A stretch of 62,906 nucleotides of DNA, filler included, from Globobulimina sp. (GCA_003354225.1; 17 parts of 17 records of this genome joined end to end with filler, not necessarily neighbours in it); one strand, 5' to 3'; positions 1 to 62,906 are shown, counted from the first letter of the whole stretch. A program made the numbers and translations. Notes: generated from the letters alone by a model not told the origin.

Positions 1-119
1 AATAAAGAACTGGGAACAATCATGTTTGTGGATTTAGATGATGCAAAAGCCAGCAATAAAATTAATAATGATCCAAATGTTGTGGAATCACCATTATTGA
101 CCATGTTATTGCGTGCAGT
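1..119. repeat. 119-bp direct repeat, identical to 3491..3609 (terminal overlap of contig 1)
   Basis: aataaagaactgggaac...ttattgcgtgcagt occurs at 1..119 and again at 3491..3609. Confidence 0.97.
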
Positions 120-394
120 TTTCAACAAAAAGAAATCAAGGGTTAGAAGATAACTAATTTAAATTTATGTCTATACTCTATAATATTATGTATTTTTATA
201 TAGTACATTGTTTTTTAAAATCCGTAAATTTGTAATTTATTTTGTTAGGAGATGATATTTTAAAATTAAAAAAAAAAACACGTCATTCTAAAGTTTTAGA
301 ACAAAACTGCTTTGGCAAAATTAAATTAAATCAAGACGTAAATCCGATTCCAGACTCACAGATTGCTGTAAAGTGTAAACTCATCAGTGGATCA

Positions 395-832
395 ATGGAC
401 AAATTGATACAATTCCGTTCATACATTTCAGAATTGTCTCCAGAAGAATATAATACATTCATCGAATCATTAGACAGGGAATTTTTATCAACTGCAATAT
501 TTGATCATTTTGGTGTGCATTTACGACGAACTAATGACCCCACAAAAATTGAACAATTCAATAATAAATTATAAATAATTATTGAAGATAAAAATATGTC
601 CATCAAAGCATCATCAGTGCTTGACACAATATCAGATTCATTGACGAATAAAATGTTTCAATATTTAGATACCAAATCATATTTACATTTTGAAAGATGC
701 AGCAGATCATTATTTATTACAGCTAGCAATCCCTCTCAAATATCGCACTTTAATTTGGCATCATACGTTTCATATTGTAAAAGAAATGATTTATTCGTTG
801 ATATTATTACATTTTCAGTTTTTATAACATAG
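395..832 (+). pseudogene. F-box-like protein, interrupted by an in-frame TAA and truncated
   Basis: ORFs 242..574 and 596..832 are in the same frame, separated only by TAA at 572-574. The motif LDTISDSLTNKMFQYLDTKSYLHFERCSRSLF resembles an F-box. Confidence 0.45.
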
Positions 833-1651
833 TGCGGAGCAACAACCACTGAGAAATTGTTCCGCTTTGACTGGATCATCACTGTGTTCTTCACCACCTT
901 TTAAATTATATTTCTTCCTGGAAAACGCATGAATTTGTTTGTCATGTTATATTTAACATACTTTTTCAACGGTTCTGGTGTTATGTCCACCATCCCAGAT
1001 ACAACGTGATCGACTTGCTGTTGTGATGATGTATGTGCCATTATTTATTATCATGCAACTGTGTCCGTGTATAATTTCTTTATTCTATAATTATTTTACT
1101 ATTTCATAATTAAATCTATTAATATAGTAAATTATTTCATAATTTCATAATTAAACAAACCACCATATGCATCGTTTTATATAAATAATGTCCATTTTAC
1201 CGATTTCACGTTTGGTCCTTCTATACAAACAAAAGCAAATTTATTTATATTTTTTGTAAGAAATGATTTATACCAATAACATTTAACAAAGTTACAAATA
1301 TCAGTTCATGATGAATTTTCTTTCTGTAAATCTTGATATTGATATCCAAAAACAGCACCATAATCCCATTTAAATTCAGGTAATATATGTTTTAATGGCT
1401 AGTTGGTTGTCATTGCATATCAATATTTCCATTGGAATTTCCCAACGCCATATGCATGTCAATGATAATTCATCGTAGATTCATAATTAAATTATGAAAA
1501 ATAATAAATATAGAAATACTATGATAATTATTCGCTAAATTTGTGACACATCGCTAAACTAATTCTACAAAGACTGCAACATCAACGACACCAAAACTGC
1601 ACAACAATTACCACATTCAGATTACCACCAATCAAATAATTGAAATAAACA

Positions 1652-3609
1652 ATGATACGACCGCACAAAATCCGATCAAGAGAGAAATCTAATTTTGTGA
1701 GCAAAGCATTTAACAATCTTACGCGAGGTGTCACAGCACGTAATAAGAAAAGCGATGACCGTTTCGATTACAAAAAAGGTAAAAGAGGTAATACAAAGAA
1801 AACATTGTGCATCTTGTTATTAGTGATTTGTGTAACAATATTTTCTGTTGGAATGATTATTTCGTATACAATGGGTTTCGGAAAACAGATTGCATCCGAT
1901 CGGGATTTAAATAAAGTAGTACAACTGTTACGTAAATGGGAATCAACAAAGATATTTTCCGTAGCGGTGCGTGGCAAAGATGAATATCCAAAAAAACTGA
2001 GTGAGGAACTTTGGCTCTTACTACATAATCACTGTGAGTTACCTCACGCATTTAGAGAGGAAATGTTAGCTTCACATGGGACATCTACATTTATATCCAA
2101 TGTGCATAGTCTTATTGAATCGTTAGCTGCAAGGAAACATTTACCTGATTTCGATCCAGGAACAGTTGTCTTGAGAAAAGATGGTACAATGATAAATTTA
2201 GAACCATTGACACAAAAAAGTATTGGGAGAAAAGGAGTTGATTGGACTGATAAGTGTATTCTGCTCAAATCCATCTATAAACAGTCCAAAGCTCTGGATT
2301 TAAACAGACAGAGAGAAAATAATTATTTCGATGTTACCAACAAACAACAATGGGAAAAAAATAAAGTCAGAGCATTTGTTAACAATAAGCATTTAGACGA
2401 AGATGTTTGGAGTTTGTTGAAACATATCAGAAACAATGATGGAAGAAGAGAAAGTGGCAGTTTTTTGAAGGAGACATTCCAACTCTCTCAACACTTACTG
2501 CAAAAACATTGTAAAGCCGCTGTTAAATTTGCTGAACAACATGGCAACAATGAAGAAGGCTTTGATGGTACTTTGAATATTGATATGTTGATGGCATTCA
2601 TTGCTAGCGGTGCTGACATTGAATTTCCAGATGATTTCATGATAGTTATTGATAAAAATGGAGAGTTAGCAGGAATTCAACGAGCAACTATGCCGTCAGA
2701 AGAGGAGCAGCTATTATCTGTGGATTACATGACGTGTCCTTTCATTGATAAAGTTGTATACTACAAAAATGGCAAATTAGCAGAACAAGTGACTGATGCA
2801 CTGGATGCATTGAGAGATTATAATATCTATGCGTTTGAAAGCAAAATGGATATTTTAATGCAACAAGAATGCAGCAATGTGTTTAGAAAATTGAGAGGTC
2901 ATACTTATGATGCAATATTCCGTGGGAACTTATTAAGTTTTTCCACTAAAATTATTAGGAATGAATACATTTCCGAAGAGCCGTACATGATTAGTTTACA
3001 AGGTGGAATATTGCAGTATCATGAGATCAAAAAAGATAAACTGTTCGATATGAATCAAGTATTTAAATGTAGTTTGATTACAGAAATTGCTAAACACGGA
3101 CAGCAAATCGATGATTCCTCAGAAATTATTGAGAAAGAATTTGATCCATTGGCGGATACAAAAGATAATCGCATATTGAATGAAGAAATGAAACATGTCG
3201 AACAGGAAGAAAAAGAACAAAGAAATGGTGAAGATTTAAATGATATCAAGCAGCGTTTTAAAGCAATTACGTTGGATGCAAATATAATTTTAGAGCATGC
3301 TTTAAACAAAAAAAAAATAAATTTCAGGAGAGTATTAAGAAAGATTTTAGATTTGTATCACAGCACAGATTTTAATGAAATGAATGCTGAGAAAGTGGAA
3401 AAATTATTGAACGAAATTGAGCAGTTAATATTTTTCTTCATCAAAGACGATTTCAAAATGCCTGATAAAATCAATATTGTTGTTGATATCAATAAAGAAC
3501 TGGGAACAATCATGTTTGTGGATTTAGATGATGCAAAAGCCAGCAATAAAATTAATAATGATCCAAATGTTGTGGAATCACCATTATTGACCATGTTATT
3601 GCGTGCAGT
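1652..3609 (+). CDS. Type II membrane protein of unknown function with about 4 divergent internal repeats; continues across the contig overlap into 120..153 (663 aa total)
   Basis: Long ORF with a basic N-terminus followed by one TM helix (LCILLLVICVTIFSVGMIISY). Joining via the 119-bp overlap gives ...LLRAVFNKKKSRVRR* with TAA at 151-153. Confidence 0.8.
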
Positions 3610-3709
3610 NNNNNNNNNNNNNNNNNNNNNNNNNNNNNNNNNNNNNNNNNNNNTTAATTAATTAANNNNNNNNNNNNNNNNNNNNNNNNNNNNNNNNNNN
3701 NNNNNNNNN
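3610..3709. other. Artificial contig spacer N44-TTAATTAATTAA-N44. Also at 7319, 11027, 14735, 18443, 22151, 25858, 29565, 33272, 36978, 40684, 44388, 48092, 51796, 55500 and 59204
   Basis: Identical 100-bp spacer with stops in all six frames, 16 copies, separating contigs of 3609-3603 bp. Confidence 0.99.
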
Positions 3710-4446
3710 TGAATGAGGAATTATTAAATAAATTGAGGGAACTTTGTGTAATGTTTATTGGCACTAAAAATTATCATAATTTTACGCGAAAAACGCATCC
3801 AAAGCAGGACAAAGCAAAGCGATTTATGCATTCCATTGATGTCATGACAAATGACGATTTGATTGTGGATAATGTCCAATATTTACAATTTGAGATTCAC
3901 GGAAGTTCATTTTTATATCATCAAATTCGAAAAATGATTGGTTTGTTGGTCACTTTAATGAGAAATATAAAATATGAATATGGTGAATGTCATGTCGACG
4001 TCAGTGATGGTAAAAAATTAGAATTAGAAGAAATTGCTTTTAGTTACAATTATAAAATGGCAATTCCTTTAGCTCCATCACAGGGATTATACTTAAAAGC
4101 AGTTCATTTCGATGAATATAATGAAAAATGTATCCGTGATGGACATGACTGGAAACAATTAAAATTCGAAAAATATGAAAATGGCACAAATAAATTTATA
4201 ATCGAGAAAATTATACCTTCCATTACAAGCTATGAAATAAATGAAGCCAATCCATTGCAAGCTAATCAGTTTGCATTTTGGTTATTTTTATTGGAAAATG
4301 AATTTAAATTTGAGATTGTTCAAATTACAAAAGAATTACTTCGAAAATTAAAAGATAAAGGAATTCAATATGTCACTGCTGGCAATAAAAACGAATCCAT
4401 TGATACTTTCTATAAAAAAATGATTGACAATAAAATCACAAATTAA
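3710..4446 (+). CDS. tRNA pseudouridine synthase TruA/PUS1 family, C-terminal part (5' truncated)
   Basis: Motifs GTKNYHNFT, IHGSSFLYHQIRKMIG and PLAPSQGLYL are typical of TruA-family C-terminal domains. Confidence 0.9.
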
Positions 4447-4696
4447 CTCAATCTTAATCACTAACTTACTATTTTGTTTTTTTGTTTTGTTTGATTTAAT
4501 ACTTTTTTAGCAAGGAAGAAACGAATATGCTGAGTCGATCATTTTTTTAGCCTTACCTGAAAATGGCAATGTTTAACAGACAATTTTAATGAACAAAGAG
4601 AGTAGAGTTTGAAAATGGACATCATGGTACTTCATATAAGTATTTTTCATTTAATCCATCATTTCTGTATTAACCATAATATAATATAAATCAAGG

Positions 4697-5831
4697 ATGG
4701 GTAGCGGTATATAATCAGCAATCAAATACATTTATATGTAAAACATGGAAAAAAGAAACCTTTCAATTGACATTATCTGAGACACAAACTGCAATAAAAC
4801 GATACAATACAAACAGAGAATTAATACCAAAATCAAAATTAAATCAGCAAGCAATCGTTGAATTTAATGACAAAAATAACGATGCGCTCATTAAACAATG
4901 TGAACTAAACTGGATGGCACAACATCAACCATTGATTTTTAATAAAAAACAAATAATTATTGATTTAGGTCAAGTTGAAGCAGACTTACTCTTTCAGCAA
5001 ATACAAAATTTTGAAAATAAATTTCAAAATAAATTCAATAAAGATATATTTGGTGCCCTTGCATGGAATGGTTGTATTTCTCGGTGGAATCTCTTCATCA
5101 AATTCTTGAATGATAAATATTCAGCAAACTATGGTATAAATGCTGAAGAAAAGGGAAACAATGACAATAATTCCACATTAAAAGATGCGAGAGACGCTTT
5201 ATATGAATTTGGAAAGACTTTAGGCCGCGTCATATCTTATAGAGCTTTGGCATTAACACAATCTGAGTTTGAAAGCATCAAAGAATTGAATGAAATCGTA
5301 CCGACTGGACAGTTACGAGCATCTTTAAAAGAAATGAAAGATATCGTCGATAGGCATGGTGTGACCAGAATAACTGTGGCAAGATTATACATATCACATT
5401 TATCAGCATGGATAGGATTGGATCCATCATTATCATTACATGATGACTGTGAGACTGCTCTATGCATAGCACAAACATATATGAATGAAAAAAATAAGAA
5501 ATATGTATATTTATTTGAAATGGATGTAGCTAAAATTATGTGCATCGGTTTTAAAGTGGTTGATGTACAACATGAATAAGGTTTGGTGGATGAAACATTT
5601 GCAAATAAAAAAAATCGGAAAAAAGGGAAACAAAGCGATCGCTGGTTTGGGCACAATGGTGTTTGGTTTGATGCGTATGATCCACGAACAGAAAGGCAAT
5701 TATTATTTTCGATCCCGTTTTTCAAACAAAGATGTAGAAAAATTACAGTTTTAAAAAAAAACGTAGAATTATTAAAGAAAATTGAACCGTTTAAAATAAA
5801 ACAACAAGCTTTAAAAGATACTTGCGAATGA
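4697..5831 (+). CDS. Hypothetical protein (probable short first intron; in-frame TAA at 5577-5579 or a 33-nt intron)
   Basis: ORFs 4767..5579 and 5583..5831 share a frame. An upstream ATGGGTAGCG|GTAT start is at 4697. Confidence 0.5.
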
Positions 5832-6137
5832 AATGAAAATGAATAAATACACACAGTGCTAATTAATATTTTTGCTAAAATTTAATGTTCAAATCCGTAA
5901 AATCGAATTTATCCATTTACTGGTAAAGAAAAATCGGATTTATCCATTTATATTTGTTTTCTTGGTTTGCAATACCACATTTCTTACAAATTTGAATTAA
6001 GCAAATCAACAAATGAACACAAAAAGTAAACAAAATACATTATATAATTTATAAATATGTAAACAAAAAAAAAGTCAACAATTATATATTCCTATATTAA
6101 TATTATTTATATAATTGTCATATTATTCTAATATTAG

Positions 6138-7318
6138 TTATTGCGGTGTTGCTGCTTTGGCAATTTTCATTTTACTAACTCTCTTTTGATATTTATGTAT
6201 TTTCTGCAGATTGTTTGTTGAATACACTCCACATTTTGCAAAAATATTAAATGATTCAAATATATCATCCATATTTGTTGGCAGACTGTTACTTCGGGCA
6301 TGATGCATTAAATTTAATTCATGACACGTCCCAATAACAATATTACTCTCTATACCAAACACCACTGCATTCCTTTTATCATCATCCTCATCCTCAAAAC
6401 CCGACAATATGCTAAAACCTGCATCATCATCATCATCAGCAGCAGCATCATCATATTGCTCTACATTCGTATCCCTTTAATACAGACACAGTGACAACAA
6501 TTAACACTAAATAACAATGCAAACACATAACATACCGCGTATCATTAATTGCAGTCTCATCATTGTCCACTAATGGCGTCACATTAAAATGCAATGGCAA
6601 AGGTGATGCGGGTTGGGGCTCCGGTGTTGAATCATCCATATTATGATACATTGATTTAATATGACCAGTATTTGACAATGATATGGATGATAGGCGAGAT
6701 AATACAGATAATGCACGCAATTTGTTACTATTATCCGTCGAAAGCATTGGTGCGACTGATTTCTTTTTTTTTCCGTGTACTTTGGATTGTAATTTGTTGC
6801 TCGAAGAAATTGGATCGGAATACGCCGACACTAAAAATATTGGTTTTATATCATTATACATGTAGATGTCCAGAGATTTACTGTCTTTATCCTTTTTTAA
6901 TCCTAATTTGGGGGCACTGTTAATACTGCTATCAATGTTTGAGTCATCAGACTCTGTAGATATTGTATTTAGATCCAATTTTGTATCATGATCGTGCACT
7001 GGTTCTGAATGTGTCCGATGCAATGCCTCTGTTTTATTATTGTTGTACAAGTCGCAAAGAGATTGACTATTAACTCTCTCTCTGGTCTGCTTGGATTTAT
7101 TTTGTTTGCTTCTTACTACAATTTCGATAAATTCATCTGTTGTTATTGTTTCTTTATTGTTATCGGATAACACATTTGAAAAACAAATACGTTTACAATT
7201 TTGTAATTTTTGTTGCATATATAACCGATTTCTAGCAAAATTCATTGCCGATATAAAACTTGAACTTGAACATAAAATTGGTAAATAATAAATTATACTC
7301 ACATTATAAATAATCATA
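6138..7318 (-). CDS. Hypothetical Ser/Asp-rich protein, spliced, probably 5' truncated
   Basis: Adjacent minus-strand ORFs 6451..7317 and 6138..6407, with an intron-like GT..AG segment near 6460-6535. Confidence 0.5.
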
Positions 7319-7418
7319 NNNNNNNNNNNNNNNNNNNNNNNNNNNNNNNNNNNNNNNNNNNNTTAATTAATTAANNNNNNNNNNNNNNNNNNNNNNNNNN
7401 NNNNNNNNNNNNNNNNNN

Positions 7419-8673
7419 CGGCCCAGTTATCTTCGATGATTAAGGCAGAGATAAATTGATACAAACTCTTTTTCAAATCGCTTAAATCTGTGCGATTGTG
7501 ATAGAGATGCAAGCCGTAATAAAAGTGGATCTCAAAGTAATTATTCTTATTATGTTTGAGTAGCTCAGTAAATATGTCCTTGGCCACTCTCATTTTCTTC
7601 AATCCCAATTGCAACGACAACAAATATCCATACACACTCTGCAAATATATATAGCTGAAGGAGGTGTACATAGTGTCCGTGTCCATGGCGTCTGCGTCTG
7701 CGTCGGCGTCGCCTTCCGGGTATTTATTTAACAGTAATTCGTAAGCGATATTATAATATTTTAGAGCTTCTTTGTATTTTTTATTATGAATCAGATATAA
7801 GATATAATCCACGCGATAGCCGACGTCCTTTGGTTTCAATTGGATGGAGTGATTGAGATATTTTTTGCTTTGGCTATATTGTTCCAGTTCGGATTGGATT
7901 CTTCCATATAACCAATATACATTTTCGCCGTGGCATTGGCCATTGCTATGTGTATTTGAGTTGATATTGATATCGATGTTGAGGCAATATTTGAGCTGTG
8001 ACAGTGCCGCCGGATATTTCTGAGACAGCCACAGCAAATACGAGTATTCGTAGCGAATGAAGGGATTATTCGGATGCTGTTCCAAGCCGTATTCATAGAC
8101 ATGTTCGGCCTGTTGGTAGCGCTCTAATCGCCGCAGAATCCGGGCGTAATATCGGATGTGTTTATCATTGCTCTGTTCCAATTGCAAGGCGACTCTGTAA
8201 TGCCTTTCTGCAGATTCGTAATTATTAAATCCCGTTTCATAAATAAATCCACAATAAAAATGATACAAAGGCTCAAAATTAAAAGCTTGTAAATCTAGTA
8301 TTTTTTTGCAAGTCGCTAGTGCTAAAATCCATTCTTCGCATTCCATTTCTTGCTCCAACTCATTGCGTAATATCCGTGCCTTATTTGACTTCTTTTTCCA
8401 ATGTAAATGTTGAGACAAATTACGGGATAATTTGCGTTTAACTGCGGGATTTGTTATATCACTCTTATTATCATCATCGTCCTCGTCCTCATCATCAATA
8501 TCACGGTCATCACATCCGACCGAGGATTTATATGATATAATATCATGTCTATGCAGTTTATGAGCGTCTAATTTTTTTATTTCTTCATTAATATCATTTT
8601 CTTCAATTTCATAACTCTCTACACTCCATGTTGCGGACTGTGAATTTGAATTTGAATAAGAAACTGTTGACAT
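7419..8673 (-). CDS. TPR-repeat protein (3' truncated)
   Basis: Repeated TPR-like helices (AERHYRVALQLE, AEHVYEYGLEQHPNNP, LNHSIQLKPKD, ALKYYNIAYEL). Confidence 0.8.
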
Positions 8674-8738
8674 TTAATTATAATACTTGAGTAAGTTCAG
8701 TTGAGGATTTTTCTGATAAAAAAAACTATTAATAAGTA

Positions 8739-11026
8739 ATGTTATCGTTGTCGTTGTCGTTGTCTGTAATTTTGATTTCATTTTCATTGTTATCATTACA
8801 AGTTGATGCAAATTGTAATCTATTCGACGTCGACGAAGACGGATCAAAGTCAAACCGACCGAGGTATATTGACAGTGAATCAGAAAGCAGTCTCTTGAGA
8901 ATGTGTAAAAAGAAGAGTGAGTCTCAGTCATTATGGGAGAAATATCAATGTGAATATAATGAAAATAGATATGGTATTAAGACATGTTGGGCGCAAAGAA
9001 GAATGAGTCACTGTGAACCTGGTAATCTTTTGGGTGTAATCGTTTTGTATCCCGGCTTTTCGGCGTGTCCTAATTATTATAATGAGATTGCTAAACTATT
9101 ACAAGCAAAGTGTTGGCATGTTTATCAACCGGGAATTGTTGGTCATGGTTATAATTATTGCTTGAATGACACCTCTTGTTCGGGTGGAAAATATAACATA
9201 ACCAAGCTACCAATCTCACGGCAAGGCTATGTCGATTATGTGTCGATGATGATTGATATTATAAATGACCAAGTATCCATTGTTAAACAATGCGAATTGA
9301 AAGCAAATAGCTTGTATGATATGAATAATTTGCAAGTAGCGGTTGGTGGTTTATCATTTGGCGCAAACTTAGCAGCTGCCACTGTTTTGTTTTCTGGCCC
9401 AAATTCTGTATTTACTAAACAACTTTTACTGTCTCCGTCATTTATTGGCGATATCGGTTCCATTGTAGGTCTTTCGTGGTGGGATAAAAATTTTAAGATT
9501 TATGGCTGTTTTTTAGATAAATCTAAACATCAAAGTATTTGGCAATGTCTATCAAAATATTTATCTGATCATGATCATGATTATGATTCTAATAATAATA
9601 ATAATATAATGACATTTCTAATTAGTTTATCACAGATCGGTGTCGGTGTCGATGTGGATGCAGTGAGCAGCGGCTATGAATCATCTCTAATAATAGGCCA
9701 CCTTTTGGCGGATTGGATGACTCAAAGTTCAACAGCTGCAGATATTGAATTGATACAAGATCTCTTAAATTCAGAGATATTATGGGACGAATATGCTGCA
9801 GATAGTGGCTGTCGATTTGATGTTCTATATAGAGATCGTGGCGGTTTTTGTCAATTTCCTGTGCGCCAATTCGTTGCTATGCTGGCATTTAATTATTATA
9901 TGATGCAATTACTAGTTGATATGGATAATATTAATATTAATAAAGGCGTGGAAACATTATTGATATCCACTGAAAGGGATGGCCAATTTGTGAGTGGTTT
10001 CTCTGTTGATTATTTACGACTATTTTATGGCAGTAATGATGTGTTGCGGGAGAAGAGTCGTAATTGTGTGTGGTTAGTTGCAGATGAATGTAAAGTAGAC
10101 ACTTTTTCAGGTGTTATTGAGAGTGACTGTGGTGTGCCACATGCATTTATTTCTGTGGTCGGCAACGTAGGTTTTAATCCTTATTATTTGTATTGGAAAG
10201 AAACAGCATATAATGGAATAACTGCATGGCTCAATAATGATATAGATATCGATGGTAGTAAAGGTAAAGATTTTCTGGTTTCAGGATTGCAGAACTGGGA
10301 TGGTTCTCGACATCAATGTGTTGAGTTGGATTTATTACATCCTCCGCAAACTTTATTATATACAAATAATAATATACGTGATACACTGAAGAAATTTCAG
10401 AACATTGATGTGGATAAATTGCTTGGTATTAACCGTATTAATAATATTAATAATATAAATAATATAAATAAGATTGCAATAAATAGCATAGATATGTCGG
10501 TCAATATTCTGACATTATTGAAAGTCATACAGTTACAGTTCCAAAATGACGCATATGATATTGGTGATATTCAGGACAAACATATAAAAGATTGTGTTGC
10601 AAACAATTATAAAGTTAGCGATTGGTTATGGAAATTATTTGACATTAAACTAAATTCTTCAGATTCAGATTCAGAGCGGGAGAAATTGACTAATTTTACA
10701 AACACATTTACAGAGATTAGCCATTTGTATCATAAATGTTTTGATGTTGATATGGATATCGATTCAATGACAGATTTATCGCATTTTTTTAATGTAATTT
10801 TAGATGAATTATTAGATGATAATGACAATGAAAATCAATTTTTGAATGATTTTAAAGGTTTGGCACAACAAATATTGAAAATTGTTTTCCGAATACAAGA
10901 ATTTAATGATTTGAATGAGAAACAAAAGAAACAAAAAGTATTATTTATTGGTGATCCGGGTACCGGTAATTATGATGCAGAGAAACATTTGATCGTAATT
11001 GCATCAATTAGTCTTAATTTTATATT
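8739..11026 (+). CDS. Secreted alpha/beta-hydrolase-like protein (3' truncated)
   Basis: Signal peptide; YPGFS oxyanion-like motif; VGHG; GLSFG nucleophile elbow (GxSxG); candidate Asp (ERDG) and His (VPHA). Confidence 0.65.
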
Positions 11027-11126
11027 NNNNNNNNNNNNNNNNNNNNNNNNNNNNNNNNNNNNNNNNNNNNTTAATTAATTAANNNNNNNNNNNNNNNNNN
11101 NNNNNNNNNNNNNNNNNNNNNNNNNN

Positions 11127-14100
11127 CACAATCGACACGATTGGATGAGAAGAATAATGAGTTAGTTGAAATAAGTACAACCAATGAAGAAAATAATAAA
11201 TTGTTTGCAAGTCTGTTGGAGCAATATAAGGATGTATCAATTAAAAGAAAATCATCATTCACAGTAGAAACGGCATTAGCTGTAAATAGACGATTTAGTC
11301 TAAGATTACATGATTGTGATTTGAATAATTGTCCGCATTTATTGCGATTAAAAAAGATATTATCAAAATATAATCAGTTTGTATCTGAGCATGAATGTAA
11401 ATTATCCGATGATGAAACTGAAACTGTGACGGTTGCCGACATAGCAGATATGGATAAACATGATGCTGTCTATGAGCACCATGTCGAACCGGAGACATTT
11501 CATGAAATTGAGCATAAAAATCAAGCTGTTATCATTGAACAAGAAGTAAATGAAAATGATATCACATTTTTGATGAAGATATTTAAGGTATTTATTGCCT
11601 ATATTTGTACATTTTGTATATTTTGTATATTTTGTATATTTTGTTCAGACAATAAGAAACAACCCAAACAACAAAAAATATCAAAACTTGAATGCTGAAA
11701 AAGTGATTCTGAAATTCTCAAATCCTGAAATATGTAAACAAATATTAGTGAATGCCGGATTTAATGAACAACCAAAGGATAAACGGTTAATATTCGATCA
11801 AAGTAAGTTAGAAACATTAAAAGCAACGCATGCGAATTTGAAACAGAAATTGGATCGTTTACATTCGACAAAACATCCAGCCATTATTAGTAACTCTGAA
11901 ATAACGCCCGCCGATCATAAGAATCTACCATCAATTCGGTCAAAAATGGATGAAATCAATGCAATGCTACAAAATAATCCGAAATTTAAATCACTTCTTA
12001 TAAATCCTACCGAAGATCCATTACAGACACAAATAAATTTGAACTCAGATGACTCAGCATTGCGAGAATTGGTTGATGCGGTATCACAGCAATTATTTAA
12101 CAGTCCACGGGATAAAATTGTCAATAAAATATTGGGTCAACGAGGACTATTAACCAATGACAGCGTCATGCAACAGGTTCGTATATGGGTTTGTTTTTAC
12201 ATTTTGATGTATTTTTTTATTTGCTATGTACAGATTAGAATGAAGAGAATGAACAAGGATTTGAACTCAACGAAGGCTACGTATGCGTCGCAAATCGATA
12301 CCATATTAAAGAGAACGTCGAGAATGGATTCAAATCGCATTGACAGCGCGCACACAAATCACACAATGTTCGATGAGCCAATTAATGATACTATTGAACT
12401 GCCAGTGAATCAACATCAAAATATTGAAGATATTTATGACTATGATTATGATAATACAGATTTGTTGAATGATTTTCATCATTTACTATCAAATCATGAC
12501 AATCAATTTGAGGATATTCATAATGGATTGACTGAGCACAAAGAATGTAACGCATTAAATTGTTTTATGCTGAGAAGGAATCGTCGAAACAGAGCAAGTT
12601 CAAGCAATAATAGTCGGAGAATAAGGAAAATCTATTTTAATTTGGATGACAAATATGATTTAGTACAACAGCAATTATTGGACAAAATACATTGTCATTA
12701 TCACCATTCGTTTGATACTGGACATAGAATGAACAGAGCTGAGATCCAACGCATTAAAACTGTGCTGGACAAAGACAACGACAATGAGTTGAATGATAAA
12801 GTAATATCAGAAGTTGCTAAAATCAACCAAGAAAAGAAGAAAATATTCAATCAAAACATAGATATCAAAACATCTAAATTTTCAACCACTGTGGATGAAG
12901 AAACCATTAATTATAGTAACGGCATCAGATATTTCTATTGGAATCATTACAAAACATCGCATCTAACAACAGTGGACCGGGCATCATGGATGAATACAAT
13001 GACAGGAAAGCACGCAAACGAAGGATATTCATTAGCGGATTGGTACATTGCCCGAGCATTTAAGGTGTGTTATATTTCTAAATTTAATTCCCGCACTACG
13101 TGTACTGCGACATTAAGCATTTAAAAGAGGAGGCAATCAATAACAAAATCTACAGTCTGAATAGAGCTCAGTGGGATACATTAGTATTAAAAGCATATTC
13201 ACATTTTAATACTGCTCATTCGAAACGCATTCACTGTCAACACCCTCATTCGCAGTCACATTACGGCATAAAACAAAAAGCGCCGATTCATTTGGCACAT
13301 TTGGTCGCGATGCTGCTATATTGCAATTATGATGACTTACAACGTGCGTTCACTGAAACATACCGCAGGATTCCAGTGAATGAATCTGATGAATCATTAA
13401 AACGCAGACACGCAAATTACGGCAATTTAGGACGATTATTACGAGAATGTGTAGAGTGTTATGGAGCAAATCAAGCTTATTCTGATACGCCATGTGTGTA
13501 TCACGGGATTACTATAAAAGCAAACTTTTCGGCGTCGATTATATGTTTTAAAGGGCCAGTTAGCACTTCTACGGATTTCGTAGTCGCAGCAAAGTTTTGT
13601 GCCAATCGCGGCTTGATTTTGCATTTACATTTGGATGCATATTGGAGTGTACATGCCAATTATTTCAAAAACAAAGGAATAGCAATGTTTGATTGTGAAT
13701 GGCTCAGTGATTATCCACAGGAACGGGAGAGATTTTTTATTGGCGGATTTGCAAATTTCACCATGAGCAGTATTGTTATGGCAGCAGAGGGCGTCAATTA
13801 CGGTGCATATATTCATGCGTTGAATAAAATATTTGTTGCGATCAGGAAAGATGCTTCAAAAAATAATAAAGTTTGGGCTAAATTCGAAAGTGAATATGAA
13901 AAGGATACGATTGATGCGATATGTTTTAGATTGTTATCAGATTTGTTGCATACACATTATCCAAATAATAGCCAGTATCATAGTTTTAACTCATTGCCAG
14001 AATACGTGAGGAAATTAGTGAGATCTCACTTTGCTGTCGTTAGTAATTTGTGTTTATTTAATAAAAGATTTAGATTGAAACGAAATGATACAATTTTGGA

Positions 14101-14491
14101 AAAAATAATGAGAATGTTTTTTTGGTATGATTTTGGATGGATAAATTTGGAGAAAATGAATAAAGTGTTTCCAGCGTTGAAATATATGGAAGTTCGAGCT
14201 GAGTCATATGAGTTTGTGTTGAATGACTCGACCTATTTATCGATATTATCGCATTTGAAAAGAAAGAGAGATACAAAATTACAAAGGGTTGTTATAAAAA
14301 TTGCAAAACAAGCAAATGTGGTACAGAAAGTGAAAGATATTTGCAGTAAATTTGAAGTAAGATTTAATAGATTGATGTTTACATTGAGGGTAATCGAGTC
14401 ATCAGATGATGCAAAAATTGATATTCGATCAGAAACAACCGATTTGAAATCAAATTTTTTAAAAGTACTTGGATCACAAATTCCAAAATGA
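11127..14491 (+). CDS. Multi-exon protein: PUB-like domain + conserved helical core + ADP-ribosyltransferase-like domain (5' truncated). Introns about 11588-11648, 12177-12233, 13065-13117
   Basis: GT-AG introns join three ORFs in frame. The spliced KIFKTIRNNPNNKKYQNL...ILVNAGF is PUB-like; VYHG, STS and SDYPQERE are ART-like. Confidence 0.7.
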
Positions 14492-14834
14492 AAATGATTT
14501 ATATATTTTATTTGTAGTTTGTGTGTCAATATTGTTTCACTCTTTGTTTTTAATTATATATTTGTATTAGATTTATTATTTTATTATAAATAAAAGAATT
14601 TGTGCAACAATAAAATTGCAGTCAACACTAACAATACGTATGGTTTATTCAAAACATCCTCAGTTATTTTTCTTTTATAGTCCAAAGCACCAAAACACAT
14701 TCCATAATTTATCCAAATGATGATTATAAATCCANNNNNNNNNNNNNNNNNNNNNNNNNNNNNNNNNNNNNNNNNNNNTTAATTAATTAANNNNNNNNNN
14801 NNNNNNNNNNNNNNNNNNNNNNNNNNNNNNNNNN

Positions 14835-15050
14835 AGTCCTTTTGTAAATGTGTCCGTTTGAACTTGGAGTCCTTTTGTAAACGTGTCTGTTTGAACTTGG
14901 AGTCCCTTTGTAAACGTGTCCGTTTGAACTTGGAGTCCTTTTGTAAACGTGTCTGTTTGAACTTGGAGTCCCTTTGTAAACGTGTCCGTTTGAACTTGGA
15001 GTCCCTTTGTAGACAAAGACATGTCCGTTCGAACTTGGAGTTCCTTTGTA
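14835..15050. repeat. Tandem repeat with 30-bp unit (about 7 copies) ggagtccytttgtaaacgtgtcygtttgaactt
   Basis: Direct reading of the sequence; the ORF-track entries here are repeat translations. Confidence 0.95.
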
Positions 15051-15881
15051 AATTTTTAATCGGGAATCGAATCATTTGATCAAATCTTTGAACAGACAGA
15101 CAGACAAAAAACTCCCAAATGTATAAGTAGAAGATAAAAATAAAAAAGATATCTCAAAATATCCTAAATAAAATAAAAAGTACTACATAGTACCAACATT
15201 GTGCGTTTGTAATTCCATTATACAAGTGTCAATCTCTTTTGATTCCGTTTCTTCTAGTGCCTATAAAGAAGAAAGAACCACTGACTGCAAAAGTGTGTGC
15301 ACAGTGCATTGTATGTATTGTATACCTTGATTGAGATCCACCTAACATTTCAGTTCACTTACAGTCAATTGAATTCCACTATCAGTTTCACAGCTGGTGG
15401 GATCGCCAGTCGTAGATGAAGCCATTACCTCATCAGTCGCAACCACAATTGCCTCAGTTTCATTGCAGTTTCCAGTACTCTAAAATTAGAAAATACCAAT
15501 TGTATACCACTACTGTACGTACAAACATAAATACCTCTGATTTTGTACTGCTCCCAGTCGGCAGCTTCTCCACATTCGATGTCATACTGCCTGTATTTTA
15601 GAACCAGAAAATACACAGTAATTGCCTGAAATATAGACTAAAATATAACTTATTATAATAACAAATTGTTTGTTTGTATACAGTATACTGGAAACAACAT
15701 TAGAATATGTAACAGTATTAAACTGAATGAAATTTGAATCAAGGGTTGCAAAATTAAAATATTTATGTATACGATTAAGTATGAAAACTTGTACAGTATC
15801 AACCAGTGATGTAATGTACATTGTAACTACTGTACGAAATATGTATATAAAAATATAAAAAACTGTACAATACATGCTATT

Positions 15882-16190
15882 CAAGTCAAGTCAAGTCTTT
15901 TACTGGCATGTTATATCCCTACTTCACTATAAACTGTACAAGCAAATAACGGGAGCCAGTTACAAAAATAATACTATTACTAAACTAAACAAAAACTGTA
16001 CTATATACATAATAAAATAAAATATCACTTAATTTGAATATAAACCAAGTCGACTAACAATATTTCTAAAAGTAACAGTTTCCAAAAAACGCTCAAAACT
16101 AGTAAAAGGTAAATTAGGTACATTCGGTGGGAGATTGTTCCATATTCTGGCTGCCGAATAGAAAAATGTAGCGCCAGTGGTGACCGTGCT
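15882..16190 (-). mobile_element. 5'-truncated non-LTR retrotransposon (CR1/L2-like) 3' end
   Basis: Minus-strand peptide FFYSAARIWNNLPPNV...SFERFL resembles the LINE ORF2 C-terminus; (GACTT)3 3' tail; flanking TGCTATT at 15875-15881 and 16191-16197. Confidence 0.75.
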
Positions 16191-16461
16191 TGCTATTATA
16201 AGATAACATATAGAAAATAAATTGTCGCGCATTTGTATGAAAACTTGTGCCAATTGGTCACATCGATATATTTACTGCTGGACACCCGCACAAATTTTCC
16301 ATGCTGCAACTACAACATTTTCTTAGCAAACCTGACTACATACATGCAGTACAACAATGTACTAGAGAAAAATTGGGGTTTCACATCATATACAAAGTAT
16401 GTACAATTAATTAAAATTACAATTACAAATTAAAACTACATAATTGTCTGTCTGTACAGTA

Positions 16462-17596
16462 TTAATCGGAATCAGAACTCAGGAGATAATTTGACACTGT
16501 TAATACATCAGGTGCATCTTTTTTACACCACTCTGGAGCATCAGTGGAACGATCATAATAATCCCACAACAGTTCGGTATCCTTGGGAATATGAGTTGCT
16601 GCATGGAAACAAATAAATGGAAATCCCTTTGACGAATAAGCCAAAGATGGTGTTACATTTCTGCGTTTTATCGAATGATTCATCAAAGACATCATATTTT
16701 GAGGGTCAGAAAAGTCCATTTTAGTTGGATCTAAACAGAGCTCCAATTTTCCATGTTTGGATTTTGTTCCAAAGTATTTCGAAATATATTCATTTAGAGG
16801 GGTCGTTGGTTGAACTGCATTAAACTGCAGCAGATAGCATCCAGCTTCCTCTTCTGCATAACGAATGTTCCGTTTGTCAGCAACTTTTTTGGTAATTAGA
16901 TCACCAGGATATGCACCTGTAATATTAGACAGTGTTAAACGGCCTACAGGTACGGAAACGCTAAAGTACGCCTTTTGCACACTATTTTGGGTTAAATTTG
17001 AACTACAAATGCAATTTTTCATTTTTGACTTTCCGAATAAACGCGGGGGCATGTTTTGGTTATAAACTGAGTCTGCAGAAAATGTTAAAACCAAACAAAC
17101 ACGCCAACCACGGCTATGATTGATATGTACATACCGACAAATGTATATTGTTTCAGTGCTTCAGTTGTAGTAAATACACCGCGTCCCTTCTTTTCATCAA
17201 CAATCTTAACAGTTAGACATTCTTGGAGTGAAAATCCTTGTCCGGGATTTAGTGACGAAATCACTGACACCTTTTGTTCATTTTGTTGGCATTTAAATTT
17301 CGATGCAGGAACTCTTGTACTTCGGCGTGGATCATTTTTGCTGTCTCTGCAAGAGGACATACATACTGTACATACATTCTACATACCTTCGTAAACTACG
17401 GTAGAAAAACGATTGCTCTGTAGGATGGACTTCTATAAAGGCGCATAAATGTCCTGACTGTATATACAGAAAAATGCACCTTGTACCTGTTGTTGTATCC
17501 AATTTTACTCACTCTTTCTTCTCGGTTGTTCTCTTCCGAATCAGAATCGGATTCGTTTTCATATTGTCCCCAATTAACTGCCGGTGGCCAAAACAT
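16462..17596 (-). CDS. SET-domain lysine methyltransferase, SETD8/PR-Set7-like, multi-exon (one intron 16917-17134)
   Basis: KGRGVF...YPGDLI...GCY...CLDPT...MNHS...ELLWDYYDRS parallels SETD8 KGRGV...YHGDLI...GCY...CVDAT...INHS...ELLYDYGDRS. Confidence 0.8.
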
Positions 17597-17740
17597 GGAC
17601 AAAAATAAACTTGTAGACGGCTAAATTATACCAAAAAGGTAAATCGGAAAAACGGCCTTATTATATTAAAAAGGTTGTTTTTTCGATGATTGTCTTTTCA
17701 TTTTTGGGCCGGGCGCCGTGCGCGAATTGTATAAAAAATA

Positions 17741-17965
17741 TGGTAATATCTTAAACGAGCCCCCGAGCCCCAAGCCCCGAGCCGCCAAAAACCGAGCCCC
17801 GGTGCATGTTTTTGGGGGTTTTAGTCTAAACGCGCTTCGCGCTCACTAAACGGCGCACTCCGCGCGGAAATCAAAATAAATTAATCCGGTCGTCGAATTT
17901 CTTAAAAAAAGTGCACCGGGGCTCGGTTTGCTTGGGGCTCGGGGGCTCGTTTAAAGATATTACCA
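17741..17965. mobile_element. MITE-like element with about 55-65 bp GC-rich inverted repeats
   Basis: tggtaatatcttaaacgagcccccgagccccaagc...aaaccgagccccggtgca at the left, and its reverse complement at 17912-17965; no clear TSD. Confidence 0.7.
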
Positions 17966-18014
17966 GAATTTTTCACTAATTTGTCATATGTCCTACCGTA
18001 ACCTTCCTAATTTT

Positions 18015-18280
18015 CGCGATTGATAAACTGGGCAGTCGAACAGGGAATATCGAGCAGTGGAGCAGTGAGAAAAAATGTGACAAAATTAACGACAGAAATG
18101 AAGTATTAAATAAAAATAATATCGATAATTAGCAGCAAGCGGAATAAATTGATTCATTAAGCGAAGCTTAGGCTTCGTAGCCCAGTTTCACAATCGCCAT
18201 ACGCTCTGTAATTCATAGAATACAGTACTGCTCCACTGCTCGATATTCCACTGCCCGACCGCCCAGTTTATCAATCGCCA
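18015..18280. mobile_element. MITE with about 52-bp TIRs and a 7-8-bp TSD (CTAATTTT)
   Basis: gcgattgataaactgggc...gaatatcgagcagtggagcagt is inverted at 18226-18278; ctaatttt at 18007-18014 and 18281-18288. Confidence 0.8.
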
Positions 18281-18542
18281 CTAATTTTGTGGCCGAGGGG
18301 AGTTGGCGAGAGGAGGAAAAAAATAAATAATTTTGTGTGGATAGTGTATGTTGTAGAGAGTCGATAATGAAGTTTTAACCTTTAAATTGTAATATTCATG
18401 AATATTATTATATATATATATAATGGATTGCTTTACTGATAGNNNNNNNNNNNNNNNNNNNNNNNNNNNNNNNNNNNNNNNNNNNNTTAATTAATTAANN
18501 NNNNNNNNNNNNNNNNNNNNNNNNNNNNNNNNNNNNNNNNNN

Positions 18543-18743
18543 AAATTCAGAAATTCAGAAATATGAAGAGGAAAATATATAAAAAGAAATTCAGAAATTC
18601 AGAAATTCAGAAATATGAAGAGGAAAATATATAAAAAGAAATTCAGAAATTCAGAAATTCAGAAATATGAAGAGGAAAATATATAAAAAAAATTCAGAAA
18701 TTCAGAAATTCAGAAATTCAGAAATATGAAGAGGAAAATATAT
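18543..18743. repeat. Compound tandem repeat, about 52-bp unit: (aaattcag)n aaatatgaagaggaaaatatataaaaag, 4 copies
   Basis: Direct reading of the sequence. Confidence 0.93.
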
Positions 18744-18809
18744 AACACAAAAAGCACTACGGAAATATGATACGTTTCTGTATATTCCGCACGCATAAAT
18801 TGTGTTATT

Positions 18810-19325
18810 GTGTTGTATAAATTGCATATTACATTGGAACATATCGTTTTGAGAGAATTGCGGAATTATAGACATATTTTGGTGGAGAAATTGCATTTAC
18901 AGTTTAAATTCCATACAAATCAGCATACTGTGAATGGCTTTTATAATGAAATGGCGCCTTTACTCGGTTTGGTGAAGTATGTGGATAATCATTTGGGACG
19001 GCCAAGAGGTCGAAATTCCGATCATTATAAAACCAATTTAGATAAAAGATTCTTTGCGACGTTGTATAACAAAGAAAATATTATTAAGCGCGTTTATGCA
19101 TTGATTGAGGAAAAGAAAATTGGATATCAAAAAATTGTGAAATGTTTAGAGGACCATTGCCCCACAGATATGAATAAAATGGAATTCTTACAAAAAGCAA
19201 TTAATATCGATGATGGCACCATAAATGAAAATTACTTATGTTGGTTATTAGCAAAGTTGCATATATTTGCACGGAAAGGAAAAGAGTGGAAAGATATTGT
19301 AAAATGTTGGGATGATATAAAATGA
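18810..19325 (+). CDS. Hypothetical protein, C-terminal exon or fragment
   Basis: 171-aa ORF with protein-like composition; 5' part unclear next to the tandem repeat. Confidence 0.4.
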   Translation: MLYKLHITLEHIVLRELRNYRHILVEKLHLQFKFHTNQHTVNGFYNEMAPLLGLVKYVDNHLGRPRGRNSDHYKTNLDKRFFATLYNKENIIKRVYALIEEKKIGYQKIVKCLEDHCPTDMNKMEFLQKAINIDDGTINENYLCWLLAKLHIFARKGKEWKDIVKCWDDIK

Positions 19326-19601
19326 AGCAATAAAAAACATTTTTAAAAGTTATAAGCATTTCTATGCAAATAAGGCAATCTGCGTCTCCTTTTTAGGAGG
19401 TTTTTCTTATAAAACTATGTATATTTTGTCATTGCGTGATGAGTTTCTCATTCTGTGATAAAATTGTCTCAAAATTCAGTGTTTAATCAAATTTTTTTGT
19501 TTTTGATGTTTTTGATGTTTTTCCCTTTTTTTGTTTGTTCCTTTCAAGTTTCAATTCAAAAATCTGCGGTTTAATGAAAGAATTATATACTTGGTCAAAT
19601 G

Positions 19602-21902
19602 TTAGGTAGTAACTCTTGTCTCTCTATGCAACTGCCGCAACATATGATGAATAGGTCTTTGTTTATCCTGTAATTGTTTAATATTTTCATTGTTCATCGG
19701 CTTAAAACATCCACAATATATAACATGAGCTAATGCAGTTTGTGATAATGAAGTATCAATGTGATCCATTGCTAAATCTTCCAACGCCGCGGACATTCGT
19801 GGCATCCATTGACCAAAACGTTTTTGCATTTTAATATCATTTTGTATCACTTTTGCTAAACCATAACAAGTATTCAACTTTAAATCCACAATTTTATCCT
19901 CAAATTTGCGAGTAACCTCTTTATCATCCTGCGCATCAAAATAGTTTTTTGTGGATTGCGTAATTATCATACACAAAACATAAATTATCTGCGAATCTAA
20001 AAATAAATCTCGTATATTATCACTGGACACCATGGCAACATTATCCTTTTCCTGTTTTACTTTCCCTGTCTTTCCCTCCTTCTCTTCATCAATGCCAATC
20101 ACATCAAATATATCATTGACAGCACTCACAAAATAAATTAAATCATTCAGTTGTCGCAAGTTTTTATTTTTATTTTTGTTGCATGGAAAGTGACATTTTA
20201 TAAAATTTTCACTCATTCTCTCCTTGATGCCCTTGATGGATAAATCATATTTATGTTTATTGTTCGCTTTAAGCTCTCCAATGATGGCATCAAATCTATT
20301 CATATTTCCATTATATTTAATTTTGCATAATTTGCCCAATGCGCACATTGCGCCAATCACAAATCTCTTTTTTGAGAAACTTTCAAATAAATATTTCAAC
20401 ACAATTTCGCGATCATATTCATCCTCATCCAGCACATTGCTTTTGTCCTCCATACTTTTGTCCTCCTCCTCATCCATATCCATATCCTCCTTATTATGAA
20501 TATTGTAGCCGCCCAACATACGAATATTCTGTTTAATAATTCTCTGCGTTTTTTTATATTCATCGAGTTGTTTGGCTTCATCTCGTTTCTGTTTTAATTT
20601 CCTTTCTTTCATCGTCAATTTCTTTGTTTGTATGTTATTTTCTGTGTTTTTAAACATAGGGTCATATTGGCTCACTTTCCATTTTTCTTTGGATGGGATG
20701 TTAAAACTGGATAACAACGAAAATATTTGCAAATGTAACTCATCACTCACATGATATGTGGTGTTTTTATTTAAATTATTTATTCTTTCTATTAATTTGA
20801 ATATGTTTCTCCATGCTTTATGTATACAAAACTTCCTATTTCCGATCATATTTTCAGATAATAAACTGCTGAAAGAACAGATCAATTTACATAATAAACT
20901 ATCAATATTTTTATAATAATATTTCTCACCAATTTCAGCATTCATATCAATGCATATTTTATCCAATATATTTAACAATATTTTAAAGCTTTCAGTGCTT
21001 TGAAACTTTGTATTTAATAAATATTTTGAGGACAATTTAGTGTTCGCACAGATTATGTTTATAAAACACAGCGATAACTCTCTTATTTGAATGCAAGAAT
21101 GTTTCAAACATTTACAAATCAGCAACCAACCATTCATTTCATTGAATTTCATCTTATTGGATTCGTTGCGTTGCATCAGATTTAAAATACAGCTCAAACC
21201 ATTAATATATGTCAATAACGCAATATCATTCAATTTGGATTCTTTTTTTCTAATTAATGTCAATTCAAACAATCGTTCATCATTTAATATGTTTAAAATC
21301 GTTGAAATAAATGGAAATTGTTTAGACTCAAAGGTAATTTTACTATTTTGATTGACTAAATTTGCAATTAATTGTATGGCACAACAGCGCAACTTTAAAT
21401 TTTCATATTTTAACGCGTTTTTACTGTCTGACAATATATGGGATAATAATAATAATGTGTTGTATTGCGAGCCATTTATATATAATGGATCTAAGGCAAT
21501 TAATGTTTGCTTATTGTCATACCATTCGGCATCCCGATATACATTCGGTCGATGTGCAATAATGGACAATGTCTTACATGCTGCCGTCTGGATTGCTTTT
21601 GTGTGACCGATGGTCGGTGATAATAGTTTGCATAATGTTGAATACATTCCGAGTGTACGCAATGCACGGACATAAGTGCCCAATTCTTTATTTTTGCCAT
21701 TTTTCTTAAATGTATTTCCTAGTCTCGCCCATTTTTTTACTTCGTTTATTAAGGATGAATAGGCTTCTCCTGTTTTTATTATTTCTTTGATTACAAATGT
21801 CTCAACATATTCGTGTGGATTCTCTAGCGTTGTTTGTATCGATTTGACGGCTCTGGCGTATGCATGTTCTTGTTGTATTATACCGTCATCTTGAGCCGCC
21901 AT
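19602..21902 (-). CDS. Armadillo/HEAT-like helical repeat protein, 766 aa
   Basis: Intact long ORF with ARM-like segments (AIQLIANLVNQN, CILNLMQRNESNKMKFNEMNGWLLICKCL). Confidence 0.65.
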   Translation of the reverse strand: MAAQDDGIIQQEHAYARAVKSIQTTLENPHEYVETFVIKEIIKTGEAYSSLINEVKKWARLGNTFKKNGKNKELGTYVRALRTLGMYSTLCKLLSPTIGHTKAIQTAACKTLSIIAHRPNVYRDAEWYDNKQTLIALDPLYINGSQYNTLLLLSHILSDSKNALKYENLKLRCCAIQLIANLVNQNSKITFESKQFPFISTILNILNDERLFELTLIRKKESKLNDIALLTYINGLSCILNLMQRNESNKMKFNEMNGWLLICKCLKHSCIQIRELSLCFINIICANTKLSSKYLLNTKFQSTESFKILLNILDKICIDMNAEIGEKYYYKNIDSLLCKLICSFSSLLSENMIGNRKFCIHKAWRNIFKLIERINNLNKNTTYHVSDELHLQIFSLLSSFNIPSKEKWKVSQYDPMFKNTENNIQTKKLTMKERKLKQKRDEAKQLDEYKKTQRIIKQNIRMLGGYNIHNKEDMDMDEEEDKSMEDKSNVLDEDEYDREIVLKYLFESFSKKRFVIGAMCALGKLCKIKYNGNMNRFDAIIGELKANNKHKYDLSIKGIKERMSENFIKCHFPCNKNKNKNLRQLNDLIYFVSAVNDIFDVIGIDEEKEGKTGKVKQEKDNVAMVSSDNIRDLFLDSQIIYVLCMIITQSTKNYFDAQDDKEVTRKFEDKIVDLKLNTCYGLAKVIQNDIKMQKRFGQWMPRMSAALEDLAMDHIDTSLSQTALAHVIYCGCFKPMNNENIKQLQDKQRPIHHMLRQLHRETRVTT

Positions 21903-22250
21903 GACAAAACAAAAAAGTTTTTTAAAAAAATAAAATAAAAATTAACACATTTAATAATAATAAACAAAAAATTAATAAAAAACACATAAAAAATTTTTAT
22001 TATTATTTTATTACTTTATTTTTTGAATTTTTACTTTTCTTTTCTTACTTTTAATATGTATCAATCAATAGAGATAATTGATTTTTTTATATAATGTATT
22101 ACTAATATTAATTATGTATACAATATAATAAATTATAATTAATCTTTTCTNNNNNNNNNNNNNNNNNNNNNNNNNNNNNNNNNNNNNNNNNNNNTTAATT
22201 AATTAANNNNNNNNNNNNNNNNNNNNNNNNNNNNNNNNNNNNNNNNNNNN

Positions 22251-23955
22251 TTTCAAATATTTGCTCTCCATTTCTTTCTTGCAACCGACCATTTTCTAGA
22301 TTTAAACTATTATTGCTTTGATTTATTTTTTTTATGGTCAATGATAATTCATTTGTCTGTGCTGTTAATCGTTGTTTTGTCGATTCAAAGCCTTGCATTT
22401 TGGCCTCTTTTTCAGTCAAATCTAAGGATATTTGATCAGTTTTTAATGTTAATTCTGCAAAGTCATTATTTAATTTTTCAAATACCACATCATTGGCAGT
22501 TTTTTCTTGTGCTAACTCTTGGATTTGATGACTTAATTTTCCGTTTGCTTTCTCCAACTCATTGATTCGCAATAAATGTTTTTCTTTTTCTTTTTCGATG
22601 GTTTTTTTATTATCAACCATAATAAATTCATGAGTCGAATTTTTCAATCTCTCAATTGTACTTTTTAATTCTTCATTTTCTTGAATCAACTGCGCCTTTG
22701 TTCGCACCGCATTGATTTTTGCTTTGTTTTGAATCTTTCTGCATTGCACTCCGAATCTTAAGGAACGGACTGTTTCATCCCGATTGAAAACATGCGGCGA
22801 GCAACATATAAGCAATGCAGTTTTGCAGTTGCCCCCTAATGAGTCTTTCAGCATAAACGTCAATTTAGAATCTTTAAAGGGAGGCAACTTGTTCTCGACT
22901 GCGGCCTCAATGACTCGCGACAAGGTACTTAGTGATAATAATATACTTTTGGCCTCCACTAATTGTTGACCCACAGCACCTGTTTTTTTTACTTTCTCAC
23001 TGCCGGCCAGGTCAGAAAAATTACCAACGCCGGTCCGCACCCCTTCAGCTGTCACGATCTTAACAATTAATTTCATCACCATATGGGATCGCGAAGATGT
23101 CGCATTTAAATTTGTGCCAGCAACAGTTCTACGCTTTGATGCCTCGCGTATCGCAATTAGAACTTGCTCAAAATTTTGTACTTCGAGTCTTTTTACATTT
23201 GTAGTAATCACTCTCCATTCTCGCTTCTTAACATCTTTATGATAATCAATGCATTGTTCTCGAATTTGTGGCTTGTGACTTAAATCAAGTAAATCTTTAA
23301 GTTTCTCATTGTAGATCTCAATAAATTCGCATTCAACGGTATAGGACAACATCCCTTCCACTAATTGATGGTTTTTATTATTTAATATTTCAAATATGTA
23401 GCAACATGCTCGCGGAATAATACCCATTGATTCACGATCCATGGATATTGAGTCTTTCTTCTCTTCGGGACCATACATGGTATGAGTCTTACCGCTGCCT
23501 GATTGACCATAGACAAATACTGTACCATTGTATCCCTGGATTATTTCATTGCATATTTGTTGTGCTACTTTCTCAAAGGCTTGTTCTTGGCTTGTTTTTT
23601 CATCCATTAATGCATCAAAATAACTGTGTTGTGTGTGTTGTGTATATATTTACTATATTTATATATTATATGTACATATTGGTTACGTACAATTTCGATT
23701 TTTTCTTTTTAAATGTTATGTTGTTTTCCCCATGTTCCTGGATGCCATATAATGACAATTGATTACTTATCATATTGATTCCTACATCTTTTTCTTGCAA
23801 TGTTGCCCACGGCTCTGTTTGTTTTGCTTTTTTTTGTTCTGATTTGTTGGTCGGTCGAAATCTGTTTAATAGTCCATACTATGTTGTTTCCACACATATA
23901 TGCCACAGTACACAACACACCTCACCATGACCCGAACTGATTCATTTGTAGCCAT
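22251..23955 (-). CDS. Kinesin motor protein (N-terminal motor + coiled coil; spliced 5' exons; 3' truncated)
   Basis: MATNESVRVMV|RFRP start; GYNGTVFVYGQSGSGKTHTM P-loop; NATSSRSH; DLAGSEK; DSLGGNCKT. Confidence 0.95.
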
Positions 23956-24020
23956 GTTCTCTAAAAATGTGAAAAAAACACTACCAATACTTTCATCAAA
24001 CTGTTTTTGCTATCTCACAA

Positions 24021-25802
24021 ATGGCGGACTCCTATTCAACTATACTACAAGATTCAGATAAAACTAGCATTCTAATCAATCCATTTACTGTATCAGTGCA
24101 AAATCAAAAGAAAAAGACAGAAAACTATCCCCTGTTAAATGATAAAAATCATAGGTCATACGGCAAACATCAACTAAACAACCATCAAAGTTCTCAGCTT
24201 GAACATGGAAAAAATGATGTAGCCAAGAAAAAGGACAAGAATGACGAAGGAAATCCAGATTATACAGAGTATAGAGGTATATCCCGACTACTTGACAAAT
24301 ATTTTAAAATAAGGGAAAGAGGATCAAGCATAGCAACGGAATTACGTGGCGGTACAGTTGGCTTTTTAACTTTAGCCTACATTGTTTTATTAAATCCGCA
24401 AGTCTTATCTGTATCTGGTATACCTTATGAATATGCTGCATCCTCCACCTGCTTAGCCTCATGTATAGCTACATTGATTTGTGGCGTATTTGGGAATATA
24501 CCGGTTGGCTGTGGTCCGGGTGTTGGATTATCTGCATATTTCTCATACGGTATGATGCCACAAATGATAGAGAGTAGTCCGAGTACAGACAGTGTAGAGC
24601 CTTATTTGCCTGGCTTATTCATGGCATTCTTATCCGGTGCTATCGTATTTGTATTGACTATCCCCGGCATTGTGACATGGATTGTAAACAGTTTACCTCA
24701 TTTTATTAAGGTGGCAACTATTGTTGGGATGGGATTATTTTTAGCATTTGTTGGTATGGTTGATGTTGGATTAGTGACCGCAGCAAATGGCGAATCAGGT
24801 GGTGCCATTTTGCAAATGGGCGATATCACCTCATGGATAATATGGTTGTCCTTAATCAATTGTTTAGGCATTGCAACTTTGAAATATTTTCGAATTAATG
24901 GTGCTTTGTTAATTTGTATTATATTAACATCCATTGCATATTTTGCTATCTCTGCGAAATGGCCGACTCAATTTGTTAATATACCCACTTTTCAGAACCC
25001 ATTGTTAGTGTTATCCTCGCAGACTATCAAACATTTACCACTGCAAACTGCAATTGAATCAATTATCTCATTTGTATTGATATTATTTTTAGATGTATCT
25101 GGTGTGACATTTGCCATTGCGAAGCTGTGTGGTTTATCCGATAATAAGCAAACATTAATTTCATTCCAAAAGTCGGCTTTTATCGGCACTTCCATTGGTT
25201 CCATGATTGCTGCTGTTTTAGGTCAGTCATATTATATTATATCTCCTTGCACTTACTTATATATTAATAGATATACATATTAATTGATAGGATGTTCCCC
25301 AATCATCGTATGCATAGAAACATCATCCGCCGCAGCAGCGGGTGCAAGAACGGGATTGTCAGCGATCGTGATATCTTTCTATTTCTTGCTAGCAATGTTT
25401 TTAGGTCCGGTGATTGGAACAGTACCACCCGCTGCAACGTCACCGGTATTGATATTTATAGGAACTTTAATGATGAATCAGGTGGGACAAATTGCATGGG
25501 ATAATATGAGAATTGCAATTCCTGCTTTTTTTTGCATTTCAATGATGCCATTTACTTATTCAATCTCAAATGGCTTATTCTTCGGTGTGATTTCATATTT
25601 TTTAGCATGGTTATCAACGGGACAATTTTTAAATAAATGGTTGACTAAAAATGGCGGACAATCATTTGATGAAAAATTACAATATTCAAATGTCACAAAT
25701 CCAATAAAAATGAAAAAGGAAATGGATTATTCCGAGATTGTGCATGAATATGAACATTCCTATTATAATGAGAATAGTAATACACACATTCAACAAAAAT
25801 AA
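24021..25802 (+). CDS. AzgA-like/NCS2 purine (adenine/guanine/hypoxanthine) permease; intron about 25222-25290
   Basis: YFKIRERGSSIATELRGG, GPGVGLSAYF, GMGLFLAFVG, IETSSAAAAGARTGL and MPFTYSISNG are AzgA-family motifs. Confidence 0.9.
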
Positions 25803-26030
25803 GTTGTGAAGTCGATGATGATGATGATGGCAATATTTGACCTTTTTTTGAAATTAANNNNNNNNNNNNNNNNNNNNNNNNNNNNNNNNNNNNNNNNNNN
25901 NTTAATTAATTAANNNNNNNNNNNNNNNNNNNNNNNNNNNNNNNNNNNNNNNNNNNNCAAATGGTACAATAATACACAATTCAACATACAAAAAAACAAA
26001 AATATGCAAACACAAACAGTACATCACACA

Positions 26031-26873
26031 TTAACACGTATTCAATATGCTGCTATACCGTGAAATCTTTAATTTATAATAAACAGAGTCAAATCTATCA
26101 AATTTAATGCTTATTTTAGTTTTACTTTTGTCATTAATTTTGAGCTTAAATGTTTTCTCTTCGCCAAATAAGTTTATTACAAATTTAATTGCTGCCTTTT
26201 GTTGATATGAGATTTGAAAATAAAATGTTTTTTCATACCAATATATTTGTTGAATACCAATATATTTACGATTGTTTAATAATATATGCTTTGCGTTTGG
26301 TGCAGTAACCAGCCATTCCAATTTCTCTTTGCAATCTATATTTAATATGTAAATATTTGTGAGAGGTTTCCGATATACCATTGAATTCAGTTTATATTCA
26401 ATTGACAGTATTTTTGTATTCCAAATGACATGTAATGTTTCGATTTGATTTGCATGAATCTGATGGTCGAATAAAGTATGTTTTATGCAAAGTTTGTGTG
26501 TGCCGAGCCGGAATCGCATCGTCCACGATTTGCTAACTTCGCTACAATATAAATTTAACTGCATCGACACATCTTTAATAAGTTGTGATAATTTGGCAGT
26601 TTCAATACTGAATGTACAGAGATTTGGGTAATTATCAACTATCCAACATTTCAATACACAGTAACTATTGATCCAACATCTTTTACTTTCTCTGCGTAAA
26701 TATGCGTACTGTTTTCGTGAAAAAATAAAATCAAATCTAACAAAAAATAATACAATCAAATCAATAATATCTTGCGGAATATAGGTAGTTTGGCCATGAA
26801 TGCGAAGGAAATTTGAAACAACAAGTTCTTGATTCTTTGATCGAAGCAGAGAACCTGTCACAGACTTTGACAT
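26031..26873 (-). CDS. Hypothetical protein (lineage-specific family, N-terminal 'IPQDIIDLIVLF' motif)
   Basis: 280-aa ORF; N-terminal motif similar to those of the SPRY-like proteins at 41703 and 51933. Confidence 0.6.
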   Translation of the reverse strand: MSKSVTGSLLRSKNQELVVSNFLRIHGQTTYIPQDIIDLIVLFFVRFDFIFSRKQYAYLRRESKRCWINSYCVLKCWIVDNYPNLCTFSIETAKLSQLIKDVSMQLNLYCSEVSKSWTMRFRLGTHKLCIKHTLFDHQIHANQIETLHVIWNTKILSIEYKLNSMVYRKPLTNIYILNIDCKEKLEWLVTAPNAKHILLNNRKYIGIQQIYWYEKTFYFQISYQQKAAIKFVINLFGEEKTFKLKINDKSKTKISIKFDRFDSVYYKLKISRYSSILNTC

Positions 26874-26998
26874 CAAAATGTCACCGACTATTTTTCATGC
26901 AGCTGCCATTCTGTTTTTTGTTAAAGTTTTTGCACGGCACATCACCTCTTGTCTACATCTGCGGTTGCAACCAAAACCAAAACTAAAGACCCGCAGCA

Positions 26999-29564
26999 AT
27001 GCCGGCCGTGCGAGGTTTAGAAGATTACCTACGGACTCTAGAAATAGTCGAACCACGGCCATTGCACGAACTGCAAGACACAATCATTGGCGTGGACGTC
27101 TTCCAATGGCTACGTTCGAATAATTTCATTTGCAAAGAAGCACTGCATTCGGCCTTAGGCGGCCTACCAATCACTTTGGAACAGCAAGCACATCAACAAC
27201 TGTTTGAATTCCATAAATGGCGCATCCATCCACTATTTGTCTTCAACGGCTTAAAATATTCACAGAATGCGAGAGCCCCATTCTCTTCCTCGCGTTCTCG
27301 CAAATATGCAGCCAAACGCAAGCAAGCCTGGAAATCCATGCAAAACGACAACATCCAGAAAGCCATCGACTTATTCTCCCAGATATCTGGCTATGTTTCA
27401 ATCAGCGCCCAAGACGACTTAATCCGGATCTTCTCGCGTTGGAACGCGCTGATTCCACAACGCAACCAATCACTACACGCGCAATATCTGCAAAGACAAA
27501 AAGAAGCCACAGCGGCACTGGAAGCGGTGAAAGAGCCCAATTATTTCAAGCCCATTTCGTGGATTCGAGCGCCATACTATGCGGCGAGCCAGATGGCGTA
27601 CTTGGAGTCACAGGAACAAATGTTACACGCTGTCTGCGGCGGTTGTGACTTGCTGATGTTTGGCGGCGAGAAAGTGATATTAAACATTGATTTTTCAACC
27701 TCCAGCTACGAAGTGACTGACTTAGAAAAGGTGTTATATGCTTTGGGAGTGGATGCCAATCCATATTGCTTCATCGATTCCTGTTTGTTGTCTGGTTTTG
27801 ACGCCTCGCGCACCTTCGAACCGCTGACGTACAGCAAACTGAGCTCTTTGGCTGATACTGCTGCGGTGGGCAGGAATGGAGTGAAAGGGAGGGCGATGCG
27901 GCGCAATTTCAGTTATCAATGTATGTCATATTCTGTTTTGAAGTGAATATAAAATATGTAAAGCATCCTTGCGCTGTTTGATGGTGAATCAGATTCATTG
28001 GATCAAGTCTTGAAGAAAGGAGATGGCGTTTCAGTGATTGATGAGTATTTGTGTACGTTCAATGACAGCGCTTCGACGGCGAGCTATAACTCCAACTTTT
28101 CGGCCTCGACCATAGCTTCCCGAATGAGTACGCGGTCCATGCACTCCGTTGGCGGTCAATCTGCGCGTTCCATAAAGACGACTCGTTCTGCAATGTCAGT
28201 GCGAGGATATCAGGCGGCGACGAATCAGAGCTCGCGCGATGTCACAGGGAACATTGACAAGATATTGCAGCATATGCTGACCGTCACAAATGAGCACGAA
28301 TCGGATGATCGAACTGCAGCGGACAATGACCAGAATGATGCGAATGATGTCGGAGATGGGGAGGAGGAGAAAATGGAGAATCCGAAGTATAGAGAATATT
28401 TAAATCTATATTTTGTGGTTCGGGAACGGGTTTGCAATGCAAAAGTGCTGTCATTTAATGGAGAGACCAAAGTGTACCGACCGTTTAAATGGATGAATGA
28501 GCAGTTATTAAAGTTGAAAGACGCACAATTGACACAAGAACGTGGCGACAAAGAGAGTGAGGCAGCAGCGGAAGAGAAGTGTGATGAGCATATTCCATCC
28601 AATGTGTATAGGTTGTTGGGAGTGGGCGTTTTGTCCACTTTCCTGCCCTCTGCCATATTGGGCGGGCATTTGATAGACACCACGCCTTTGATTGACAGCC
28701 AGCAGCTGGAGACCTGCATGAATTCGGTGCTGCCGCTCAGGAAGAGAGTGTTGGACATTTTGCAGCATGCCTTTGGTACAAAGAATGACATCTCATTGCA
28801 ACGCTGGTTCCAGCCCAATAGGGACAAATGGATTACTTTCAATGCTGAGTTTGCAGAGAAATGGGTGGTGGGATTCAAATATTGTTTGAATGTCATCTTC
28901 AATGAGAAAATCAACAAAATCGTCAAATCGCAGGCGATTACGTTGGTGACACCGCTGAAGATGTTGGCGCAAATTCGAAGTAACAAAAACATTTCGAATC
29001 AGCTGTTTAAGGATGGAACGACGTCATTGAGCCAGTCGCCAGCATGGAATGTGCCGAAAATAACGCATATATCACAGGTACTGACTGCGGCGTATTGCGG
29101 CACATTAATCACTTTGGGTTTGCTCGAAAGTGGCAACGAATGCAAGCTATCCGCAGTCGGGCAGAGTTTGTCGAAAATAGATAAGTTTGAATTTGAGACG
29201 GTTTTAGCCATTGAAATGCTGAAAAATGAGGACTTATCGGAGAAAGTGTTGACTTTAATTGATGAGAATGGCAAAATCTATCAAATTGATTCCTTGCTAA
29301 ACCAGAAATTTTGCAAAACGAATATTAATCACAACTTAGTGTCGAAGCGGAGAACCATGAGACTGTTGACGAGGATTTGCAGCATACTGCCGATGCGGCC
29401 ATTTATCGATGGTAAGAAAGCGTGGCAGAGCAAGTTATCCCATTCATTGGCTGCATTCAATCATATTACGACTACGTACCATCACAGTATCAAAAACTGC
29501 ATCGAGTCGGCAATCACTTGGTTGTATTGCCATGGCCAGCCGTTGGATAATAATGAGATGATTT
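26999..29564 (+). CDS. MKT1: Mkt1-like post-transcriptional regulator (XPG/PIN-like fold); intron 27921-27992; 3' truncated
   Basis: RGLEDYL, IGVD, ALGGLP, PLFVFNGL, APYYAASQMAYL and DLLMFG are characteristic of the Mkt1 N-terminus. Confidence 0.8.
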
Positions 29565-29664
29565 NNNNNNNNNNNNNNNNNNNNNNNNNNNNNNNNNNNN
29601 NNNNNNNNTTAATTAATTAANNNNNNNNNNNNNNNNNNNNNNNNNNNNNNNNNNNNNNNNNNNN

Positions 29665-30382
29665 CGTTTGTGAATTTACTTTATCGCTGATTATGTTGGT
29701 GATAAATTATGTTGGCACCAACAGAATGATTAGTGGAATGGAATGGGAAACACTCGATGGCATCGGTTATGATATTTATTTAGCATTTAATATTTTCAAT
29801 TTATTCGTTAATTTGCTTTTATTGTTTTTATTTACATGGAAAGTGCTGACATTAAATAAAAATATAATGGAAACAAATGAATTTCAAAATGCAAAAATAA
29901 AAATTAATTTAATGCATCCTGTTGTGGTGTATATGATTTGTTTGAGTTTAGCTGTCATGTCGACATTAATGGTTACATTTTTTGGATTCACTCAGTCCAA
30001 TTTATACGTTGCTACAAACCATTCATTTTCGGCACATTTGGCATTGCTTTCATGGGACGTGTTTATTAATTGTTTGTCATTAAATTTACAATTTAGATCA
30101 TCAGAAAAACTGTTTGCTGTATGTTGTGGCTGCTGCTATGATCATTTAATGGCAATGTTCATTCGGAATACCATTGTAAATAAAAATAAGCCTTTGACAT
30201 ATAAAGCTATTCAGTTGATGATAGATGATAAATTGCACAGAAAACAACCGGACAGAAAACAGCCGGACATAACTAGTACCTCAGCAACCACCGGTAACAC
30301 AACAATAGGTTCGAGTGCAACTGCGGATACATCAATTATTACAAAATATAATCAAGATACTGTTCAAGAAATCGCATCTTAA
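29665..30382 (+). CDS. Multi-pass membrane protein, GPCR-like C-terminal half (5' truncated)
   Basis: Three to four hydrophobic helices, DVFINCLSL in the last TM, and a Cys cluster CCGCC after it. Confidence 0.55.
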
Positions 30383-30559
30383 ATCCTATTGGTTTCCGTT
30401 TCACCACTGTGAATTTCATTGTATAGTGTGTGTTTGTTCCAATGTTATGTTCGTTGGATTTAATGATTATTGTTTGTGAGATTTGTGTATATAAACAGTT
30501 CGCCCGTTAGACTAGTTTGCATTAATTCATATTTCCAGTGGACGAGCTTATTTTGAACA

Positions 30560-32812
30560 ATGTCAACTAAAGCAGATAATTGTTCATGTGGCAAGTGTAA
30601 ATTCGTCAACGTTAGAAATCATTGTATAACAAATTGTTGTGAACATGTTCAGTTAGTTTATGTCTCCAATGGTAAATATTTCAAGATGAATAAACATACA
30701 TTAGAATATACTCACAAATACATTAATATCGATAATTCCAAAATAAGTAAACAATGTATCAATATTGACGAAGAATTAAATATAGCATATATCTGGAATA
30801 TAAAATTTGAACCGTTGCAACAGAATTTCGTACTAAAATTTAAAAACAACAACGCCGAAGCAACAGAAAAGAAACTAAAACACACAGAAGAGTCGTATCT
30901 AAAGAAGAAAGTGGATGATTTGTTATCTTTTATTCTCAATCATTGCCATGCACAACAATATGACATGGATAGTGTTTCTCTATTATTACAGCATAAAATC
31001 CAGCAAATATTCAAATATCACATTGAAGAGAACCCAGCGATCACCGATGAAAAAACTGTAATAACATCCTCCAAATCGAAATTATTTTTTGTAATCGCAT
31101 TAGATTTATGCTATGAAAATATCATAAAAGCCAACAAATACGACATAAATTATAGTTTAGCTCGATTGGATAAAATAATTCTATATAGAATCAATTATTT
31201 TACTGTGACGCGAACGTTTTTTGGCCAGACACTCGAAATAAATCCGAGTACAAATAATTTCAATCAATTGGCGTGGACTGAGATATATTTTGATAAACGA
31301 TGCGAAAATTTGCTATCGATGCCTCTTGAAAATGATAACATGCCATTTATATTTCGATACATTGTCGATGATATGAAGCAAATATTAGGTGATAAGCAGT
31401 GCAGTTATGACATTGAGCAGCAATTGAATATAAAACGTCTATTGATTGAAAACAGAAATAAAATGTTAACATTGGCCACTAATTATAACAGAAACAGCAA
31501 CGCTTTGTATCTACTTAACAATATCGACAAATGTACTGCAAAAAAGCAAACAAAGCCAAGAAAAATCAAAATCAAAATGCAAAATACATCATCGAGTTGG
31601 ATAAAATGCCCATCTTCGAATTCTCACTCATCAGACAACAATTATAACGATGAAAAAACAGAAATAACTGAAATAATACAGAGTTATTACAACGATAATC
31701 GGTCATTGATTCCATGGATGAATAAGATAAATCACATAAATATAAATACTGTAAATTCAACGCATTCTTTCAATAAAACTGTACCTATTTACAATCAGAT
31801 CACCGGTGGTAAATGTTATGAAATTGAATCGAGAGCAAAAACATCGCAAATCCATACAACTTCATATTTTTCATCGTATTTAAATTATGTTAAGAACATA
31901 TTTTATTTGAACTCAGCGTCCATTTACGAGAATATATTCATATATTTAGATGGTCAAAGTATACTAAATGGACTTATGTGTACTTGCAAAAAATTGCATT
32001 ATTTTAAATTTATGGATGAATCCAAAATATGGCATATGTTGTTACAGCGCGATTTCCCCAAATTGTATAAGAGAAAGTTTATGTATTTGTACATTCCGTA
32101 TGTTAATATTCGATATGCTTCGTTTGATGCCACCATTTTGCAGCGAGCGAAGGAGAAACAATTATATTTCAATAAAATTAGAAGCGATAAATTCTGGATG
32201 TTACTATTTAATTTACGCGATATCAATTTAGAGGTAATGGAAAATGATGAAATTGAATGTTTATGGAAACAGATTGAATGGAAAGATTTATTGGTTGGTA
32301 AGAACAATGATTATGGGTTTGGAGCATATAGGAAATTGACAAAATTGCGATTTGATCGATATATTATGTCATTTGGCGAGGATACATTGCCGACGAATGA
32401 GGTGATTGACAATTTTTGTAACGCGATTCGTAAAAACATGCGATCTGGAAAAGCCACCATTTATTTAAATCCATGGATTTCGAAGAAAAGATTGGTTCAA
32501 TGGACGCGAAGACGCATTTTATGGCTAAGTCAATATAAGCAATGTTGGGCTGTATCGGCATCGAATGAATATTTTGCGGAGGAAATGAAAAAAATACCGC
32601 AAATTATTCAGTTGATTGGAAAAATACAATTTCAAAATGGCAGACGGTTCAAACCACGGCCTGGCTGGGTACCTTTTCTACAGACATTTGATCCGACTGT
32701 TTCTACGTATAAGGACGTCAAAGATGGCTGGTTCCAAAAACAGTTTCTCTTGAATGAGATGGAAAATCGATTGAAAAATATGCGAAGTTTGATTCAAATT
32801 GTCAGGCAATGA
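30560..32812 (+). CDS. 750-aa protein with an internal F-box-like motif
   Basis: Intact ORF; SIYENIFIYLDGQSILNGLMCTCKK...IWHMLLQRDFP is F-box-like. Confidence 0.6.
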   Translation: MSTKADNCSCGKCKFVNVRNHCITNCCEHVQLVYVSNGKYFKMNKHTLEYTHKYINIDNSKISKQCINIDEELNIAYIWNIKFEPLQQNFVLKFKNNNAEATEKKLKHTEESYLKKKVDDLLSFILNHCHAQQYDMDSVSLLLQHKIQQIFKYHIEENPAITDEKTVITSSKSKLFFVIALDLCYENIIKANKYDINYSLARLDKIILYRINYFTVTRTFFGQTLEINPSTNNFNQLAWTEIYFDKRCENLLSMPLENDNMPFIFRYIVDDMKQILGDKQCSYDIEQQLNIKRLLIENRNKMLTLATNYNRNSNALYLLNNIDKCTAKKQTKPRKIKIKMQNTSSSWIKCPSSNSHSSDNNYNDEKTEITEIIQSYYNDNRSLIPWMNKINHININTVNSTHSFNKTVPIYNQITGGKCYEIESRAKTSQIHTTSYFSSYLNYVKNIFYLNSASIYENIFIYLDGQSILNGLMCTCKKLHYFKFMDESKIWHMLLQRDFPKLYKRKFMYLYIPYVNIRYASFDATILQRAKEKQLYFNKIRSDKFWMLLFNLRDINLEVMENDEIECLWKQIEWKDLLVGKNNDYGFGAYRKLTKLRFDRYIMSFGEDTLPTNEVIDNFCNAIRKNMRSGKATIYLNPWISKKRLVQWTRRRILWLSQYKQCWAVSASNEYFAEEMKKIPQIIQLIGKIQFQNGRRFKPRPGWVPFLQTFDPTVSTYKDVKDGWFQKQFLLNEMENRLKNMRSLIQIVRQ

Positions 32813-32971
32813 GTTTTTTGTATGAATTGTTTTATGAATTGTATATCTTTAATTAATTAAAATAGTTTTTTAATGGTCTGAGGGTTTATGTAATAAAATC
32901 AACAATAATATAAAACAAAAACTTTTCTTAGTCAGTTGAGCATGGCTTCGAGCTAATCAATACCGGCCATC

Positions 32972-33271
32972 ATGATCAAAAATAAGAATGTGAGAAAGCG
33001 CAAAGACATTTTACCAATCACACCAACCTCATATGTGTCTTCCAAGTCAAAAAAGAAAAATGTATCAAAGATGCTTGGTCATAAATCGATTGCAATCATT
33101 GGGTTTGTAATCATTGTCATACTTTTTATCGCCACTCTTTATTATCGATATGGCTTAGTCGAATCTGATAAAACATTGCAACTCGTCTTTGCTCGATATA
33201 ATGAGCAACAGCAACGAATTCAAAATCAAGAAAGTGAATTAAATCATTTTCGTGAAAAAATACGAAATTTA
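32972..33271 (+). CDS. Type II membrane protein N-terminus (3' truncated)
   Basis: Basic N-terminus, one TM helix (IAIIGFVIIVILFIATLYY), then coiled coil. Confidence 0.55.
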
Positions 33272-33371
33272 NNNNNNNNNNNNNNNNNNNNNNNNNNNNN
33301 NNNNNNNNNNNNNNNTTAATTAATTAANNNNNNNNNNNNNNNNNNNNNNNNNNNNNNNNNNNNNNNNNNNN

Positions 33372-35183
33372 AGAATTAAAGGGCAGACTGACGAGGAAAA
33401 GGCGACCAGTGACAAGCGCAGGAAAGAAGGGATCAGTATTAATGAGTCTTTATCTGCGTTGACGCGCTGTATTAATTCATTGGTGAAAGGCGAGCATCCG
33501 GGCTACAGAGACAGCCCTTTGACCCATGTGTTGCAGGACTCATTGGGCGGCAATTCCAAGACTACACTGCTGGTTTGTGCCAGTCCTCACATTTACAATA
33601 GAGTTTAGTTGACTTTATATCTACATTAAATCTGAATGTTGCAGTGCTTGTTTTGTGCAGAGTGAGACAATACGAACCCTGCGGTTTGCGGCTACAGCCA
33701 AGGAGGTCAAAAACAAGGCTAAAATCAATCAAACTTTGTCCATTAAGGCGTTGCAGAAGAAAATTAAAGAATTGACTGCAGAAAACGCGCAATTGAAGAC
33801 AGAATTGGCGCTGTCAAGAGGCAAAATGAGGAATGCAACCGGCCGGAGATCGGTGGCAGGTTTGGCTGATAGTTCTGGAGATGGTGACCTCAATTACTTG
33901 GCCTATAGCAATGCAGCTGCGCCCAAAGCCAATGTGACATTGAATTATCAGACGGCGAGACTGTTCCCTGCCGGTGCCGCCGCTGAAAATATGTTTACTC
34001 AGAGTCGTGGCCGAACTGTTTCACTGCATAGTAACGATTCAGTGGCAGACGCATTGGGGGATCCTGCTGATGAGTTTCAAGCGTTATCGGCAGCTGTCTC
34101 TATAGCAGAGCAGCAAATGGTTATTGAATCTCAACAGTATATGCGACAGATTGCGAACTTGAATGAGTCATTACAGAAAGAAGTGGCAAATTCGAAGGAG
34201 TTGACTGATAAAACAGAACGGCAAAACTTGGAATTGGACAAAGCTGAAGGAACTATCGCTCATTTGAGAGCAGAAAATGACGATAAAGTTGTTAAGTGTT
34301 ATAATGCAGAAAAGGAAGTTGATAAATTGGAGAAAGAGCTGAACGAATTGAGGTGTTTATATACAAAGTTATTACAAACAAATATACAGACAAATAACAT
34401 GTTATATTTTGGGTAAGGTTTACATTGAAAGATTATAAAAGGAATTTCCCTGAATTTAAGGCCCGGAAATATGTCCATAATGAAAATGATTCATCGGCTA
34501 TTGACAGAGCAGGCAGCGATATCGAGGATAATAATTTAGCGGTTCCTGAGGATGCAGCCATGCGAATGACCAAAGATTCTATGGATATACAGGTGGAAAC
34601 ATTGGAGAAATATCTATCATCGTTGGGTACGACACAGACAGATTTGACGCAGTTTACGGATAAGATATCCTCGCAAGTTAACATGTTGCCGGAGATCAAG
34701 GCACAATTTACAGAGAAATATGAAAAAACGGCAGAGTTTTATGACGATATAAGCAAGAAAACGAATAATTTACAGTCTCAGATATCGTCAATGCGGTTTA
34801 TTTTGGAGAATTTAGCTAGGAATTACGATGAGGATCGGGAGAGATTGGCGTTGTTTTATAACAGTGGCTCTGAGGAGCGCAGTATGACTGGCATTGTGCA
34901 TCAGACATTTGATACTAATCAACAGATTGGCGATGAAATAATTGGATCCAAACCGTCGTGTTTGTCGTCGGTGTTTTATTGCGGTGGAGATAATGATAAG
35001 GAGCTCAAAGGGGATATGGATAAGGACAGAGCAATGAAACAGCAACATAGAAATAGTAATTCTCGGCTTCAGAATAGTTATGATTATGGCCATGCGAGTT
35101 ATGCACGGAAATCGAGATTAAGAAAGAAAGGTAAAATGAAACAAAAAAGGAACCGGAATACCAGTCTTGGTTCATATTCATGA
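33372..35183 (+). CDS. Kinesin, motor C-terminus + coiled-coil tail (5' truncated); introns 33603-33660 and 34353-34417
   Basis: EGISINESLSAL...YRDSPLTHVLQDSLGGNSKTTLLVCASP...|SETIRTLRFA; the introns restore the frame. Confidence 0.9.
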
Positions 35184-35274
35184 ATAATTCGTCACGGATA
35201 TGATGTGTATATCTATTGTTGTCTCTCATGTTTTGAATGTTTTTATGTTCCTGAAAAAAACTTTATTATTAATC

Positions 35275-36977
35275 ATGGCACAAAAACTTACTTTAAGCAT
35301 ATCCGTAACAAAAGGAAGAGACGATAAATACATCCATATCCACTTGATCTCATTTGCCACGTGGAATGTACGCCGTTCCTTTCTTGAATTGGATGAATTA
35401 CACACATTATTATCCCAAACAAACCGTGGTATTTTTTTACCAGCCTTACCCAATGCATCCAGGTCGACCTCCGCAGAATATCAAGAATATTTATCCAAAG
35501 TCATATGTCGTACATTCTGGGTGCATTTAGAAGCGGTCCTCACTTTCATCCAAGCTCCGTTAGAATTTCGTCGTGCAGTAAGCGCACAATATACAAACGA
35601 GAAAAGCACCGTAATTAAATGCGGCAAACTAAAAAAAGAAGGGCAAAAAAACAAATCCTATCATAAGAGATATTTTGTAGTATTGTCAAATTATTTAATC
35701 ACATATTTTGACTCCAAACAAGCCTTTAATTTATACACAGAAAGTAAAAACAATAAACCTCCCAAAGGACATATTGACTTATTATTAGTCAAAAAGTTGA
35801 TAACCCCACAAAATACAAACAAAAAATATGCGTTCCACCTATCAACACCTACTCGTTTATGGAAACTGCAATGCAAATCCCAATCGGAACAAAATGAGTG
35901 GGTACAATTCTTAGCCAATTATTTATCCTCAAAAAAGTATCAAGCCTTTATAGCGCCGCATCGACCCAATCAGACCGAGGTAAAATGCAACAATGAACCC
36001 GAAGACATTCAAGAATTATTTTTGAGCAAAAATACCAAACACTCAGATCCAGTGAATCGCATTGCACATATTCTATTATATCACTATCAATTAACCAAAG
36101 CAATGGATTATAAGAAAGGGGACGAATTATATGTGCATAACACCAATGATGATGAAAAAAGTGTCACTGTCACGCAATTGGAAGCAAATCAGATTTTATA
36201 TAACTATATAAATCAGCAATTGTATCCATATAATAACGTGAGATTATTGAACGATTATTTTCTTTTAATACTGAACCATTCCGGCGATGAATTTAATATG
36301 TTATATGGCAGAATGACCAACAAAATTGGGACTTTTTGTGACATTCAGTTATGTTCTAGTTTTGAGAGGATTGAAAAAGATGCAATTAATAATATCAATA
36401 CGTATTATAATTATTTAAATTCATCGCATAAAGAATTGGATATATTGCATTTATGTGACATGATACATTGTTATTTTTTGCATGGTTACGATGTTGGAAT
36501 GAAGCTCTCCGACAAAGAATTGAGTGAAATAGAAAATTGTATCTCTGAAAGCAAGCAGGATGACAATGTGACTAATCGGACAGAGATATTTAATATGCAA
36601 TTTGATATGATTAAGCAGCTACTTTTGAGCAAAAGGAAAGAGTTCCAGACACGTTTGAATTTTGCCAGTACACATTATGGGTCTCATCAGGTGAATAAAT
36701 TCATAACACACTGCATTGAAACGGAGACAAAGGCCGATAACTTATCCACTTCGTTTGGTTACAAATATTTCTATTGGAACAGTTACAGACATAATGACGA
36801 AGACGACTTGAAGTATAATATTGGACATAAGATCAATGATTTTTATATTGTGCCCAAGCACAAAGATATTAAATCTGAGATTTTTGGCAATGGTCAACAT
36901 TTAAATAATATTTTTTGTATTGGGCAGAAGAAATGGGATTATTTGCTGCGACGCGCCTTATTATTATTGCGCTGTGT
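35275..36977 (+). CDS. PX-like + PH domain protein with the conserved core shared with 11127..14491 (3' truncated)
   Basis: WNVRRSFLELDELHTLL...LPALP (PX-like); KCGKLKKEG...KRYFVV...PKGHIDL...EQNEWVQFL (PH); DMIHCYFLHGYD and FGYKYFYW core motifs. Confidence 0.75.
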
Positions 36978-37077
36978 NNNNNNNNNNNNNNNNNNNNNNN
37001 NNNNNNNNNNNNNNNNNNNNNTTAATTAATTAANNNNNNNNNNNNNNNNNNNNNNNNNNNNNNNNNNNNNNNNNNNN

Positions 37078-40000
37078 AAATAATTTGATAAATTGAAATG
37101 TTGTTTACAATTAAAACAATTATAAATTTGATTACAAATACAGCCATCAACGGATGTATTCAACACTAACAATGCATTGATAATGTCAGAGTGTACTGTG
37201 TCATTACAATACAGTAAGATATGATAACTATTATTATCAATGTATGAATTGGTGAAATCATTCAAATAGTATTTGATGAAAAAGCCATCCGAGGGCCAAA
37301 TAGTTGTCATAGTTTGCGTAAAATTGATTGAAATTAAATTTGTTATTCCATAATGAATATTGGCTGTCTTTTCCATTCCATTTATATAGAATAATAACAA
37401 AACATTATCATCAAATATAGCTAATTCAGACCGTCTATAATGTGCAATATCTGTTGGTATATCAATCCCCATTTTATTTGTCTCAAACCGTTCTGTTTTG
37501 GTATCGAATATTATCGTATTCCATGAGGATGCATCAGATCCATGAATATAAATTTTATTATTTGATGCCATTACCGACCGCGTATAAACCTCATTATTGC
37601 ACATACGCAGTGTATTTATTTTTATAGCCTCATTATTACGAATATCATATTTGTATAAATCACATGAATATTTATCACAATTACCTTGCGAATCACATGC
37701 GTATGAATCTAAAATATATATATTATAATTCAGAATGGCGCAGTTAATGATTTCTGTCCATTCCCATCCAATGCTAAGACTGCTTCCTGTCCATGCTGTT
37801 GGTCCTTGAATATTGGACCATTCCTCATTCGCCAATGAAAAAATCAACATATTTGTTGGAGTAATAATATAAACATAATCGCCATTAGATACCATACATT
37901 TATCTTCAATGTATTGCAAACCAACCGTAAATGATGATTTTTGTGGAATTTCGTAAGATTTAGAGGTAGGTTTCACTTTATCCAAATTAATATGTGTCAA
38001 CATGTCACCAGCCGCTGTCCACGTATACAGAAACAAAGAAGATCGATATTGTGCGTATCTTTGTGATTTCATAATAATATGTTCCTTAACTTCATGTTGG
38101 TCCATTTCTAAAACTCCACCGCCTTTAACATCATACAGTTCATGATTCCAATTCCATTCATATCCATGCAGTCCGTGCAAATCCTCGAATAGCGGCAACG
38201 TCAAGTTAGTAAAATGTACTTTGCGGAGACCAAATACAAATAATGTCCAATTCCAAAAGGCGATCGGCGGTCTAAACGGCCTCGTTCCAAATTGCTCGTA
38301 ATCATTATTTGCCGGATAATACGCAGTGACATCACATTCTTCTTCGTGAGAATCAAAGCTCGTATCGTAATATTCGAGGATAATGTCTTCATTCAATAAG
38401 GAATTGTTCACAAACTCTATATTCTTCCAACAATTCAATGTCGCATTGCAATGTTCATAGATTCCATATGCATTACAAAGAAAGCCATCCACTGCGCGGT
38501 CGACAGAATCTTGTAGAATGGCAATGTGTGCCGCACTTTGACAAACTGCGCCATTTGTCTTAAGCCAAAGATACGCAGCAACGGCACCGGTAACATTCAT
38601 GGATAATATTGTTTGACTGTTAATGTCGTCGCAAGAACACAATGCAGGGCAAGATAGCAGATTTTCGTGATACGGAGATTCGTCATTGACACAATAACCT
38701 GTTCCGTTCTGGTCGCAAAGAGTGCCATCAATCCATTGCCAATTTACATTTTTATACATTCCGATCCACACTTCGTCCAAACTAAGATAATTATTCCAAT
38801 GTGCAGACATTGTGGAAGCGTTCATGATTCGAATGGCGTCAAAGATGTCTTGTTGTGATAAAATAGTGGCCAAACTTGTGCCATATTCGGTTTCACAGTG
38901 CAATTCCGACTGAATCCAGTTCATTCCGACGCTGCCCGGTGTCAATATATATTTATCCACACTTGATTTGTAAATACAATACAAAGCGATATTAAACCAA
39001 TCGTCAATGGCAAAACTGCCATGTCCAATAAACTCCAATCTGATCAAATACTGTCCAGCATCTAATGCATTTATTACTACATTGGACATTGCAGTGATTG
39101 TCAATTTGTGCGATTGCAATTCGTACAAAACATTAAAATCATTATCGTAGAGACGAAATGAAAATATATACCGTATAAACAAAGAAACGAAATTAAATGT
39201 AATATAATAAATGCTTTGAGGCAACATGAGTTTGTAATATTTAATATCGCCAATTGATACAGCATACCCATTGTATCGAGTGTTGCATTGTATGCTGCCA
39301 ACAATATTTGGTGCTGAGCGGACGCAGATATTTTGTACTGAGCCATTTATGGCATTATCAATATTCCACGGATCGCTAATATATAACGGATAGGATGGAT
39401 GCCAAATGGTTGAGGTACTGTTTTCCTTTGCATTCGAATTCATTTCTTCCAATTCTACAATGAAATAATTGTCGATTTGTGACTGTAAGGGGTTGATCAC
39501 AAAATAATATGCCACACTGTCAACGGCAAATATTTTTTCTTTGGGTTTTAATGACAGATAAATATGATGAAATTCATCAGTTGAAAGATCAAGGATTGCG
39601 TCGGCATTCGGCACATAAATCTCAAGCCAATGCGTGTTGTCTCTCAATGAAATATTGAAATAGTTTCCGTTGCCGTTGATTGATAGTGATGGATAACTAA
39701 TAGATGTTGAATTGCCTAAATGTAATATGTTACATAACGAGTGATTACACTGTTCATTTATTTTTATGTCAAATTCTATTTCAATTTGATCATCGATGAT
39801 TGTAATCCATTCGAGGATGCTTTGCGATGGCACTATCATATGATTTCCAGCTACGTAGTAATCACAATTTGGAAGAAAAACAATTTTTAATTGGTAACTA
39901 CCGGCTGTTGTATTATTATTATATGGCTCAATTTTGAGATAATACGTTCCTTTATTTAATGAAATGGTAAAATTAATAAAACAGCCACTGAGATTGGGTG

Positions 40001-40277
40001 CGTCTGGCACCGCGATAATATTTCCTACGCCATCTAAAATGCGTAATTGTGTGTTAATATAAATATTACTGTGACAATCTTCGAAATGCACTTCATATGA
40101 ACTATTAATGATCAGTTGATGATAATGAGTTTGGTTATATGTTGAATTCATAAATATATCTGATATAATTTCATTGTGGGATATATTGCTCCGGATTTGT
40201 GGTGCAAACGTTCCGCAGTTTATGCATCTGATTGCAAATGCATACCACAAAATGATTAACAACTTAAGTTGCGCCAT
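37078..40277 (-). CDS. Large secreted/surface protein with a C-type lectin-like domain and beta-rich/propeller-like regions (3' truncated)
   Basis: Signal peptide; MNWIQSELHCETEYGTSLATI...VWIGM...WQWIDGT is CTL-like; LNKGTYYLKI is a PPC-like beta motif. Confidence 0.7.
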
Positions 40278-40391
40278 GTACACTATCGGCAAAGAACCAT
40301 GGTTTTTTTATGCATACAGTACCTCAAATCGACGCAAAAACTTTAATAATCCATTTGTAACAGTAAGTGTAAGACTGTGTCTGTGAGCAAC

Positions 40392-40683
40392 ATGTTATTT
40401 ATACTATTATTAGCGTTAGTATCTGGTCAAGAACCACCATTGGATACATTGACATTACCTCCGGGCTTTAACATTGAGGTATTCGCAAACAGATCATGGA
40501 ATGTTCGAGGTCCACGACAGATGAATGTATGTTTGTCATTATATTATTCATTATATTTATATTTTTTTGTCACTACCAATCCAGGTTCAATTTTATCAAG
40601 GCGCCACAATTATTTTTGTTGGAACATTAAACGCAAATTTTAAAAATCCAATCGCATTAATCGACCGTAACTCTGATAATGTG
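40392..40683 (+). CDS. Secreted PQQ-dependent sorbosone/glucose dehydrogenase-like protein, N-terminus; intron 40527-40584; 3' truncated
   Basis: Signal peptide, then PLDTLTLPPGFNIEVFA...PRQM...IFVGT...IDRNSD, matching the bacterial sorbosone-DH N-terminal pattern LPPGFxIEVFA..ARQM..VFVGT. Confidence 0.6.
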
Positions 40684-40783
40684 NNNNNNNNNNNNNNNNN
40701 NNNNNNNNNNNNNNNNNNNNNNNNNNNTTAATTAATTAANNNNNNNNNNNNNNNNNNNNNNNNNNNNNNNNNNNNNNNNNNNN

Positions 40784-41560
40784 TGTCGTTTTATCAATCT
40801 GTTCATCATCAATTTTAGAATCATTTTCTTTCGGCGCATTCAAATTTCGTCGTGTTTTCTGAAAAAAATCTGTTCTCGATCTATATTGCATGTTATTGTA
40901 CATTGTAAGCACATTTAATTATATTCAGACAAATTAAACATACCGAAACATAATTGTTTTGAATAATTTATTGATAAATAAGCCAACCACAAGCCACGAC
41001 AAACAGAAATCTGATATGAATAAGAAGATGAAAACGGGATAAAATTGAATGTAATAACCATCAAATTTGCGATTGATTTGAATATAGCGCAACATTATCA
41101 ATGTGATCCACCAAATGGCTGCAACCAACATTAAGCATAACAGAGACACAGATACAATGATTGTATTTCTATTCATTGCTAAGAGGGAGCCTTTGAACGA
41201 GTAATAGAGCCTGGCGAGGAACTGGGCGTAAATGGAGGATTTGGCTAAAAAAAGAAATACTGCAAATAATATAATACAAATTACAAAGTTATCGTCGTTT
41301 TCAAAATTATCATTGTCATGTTCATTGAAATAAGTCAATGCGGAGATAAATATAATGGAAGAGATGAAATAAAAAATTGCACTAAATATGGTGGCACAAT
41401 TTGCTATTGGTTGGCCAGTGCGATATTTGTGTAATGAGTAAATTAATACAATGCAGGCGGATAACGAGAATATTGTGACGAGTAAGCCTGTAATAAACAA
41501 GTATATTTCTGCTGCGTGACCAAGAAAGCGTTCTTCCGGCCTTTTATTTACGTTTGACAT
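40784..41560 (-). CDS. Multi-pass membrane protein, GPCR-like N-terminal 5 TMs (spliced, 3' truncated)
   Basis: Five hydrophobic helices; RLYYSFKGS after TM3; intron near 40880-40943. Confidence 0.6.
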
Positions 41561-41702
41561 TCTTGAAGGAGTGAGTCACACAAAAACATCTAATGCCATG
41601 TTTTACTGATATAATCGCTTGAAACAAACAGGACTCGAAACAACAACATACAGATTGAAAAAATAAAACAGATATCGATTTTGAAAAACGTTCGTTTTTA
41701 GA

Positions 41703-42380
41703 TCACAGTACTTTGTATGTGAGCAATTCAACCTCATTGCCATGAACACCGCTTGTCCATACTGCCCGATATTCCGTATCTTTTATATCATGTGATTTGC
41801 CATAATCCTTTCCATTAATTCGAAATGACAATGTCAGAGTATCAAAATCCAAATACATATCGATTTCATCATTATCGTGCAGTTTAACACCATAACTTTC
41901 ATCCTCTGTCCACTTGTAATTGCCATTATGAATATTTATTCTTGCAAGCGACGCACTGAATAAATAAGCGGTGTTCCGCTCTGCACCAATTAAGTCATCA
42001 ACATAGGCATATGGACTGCGACTGACATTATCCCATATACCGACCAGTAAACATCCCTTATTTTTATAGATGCGGAATTTCCAGTGATGTGCATAGCTGT
42101 TTACAACGTTTGATAAGAAGGCAGTGGAATATCCATTGCCGTCGCCAGTATGTTTCATTATATTTCCATATATAGTTATTTTACAAGATTTGCCATTCTC
42201 GTCCCAGTGATCAGGTCGAATGAAATAAAACAATGAACATATTTTATGGATCACCACTGGAATGGTGTAAAAAGTATGATCCTTTTGAAGATTTCGAATA
42301 TATCCAAATACCAAATGCTGACTGCCCGCATCTACCAGTTTAAATTTGGAAATGTCAATTCTATTTCGACGTAGCTCCAT
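41703..42380 (-). CDS. B30.2/SPRY-like domain protein
   Basis: HHWKFRI, LVGIW, YGVKLHDNDEIDMYLDFDTLTLSFRINGKDYG pattern. Confidence 0.7.
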   Translation of the reverse strand: MELRRNRIDISKFKLVDAGSQHLVFGYIRNLQKDHTFYTIPVVIHKICSLFYFIRPDHWDENGKSCKITIYGNIMKHTGDGNGYSTAFLSNVVNSYAHHWKFRIYKNKGCLLVGIWDNVSRSPYAYVDDLIGAERNTAYLFSASLARINIHNGNYKWTEDESYGVKLHDNDEIDMYLDFDTLTLSFRINGKDYGKSHDIKDTEYRAVWTSGVHGNEVELLTYKVL

Positions 42381-42896
42381 ATTCGAGTCGACTGTCAATT
42401 CTTTTTAAGTTTAAAAAGAGTGTAGACACTTTCTAAGAGATTTTCATTCTGTGGGTCAGCAACATGTTGAACATGTTGTGAAGAGCAACTACAGGAGAGT
42501 GATTTACCGAGAACTAGCTGCAATTGATTATGGATTTTGGTTATTTTTCTTTGTTATTTCGGAAATGTGATCATTATTTCAATAAAAATGTAGTTTTCTG
42601 TCAATATTTTTTTACTAAGCTTATATTTTTTAGTTTATCATTTCACATAAAATTCATCTTATTGTTATAGATATTTCAAAATCCACCAAAATATTCAAAA
42701 GTTTATTATACTCACTAAAATACTGGAAATGTTGTTATGAACATTTGAAAATAAATATTAATTAATGCAAAAAACTTATTTATGAATTATGAACTATTTA
42801 TCCATAATTATCAACTATTTATGCATAATTATCCATAAATATTCGATAAAACAAACATCAAAATCAAAATACACCTGAAAAATTGTGACACGACAA

Positions 42897-44387
42897 ATGG
42901 AAATGATTAATTTTGTAACAGCCTTTACATTAATTATTGGTTTGAGCATAGCGTATTTTTTGTATCAACACAGAGCCAAACCAAATAAAACTATCCCATT
43001 ATCAAAAAACATGCATTACCTGCCATATTTTGGACATTTTTTCTCTTTATTAAAAATGTCAAAGATACCTGACGTAGTTGATTCTTATGTGGAAAAAGAC
43101 AACATACAAAACATCAAAGTCGACCAGGTGTCACGTTCTTTTTTACCGAACTATATTCTCTTAAGAGATCCTGATTTAATAAAATTCTGTTTTGAGGATC
43201 AATTCCATGCTTTCGAGAAATCAGAAATGGTCTCGCAAATTGCAAAAGAAATTTTGGGGAAAGGAATATTTGCGTCAGATGGTGCTCAATGGAGATTACA
43301 CAGGAAAATATCTGCGCGATTGTTTACAATGAAAAATTTGAATGGTTACATGTTTGAATGTGCATACAAAGGATCAAAAACATTCCTGTCAAAATTGGAA
43401 CAACTTAGACTTGCAAAAGGAAATGAAGAACACATAGTGGATATTTATGATATGTTCGCCAGATACACATTGGATATATTTGTTGCAATGGCGTTTGGTC
43501 ATCGTTTGAAAAATATTGAATCTGCTCCCAAAAAACACTTATTTGGAGCAGCATTCGATTCGAGTTTGAATATTTTGTTCAAAAGGGGAGCGAATCCATT
43601 TTGGAAAATAATGAAATTTTTGAATATCGGATTTGAAAAACAAGTGAAAAAAGATTTGCAAATTGTTGATAAATATATTTACAGATTGATTGAAAATAAC
43701 TCATTGACGGGAAACTTAAATGATGCAAATGGTGATAAACATAATTTAATATCATTGTTCATCAAACATGAACCACAAGTTTCAAAGCGTGAACTAAGAG
43801 ATGTTGCTATGAATTTTATTGTGGCTGGCCGCGATACTACGAGACTTTTGTTATCTTGGTTTGTTTACGATTTAACCAAACATCCTGAAGTCGAAGCAAA
43901 GATTTTAACTGAAATTAACAATTTTTATGCAAAGAATGATGGTTTAACTTATCAGAATATTCAGAATCATTATGGTGATAAGAGCAGACCGTCACACTGG
44001 CAATATTTGGAAGCTGCGTTGTGTGAAACTTTGAGATTGCATCCTCCCGTTCAGCTTTTAGTCCGGTTTGCGAAAAAAGATGTGAATTTACCTGGAAAAG
44101 AAGGGTATGTGATTAAGAAAGGTGAAGGTGTTGCTATTCGTGCATATGTTAATTCGCGATTAAAACGCATTTGGGGAGAGGATGCTCTTCAATTTAAACC
44201 CAGTCGATTTTTGGCAAAAGGAGTTAATACATATCCACCGCATATATTCCCTATATTTAATGTGAAACCAAGGTATTGTTTGGGAAAACATATTGCAATG
44301 ATGGAAGCAAAGATTGTTGCAATCGAATTTTTGAGAAAATATCAATTTACAAAAACAAAAGACTCAAAAGTTACTACACTTCTTGGT
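42897..44387 (+). CDS. Cytochrome P450 (CYP86/CYP704-like features), 3' truncated
   Basis: N-terminal TM; GKGIFASDGAQWRLHRK; AGRDTT I-helix; ETLRLHPPV; KPSRF; heme motif FNVKPRYCLG. Confidence 0.95.
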
Positions 44388-44487
44388 NNNNNNNNNNNNN
44401 NNNNNNNNNNNNNNNNNNNNNNNNNNNNNNNTTAATTAATTAANNNNNNNNNNNNNNNNNNNNNNNNNNNNNNNNNNNNNNNNNNNN

Positions 44488-46244
44488 TTACATAAAGAAT
44501 CTAATTTATTACAATCAAATGCAGCATCTATCAAAGTATATAATTTATCGTATACATTCCGACGATCTGACATAAATTCTGTTTGTATTTGATTGGGAAT
44601 AAACTGCATAAAAAAATCCCAATCACTCTTTAATAAATCTAAGAAAATATTAACATGTGAAACATCAGGAAATTGTGTCTGAGAAACCTGTAATATTCGT
44701 TTTATTCCATTTGTTATTTGTATGAATTGATTTGATTTAAAATCAATATTATTATACTGTCTATATACAGATAATAAATGACATAAACAACCAAACACCG
44801 TCAACATACATCCATATATATCATGGCCAACAGTCTTGTTTTTATTTTTAGATCTTCTAAAACTAAAATAATCACTATCGCGTTTCCTCACATGCTGAAC
44901 ATGAACGTGATTCAATTCAACACACAATTTTTGTTGAGGATTCATAGCATCTTTAAATTTGCCTAAAAATGTAATCAATGGGTTTGAATCATTAATATTT
45001 CTTGATGGAAATTCAATAATTTGTGCGACAGTAAATACGTAATCGCTATCGGTTGTATCATGTATATCACTCACTTGTGTTTGGTCTGGATCTCTAATAA
45101 TAACATCATTGCCGGGTGATAATAATTTATAGATCCATTCTTTGCTGTATTTAACATCAATTAAAGCACTGATTTTATTTATAAACTGAGGAATAACATT
45201 TTTAATTATACCATCATGAACCGAAGGTGCACAATGCATCCATTTACCAGCTAAATTCAACGCACTTGTGATCCAGGATAAATCTTTGATATTTTTGGTC
45301 CATTGTCTTTCTAAAATACAAATAATTCTATCAATAATATGTGATTTATGTACTCGAATAGAAAGATAAGGTTTACGTGGTTTTACTGGTTTACGTCGTA
45401 AGAATGAAATATAAGGTTGAACATTAAAATATAAATTGTTAATAATAGTTACAATATGCGGAATAACCTCGTGTTGGGTGAAAGTGTCTTGTGTATCAAA
45501 TATGCCATCAATAAAAATTGATAAATTTTCAATTATATTTACATTCACAATGCATAAGCGAAGGGATGTGATTTCTGAAAGAGCTTTAAATAAAAACAAA
45601 ATATTTGCAATAAACTTGATGTGATGGTTAATAATATGTTGATTTAATAATAAATTGGAGAATGTTGGCAATATTCCAGATGTTGCAATATGTTGTAATG
45701 TGCCGTATCGCCCCCGATTTTCATTTTTTATCCATAAACATAATAATTCCGATTCATGCGTTACTTTTAATAAATCATTATTGTTTTCATTGTTAATATC
45801 AATGTCTATTATTTCAGATATTTTATGTATAAAATGATACACTTTATTTAATGGAAATGGTAATATTTGTGAATGTGGATAAGATTTTTTAAATTGTGCT
45901 GCTACACAAAACACTCTACACATTGTTGACAGCATTCCCTTTTCATATTGCGTTAAAAATACAAATATCGACGCTAAACAATTGCTATTCAAACTGTTCA
46001 AATTTATTTCGCCATTTACATTGATTTCTTTTTTGATTTCATTTTGTTTTGGTTTTTTTAATATTTTTAATAATTCTTTTTGTTGAATATATGATAAATT
46101 ATTTTTATTTTTCAACATAATTTTAATCATATTTCTGGAACCACCAAATGATTCAATGATTTCTTCTTCTTTTGATTGGTATTCCAAATCTTCCATTTTA
46201 TCTAAAATTGAATGATTTGTCAACCACAAAGATTGCAAATCCAT
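44488..46244 (-). CDS. F-box-like + helical (ARM-like) repeat protein (3' truncated)
   Basis: LNSLNSNCLASIFVFLTQYEKGMLSTMCRVF is F-box-like; helical Leu/Ile-rich segments follow. Confidence 0.55.
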
Positions 46245-46339
46245 TGGTAAACTATATAGGTCGAGATTATGCGGGAATATTTTTTGTGCTCTGAGAAAAT
46301 GCGTTTTCGTTTAGTTTAAAAAACTTGGACTCTAAAAAC

Positions 46340-48091
46340 ATGGCAAATCCAGATATTACAGATAGAGCAGATAGAGATGAATATGAGGTGGAGATTATTG
46401 ACAGACCAATAGGTGTACGGTTAATCCATACGGATAAAATTATAGTTGGTCAAGTGTTAGAAAATGGTGTAGGCTCAAAATTAGGTATTAAAAAAGGTGA
46501 TATATTGATTGAAATAAATGGAACCTCGATTATTGAGTTAGAAAATGACAAAGCAATTGAATTATTCGATGAAGCCAACTTACCATTCCTTGCAAAATTT
46601 AGCAAAGCAATATATATACAAAAACATGATGATAATAAGAAACATATTGAAGATAAACAGGGAACCAACTTGTATAATTTAGCAGAATGGAATGTAATAA
46701 ATGTATTGATGTGGTTCATTGAATACTGCAGCAATAAATTCGATGATGACACAAAATTGAAGAAATATCAAGCAATAATATGGAAAAATAGAATTGATGG
46801 CTCAAAATTGAAAACATTGACACAAACTGATTTATATAATATAGGCATTAATGATAAAAATGATTGTTATGCAATATACATGGAAGTATGTAATAAGTTA
46901 GGCATTGAAAATGACATTAAACCACTTTCAGACGATATCATCGATGATATTAAAGAAGAGAAACAAGAACCAAATGGAATATTAGATATTTTTGGATCCG
47001 ATAAATATGATTATAGTGATTGTGGGCGATTTATAGACATTGCACAATGTTTAGCATTACAAAGAATATGTTATGTATTGGGTCAATATGTTAAATGGAT
47101 AAATGAATGCATTGAAACACAGAAATTATTAAAATATAAAGAAAATCTATTTAAAGACGAGACATTAATGATTGATATTACATCGTATGAAGCAATTGAC
47201 AGTATAATGAATAATATAAATTATAATATTGTACTATTACTAAATGATTTTAATTATATTAAATTAAATTATTTGGACGCAACAAGCCATAAAATTAATA
47301 ATGGCCTAACCAGCGCAAGTAGCGACTTTAGGCGTCGATTAATTGATTTTTATACAATCCATAATCCAACAAAACTGTCAGACGTGGAAGGTATTGATGA
47401 AGTGTTACGGAGATATGCTGGAAGAGAGGACAAATTATTTTCAGATCTGAATCGAAAATATAATGTATGTGCAAAGAATAAAATTAATTCAAATCGAAAT
47501 TATCATATTATGCATAAAATATTTTGTAAGAATGTAGAACCGATTAAAAAAGATTGTAACTTTATATTAAGACGAAATTTTAGGGACAGATTATATTTTC
47601 AAGATAATAATATTATGAAAGAATGGTATTTTAGTATTAATGCAGAAAGCATAATGACACAAGAAATATTTGACAAAATATATTGTTTTTTTATGCATTC
47701 ATACGAGAACGGATTAATATTAACAGAGAAAGAAGAAAATATTATAAATACAAAAGACGAAAAAGATGAGCAGGAAGAAGATGAAATAAATTGGTATAAA
47801 TCAGATGCATTGTTACGGATTGGTTGCATTATCGAGGAAAAAAGAAAGAATTTATGTTTGTTATTGAATAAAATGAATTTATCGAAACGGAGATATAAGA
47901 AAAAAAATAATCGTTTTTTAACAAATTATGAGAATCAATACAGTGTTGGACATAAATATTATTATTTGGATTATCATCGTAAAAATGAGAAAATGGATTT
48001 TCATAATGTGGGATATCGATATTGTGATTGGTTTGTTGCAGCAAAATATGAATCATTAAAAGCTGAGTTAATGTTTAATAATATATCACAA
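46340..48091 (+). CDS. PDZ + SAM domain protein with the conserved core shared with 11127..14491 (3' truncated)
   Basis: RPIGVRL...GIKKGDILIEINGTSI (PDZ); EWNVINVLMW...NRIDGSKLKTLTQTDLYNIGI (SAM); DKIYCFFMHSYE and YSVGHKYYY core motifs. Confidence 0.8.
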
Positions 48092-48192
48092 NNNNNNNNN
48101 NNNNNNNNNNNNNNNNNNNNNNNNNNNNNNNNNNNTTAATTAATTAANNNNNNNNNNNNNNNNNNNNNNNNNNNNNNNNNNNNNNNNNNNNA

Positions 48193-48390
48193 GCACTTAA
48201 AGTAAGCTGGAATTTGTGGCCTGGTAATTTCCCTTTAGCCATAGCTCAAGAAAAAGGTTTTTTTGAAAAACATGGCGTTGAGGTTGAGGCGATATATTAT
48301 GAAGATTATGGCAAGTTGATAGCGACTTTACAGACAGGGCAAACAGATGGCACCTTACTTCCCTTAACAGATGTATTGCTTATTGATTTA
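48193..48390 (+). CDS. Bacterial-type ABC transporter substrate-binding protein fragment (SsuA/NMT1-THI5-like)
   Basis: LKVSWNLWPGNFPLAIAQEKGFFEKHGVEVE...LQTGQTDG; similarity ends abruptly near 48390. Confidence 0.75.
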
Positions 48391-48441
48391 AGGTTTTTCT
48401 TGAGATCTTGGCTGAAGGATCGATCAACGAAGTGAGGTGAT

Positions 48442-49209
48442 TTACGAATCTACCGTAGCGCAATGTGATGCTGCAGACCTGGCACATCGAGAATCACGAT
48501 CACGCGATAGTTTCTCACATAATTTCATTAAATCGGAGATGGCGTATCTTATGCCTTCCTGCGCCCCGATTATGCAGTTTTTGATGGTTTCCACGATGGC
48601 TATGCGTACTGACAAAGAGGAGGATTTGGCCACACGCAGTAAAATGCTGCATGTTTCATTTAGAAATTGAGATAAAACCGCATTGTTGGCGGCCAATACA
48701 CCCATTACGTGTAATACTGTCCTGTTTAGTGATTATTATATCATTTATTTAGTAATATATATATTTAGATCGATATCCTTGCACTTAACAATCGTAATGA
48801 ATTGGAGCGATTATTTTGTAATTTATCTTGTAAACTTATATAGAAATCGCGCAATTTAGTCACATTTGCATTAAAATTGAAGATACATATTTGTGCCACT
48901 AAATCGCGATAAACTAAATTGGAAACTTGTGGGTGTGGTATTATTATATTTAATAAGGCATCCTGCAATCCACGGGATATGGATAATATGTCATCCTTCC
49001 GCAATGATTGCAAATATTCTATAAATTGACTCAGTTGAATTAATTTATTCGTATCTGTTTTACCTGCAATGAATTAGCAGTGCAGTATACAAGTTTATAT
49101 ATGAATATGACAGACGTCACATACTATTACGTGAACTATAATTACTATTAATATCTCCAAATGATTTTAAAAGTGACCGCAACTTTGTTTTTGGACCTGT
49201 GGTTGACAT
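48442..49209 (-). CDS. HEAT-repeat protein N-terminus (possibly HEATR5/Laa1-like), spliced, truncated
   Basis: ATG at 49209; exons joined by GT-AG introns; HEAT-like helices (SILLRVAKSSSLSVRIAIVETI, KLSRDRDSR). Confidence 0.45.
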
Positions 49210-49339
49210 TCTTCGATGACTAACAACTAGCAAAAACTTCAAAATGTTGAATATTTAAATGAGAATAATAAATATTAAATACTGTATTAAATTAATTTAA
49301 AATAATATCACATTAAATATTATTTATTTCTGTCTTGGT

Positions 49340-50455
49340 TTAATGGGCTGGTTTTTGAAAAATAAATTCCCATTCACTTGTTATTAAATTTTGTTTTTCC
49401 ATTTCAATGAGTTCCTCGGCGCCATTTCTCATAAATTTTACCAAATCTTTCATGTGCTTCGGCAAAATACGAGCAAATGTTAAAAATGATATTATTTTCT
49501 CGACAGTGTCAAAATGATGATGCTCCCGCAATAACATTGGCAGTTCAGGCGGTGATTCGCCTTCGCCTCCATCACTTTTAATTATTTCAAAACCTGCTTT
49601 TTTCGCCATTGCCTCAAAATATTTATAATGTAACAAAACGCCGCCAGCTAATACTGGTCGCGCCTTATTCATCAAATCTAAGTGCTTTTTATTGTGCCCA
49701 TCAAAGGCATCCAACAGAACGGCATCGCATACAACGAATCTTGAGCCGGGCTTTAAAATTCTGAACATTTCATTAAATACGGCATCATAATCAGTTATAA
49801 ACGTTGTAAAACCTTCAATACTGTAAATTCCATCAAACATTTCATTTCCAAACGACATTTTTTCATTTAAATCTTGCAAAATAAATTTGGTTTTCTCATA
49901 TTGCTGATCTTTTGCATACTTTTGAGCATCTTTTATTTGCGTCACATCAATGTTGATGCCGTAAACCGTGCAGTCAGTCACCGACGAGATGTGATGTGCG
50001 ACTCTGCCGCATCCACAGCCAACATCCAAAATACTTTTATTTTTGCTCACTTTGAGATTTGCGGCAACTTCTTTTTCCATCAACAGCTGGTTCTCAATAA
50101 ACGACTTTTTCTCATCAATGCATTTCGGGAGATACATTTTCTTGACATTTCCGAGTGCACACAATTTGTTTAAAATGCTGTAGCAATCCGCAGTGTATTC
50201 AGCTGGACTCAGTGCTTTATTGGTCGCACTAAATTGTTTTGGAGGTACTCCATTTTTGAAATCCTGCAAAGTGCAAATCATATCTTTGCCGATAAACAGT
50301 TGATCATAAGAATGAAAATAAGAATCCAATTCTCTTTTTGTTAAATTCCATAAATCCATTAAGGCGCGAAATTTTTCATTTCCTTTGACTAAAATCACCA
50401 AATATGCAAAGGAACAGATAAACAGAATTACCGATACCATTTGGGATGCGTCCAT
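49340..50455 (-). CDS. SAM-dependent methyltransferase, sterol-C-methyltransferase-like, with N-terminal TM anchor
   Basis: ILDVGCGCG motif I; GINID; FDGIYSIEG; EMFRILKPG. Lacks the canonical YEYGWG SMT motif. Confidence 0.8.
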   Translation of the reverse strand: MDASQMVSVILFICSFAYLVILVKGNEKFRALMDLWNLTKRELDSYFHSYDQLFIGKDMICTLQDFKNGVPPKQFSATNKALSPAEYTADCYSILNKLCALGNVKKMYLPKCIDEKKSFIENQLLMEKEVAANLKVSKNKSILDVGCGCGRVAHHISSVTDCTVYGINIDVTQIKDAQKYAKDQQYEKTKFILQDLNEKMSFGNEMFDGIYSIEGFTTFITDYDAVFNEMFRILKPGSRFVVCDAVLLDAFDGHNKKHLDLMNKARPVLAGGVLLHYKYFEAMAKKAGFEIIKSDGGEGESPPELPMLLREHHHFDTVEKIISFLTFARILPKHMKDLVKFMRNGAEELIEMEKQNLITSEWEFIFQKPAH

Positions 50456-50744
50456 TTTGCTTAATTGACTGACTTAATTTAGGTATGCTTAATCGAAAGA
50501 ATCTTAATCTTAATTCTATTTTTGGCAATATATTCTTAGAGAAATCTTCTATTTTTACAGTAAATGTATATAAATAAATCAACTATAATCGATCCATGCA
50601 GCTGATTTGTGTTGGATTTGTTATAACTTTGTGTTGGATTTGCAAACTTCATTATCTGTGTACTTCACTTATCTTATCTTATCTTATCTTGTTCCATCCG
50701 TGCCACATTACAGTAAGTCAATTAACGACAAACAGCACCCAAAT

Positions 50745-51795
50745 ATGTCATCAGTTAGCATTTTGACCGAAATGATCGATATTTTTGAAAACAACTATAA
50801 TTTAAATATAAATGTCAAGGCACAGAACAAAAACAAGGACAAACACAAACACATATCGTGGGCGGATACCATATTAAAGGATGGCATCGATATCAATACA
50901 AGCTTATCAATGAAAGATATTAAACAATTATGAATTAATCGCGATGTTGGTAAAAATAAGAGATATAAACATTTTAAAGGGGCAAAAAAAGATTTAATCC
51001 ACTTATTAAAATGTAATTACTCTGTTGGCATAAATAAGAGATACAAAAATATGAGCTGCAAACAGTTAATATGTGAATTAAAACTTCGTGGTTTACCTCT
51101 TGAAAAGGCGAGAAAATCGGAATTAATTAACCGGTTAAATGGTATTCATATAAATCAAATGTCACAGTCACACAACAAAAAGAAAAAGAAAAGAAAAAAG
51201 AAAGAAATCACTCCGTTAACCTTTATTGGCGTAATAAATAACAATAAATTGTCGTGCAGTCAATGTCCAACCTCACAACTTGTTGAATATTGGCATTATG
51301 AACAATCCATTTCTGACATTGTCACTTTAATCAGAAATGAACCAAATTGCAGTATGATCCAAGAATTATGTGACAAATTCAAGATTAATTGGCATAATTT
51401 CGCACTGTCTGCAACTAAAAAATTTACATCATCAATAAAGATAAATTTTGTTGATTGGCAGAGAAATTGTGATGCAATAAACTTATGGGAAACAGTTGAA
51501 TGCGTTGTTGCTATTATTAAGGAAAAAGAAAGTCGGAATATTGTAATTCATTGTTTCCACGGACTGCATAGAACGGGCTTAAGCTTGGCAATGTATTTGG
51601 TTTTAAGGGCGTTGGGATTCAACAAAAACGAAACACTGAACAACATACAAAATATACGACCTGTTACTTACACAGAATTGATAAAGGACAGAAATCCAAA
51701 CAAATCCAAATATAAAAAGAAGAGAAACTCTTACTTTAATGATAAAAATATTAATACATTGGCTGATTTTGCTGAAGCATTTTTTAAACATCGAT
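50745..51795 (+). CDS. Tyrosine/dual-specificity (CX5R) phosphatase with two SAP-like repeats; in-frame TGA at 50931-50933; 3' truncated
   Basis: IVIHCFHGLHRTG catalytic loop and IRP motif; MSCKQLICELKLRGL...RKSELINRL is SAP-like; the frame is open on both sides of a single TGA. Confidence 0.7.
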
Positions 51796-51932
51796 NNNNN
51801 NNNNNNNNNNNNNNNNNNNNNNNNNNNNNNNNNNNNNNNTTAATTAATTAANNNNNNNNNNNNNNNNNNNNNNNNNNNNNNNNNNNNNNNNNNNNAATTA
51901 AAAAAAAAAAAAAAAAACGATGTAAACACTTA

Positions 51933-52679
51933 TTAATAATCATGAGAAGCAGGGCAACCACGACAATGTGCTCTCGCAGCGCCCCGATTAGTAATGCAAA
52001 ATTCTTTAATTTTGATTGTATGTACATTGTACATCAATGATACTCCTAAATAATATGATTTTGTTGTATCGACATTCTCAAATAAGAGACCTAAATCAAT
52101 ATCATTTAATTGAGCTTCGATTGTGCGTTTTGGAACATTAAATGTTATTTTTATGAGTTGTTTTCCTTTTGTTTCCACGTTTGGATGGAATTCTGGCATT
52201 GGTGTTGTTAAATGCAGAGCAGCAAATTCTTGATGATTCCATTTATATTTGGTCGAAAGATCCCATACGTAATAACAAAATGGATTGTCTCCATTAAATG
52301 CATAATTATTCAAATTGAGTTGGTTGGATTCTGTAAACCCAATCGCAACGCCGGAGTCATATTCAATAAAATCATCCATTTCAAAAGTCCATTGAAAAGT
52401 TGCCCGGGGATTTTGTTTCGGATTTATTTGAATTGAGCCAAATACTGAGTTATAATCCCATTCATACAAAGCCAATGCACCGTATCTAATTCCATTTTTA
52501 TATTTAATCTCAATATCTTTTCCATGATTTCCAAATTCTTCCGTTTCAAAAAAATACACCAAACATAACGTTTTTACTAAACCTGGAGCGTTTTTAACGT
52601 GTCGATTAACAAAACCATGCACAATTTTATGACACCATTGATCAACGTCTTTCAATTTGATAAAAATGTTTGCATCCAT
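51933..52679 (-). CDS. B30.2/SPRY-like domain protein
   Basis: FQWTFEM, VAIGF, ITFNVPKRTIEAQLNDIDLGLLF...YYLGVSL; resembles 41703..42380. Confidence 0.6.
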   Translation of the reverse strand: MDANIFIKLKDVDQWCHKIVHGFVNRHVKNAPGLVKTLCLVYFFETEEFGNHGKDIEIKYKNGIRYGALALYEWDYNSVFGSIQINPKQNPRATFQWTFEMDDFIEYDSGVAIGFTESNQLNLNNYAFNGDNPFCYYVWDLSTKYKWNHQEFAALHLTTPMPEFHPNVETKGKQLIKITFNVPKRTIEAQLNDIDLGLLFENVDTTKSYYLGVSLMYNVHTIKIKEFCITNRGAARAHCRGCPASHDY

Positions 52680-52749
52680 TAGACTTTTAATCTGAGTTTT
52701 CGCCGAGGCAAAGTTGCCAAAAACACCAAAATATAACATAAAAAAAATC

Positions 52750-55499
52750 ATGGGAGCATCATTCGGCGATGTATGCGATGGAACATTACCACAAACATCC
52801 AAATGGTACCAAATATTCCAAGTGGTAACAGCTAGCCTTGAAACTCTTGCCATACTTTTATTCATTTACATCCATCGAAAATCAAAATATTTGCATCAGA
52901 CAATTTCTAGCTCCCCTTTGAACAATGGCTTATTATATGAAGATGATGAATCTTATGATGATAATATCGAGGAAGAAATCCTCATTCATCATACCAACAA
53001 CAATATAACTTGCACGCAGCCAAAAACAATTGCAAATTCCATTGGATATAAATCGCCAAAAAGTCAAAATTTAAACGTGGTGGATATGACTTCGGACGAA
53101 TCGCCAATCTCTAACTTATTTGACATCGATTCTGGTCGGAGAAAATTGAATAATTTTTCATTGGATGACAACGACGAAAGCAATGAGGAAGATTGCGAAT
53201 ATTATAATGAATCGCAAAATAGATATTGGAAAATGAATATTGATGAAAAGAGCAAAAAACGCACAAGGAACACATCGTTGTCATCATTATCATCCTCATT
53301 AACTTCAAGCTCATCCTCTTCAGCAACGTATAGGAAAAATAGACATAAAAAACATCGGGAAACATTAACAATGATTGAAGCGAACACCGACAATTATCGG
53401 ATATTTTTTATTTTAGTGCCTATATACTACCAATTTTTAGCATTGCTATGTGTATATTGTGTTTACCGCATGATATATATGACATTATTATGCGTTGACA
53501 TTGGCTCAGACTTTGGTGAATATAGCAATCCAGTCAATGGCTATGGCACTGAATACATTAAGCCGAGCGGTGTGGATCAACGACAAATTATAAATTTGAT
53601 TGGTTTATCATTATTTGAGTATATTGAGTCGACCATAAATCATATTGTAACCTTCTGGTTTTTGCAGCCATCCTCAGGCGTCAAAGCATTGAAAATATCC
53701 TTTATTCCCGCGTCTATCATAGGTTGTGTCGATTCTATCTGTACCATACTTGCTATCATTCATGTAAAATATAGGAATATATACTTGATATTCCATGTAA
53801 TAATGTTAACATTTTACGTGTTGATATTTTTTTATATGATTTTAAATCAAAAACTTCGTTGGAGGTTATTTTATTTTTACATCATATTTTTTATTGTATT
53901 GTATGTATTATATTCTTTGGGCGATGCTTTTGTAATGATTACCGAGGGCGAATTGGATGGATGTATGGATGAATTGGCACAGATTATGTTTTCAATTTGC
54001 ATTCCAATTATTTTAGCCTTGCTGTTATTTGATGATAGCTCGTATTGGTTGCAGTTATCAACGGAGCTAATTGGGGATAAAAAAGATTTTATCATCGATC
54101 TGGAGCAGACAAACACTACCAAAACATCCAAAACACTGCAGAGTGGCCATGGTGATTTATTTGTGAATAGCAAAGCATTGAAACAAATATTGGTTAATAA
54201 AAATAACGTTACCAGGCAACAGCAATTGCAAATGGATGATGATGAAAACGAGAATGACGAGGAATGTTCCACTACGATCTCGGTAACCAAACTTTTATGG
54301 GGTCCAAAATTGGCACAATCAGTTGGGAGATTTGATAACAAAGCAAACTTTGACCGGGTTATTGACCAGCTATCAATGACCATTCCTGTAATAAAAAGAT
54401 CAGAAATTGAAATAATCGGTGATAATAATACATCATTAATTGGATTTGGCTCATATTCTGCAGTAAAAAAAGCAAAAATATTGAAAACTGGCGAATTGGT
54501 TGCAATTAAATCTTTGTATTCTTTCGATGACGAAAATTATAAATATGTGGTGGAATTTATGCGCGAAGCATTCCTGTCACAACGATTGAAACATAGCAAC
54601 GTTGTTGATTTTAAAGGTGTATTAGCAGACAGACCTCATTTATGTTTGGTGTACGAGTATATGACAAATGGCTCAGTCTTTGAGTATTTAACCAAAGACA
54701 GAATAAAATATCGACAGCATTTTTCGAAATATTATAAATCAATCTCATTGTCAAAAAGAATTAAATTTGCAATTGATGCAGCAAAAGGAATACAGTGTCT
54801 ACATTCACATAACATTATCCATAGGGATATAAATTGTAGAAATTTATTAATTACCACTACTAATAACTATATAAATAATGAAAGTAATCCAAATATAAAC
54901 ATAATAGTAAAAGTTTGTGACTTTGGCACAGCGCGACAAATATCTAAGTATATCACGCCAAGCTTAACATATACGACATTTACTGATGAAAAGGATAAAG
55001 AAAAGGAGGATGTAAATATTATAAATGATGAGGAGGATGAAGATGTGAGTAATAATATGAATGACATTGCCATTGCTTCAACCTACAATATGTTAAACAA
55101 ACAAATGACGACAGGTATTGGCACAGTGGCTTATATGGCGCCAGAAATATTAAAATATGTAGATTTTACAAAGAAATTAAAAAGAGAAAATATAAGAGAC
55201 AAAATTGAGTACGATTTTGCTGTGGATGCCTTTAGTTTTGGTGGCGTATTGTTTGAATTAATGGCATCAAAGGAATTGTTTGAAGATTTACAAACTTCAA
55301 AGGAGGTTCAACAATTTGTGCTGTCTGGCAAAAGGGAGAAAATACCGCAGAATGTTATTAAGCTATTAAATATTCCAAATTGCTATTCTCAACTAATGAA
55401 TCAATGTTGGACTCACTATTCCTCGCAGAGACCGCATTTTAAAGACATTATTGTGAGATTACAAAATATTGCTCGGAAAGCCAGGCAACAAAAAAGACG
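52750..55499 (+). CDS. Multi-TM (about 7) receptor-like TKL protein kinase (3' truncated)
   Basis: About 7 hydrophobic helices, then IGFGSYSAV, VAIK, HRDINCRN, DFG, GTVAYMAPE, DAFSFG and CW...RP. Confidence 0.9.
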
Positions 55500-55599
55500 N
55501 NNNNNNNNNNNNNNNNNNNNNNNNNNNNNNNNNNNNNNNNNNNTTAATTAATTAANNNNNNNNNNNNNNNNNNNNNNNNNNNNNNNNNNNNNNNNNNNN

Positions 55600-58500
55600 G
55601 AGACCAACATCCCGCGCGACCAAATCAGCAACGAAGTGACTGTCTATGAGCGCACGCCCAAATTAGATACGTTGCCACCCGGCTCCCGGGAACCATACAT
55701 CGCGCACGATTTAGGCAACGCCACTCCACGTCATATACGTATGACTTTGTACAACATCCCATTGTCCGGCGACACCGCCGAGAAATGCGCATTAGCATTG
55801 GCCGCAGTCATCCAACCCATTGCTAATATTGGTTTGCAGGAGAAACCGATCGAAATTGTGAATATGGGCAGTGAGGGACCTATCCGTTGTGTCGGGTGTA
55901 GGGCGTATATGAATCCGCATGTTTTATGGATTGCGGATGGAACGCGATGGATTTGTAACTTGTGTCAGTTAACCAATGATTGTCCAACATGGTATAGGAA
56001 GAACTTGGACGGCAAATATCAACGAAGGGATCGCCTGGAAAGGCCGGAGTTGCATCGTGGAAGTGTGGATTATGTGGCACCCAATGATTTGGTGAAACAA
56101 ATGCAATATGAGCCGGGCATTTTTTTTGTGATTGATGTGAGCTGCGTGGCGTTGAAAAGAGATTTGGTGCAGTTGACGGTCGCTACGATCAGGGATTCAG
56201 TGATGGAGTTGAGGGAACAGTATAGAGTGGACGTGGAGGAAAAGAGTGCGGATGTCGACGGTAATAAATGCATGTTAAGTATATAAGTCTCCTGGCACAA
56301 TCTGGCATTTTCTTAGTCGGGTTTACTTGAGTGATTTTTGTCGAGACCATGGCTCACTGTGTCAAATACTGTCAATGCTGCATAGCAGCAAGACCAAAAA
56401 CGTACGTCACAGTTAACTTTTTTGGCTTAGTTTCGTTTCGTTTCATTTCAACCATTAGCAAAGTTTTTGGTTAGCTAGAGTGGTTTTGAACCTAGTATTC
56501 GAAGTTGACCTAAAAAGTTAAATGTAATTTTGTTTTGATACGTCACTTTAGTTGGAATATGATCGTCTCACTTTTTGTATATATATGTGACGTAACGCAT
56601 TGTTGAAACATATCACGTCACATTTTTGAAATTACACTGTGACGTTTTTGGTCTTGCAGCTGCTATGTTGGTGAGTCTTTCACAAAAAGTGTAACTGTTT
56701 GACCTTTTATATTTTTGTTGGGTAGTTTCAATTTTTGTTGATAGTTTTGTAAAAAAAACGCCTGTCCAATAAAATGTAGAATTTATATCAAAAAATATAT
56801 TGAATTTTTTTTCTGATAAAAACTCGATAACCACATAAATTTTAAAATCAATTCTTGTTGGTTCATCTACGCAGATTACGTGTCGGTTTTTTAACCTATG
56901 ACAATAAAATCCATTTCCACGCCTTATCCAATGGAGCCTTACACGTAATATCCGAGGTGAAAGACCCCTTCGTGTCGCTACCCGACAGCGAGATCTTAAT
57001 CCCCTTAATGGACGACAACAAATTCGCGGAATGGGAGCGTTTATTATTACGCGTACCCAAACTGTTCGAGCACAACCGGTTAACCCCAGAAAGCGAAAAC
57101 AAATCCTGTCTCGGCGCTGCATTATACTCCGCCACGCAGGTCCTCCACGACTGCGGTGGCAAAGTCATCGCGCAACAAACCAGTTTGCCCAACATCGGCA
57201 TCGGTGCCTTAAAATTCCGCGATGCGGTCGAATTGCATGGCAGCGACAAGGAACGCGAACTGTACGTGTCGTCCAACCCATTTTACCCAAACCTAACCAA
57301 TGAGTGTGCCACCAACTTCATATCAGTGGACATCTTTTGCTGTGCGTCTGGTTATTGCGACTTGGCATCCATTGGGGAAATGTCTCGCAAGACTGGCGGA
57401 CAGATCTATTACTACAGCAATTTCAACAAAAACAAAGACGGATTGACCTTCACCAACGATATGCGTACTAATTTATTGCGCAAGACGGTGTATCGCAGCG
57501 TGATGGCGATCCGCGCGAGCAAAGGGCTGGAAGTGGTGGATTACTTTGGCAACTTCTTTCTGACTGAAAACCAGGAGATCCAGTTGCCGGTCGTGACGAG
57601 CGACACTGCCTTGGCTGTGAGCATCCGACATTATGAGAAGTTGAACAGTGGCACGGGAGACGAGGATGGCGTGCCGGCGCAGGTGGCGGCGATGCGGAAT
57701 AAGCACGCTGCCCTTCAGGTTGCTATGCTGTACTTGGACGGGAAGGGCATGGTTTACATCCGGGTGCATACGTTGTCGATGCCGATTGTACGGCGCATTG
57801 CCGACGTGTTCCGCTGTGTGGATATGGATACGGTCTTAAATGTGTCGCTCAAGCAATGCGCGCAGGAATTAGGTATGTAATGCATGTGTATGTATTGTTG
57901 GTATGTAATGTATTGTTGTTGTTGTTTAGTATCGGCAGTGTCGTCGACGATGACTGTGGCCGCAGCGCGGAAGTCATTGGTGTCCGCCTGCGTGGATATA
58001 TTATTTGTATATCGTCGATATTGTGCGTCAAACAACGCGCAGCGACAGTTGGTATTGCCGGAAGCGTTGAAACTTTTGCCTTTGTTTACATTGGGTCTGT
58101 TGAAGAATGGCTTGTTATCGGACGGCGTGTCAGTGGATGAGAGGGCTTATCATATATCGTATTCGTTGCATATGCCTTGTTATCAGTCGTTGACTTATAT
58201 CCATCCATATTTATATCCCATGCACAATGTGTTGGTGTCGAATAAGGAATGCATTGTGTCTGAGAGTGGCCGCGTGTTGTTGCCCAAAGCAATTACGTTA
58301 AAGTATCAAATGTTGAAAAATTTCGGGTTATATGCGATGGATACTGGGAGGAAAATATATATTTGTATTGGACCGGATTTATCGTCTAAATTATTTGAAC
58401 AATGTTTTACGCAAAATATGCATCATAAGGAAGAACGGATTGAGTTGAAACAAGATTTTGAAGATGGAAATATTAATGATTTGGGCTATCGGTTCTCGCT

Positions 58501-58747
58501 CATTTTGGATGAGTTACGCTATGATAAGCCGTATTGGCTAAATATTGAGATATTGTTGTTGCCAAATACCAAGGATCATGATTCGATATTAACCATGGAC
58601 CAACATGAATTTTTAAAACATTTAATCGAGGATGCTTCGAGAATACAAACAAGAAATACAAATTCAAAAAATCCTGCTAATATGTCTTATGTTGATTTCT
58701 TAGTCTATATTCATAAGGAGATTCAAAAGAAATTTATTGATCTCTAA
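55600..58747 (+). CDS. SEC24: COPII coat subunit Sec24 (5' truncated); long intron about 56270-56874 and intron 57873-57929
   Basis: DLGNATPRHIRMT; PIRCVGCRAYMNP...WICNLC zinc finger; RPELHRGSVDY; FVIDVS; LPNIGIGAL; TGGQIYYY; LVLPEALKLLP; MSYVDFL. Confidence 0.95.
56381..56667. mobile_element. MITE-like inverted-repeat element inside the Sec24 intron
   Basis: catagcagcaagaccaaaaacgtacgtcacag (56381-56412) versus the reverse complement of 56637-56667, catagcagctgcaagaccaaaaacgtcacag. Confidence 0.65.
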
Positions 58748-59443
58748 CTTGTTGTTTTCTTTCTTTCCATTCGACCAATTACATTCCTATTATACTTTTC
58801 AGCACACATCGTCACCATTTGTCTTGCGATAACATTCGACTCAAAGGATAACCCAAGAAACTTTTTGTTAAAAAGTTTTCACTTAATATTCGTATCATGG
58901 CAGCAAAAGCCAAGTTTCATGAAACCATATTGAATTATCATATTTGTGGGATGTTATGACCCAAAAATAAAATATAAATAGTTAAGTATTTATGCGAGTA
59001 CAAAACAAAACAAAACAAAACCATATAAATCATGGCGTTCATGGTTGCGTTATCTATATAAAAATACCTCCGTCTCATAGCGCGTTTAAGTCTATGTCTG
59101 TTTTGGATCATTTTCCAGTATAATAAAATGAGGTTTTCTCATGATTTCCCATTTTTGTTTCTGTTGCCTCACATTAACAATACTTAACTATATTTTATAA
59201 ATTNNNNNNNNNNNNNNNNNNNNNNNNNNNNNNNNNNNNNNNNNNNNTTAATTAATTAANNNNNNNNNNNNNNNNNNNNNNNNNNNNNNNNNNNNNNNNN
59301 NNNCCCGTTTACGCCACTTAGTGGAGTAAAATAGAAACGAAAACGGAAACGAAAAACGGAAATCTCAGCAATGAGAAAAACAAATGATTACTATAAATTA
59401 ATTAATTCACATATAATACACACACACATTAAAAAACAAAATA

Positions 59444-61159
59444 TTAAAATGTCCCAGAAAACGTACAGTTTGAAAAGGAACAATTTGAAAATGAACTTGC
59501 AAATTGACTTTGTTGTTTATTCGGACTTCTTTTATTATTGTTATCCATAATAAAATCTGCATCTTTTACTGCTTGAAAACTAACAATGTTTCCAATTCCA
59601 TCATCATCACTAAATCCAATGGCATTATTTAACATATTTGCATCTTTTCTTTTGTTTCTAATCGAATTATCATAATATCCCTCTGCTAAATACCCCGCCC
59701 TCACAATACTGCGACGCAGATGTACGCCGTATAGAATGTCCCGCATATAGCCACCATTTGGGGATTCCCAACCAATTTGCGATAGTCTTTGGATAGTCAT
59801 AAAACCAATTCACTCCAAGCGGCTGTCCATGAAATTCATAATAACCACTAAATTTATTCTTCTTTCGTCTCCAAAATAATCTCGATCCATACGAATGGCT
59901 TCGGTTTGCCCAAAAACGCTTTGTTTTTTTCTTGTAATCCACGATGCGATCAACTGAGACCTTATGGGTCACCATAAAATTTACATATTTCTTCGTCTTC
60001 GCCTTCCAATGATGAATATGTGCAATCTGTCGCGAATCGAACTGTTTTGTCTTTTCTATGTATATATTTATCAAAAAAACAAAGTCCGAATATATAAATA
60101 TGTACAAACTTAACTTGTCTCAAATATATCAACTTTAATTTCCTCGCATTTTCTATGATAAATTGACGTATAATCAATCCCTCGAAAGCAGCCACATAAT
60201 CCCATCGTTAATGCGATCTTTTCATTCTTATATTGACTCTCATCCGCATCCAATAAAAAACGTTTAATGTCATCTGCATTAAATACTGGCCGCTTAATAA
60301 TAATATGTCCCTCCATATATCTCTTGAGCCATGCTTTTGCTTTGTACCATTTATTTGTATCGATACCATGATAAACCAATAAAATGCTCTTAATTCCACT
60401 AAAATATGTATACATTGACGTTGCCGCAGCTCCCTTTTCTTTCATAACCTCGAACCACATCATAATGGTCTCCTCATTCATAGATAAGTTCCATTTATTG
60501 ATCCAATTTTGATATTTGCTAAAATGTTTATTGTATTTTGCCTTTGATAGTTTCGGCAATAAATCCAAATTTGACTGTTCTTTCAATCGATTTAATTCTT
60601 CTTCGCCATATTTACTTTGATCTGCTTCGTTTACTTCGTTTGGTGGTTGGTTTGGTGGCACTTTTGGCGGTTCAATGGATGCATTGAATGATGGTTGATT
60701 TGCGTTGATTTGCTTTGATGTTTTTGTTCGTTTTGATTTGGATTTTCTTGATTTGGAGTGCTTTGATTTGGATTTGTTTGATTTGGATTTGTTTGATTTT
60801 GATTGATTTGATTTGGATTGCTTTGATTTGATTGTTTTTGATCTCCTTTTTATTTCTTTTGATCTTTTTTTGATTTGTTTTGATTTGTTATTGATAGTTT
60901 TGATTTGTTTGGATCTGTTATTTCTTTGTTTACATTTTTTGTTGATCGTTTTTGATCGTTTATGTCCAATATCTGACTGTTTTGTAATAATATCGACATC
61001 CATTGTGAATATATTATGCCAATTCAGTTTATATTGATTTGAATGAATTGTCTGATCAACCGGCCGTATGATGGCATTTTGCAGAAGCGGTTGATTTGTG
61101 ATTGATGCCATACCATTCATTGATGGACTTGGTGTGGCACCAAAACACAACGAAGTCAT
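59444..61159 (-). mobile_element. Crypton-like tyrosine recombinase gene with an intron (60056-60114) and a frameshift/deletion near 59690
   Basis: LLPKLSKAKY; ATSMYTYFSGIKS; KIALTMGLCGCFR (catalytic R); KAKT; QPLGVN; YAGHSIRRTSA (HxxR); AEGYYDNS (catalytic Y). Confidence 0.88.
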
Positions 61160-61455
61160 GTTGACCTAAATCGGAGTGTAAATGTGAAAGTGTGTAAGTT
61201 TGTTTATGTTTACTTAGGTTTTTTGAGTCTGAAAGATGACATCAACCGACATGCTAAGAAACGTTATAAATCGATTAATTGACATAGAATGGACAAATTA
61301 ATTAAATGGACAAACTTATTATACATGGAATGGACAAACAAATTCAATGCGACAAATCAAAAACGAAATCAACAAACCACAATAAATAAGCAATATTTTA
61401 CAAATATACAAAAAATAAGCATTACTTTATTAATTAATACAAGTTAATAAATTAT

Positions 61456-62004
61456 TTAATTACAATTAAATGTCTTTACGACATGGATACTAATCTCTTT
61501 TTTTTTATTTAAATCATCAAATTTCTTCTTTAATTCATCATAAGCCACACCTTTATATTCTAATAATAATTTATATCTTTTACGCGCAGCATCAACACCT
61601 TTCGCTCTCATCATTGCCTTATCCATGAATGCTGCAAAAATATCATTAAAATCATCCATAGTCACATTCGTCGACGCTGCAATATCACGCCAATCTTTTT
61701 TAATTACAACCAATTCTTCATTGGCATCTGCTAATTCATCCTTTACATCATATAAATGCTGATCCAACACCGCAATCTCTAATACTTGGTCATCAATCTG
61801 CAACTGCGCAGTCTCCAATTCTTCTTTTAATTCACCAATATAATCATGCAAATCTTGATTTTTTCTCTGCAATATAGCCATCGGACTATGTCTTGCTTGT
61901 TTCACCTCATTCTCTACACCATGCGCAGGAGCATAACCTAATGGCACCGCTGTTAATATCGCTAATGGAACCGCGGCATCTTTCTCTTTTTTTACTTTTG
62001 CCAT
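61456..62004 (-). CDS. 182-aa coiled-coil protein upstream of, and co-oriented with, the recombinase
   Basis: ATG-started intronless ORF with heptads (LQRKNQDLHDYIGELKEELETAQLQI). Confidence 0.6.
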   Translation of the reverse strand: MAKVKKEKDAAVPLAILTAVPLGYAPAHGVENEVKQARHSPMAILQRKNQDLHDYIGELKEELETAQLQIDDQVLEIAVLDQHLYDVKDELADANEELVVIKKDWRDIAASTNVTMDDFNDIFAAFMDKAMMRAKGVDAARKRYKLLLEYKGVAYDELKKKFDDLNKKKEISIHVVKTFNCN

Positions 62005-62368
62005 ATTTAAGGGAGTTTATTTAATGGGAGTTTGTTTAGGGAGGGTTTTTAAGAAGATTAGTGAGTGTTTATTTGTAGTTTACTAAACTTTTCATCTGAA
62101 AACATGACACTACAACAAACATAAATGCAATCACAAATAAATCAATGCAAACACAAAATCAAATCAATGCAAACACAAAATCAAATCACAATTCATCCCA
62201 TGAAACCAATCAATAACTATGAAATTATAAATATGTACAACAATATTTATAATTTCAAAAATATCACACGAATATTATTTTCGTATTATTATATGTCCGA
62301 TGGATTCACTGTAGGGTTTTTTTTTGGGTAAAATATTGTAACCATATTCAGTTGGTATCTTGACTGGT

Positions 62369-62464
62369 AACGTGTTTCCAGAAACAAAGTTTTTCACGTC
62401 GAGGGGGCGCCAAGTGTGGGGGGGGAGCCCCCAAGGCCAAAAACTGTGTTTTCGGAAACACGTT
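62369..62464. repeat. Imperfect 25-bp inverted repeat enclosing a G/C-rich stem
   Basis: aacgtgtttccagaaacaaagtttt ... aaaactgtgttttcggaaacacgtt (3 mismatches), with inner gggggc...gccccc. Confidence 0.8.
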
Positions 62465-62730
62465 TATTGCCAAGAAAAAGTAAACAAATTGGATACATAT
62501 TTTTATTCCAAAAAATGACCAGACAGTGAATTTGGTATCATCAAAATAATAGAAACTAATATATGTTTTCGGATTTTTGATTGAGTTTATGGGAAAAAAT
62601 GGAAATACAAACATTACATCTATGAATTCTCTCTATAATAATCCATCCATCCAACGAGACACAAACGATCGAGGACATTAAGCTCAAAGCCAAAGTTTTT
62701 TTCTCTTCGCAGCATCAAAAACAATGGATC

Positions 62731-62906
62731 GAGAAGCCGCCGCATTATGCTATTTATTATGGATTTATGGTGGCGAAGCCGCATTATGCTATTTATTATG
62801 GACTTATGGCGGCGAAGCCGCCTCATTCTATTCATTATGGTATTTATGGCGGCGAAGCCGCGGCATCGTGTTGATTATGGTATTTATGGCGGCGAAGCCG
62901 CCGCAT
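62731..62906. repeat. About 40-bp tandem array, each unit carrying a GGCGGC-GAA-GCCGCC hairpin
   Basis: GCGAAGC cores at 62773, 62812, 62852 and 62892, and a degenerate one at 62731; runs off the end of the window. Confidence 0.92.

Follow-up and report, generated by a model that had tools for sequence, protein, structure and literature searches.

Three Globobulimina sp. paralogs with exchanged accessory modules belong to a large family with a predicted ADP-ribosyltransferase fold

Three contigs of a Globobulimina sp. assembly (GCA_003354225.1) carry genes that combine one core with different signalling modules, raising the question of what the core is and what the modules might do for it. 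The window analysed here (62,906 nucleotides, filler included) consists of 17 contigs of 3603–3609 nt each, separated by spacers of N44, 12 nt and N44; the source genome is that of an AT-rich eukaryote.

Three paralogs and their modules

A preliminary description had proposed paralogs on contigs 4, 10 and 13 and had named a non-significant alignment, beforehand, as evidence against them. A regex scan finds every motif it listed, in the same order on all three contigs (Table 1), and composition-adjusted pairwise BLASTP gives E values of 5e-12 (contig 4 versus 10), 5e-9 (contig 4 versus 13) and 3e-8 (contig 10 versus 13). The contig-10 and contig-13 cores also match the database family members P0060 (E 1.6e-19) and P0001 (E 8e-17), respectively. 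Because of the pairwise values and these independent matches, the cores are alike far above chance. Judged by these comparisons, the three genes are true paralogs whose common core lies outside every Pfam model, as first described. An HMM from alignment A1, searched against the 626 six-frame ORF pieces of at least 40 aa in the window, matched four at E ≤ 10, all of them parts of the three paralogs, so 3 of the 17 contigs carry the family. As this HMM was built with the window's own sequences, only its negatives in the window are informative, namely the remaining ORF pieces, none of which matched at E ≤ 10.

Table 1. Positions of the three paralogs and their features in the window.
Feature	Position	Strand	Content or basis
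Contig 4	11127-14734		carries paralog 1 (PUB copy)
Exon 1, contig-4 gene	11129..11587	+	ORF list, DNA; frame open to first base of contig
First conserved core element	11315-11371, exon 1	+	motif position, hmmalign
Intron 1, GT..AG, 61 nt	11588..11648	+	splice resolves frame shift between ORF pieces
Exon 2, contig-4 gene	11649..13064	+	PUB-like, linker, core LLNDF (12462) to DWYIARAFK (13064)
PUB-like domain, exon 2	about 11652-11882	+	Pfam PUB E 0.054, sub-threshold
Intron 2, GT..AG, 53 nt	13065..13117	+	P0018 reads straight across junction
Exon 3, contig-4 gene	13118..14491	+	core end (LKEE 13121), ART fold, C-terminal alpha/beta domain; TGA stop at 14489-14491
ART-fold domain, exon 3	about 13280-13850	+	AF2 model, Foldseek
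Motif I, Y128-H129-G130	13499..13507	+	predicted strand beta1 (E127-131)
Motif II, S149-T150-S151	13562..13570	+	predicted strand beta2 (148-151), then helix
Motif III, E202-R-E204 (E-x-E)	13721..13729	+	start of predicted strand
C-terminal alpha/beta domain, exon 3	about 13850-14470	+	AF2 model
Contig 10	33372-36977		carries paralog 2 (PX-PH copy)
Contig-10 gene, ATG 35275	35275..36977	+	PX-like, PH, core to contig end
PX-like, contig-10 gene	about 35275-35590	+	Pfam 5.7e-4, just sub-threshold
PH, contig-10 gene	35611-35913	+	Pfam 1.2e-16
Core, contig-10 gene	LLNDY 36244 to contig end	+	BLASTP and motif matches
Contig 13	44488-48091		carries paralog 3 (PDZ-SAM copy)
Contig-13 gene, ATG 46340	46340..48091	+	PDZ, SAM-like, core to contig end
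PDZ, contig-13 gene	46433-46576	+	Pfam 6.4e-7
SAM-like, contig-13 gene	about 46670-46900	+	Pfam 9.4e-3, sub-threshold
Core, contig-13 gene	LLNDF 47237 to contig end	+	BLASTP and motif matches
LLND[FY]	12462 (contig 4); 36244 (contig 10); 47237 (contig 13)		regex
D.I[HY]C...H..[DE].G	12681 (contig 4); 36457 (contig 10); 47672 (contig 13)		regex
[KR]F.T	12876 (contig 4); 36697 (contig 10); 47912 (contig 13)		regex
[YT]S.G..Y[FY]Y	12912 (contig 4); 36748 (contig 10); 47939 (contig 13)		regex
N.G[YH]...D[WF][YF]	13017 (contig 4); 36817 (contig 10); 48005 (contig 13)		regex
[LI]K.E	13121 (contig 4); 36868 (contig 10); 48056 (contig 13)		regex

The contig-4 gene has three exons, and its intron 2 junction is confirmed by P0018, a 68% identical protein that reads ...EWYIPRAFQNLKEELLNN... 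through it. Because the reading frame is open up to the contig's first base, this gene is 5'-truncated, its true N-terminus lying off the contig; the truncation had previously been overlooked. The first conserved element of the family is a helix, CxLxxCxxLxR....L..Y, which in this gene reads CDLNNCPHLLRLKKILSKY, its two Cys falling on family columns C103/C108 by hmmalign. Since this exon-1 helix precedes the PUB-like domain, the PUB sits in a core loop and is not the N-terminal module it had been taken for; P0078 likewise has a PUB inserted in the core loop. The assignment itself (PF09409, 13.9 bits versus a Pfam gathering cut-off of 34.3) is rescued only transitively, because exon-2 residues 3-78 match P0041 159-234 (E 9.4e-7), a stretch overlapping the PUB that Pfam calls at 145-216 (3e-9, 37.1 bits).

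As for the other modules named in the preliminary description, the PH (PF00169, 61.5 bits) of the contig-10 gene and the PDZ (PF00595, 30.1 bits versus a cut-off of 23.2) of the contig-13 gene pass Pfam thresholds, while PX (PF00787, 20.8 versus 21.6 bits, covering profile positions 7-43 of 84) and SAM (PF00536, 16.7 versus 23 bits) remain, like PUB, below them. In the alignment, about 70 aa are inserted behind LLNDF in the contig-13 gene. Both genes are cut short: the contig-10 ORF leaves its contig about 30 residues past IKSE, and the contig-13 ORF 8 residues past LKAE.

Predicted fold of the conserved body

The core had been reported to lead into an ART-like domain in the copy with a complete 3' end, and structure prediction bears this out. 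The AF2 model of contig-4 exon 3 (ma27837f54620) has a pLDDT of 92.0 and a pTM of 0.89, and its top Foldseek match in the PDB is the vertebrate ecto-ART ART2.2 (1og4; E 2e-4, prob 1.00, TM 0.54 on the target, 222 of 223 columns), a modest similarity with an rmsd of 5.4 Å and 15% identity. The next matches (ExoS, XopAI, ExoT, Tre1, Certhrax, HopU1 and C3bot1) are all ARTs of the R-S-E clade, the bacterial toxins and effectors among them matching with E values of 1.5e-3 to 4.8e-2 and probabilities of 0.89-1.00. In BFVD, the best matches are ART-domain proteins of giant viruses, Cedratvirus (5.8e-4) and Solivirus. The full-length relative P0008 is predicted to fold as one unit (pLDDT 87.9, pTM 0.89); ART2.2 again ranks first for this model, with no Foldseek match at E ≤ 0.001. 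Domain libraries pass over the fold: Pfam scans found neither an ART family (ART, ADPrib_exo_Tox) nor PARP in the window pieces (E ≤ 1), and neither an ART family nor PARP in 21 family members (E ≤ 10), and sequence searches of the PDB (phmmer and profile) returned no match and hence no sequence-level link to a known ART. The models place the ART fold of contig-4 exon 3 in the R-S-E structural clade (cholera-toxin / ecto-ART-like).

What was first described as the core is a helical domain with two sets of C-x4-C ... D-x2-H-x4-H motifs, which probably form two zinc sites. The putative ligands are conserved in between 101/127 and 126/137 of the sequences covering each column. All eight are kept in the contig-4 gene, while two are missing from the contig-10 gene and several from the contig-13 gene (Y, Y at site 1; Y at site 2; C-x9-C). 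Support from hhalign for an internal repeat is weak, with E 0.18 in the global comparison and E 4.4e-4 in the local one, which spans 14 columns. This domain had been considered a separate unit starting at LLNDF; it begins ahead of that motif and in the model does not stand alone, forming one compact fold with the ART and C-terminal domains.

Since an ART domain is visible in just one of the three genes, the contigs might resemble each other only through a non-catalytic helical/zinc module that has joined an ART in some proteins, with the contig-10 and contig-13 genes ending without one. Searching the database with the core alone (P0008 residues 100-400) retrieved just two proteins, which leaves room for ART-less cores, and the sole close relative found for the contig-13 gene is a 339-aa fragment that ends ahead of LLNDF and thus lacks the core. 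However, past LK.E both truncated ORFs enter a segment, N..I/C...W..L...A, whose contig-4 counterpart lies in the exon with the ART. The database proteins matched by the contig-10 and contig-13 cores all carry an ART directly downstream, a result biased by their first retrieval with an ART query, and the P0008 model packs core and ART together into a single compact unit. We therefore regard a merely shared module as very improbable.

Active-site motifs and comparison with known ARTs

The family signature is [YF]-H-G, S-T-[ST] and E-x-E (S-T-S in the window gene), with 20 residues between the motif I His and the motif II Ser. In up to 156 proteins from a database of representatives at 50% identity, the motif I position is His in 131/155, Arg in 9/155 and one of Y, Q, C and T in 11 more, and the following Gly is kept in 154/156. 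Motif II has Ser in 154/156 and Thr in 134/156 (Thr or Ser in 155/156), and both Glu of motif III are kept in 155/156. The Arg that the R-S-E clade carries on beta1 is absent from the window gene, which has His129 instead; since Arg reappears there in some members, the two positions appear equivalent.

Replacement of this Arg, together with the failure of every ART profile to detect the domain, could mean that these proteins are pseudoenzymes or NAD+/ADP-ribose sensors in which the ART fold serves as a binding or scaffold module of a signalling protein. When catalysis is lost, the Glu is usually the first residue to erode; here, S-T-S and both Glu are retained almost throughout, as expected of a selected active site, and Arg has returned in nine proteins. 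There is precedent in eukaryotic pseudo-ART families with divergent sites, such as LRRC9 (PMC7955679). On balance, we consider loss of catalysis unlikely and favour an active transferase.

ART2.2 (1gxy/1og3/1og4; Pfam ART PF01129) is matched over nearly its whole chain, including the N-terminal helices, with S-T-S and E-x-E on equivalent elements and a similar motif I-II spacing of about 20 residues. Its R-S-E residues are R126/S147/E189, and the titles of matched PDB entries mention E189 mutants. The family described here has no detectable sequence or profile similarity to ecto-ARTs and has His for Arg in motif I; unlike ecto-ARTs, it shows no signal or GPI features in scans, places the ART between Cys/His helical and alpha/beta domains, and is fused to cytosolic adaptor domains. 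It shares its fold clade, by Foldseek, with the bacterial R-S-E toxins and effectors, but its genes are eukaryotic and intron-bearing and lack a secreted toxin architecture. The motif scheme of those toxins is given as RxD/HxT, STS and Ex[EQD] in PMC12522546. A pattern scan of genome contigs, which finds only close relatives, revealed no prokaryotic ones.

The PARP / ARTD (H-Y-E) clade offers another parallel, as these are eukaryotic ARTs that join a conserved catalytic domain to many alternative targeting domains, and the 'H-G' of motif I resembles PARP H-G-[ST]. Membership of that clade was rejected: motif II is S-T-S rather than Tyr, Pfam detects no PARP, and none occurs among the 50 Foldseek matches listed for exon 3, which are headed by R-S-E ARTs.

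Accessory modules, proposed function and significance

The family had been predicted to be large and domain-shuffled, and both predictions hold. With contig-4 exon 3 as query, phmmer retrieves 2742 clusters (representatives at 50% identity) at E ≤ 1e-3, 1688 at E ≤ 1e-10 and 195 at E ≤ 1e-30. Pfam scans of 134 relatives, 17 of them scanned at E ≤ 0.01 and the other 117 at the E ≤ 1e-4 that was used for the tally, identify PITH in 33, PUB in 17, UBA in 3, PH in 3, and PPPDE, zf-MYND, a RanBP-type zinc finger, AZUL and TLDc in one each, a tally biased towards the PUB-copy subfamily because the top-ranked relatives of that copy were scanned. The other 80, many of them fragments, have no Pfam domain at E ≤ 1e-4. 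As PX, PDZ and SAM were not seen among these 134 relatives, the contig-10 and contig-13 architectures appear to be minority forms.

Based on the observed homology, motif conservation and domain architectures, together with the modelled fold, we think it fairly likely that the three genes encode mono-ADP-ribosyltransferases, multidomain and probably cytosolic, of a very large eukaryotic family. For this family we infer zinc binding, catalytic activity, an acceptor residue and targets. The conserved body would be one folding unit of Cys/His helical, ART and C-terminal alpha/beta domains, in which the ART domain would bind NAD+ and modify a side chain of a target protein with ADP-ribose; E-x-E suggests arginine as acceptor. 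Recruitment to substrates would be the task of the variable modules, with PITH docking on the 19S proteasome, PUB on p97, and both UBA and the RanBP-type zinc finger on ubiquitin; PH and PX would direct the enzyme to phosphoinositide membranes, PDZ and SAM to scaffolds. The C-terminal domain of TXNL1 is a PITH domain (PMC13531033), and TXNL1 binds the 19S particle (PMC12700798).

Large size and domain shuffling, both found here, are typical of conflict systems, and the acceptor could instead be a nucleic acid or small molecule, or the enzyme could be chiefly an NAD+ glycohydrolase. In that case nucleic acid would be bound by the core through its conserved Cys/His motifs and Arg residues (basic patch R210, R213, 'RNxRxR'), in an expanded conflict or immune system depleting NAD+ or marking DNA/RNA. 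ARTs are known to ADP-ribosylate nucleic acids, a non-canonical reaction (PMC8883491). However, the recognised accessory domains are adaptors that bind proteins or lipids and belong to the ubiquitin-proteasome system and membranes, rather than sensors or binders of nucleic acid, and Pfam scans detected neither a secretion signal nor immune-type repeats. We judge a non-protein acceptor decidedly unlikely, and nothing in the analysis supports the defence role initially suggested.

Returning to protein ADP-ribosylation, a more specific reading, drawn by analogy and rather unlikely, is that the family is an endogenous eukaryotic counterpart of the Legionella pathogen's SidE. A huge E-x-E ART family with an atypical His-Ser-Glu site, docked via PITH, PUB, UBA, NZF or AZUL on the 19S proteasome, p97 and ubiquitin chains, would ADP-ribosylate ubiquitin or core degradation components, while the PX-PH and PDZ-SAM paralogs would take the same chemistry to membranes and scaffolds. 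The Legionella SidE-family mART (ubiquitin Arg42 ADP-ribosylation) is an R-S-ExE-type ART acting in the ubiquitin system (PMC10951314). The analogy is functional only: the family here is E-x-E and mostly fused to proteasome-, p97- or ubiquitin-binding modules, whereas SidE joins its ART to a phosphodiesterase, and none was seen in the family. Ubiquitin as the substrate is speculation.

Within eukaryotic cells, most ADP-ribosylation is credited to PARPs or sirtuins, and the R-S-E-type ARTs known so far are mainly toxins of bacteria and ecto-enzymes of vertebrates. If our proposal is correct, these genes would represent an R-S-E-fold ART lineage that works inside the cell, has accessory domains and a variant active-site signature of its own, and comprises thousands of divergent members missed by current domain libraries. 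A new profile seeded with the alignments could annotate many 'hypothetical proteins' encoded by protists or found in metagenomes. That the family is so strikingly often fused to modules binding the proteasome, p97 or ubiquitin leads to a testable hypothesis of cross-talk between ADP-ribosylation and protein degradation; should the SidE-like reading be true, ADP-ribose would add a further layer to ubiquitin-proteasome regulation in these protists.

Gene structure of the paralogs and their surroundings

Three genes of the window share all six ordered motifs listed in the preliminary description, in the same order, and the alignment between them is significant, as had been supposed: compared two by two, they give BLASTP E-values of 5e-12, 5e-9 and 3e-8. 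When 626 ORF pieces of the window were compared with a family HMM, only these three genes matched, and no further copy was found. The contig-4 gene (the PUB copy) contains two short GT..AG introns, the second of which is borne out by the database relative P0018 (68% identical), which reads continuously across the junction. Its reading frame is open up to base 1 of the contig, so the gene is 5'-truncated. Intron 1 consists mostly of three tandem copies of a 9-nt TATATTTTG-like unit. The contig-10 (PX-PH) and contig-13 (PDZ-SAM) genes each form one ORF that begins at an ATG and runs off the contig end, and these two copies are thus truncated at the 3' side, as first described. Unlike all other family members, the contig-13 protein has ~70 additional aa inserted in frame after LLNDF and before the second Cys motif, and it has lost several conserved Cys/His positions.

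The window was built by artificially joining 17 contigs of 3603-3609 nt in descending order by size, with junctions composed of N44, a 12-nt AT-only linker, and N44; its GC content is ~27-45% in 2-kb windows. Pfam assigns ordinary eukaryotic proteins to the other contigs, including a kinesin motor, Sec23/24, a cytochrome P450, a protein kinase, an XPG/MKT1-like nuclease, SET, a SAM-methyltransferase, a pseudouridine synthase, a TPR protein, and a xanthine/uracil permease. Many long ORFs of the window have no Pfam match. The largest without annotation runs uninterrupted and has a high content of Cys, Asn, and aromatic residues; five further ORFs likewise lack a Pfam family (both at E <= 1e-5). 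One of the five runs in the opposite direction to the PDZ-SAM gene and overlaps it by ~16 nt (44436..46310 on the minus strand, 46295..48139 on the plus strand).

Positions of the paralogous genes, their parts, and other features of the window
Feature	Position	Strand	Remark
Contig-4 region	11127-14734		PUB copy
First C-x4-C helix, contig-4 gene	11315-11371		exon 1
Intron 1, contig-4 gene	11588-11648		GT..AG
Intron 2, contig-4 gene	13065-13117		GT..AG
C-terminal alpha/beta domain, contig-4 gene	13850-14470		
Stop codon, contig-4 gene	14489-14491		TGA
Contig-10 region	33372-36977		PX-PH copy
Start codon, contig-10 gene	35275		ATG
Contig-13 region	44488-48091		PDZ-SAM copy
Start codon, contig-13 gene	46340		ATG
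Insertion, contig-13 protein	47252-47540		in frame
Largest ORF without annotation	37080-40307	-	1076 aa
ORF without Pfam family	8736-11024	+	607-779 aa (range of the five)
ORF without Pfam family	19605-21941	-	
ORF without Pfam family	30557-32809	+	
ORF without Pfam family	1649-3609	+	
ORF without Pfam family	44490-46310	-	opposite to PDZ-SAM gene
Junctions (examples)	3610-3709; 11027-11126		

Predicted ART fold and putative active site

The contig-4 gene is the copy with a complete 3' end, and its core was proposed to lead into a domain resembling ADP-ribosyltransferases (ARTs). Structure prediction of its exon 3 from an 89-sequence alignment (pLDDT 92.0, pTM 0.89) bears out this proposal. 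In a Foldseek search of the PDB, the top match of this model is the vertebrate ecto-ART ART2.2 (1og4: E 2e-4, prob 1.00, TM 0.54 on target, 222 of 223 columns), whose motif residues are R126, S147, and E189, followed by ExoS, XopAI, ExoT, Tre1, Certhrax, HopU1, and C3bot1. In BFVD the best matches are Cedratvirus (5.8e-4) and Solivirus proteins that carry an ART domain, along with phage ADP-ribosylases. SAM-dependent methyltransferases also appear as weak matches (E 3e-3 to 5e-2, TM ~0.15-0.25), which probably stem from the conserved C-terminal alpha/beta domain.

In the exon-3 model, Y128-H129-G130 lies on strand 127-131, S149-T-S151 on strand 148-151 with a helix next, and E202-R-E204 at the opening of strand 204-207. 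The order and placement of these Y-H-G, S-T-S, and E-x-E elements correspond to motifs I-III of the R-S-E (cholera-toxin/ecto-ART-like) clade, in the scheme tabulated in PMC12522546. The R-S-E site of this family would accordingly take a variant form, His-Ser-Glu(xGlu). Among database proteins aligned to the family HMM, motif II is kept (S in 154/156, T in 134/156, T or S in 155/156), as are both Glu residues of motif III (155/156) and the Gly of motif I (154/156). The motif-I residue itself is His in 131 of 155 and otherwise Arg (9), Tyr (4), Gln (3), Cys (2), or Thr (2); the occasional Arg at the His position supports its positional equivalence with the motif I Arg of the clade. Other near-invariant residues, numbered along exon 3 as T81-x-R83, R97-H98, and L108-R109-E110, lie in helices before beta1. 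The domain could instead be a pseudoenzyme or an NAD sensor with an ART fold, but this reading is made less likely by how strictly S-T-S and E-x-E are conserved.

It was also considered that the core may sometimes occur without an ART. Against this, both truncated ORFs run on into the segment encoded by the ART exon. Moreover, the full-length model of the database relative P0008 (833 aa, 91 sequences; pLDDT 87.9, pTM 0.89) is disordered only in its N-terminal MYND region, indicating that the prediction joins core, middle domain, and C-terminal domain in a single compact unit, and this single fold also speaks against a free-standing core. ART2.2 is again first when the full-length P0008 model is compared with the PDB (E 9.7e-3), with no match at E <= 0.001.

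Family extent and the Cys/His core

The expectation of a large family was borne out: when 1.84 billion representatives were searched by phmmer with contig-4 exon 3 (457 aa), 2742 clusters matched at E <= 1e-3, including 1688 at <= 1e-10 and 195 at <= 1e-30. In a word-indexed search, 17 long proteins (833-1356 aa) came up, most of them EukProt entries. These proteins bear an ART, and their cores are matched by those of contigs 10 and 13 at 1e-19 to 1e-14. A core-only search (P0008 100-400), too insensitive to reveal cores lacking an ART, found 2 proteins, and a joint contig-13 and contig-10 profile found one relative, a fragment of 339 aa that shares 51% identity with the PDZ-SAM part and stops short of LLNDF. 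In the window pieces and in 134 relatives, neither the core nor the C-terminal half falls under any Pfam family, and no ART or core family was detected in Pfam at permissive cut-offs, including E <= 10 for 21 members. PDB sequence searches with exons 3 and 2 and with the family profile gave nothing meaningful, and the ESM Atlas gave no usable match to exon 3. A single-protein pattern scan for prokaryotic relatives, sensitive to close relatives only, yielded 32 pattern matches and 0 confirmed.

For the P0008 core (residues 100-420), a feature-based ESM Atlas comparison places clusters of rotifer 'hypothetical proteins' nearest (score 0.86), and in one rotifer cluster 10% of the members bear a Pfam ART (score 0.83); all are leads below the 0.9 reliability line. 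The relative P0019 (1309 aa) aligns to the exon-3 query over two distinct stretches, one at the extreme N-terminus, which suggests two tandem ART modules.

The core starts upstream of LLNDF with the helix CxLxxCxxLxR....L..Y and continues with LL-N-D-x-H-H-x4-H, a second C-x-L-x2-C followed by 'RNxRxR', and LL-D-x2-H-x4-H-x2-D-x-G; it ends with KFxT, YSxGxRYFYW, NxGY...DWY, and LKxE. At eight positions Cys or His is kept in most of the sequences that cover them (101/127 to 126/137), from which we infer two putative zinc sites. The C-x4-C ... D-x2-H-x4-H units align in register with weak statistics (in hhalign, E 0.18 globally and 4.4e-4 locally, the latter over 14 columns), suggesting a possible internal duplication. 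All eight putative ligands are present in the contig-4 gene; contig 10 has site 2 intact and S and L at two site-1 positions, and contig 13 has two Y at site 1 and one at site 2.

The first C-x4-C helix of the contig-4 gene is encoded in exon 1, upstream of the PUB-like region, and PUB is thus inserted in the first loop of the core rather than being an N-terminal module as originally described. P0078 has the same arrangement (CxLxxC at 337, PUB 359-428, LLNDF 448).

Accessory domains and proposed function

The accessory domains originally named in the window genes held up in part: PH (1.2e-16) and PDZ (6.4e-7) exceed the Pfam cut-offs, while PX (20.8 vs 21.6 bits), SAM (16.7 vs 23), and PUB (13.9 vs 34.3) fall below; the PUB call is backed transitively via the relative P0041. 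Swapping of such domains across the family is evident from the several different partners found among 134 relatives (Pfam scans at E <= 0.01 for the first 17 and at E <= 1e-4 for the remaining 117). The count at E <= 1e-4, biased because these relatives are top-ranked for the PUB copy, comprises PITH (33), PUB (17), UBA (3), and PH (3), with one each of PPPDE (C97), zf-MYND, a RanBP-type zinc finger (P0066), an N-terminal AZUL (P0116), and a C-terminal TLDc (P0067); 80 have no domain, many of them fragments, and PX, PDZ, and SAM are absent. PUB, UBA, NZF, and AZUL are modules of the ubiquitin-proteasome-p97 system. PITH is described as the C-terminal domain of TXNL1 (PMC13531033), which is reported to contact the 19S proteasome particle via Rpn2, Rpn10, and Rpn11 (PMC12700798). 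Despite the bias, nearly every recognised partner is a ubiquitin-proteasome-p97 module. These adaptor types argue against a conflict enzyme directed at nucleic acid or NAD+, a further alternative that was considered.

An active mono-ART is the best-supported interpretation. The core, ART, and C-terminal domain would form the catalytic unit, which swappable adaptors would carry to its substrates. Arginine would be the acceptor, judging from the E-x-E motif and by analogy with other E-x-E ARTs. The range of adaptors suggests that the substrates are found at the proteasome, p97, or ubiquitin; in the boldest version, ubiquitin itself would be modified, as with Legionella SidE, described as ADP-ribosylating ubiquitin Arg42 (PMC10951314), to which the likeness is one of analogy only. 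Full-text literature searches found no description of the family, although the main ART review (Aravind et al. 2015) may mention it. The predicted fold and chemistry are those of a known superfamily. Pfam (2025 copy) and PDB profiles nevertheless miss the family, which has accessory domains of its own, a motif I that departs from the usual form, and an undescribed preference for fusion to ubiquitin-proteasome-p97 modules.

Follow-up and report, generated by a model that had tools for sequence, protein, structure and literature searches.

Introduction

What kind of genetic element lies on the last contig of the window, and is the copy found there complete? The window is the whole stretch of DNA analysed, 62,906 nucleotides from Globobulimina sp., and consists of 17 contigs joined by N44-ttaattaattaa-N44 spacers. 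An earlier note had read the whole of its last contig (59304-62906, 3603 bp) as one Crypton-like transposon composed of a tyrosine recombinase (YR) gene in three pieces, an intron, a partner ORF and structured flanks. Few eukaryotic transposons are as rare or as poorly understood as Cryptons. Little is known of their ends, target sites and host range, and a few host taxa have lent their names to the groups. According to excerpts of two studies, a Crypton is a eukaryotic DNA transposon with a YR as its only enzyme, without long terminal repeats and with direct repeats of 4-6 bp at its ends (PMC3212892, PMC13465315).

The contig was compared with assembled contigs from three runs (X1, X2 and X3) of one sample from one study. 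X3 contigs cover 2 of the 30 bins of the YR contig.

Results

The recombinase gene and its intron

The six frames of the contig, divided into 133 stop-to-stop segments, were all searched with a profile HMM built from 20 full-length relatives. Three minus-strand segments matched in colinear order (Table 1); the next-best one reached 3.0 bits (E 0.33). Segment 3 is weak by itself, with a single phmmer match of 14.3 bits. Exon 2 scored 84.2 bits against the C-terminal half of P0010, a relative that was also found by exon 1. The colinear profile matches bear out the assembly of the three pieces into one recombinase, and as judged from sequence they are parts of a single YR gene.

Table 1. Features of the YR contig. 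Positions are those of the window.
Feature	Position	Strand	Remarks
High-copy 3' flank	59304..59424	.	GAAACG-type simple repeat; TRF row 59334-59362
YR distal part	59444..59686	-	other frame; profile positions 289-360
Stop TAA	59444-59446	-	distal part; after conserved C-terminal N-C-x-F tail
YR segment 3	59447-59809	-	profile positions 289-360; 19.8 bits, E 2.7e-6
YR segment 2	59673-60119	-	profile positions 158-274; 57.9 bits, E 7e-18
Catalytic Tyr codon	59675-59677	-	distal part, in AEGYY
Deletion scar	59687..59694	-	8 nt for the sister's 52; frame shift, stop at 59670-59672
YR exon 2, proximal part	59695..60055	-	same frame as exon 1; profile positions 158-274
Arg II of GHSIRR	59727-59729	-	exon 2, proximal part
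His of GHSIRR	59736-59738	-	exon 2, proximal part
Beta-hairpin Lys codon	59997-59999	-	exon 2, proximal part
Spliceosomal-type intron	60056..60114	-	59 nt, GT...AG, phase 1; frame restored
YR segment 1	60113-61165	-	profile positions 6-164; 121.6 bits, E 3e-37
YR exon 1	60115..61159	-	349 codons up to stop within intron; N-terminal extension, SAM-like core-binding domain, box-I Arg
Box-I Arg codon	60182-60184	-	exon 1
LLPKLSK start	60560-60562	-	exon 1, SAM-like core-binding domain
Basic K/S-rich low-complexity stretch	60698..60964	-	exon 1; 89 residues: 29 K, 8 R, 19 S
17-nt unit, three direct copies	61288..61345	.	between the ORFs, 130-190 nt upstream of YR start codon
Coiled-coil-like ORF	61456..62004	-	182 codons; upstream of YR, co-oriented
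22-nt tandem repeat	62124..62188	.	3 copies, upstream of coiled-coil ORF; TRF 93% matches, score 109
Imperfect foldback	62304..62531	.	~228 nt; inverted-repeat pairs I3, I1
39-40-nt satellite-like tandem array	62726..62906	.	TRF 4.1 copies, 88% matches; ends at contig end

The K/S-rich stretch of exon 1 is encoded by tandem repeats (60732-60842, period 15 nt, 7.4 copies) and has no counterpart in the profile of the relatives, whose match begins at residue 181. It might serve as a nuclear-localisation or DNA-binding tail. The AlphaFold model of exon 1 is all-helical (pLDDT 79.3), and the best Foldseek rows obtained with it were all Cre/Tre, with weak E values of 0.038-0.43.

The intron had been proposed from its GT-AG borders and the restored frame. 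It can be regarded as real because an X2 contig of the same sample (record 11; 1303 nt, ~93% identical) skips exactly 60056-60114 with an unambiguous joint. The X2 contig without the intron may derive from spliced RNA or from a DNA copy that lacks it. In 10 of the 14 nearest relatives the called ORF ends 0-23 residues past the equivalent position, and in P0010, a full-length relative, ~50 residues are inserted there.

A deletion in the catalytic domain

Segment 3 is out of frame with segment 2, and no intron joins them. An X2 contig (record 9), ~98% identical over 59431-59686, has 52 letters between 59686 and 59695 where the window contig has 8, and the window copy is therefore 44 nt short. 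The conserved Trp box (profile positions 275-288) has no match in the window contig; relatives carry 17 residues at the deleted site, G-x-W-K-S among them. Two plus 52 letters make 18 codons, which would link the exon-2 frame to the AEGY frame, a reading frame deduced from length only. The short form recurs in X1 record 2 (212 nt, 0 differences, depth 7.5), which crosses the deletion site exactly as the window does and, having been assembled from the same reads, is not fully independent support. The longer form was found in no X1 contig among the matches listed.

The window copy thus has R, K, H and R, but its W box is deleted and Y stands out of frame behind a stop, so the complete in-frame set R, K, H-x-x-R, H/W and Y is lacking, whereas the family consensus has all six. 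Since both the Trp box and the in-frame catalytic Tyr are lost, the copy must be inactive; on its reading frames it is a pseudogene without capacity for an active recombinase. Of the protein assembled in the earlier note, the single gene stands, whereas an in-frame AEGY does not, as the 44-nt loss shifts the frame and breaks the copy.

Relatives and phylogenetic position

The four ORF pieces of the window itself gave sub-threshold noise against Pfam, and phmmer with exons 1 and 2 against PDB sequences returned chance-level rows (best E 0.011, a Rab GTPase). Word-index homologue searches had no match for exon 1 (residues 185-349) or, among longer proteins, for exon 2. HMMER with residues 185-349 of exon 1 retrieved 732 proteins at E<=1e-3 (best 6.7e-28). 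PF00589 was matched by all 21 full-length relatives scanned (best E 6.6e-18), DUF3504 by none of them at E<=1 and by none of the window pieces. Reverse transcriptase (RT), RNase H, methyltransferase and DUF3504 were absent from all 44 relatives scanned, including all 16 listed matches longer than 500 aa. Likewise, the 14 ORFs of the contig, which ends ~140 nt past the YR stop, contain no RT, RNase H, methyltransferase or DDE domain. The full-length relatives are stand-alone proteins of 350-470 aa, each ending in a conserved C-terminal tail and a stop of its own.

Among solved structures the family profile matched Cre of phage P1 best (E 2.3e-6), with the catalytic motifs R, K, H-x-x-R, W and Y in register. 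Homology to the tyrosine recombinase superfamily (PF00589, Cre-like) is thus established through the relatives, although the window's own pieces remain below the Pfam thresholds. These comparisons support the prediction of a YR-only, Crypton-like tyrosine recombinase. The supposed likeness to insect Crypton-type YRs was also recovered, four insect proteins (from Trichogramma, Aphidius, Aquatica and Diabrotica) being among the named relatives.

A quick, unrooted tree was calculated from unannotated relatives and five labelled rows. The window row falls into a clade of 14 rows (SH-aLRT 93), one of which comes from a foraminifer data set, while all four insect-labelled rows belong to a clade of 120 rows (SH-aLRT 96) on the other side of the tree. 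In this tree the window row accordingly lies outside the clade of the insect-labelled rows, which would place it outside CryptonI; without a DUF3504 match it is not assigned to CryptonA/DUF3504 either. Nearly all of its clade is made up of environmental or unassembled sequences that lack annotation. Comparison of the clade alignment with metagenome, prokaryote-genome and viral (IMG/VR) contigs revealed no relatives. Among the papers listed by a literature search, none deals with Cryptons in protists, Rhizaria, Amoebozoa or foraminifera, and absence from print is not claimed.

Copy number and the upstream ORF

At >=85% identity, 424 X1 contigs align to the YR contig: 112 at 99% or more, 93 at 95-99%, 141 at 90-95% and 78 below 90%; the sample possibly contains more than one organism. 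Paralogous pieces cover both ORFs, as in a repetitive Crypton family with diverged copies, and the presence of copies in every identity band confirms that the family is multi-copy.

The coiled-coil-like ORF upstream of the YR gene was correctly recognised before: ~0.002 ORFs of 182 codons are expected by chance in the contig. Helices were predicted for residues 41-109 and 116-180 at low confidence (pLDDT 63). There was no Pfam family above cut-off and no homologue by word-index search; an Atlas search gave scores up to 0.86, with leucine-zipper-type families at 0.82-0.84 as leads only. The depth of this ORF (11-24) is similar to the low depth of the YR gene, and a paralogous piece of it, ~88% identical, is present as X1 record 7. 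In other copies, linkage of the two ORFs is indicated by similar depth and by one joint whose shorter side has 25 letters. The coiled-coil ORF probably belongs to the same unit as the YR gene and travels with it as a second gene. The 17-nt units between the two ORFs (repeat family D9; TRF row 61288-61321) could speculatively act as a promoter or binding site.

Flanking repeats

The YR stop codon lies ~140 nt from one end of the contig, and both contig ends are within high-copy repeats. Summed contig depth was 7-39 over the two ORFs versus ~260-4700 at 62208-62906 and 59304-59424 (84-4700 for the flanks in general), which argues against reading the entire contig as a single element.

The foldback consists of arms of 33 and 48 nt with 76% and 73% complementarity. 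Its DNA fold has a z score of -6.09 (0 of 200 shuffles as good), and its summed depth is 460-960 versus 7-39 for the genes. The long inverted repeat reported previously thus exists, but its depth contradicts its assignment to the YR element; it is a high-copy repeat, probably a separate MITE-like or foldback element.

In the terminal array the depth rises to ~4700 in the last bin. Its units contain short 6-bp G+C stems with a GAA loop; as a whole the array folds no better than shuffles (z 0.18), so that the "hairpin array" holds as a tandem array and not as an overall structure. A pattern scan returned 96 metagenome stretches, two of which (L069 and L091) carry related arrays according to blastn, all other matches being 21-46 nt of the G+C core. 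Neither stretch carries a YR or coiled-coil homologue, which speaks against the array as part of the element; on one, the array lies ~0.4 kb upstream of a calcineurin-like phosphoesterase gene (Metallophos, PF00149). One GC hairpin was located by a bacterial promoter/terminator scan, a scan inapplicable to a eukaryote.

At the 3' flank the depth is 265 versus 12-18 in neighbouring bins. The palindrome described downstream dissolved into noise, namely an overlapping AT-rich stretch of 17 nt with 76% complementarity, which is unremarkable because the DNA has 32% G+C. Searches of Rfam (E<=0.1) and with ARAGORN gave no matches and no tRNAs, respectively.

We regard the flanks as separate from the genes because their depth differs and because the satellite occurs without a YR on L069 and L091. 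Foldback and satellite were also considered as element termini shared with non-autonomous derivatives. This reading was rejected for now because no contig links the 3' to the 5' flank and the satellite is found elsewhere without a YR. No end-to-end joint was listed among the assembled contigs of the three runs of this one sample, nor were short direct repeats at element termini, an empty site or a circle junction seen.

Discussion

Judging by the architecture of the gene and by its unannotated relatives, the contig probably holds a Crypton-type element in inactivated form, with a Cre-like YR as its only enzyme. The gene is built of two exons separated by a 59-nt phase-1 intron, encoding a K/S-rich tail, a SAM-like domain and the catalytic R, K, H-x-x-R, W and Y. 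In the window copy the 44-nt deletion removes the Trp box and shifts the frame, so that translation ends before the catalytic Tyr. Such a broken copy could be mobile only with an intact paralogue acting in trans, and at least one paralogue in the same sample appears to be undeleted and was seen without the intron. By analogy with the Goodwin model, intact copies would be excised as circles via short direct repeats and would reintegrate site-specifically, the coiled-coil ORF probably moving along as second gene. The assembly would then have broken at the foldback and the satellite, two high-copy repeats with no relation to the element.

The closest known systems include the insect Cryptons (CryptonI), such as Crypton-1_TC and CryptonI-1_RPro, which are named in Kojima & Jurka 2011 (PMC3212892). 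Both families have a YR, which for the window family is the sole enzyme within the contig and the relatives scanned, without a C-terminal accessory domain, and the same order of a SAM-like N-domain followed by the catalytic domain. The window pieces share with insect-labelled relatives, which stand here in place of Repbase CryptonI sequences, the motif series LLPxKS, G-x-x-R, T-K-T, Q-x-x-G-x-N, Y-T-G-H-x-x-R-R-T-S-A, W-K-S, A-E-G-Y and an N-C-x-F tail, and the window protein is 27-31% identical to the full-length proteins among them. Unlike insect Cryptons, the window gene has an intron, an N-terminal extension of 180 residues and a second ORF upstream. CryptonA/DUF3504 elements are eukaryotic YR-only DNA transposons, as the window family probably is; in contrast to it they match DUF3504. 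In this group, which includes the Glomhoppers, intron-bearing and intron-less copies coexist and many are truncated, as reported in an excerpt of PMC13465315. Cre was the best, if weak, fold match of the exon-1 model, the fold alignment showing ~9-10% sequence identity. The chemistry presumably matches that of Cre; unlike Cre, the window gene is of eukaryotic type, contains an intron and occurs in multiple copies, and a lox-like site was not identified. DIRS, Ngaro and VIPER elements are also repetitive and encode a eukaryotic YR, yet their RT, RNase H and methyltransferase are lacking on the contig and in the 44 relatives. Neither split direct nor inverted terminal repeats bracket the genes within the contig, and within the limits of its length it does not qualify as a member of these groups.

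That the contig is nevertheless a fragment of such a YR retrotransposon, with the coiled-coil ORF gag-like and RT and RNase H past the contig end, is very unlikely. Some DIRS-type elements do begin with a small helical ORF followed by the YR, further genes including RT might lie beyond the ~140 nt that follow the YR stop, and the 3' flank is a high-copy repeat. These resemblances are outweighed by the missing enzymes in ORFs and relatives, by the stand-alone nature of the full-length relatives and by the intron, whose conserved position would be unexpected in an element copied through spliced RNA. The same intron, shared with host genes, could point to a domesticated YR that gave rise to a host gene or pseudogene, and excerpts of PMC3212892 describe Crypton-derived domesticated genes. 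According to the same excerpts, domesticated DUF3504 genes mostly lack the catalytic residues, whereas these are kept in the relatives studied here, none of which matched DUF3504 (0/21). With many diverged copies within one sample, and a disabling deletion in the window copy and not in its sister, domestication is highly improbable.

A viral or episomal origin deserves even less credence. Eukaryotic YRs are known from plasmids and large DNA viruses, as noted in excerpts of PMC3212892, so the gene might encode the integrase of a protist virus, virophage or plasmid-like episome. In favour of this are the short contig and an assembly that looks mixed, the adjoining contig having a G+C of 0.45 versus 0.27-0.40 elsewhere in the window. 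However, viral contigs in IMG/VR yielded no relative of the clade alignment, and a spliceosomal-type intron together with copies diverged to less than 90% identity in one sample fits a nuclear repeat family. Finally, the copy might be intact and active if the 44-nt gap were an assembly error or a within-sample variant and not a fixed lesion. No other stop interrupts the three segments, conservation of the C-terminal tail extends to the stop codon, and the sister contig has the extra letters; set against this are X1 record 2, with the reservation about shared reads made above, and the lack of the longer form among the listed X1 contigs. We consider an intact copy unlikely.

The inactivated Crypton-type copy comes from a little-sampled branch of these elements, outside insects; it is a useful catalogue entry and no surprise, and the accepted view of how tyrosine-recombinase elements work is unchanged by these data. 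The clade of the window adjoins the insect families and would widen the known host range of Cryptons, and the conserved intron would serve as a lineage marker. As a single sample holds one copy with intron and deletion and another without either, the family may retain working members. More tentatively, and with some doubt on our part, the copy could represent an unnamed protist-borne Crypton lineage, sister to the insect CryptonI-like radiation. Such a lineage would be recognised by a conserved phase-1 intron located between the box-I Arg and the catalytic Lys, by an extended basic tail at the N-terminus and by a unit of two genes, the recombinase being transcribed or mobilised together with an orphan coiled-coil protein. 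Insect-type Cryptons would in that case be a single branch within a far larger eukaryotic family, or else they would have been exchanged between protists and insects.

Recombinase gene and intron

Pfam recognised no family in the window's own ORF pieces, and word-index homologue searches found no relatives for exon 1, exon 2 or the coiled-coil ORF. An HMMER scan with exon-1 residues 185-349 retrieved 732 proteins at E<=1e-3, of which 99 passed E<=1e-10; the top hit had E 6.7e-28 and 34% identity. Twenty full-length relatives were selected from 158 proteins for a length of 300-520 aa and for carrying G-H-x-x-R-R-[ST], followed downstream by W-[KR]-S...Y. Their profile was compared with each of the 133 stop-to-stop segments in the six frames of the contig. 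Three segments of the tyrosine recombinase (YR) matched colinearly with 121.6, 57.9 and 19.8 bits (E 2.7e-6 for the last); the runner-up reached 3.0 bits. Exon 2 alone matched 59 of the 158 proteins, with 84.2 bits for the C-terminal half of the relative P0010, which had itself been found via exon 1; the third piece alone gave one weak match of 14.3 bits among the 158. The colinear matches and the relative shared by both exons confirm the proposal of the earlier note that the three pieces form one recombinase. At the extreme C-terminal end (59447-59500, minus strand), a tail of the form N-x-x-N-C-T/S-x... is conserved in two alignments of relatives (A1, A4); it follows a variable linker and occurs both in the window copy and in the insect relatives.

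Positions of the recombinase segments, catalytic codons, second ORF and related arrays (L069 and L091 are metagenome contigs with their own numbering)
Feature	Position	Strand	Remarks
YR segment 1 (exon 1)	60113-61165	minus	profile positions 6-164
YR segment 2 (exon 2)	59673-60119	minus	profile positions 158-274
YR segment 3 (distal)	59447-59809	minus	profile positions 289-360
Arg codon	60182-60184	minus	R173 counterpart, Cre alignment
Lys codon	59997-59999	minus	K201 counterpart, Cre alignment
His codon	59736-59738	minus	H289 counterpart, Cre alignment
Arg codon	59727-59729	minus	R292 counterpart, Cre alignment
Tyr codon	59675-59677	minus	Y324 counterpart, Cre alignment
Second ORF, ATG to TAA	61456-62004	co-oriented with YR	182 codons; 296 nt upstream of YR start
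L091 array	484-652		~0.4 kb upstream of calcineurin-like phosphoesterase gene (Metallophos, PF00149) at 1042-2040
L069 related array	545-1110		satellite-like; same metagenome record set as L091

The two exons are separated by 59 nt (60056-60114), starting with GTTAAG and ending with AG on the coding strand, whose excision brings both exons into one frame, in phase 1. When contigs from three runs of the source sample were compared with the region, one from run X2 (1303 nt, ~93% identical) covered 59756-60055 and then 60115-61141, an exact 59-nt skip with an unambiguous joint. This contig represents a paralogue, either as its transcript after splicing or as a DNA copy without the intron, and under both readings the 59 nt act as one discrete intron. 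The GT-AG intron postulated earlier is thus borne out by the restored frame and by a contig that omits precisely those bases. In an alignment of the 14 nearest relatives, the called ORF ends 0-23 residues past the equivalent position in ten, ~35 residues past it in one and before it in one. Full-length P0010 carries an insert of ~50 residues there relative to insect proteins, and an insect row continues through the position without insert. Judged from these ORF ends and the P0010 insert, the intron position appears to be conserved in the clade of the window protein.

Inactivating deletion

The frames of segment 2 (...Y-A-G-H-S-I-R-R-T-S-A-S-Q-Y-C-E-G-G...) and segment 3 (A-E-G-Y-Y-D-N-S...) differ, and segment 2 meets stops at 59670-59672. 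Record 9 of the X2 contigs, ~98% identical over 59431-59686, has 52 letters between 59686 and 59695 where the window has 8. Together with 2 bases of the interrupted codon, the 52 letters make 18 codons, after which base 59686 opens the codon for A in A-E-G-Y, in the segment-3 frame; judged by their length, the X2 letters fit a bridge from the segment-2 into the segment-3 frame. Relatives have 17 residues at the deletion site (consensus x-x-x-x-L-K-R-x-G-x-W-K-S-x-x-x), and profile positions 275-288 find no match in the window. Lacking these 44 nt, the window copy has lost the Trp box and its catalytic Tyr is unreachable. The difference of 52 versus 8 letters, the frame break and the unmatched profile positions therefore identify an inactivated copy. 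A separately assembled X1 contig of 212 nt with 0 differences crosses the site in the short form, so the lesion is not the artefact of one assembler, although both assemblies use the same reads. AEGY had been counted as part of the recombinase, and segment 3 does belong to the gene, but the frame-shifting deletion that separates it had been overlooked.

Family assignment

PF00589 was detected in 21/21 full-length relatives (best E 6.6e-18) and a SAM-like N-domain family in 4 of these 21; DUF3504 was found in none of them. The best solved relative of the family profile is Cre recombinase (E 2.3e-6). The alignment places L-R-x-x-E, T-K-T, G-H-x-x-R, G-G-W and x-Y-I opposite Cre's own motifs, the facing residues being R173, K201, H289/R292, W315 and Y324. 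The family consensus thus has the R, K, H-x-x-R, W and Y set in register with Cre, whereas the window copy itself is without the W box. The model of exon-1 residues 185-349 is all-helical (pLDDT 79.3), and each of its 20 top Foldseek rows (from ranks 1-31) is a Cre or Tre entry, at weak E values of 0.038-0.43.

By definition, a Crypton is a DNA transposon of eukaryotes that uses a YR as its enzyme (PMC3212892, PMC13465315). RT, RNase H, methyltransferase and DDE domains were absent from the 14 ORFs scanned on the contig and from 44 distinct relatives, among them each of the 16 listed hits of >500 aa. Extra domains in these long hits were zf-AD, C2H2, THAP, BTB or WD40, additions typical for chimeric insect gene models. 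The named relatives, from Trichogramma, Aphidius, Aquatica and Diabrotica, are annotated as 'uncharacterized' or 'Tyr recombinase domain' proteins; one further relative comes from a data set of the foraminifer Nonionella stella and one from a short contig labelled Chitinophagaceae MAG. Run contigs contain multiple diverged copies, which makes this a repetitive family in the source sample. A YR with no other transposition enzyme in the ORFs and relatives scanned, together with the repetitive family, fits the Crypton-type element proposed earlier, on a contig too short to show whether an RT lies beyond its end. On the insect side, the gene models P0004, P0009 and P0018 each span, in one frame, two or three YR copies that are tandem or partial, which suggests that these genomes bear tandem arrays of such elements.

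A quick maximum-likelihood tree was calculated from 142 rows, namely the window protein and 141 of 150 listed hits covering >=115 query residues (9 shorter ones excluded). The window protein fell into a 14-row clade (SH-aLRT 93) with P0001, P0002, P0003, P0005, P0006, P0007, P0008, P0010, P0011, P0013, P0014, P0015 and P0126, among which the foraminifer-labelled P0013 sits on a long branch. The four insect-labelled rows are all located across the tree in a 120-row clade (SH-aLRT 96). The tree, unrooted and composed of rows other than named Crypton, DIRS or phage references, shows that the window protein belongs to a distinct sub-lineage, in the sense of separateness and not of rank. This sub-lineage is poorly sampled and non-insect.

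Second ORF and flanking repeats

ORFs as long as the second one are expected by chance ~0.002 times in the contig. Its product is predicted, with low confidence, as two long helices; searches with it yielded neither a Pfam family over the cut-off nor a homologue, and its Atlas neighbours were unconvincing. Summed contig depth is similar over the second ORF (11-24) and the YR (7-39). Record 7 of the X1 contigs contains a paralogous piece (~88% identical), and a joint of 61022 with 61515 occurs in one X1 contig, where its shorter side spans just 25 letters. The ORF described as a coiled-coil partner is therefore real by its chance expectation, but the partnership with the YR is plausible only; we lean towards placing both in the same unit, and a dimeric DNA-binding or regulatory partner would be our guess for the product. 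Between this ORF and the YR start codon, a 17-nt unit occurs in three direct copies (61288-61345), which could be regulatory or protein-binding sites.

The earlier note had taken the whole contig, including its structured flanks, as one element. Repeat and fold analyses agree that the long inverted repeat, a foldback at 62304-62531, is real. The 39-40-nt tandem array is likewise a real repeat, but its overall fold does not surpass that of shuffles, and it is unrelated to the element; the downstream palindrome turned out to be AT-rich noise. Depth amounts to ~260-4700 over 62208-62906 and 265 over 59304-59424, ~10 to several hundred times that of the genes and varying by bin. Because flank depth is far higher than gene depth and unequal among bins, the flanks are several separate high-copy repeats. 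None of the run contigs links one flank to the other, the joint expected of a deletion derivative. When metagenome contigs were scanned with the 18-nt core of the array, 96 stretches emerged; related arrays of 73-78% identity and periods of 39-51 lie on two of the contigs, L069 and L091, neither of which bears a YR or coiled-coil homologue. The satellite is thus common to related AT-rich organisms, and it occurs elsewhere without the YR. Given these separate high-copy repeats, the contig as a single element is unsupported; most likely, the assembly broke inside repeats on both sides. The satellite unit also holds GGCGGC-GAA-GCCGCC (62808-62822, 62888-62902). DNA mini-hairpins of the G-C-G-A-A-G-C type are unusually stable, and those in the satellite could affect replication or the assembly break here.

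Contig setting

The window consists of 17 contigs of ~3.6-3.7 kb each, in descending length with N44-ttaattaattaa-N44 spacers between them; as these are separate contigs, genes on either side of a spacer are unlinked. The last one (59304-62906) has 3603 bp and a G+C of ~0.32, and tblastn and blastn against the other window contigs returned only self-hits better than E 0.1. Other contigs hold long ORFs that are free of introns and contain Asn-rich runs (8739-11078, 30560-32812, 52750-55551); these ORFs and the low G+C are consistent with an AT-rich microbial eukaryote. At 55636-58747 (plus strand), three colinear ORFs constitute one Sec23/Sec24-family gene with zinc finger, trunk, beta-sandwich and helical domains; the ~570-nt gap between the first two is probably an intron or additional exon. 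G+C on this contig rises to 0.45 at 56001-58000, compared with 0.27-0.40 in the remaining window, so the assembly may include more than one organism.

Discussion

The gene structure, the Cre-like catalytic set of the family, a disabling deletion and multiple diverged copies were all observed here, as was a sister sequence that is non-deleted and intron-less or spliced. According to the Goodwin model, as outlined in PMC3212892, Cryptons move by circular excision and site-specific reinsertion. Intact copies would accordingly supply the recombinase, by which an element would be excised as a circle and reinserted through site-specific recombination; the window copy would be a dead passenger. The structured flanks are repeats unrelated to the YR element. 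The YR gene on the contig is genuine and Crypton-like, and so is its intron genuine; the gene is present as a broken copy, and it represents a catalogue entry of a known kind of element, of modest interest.
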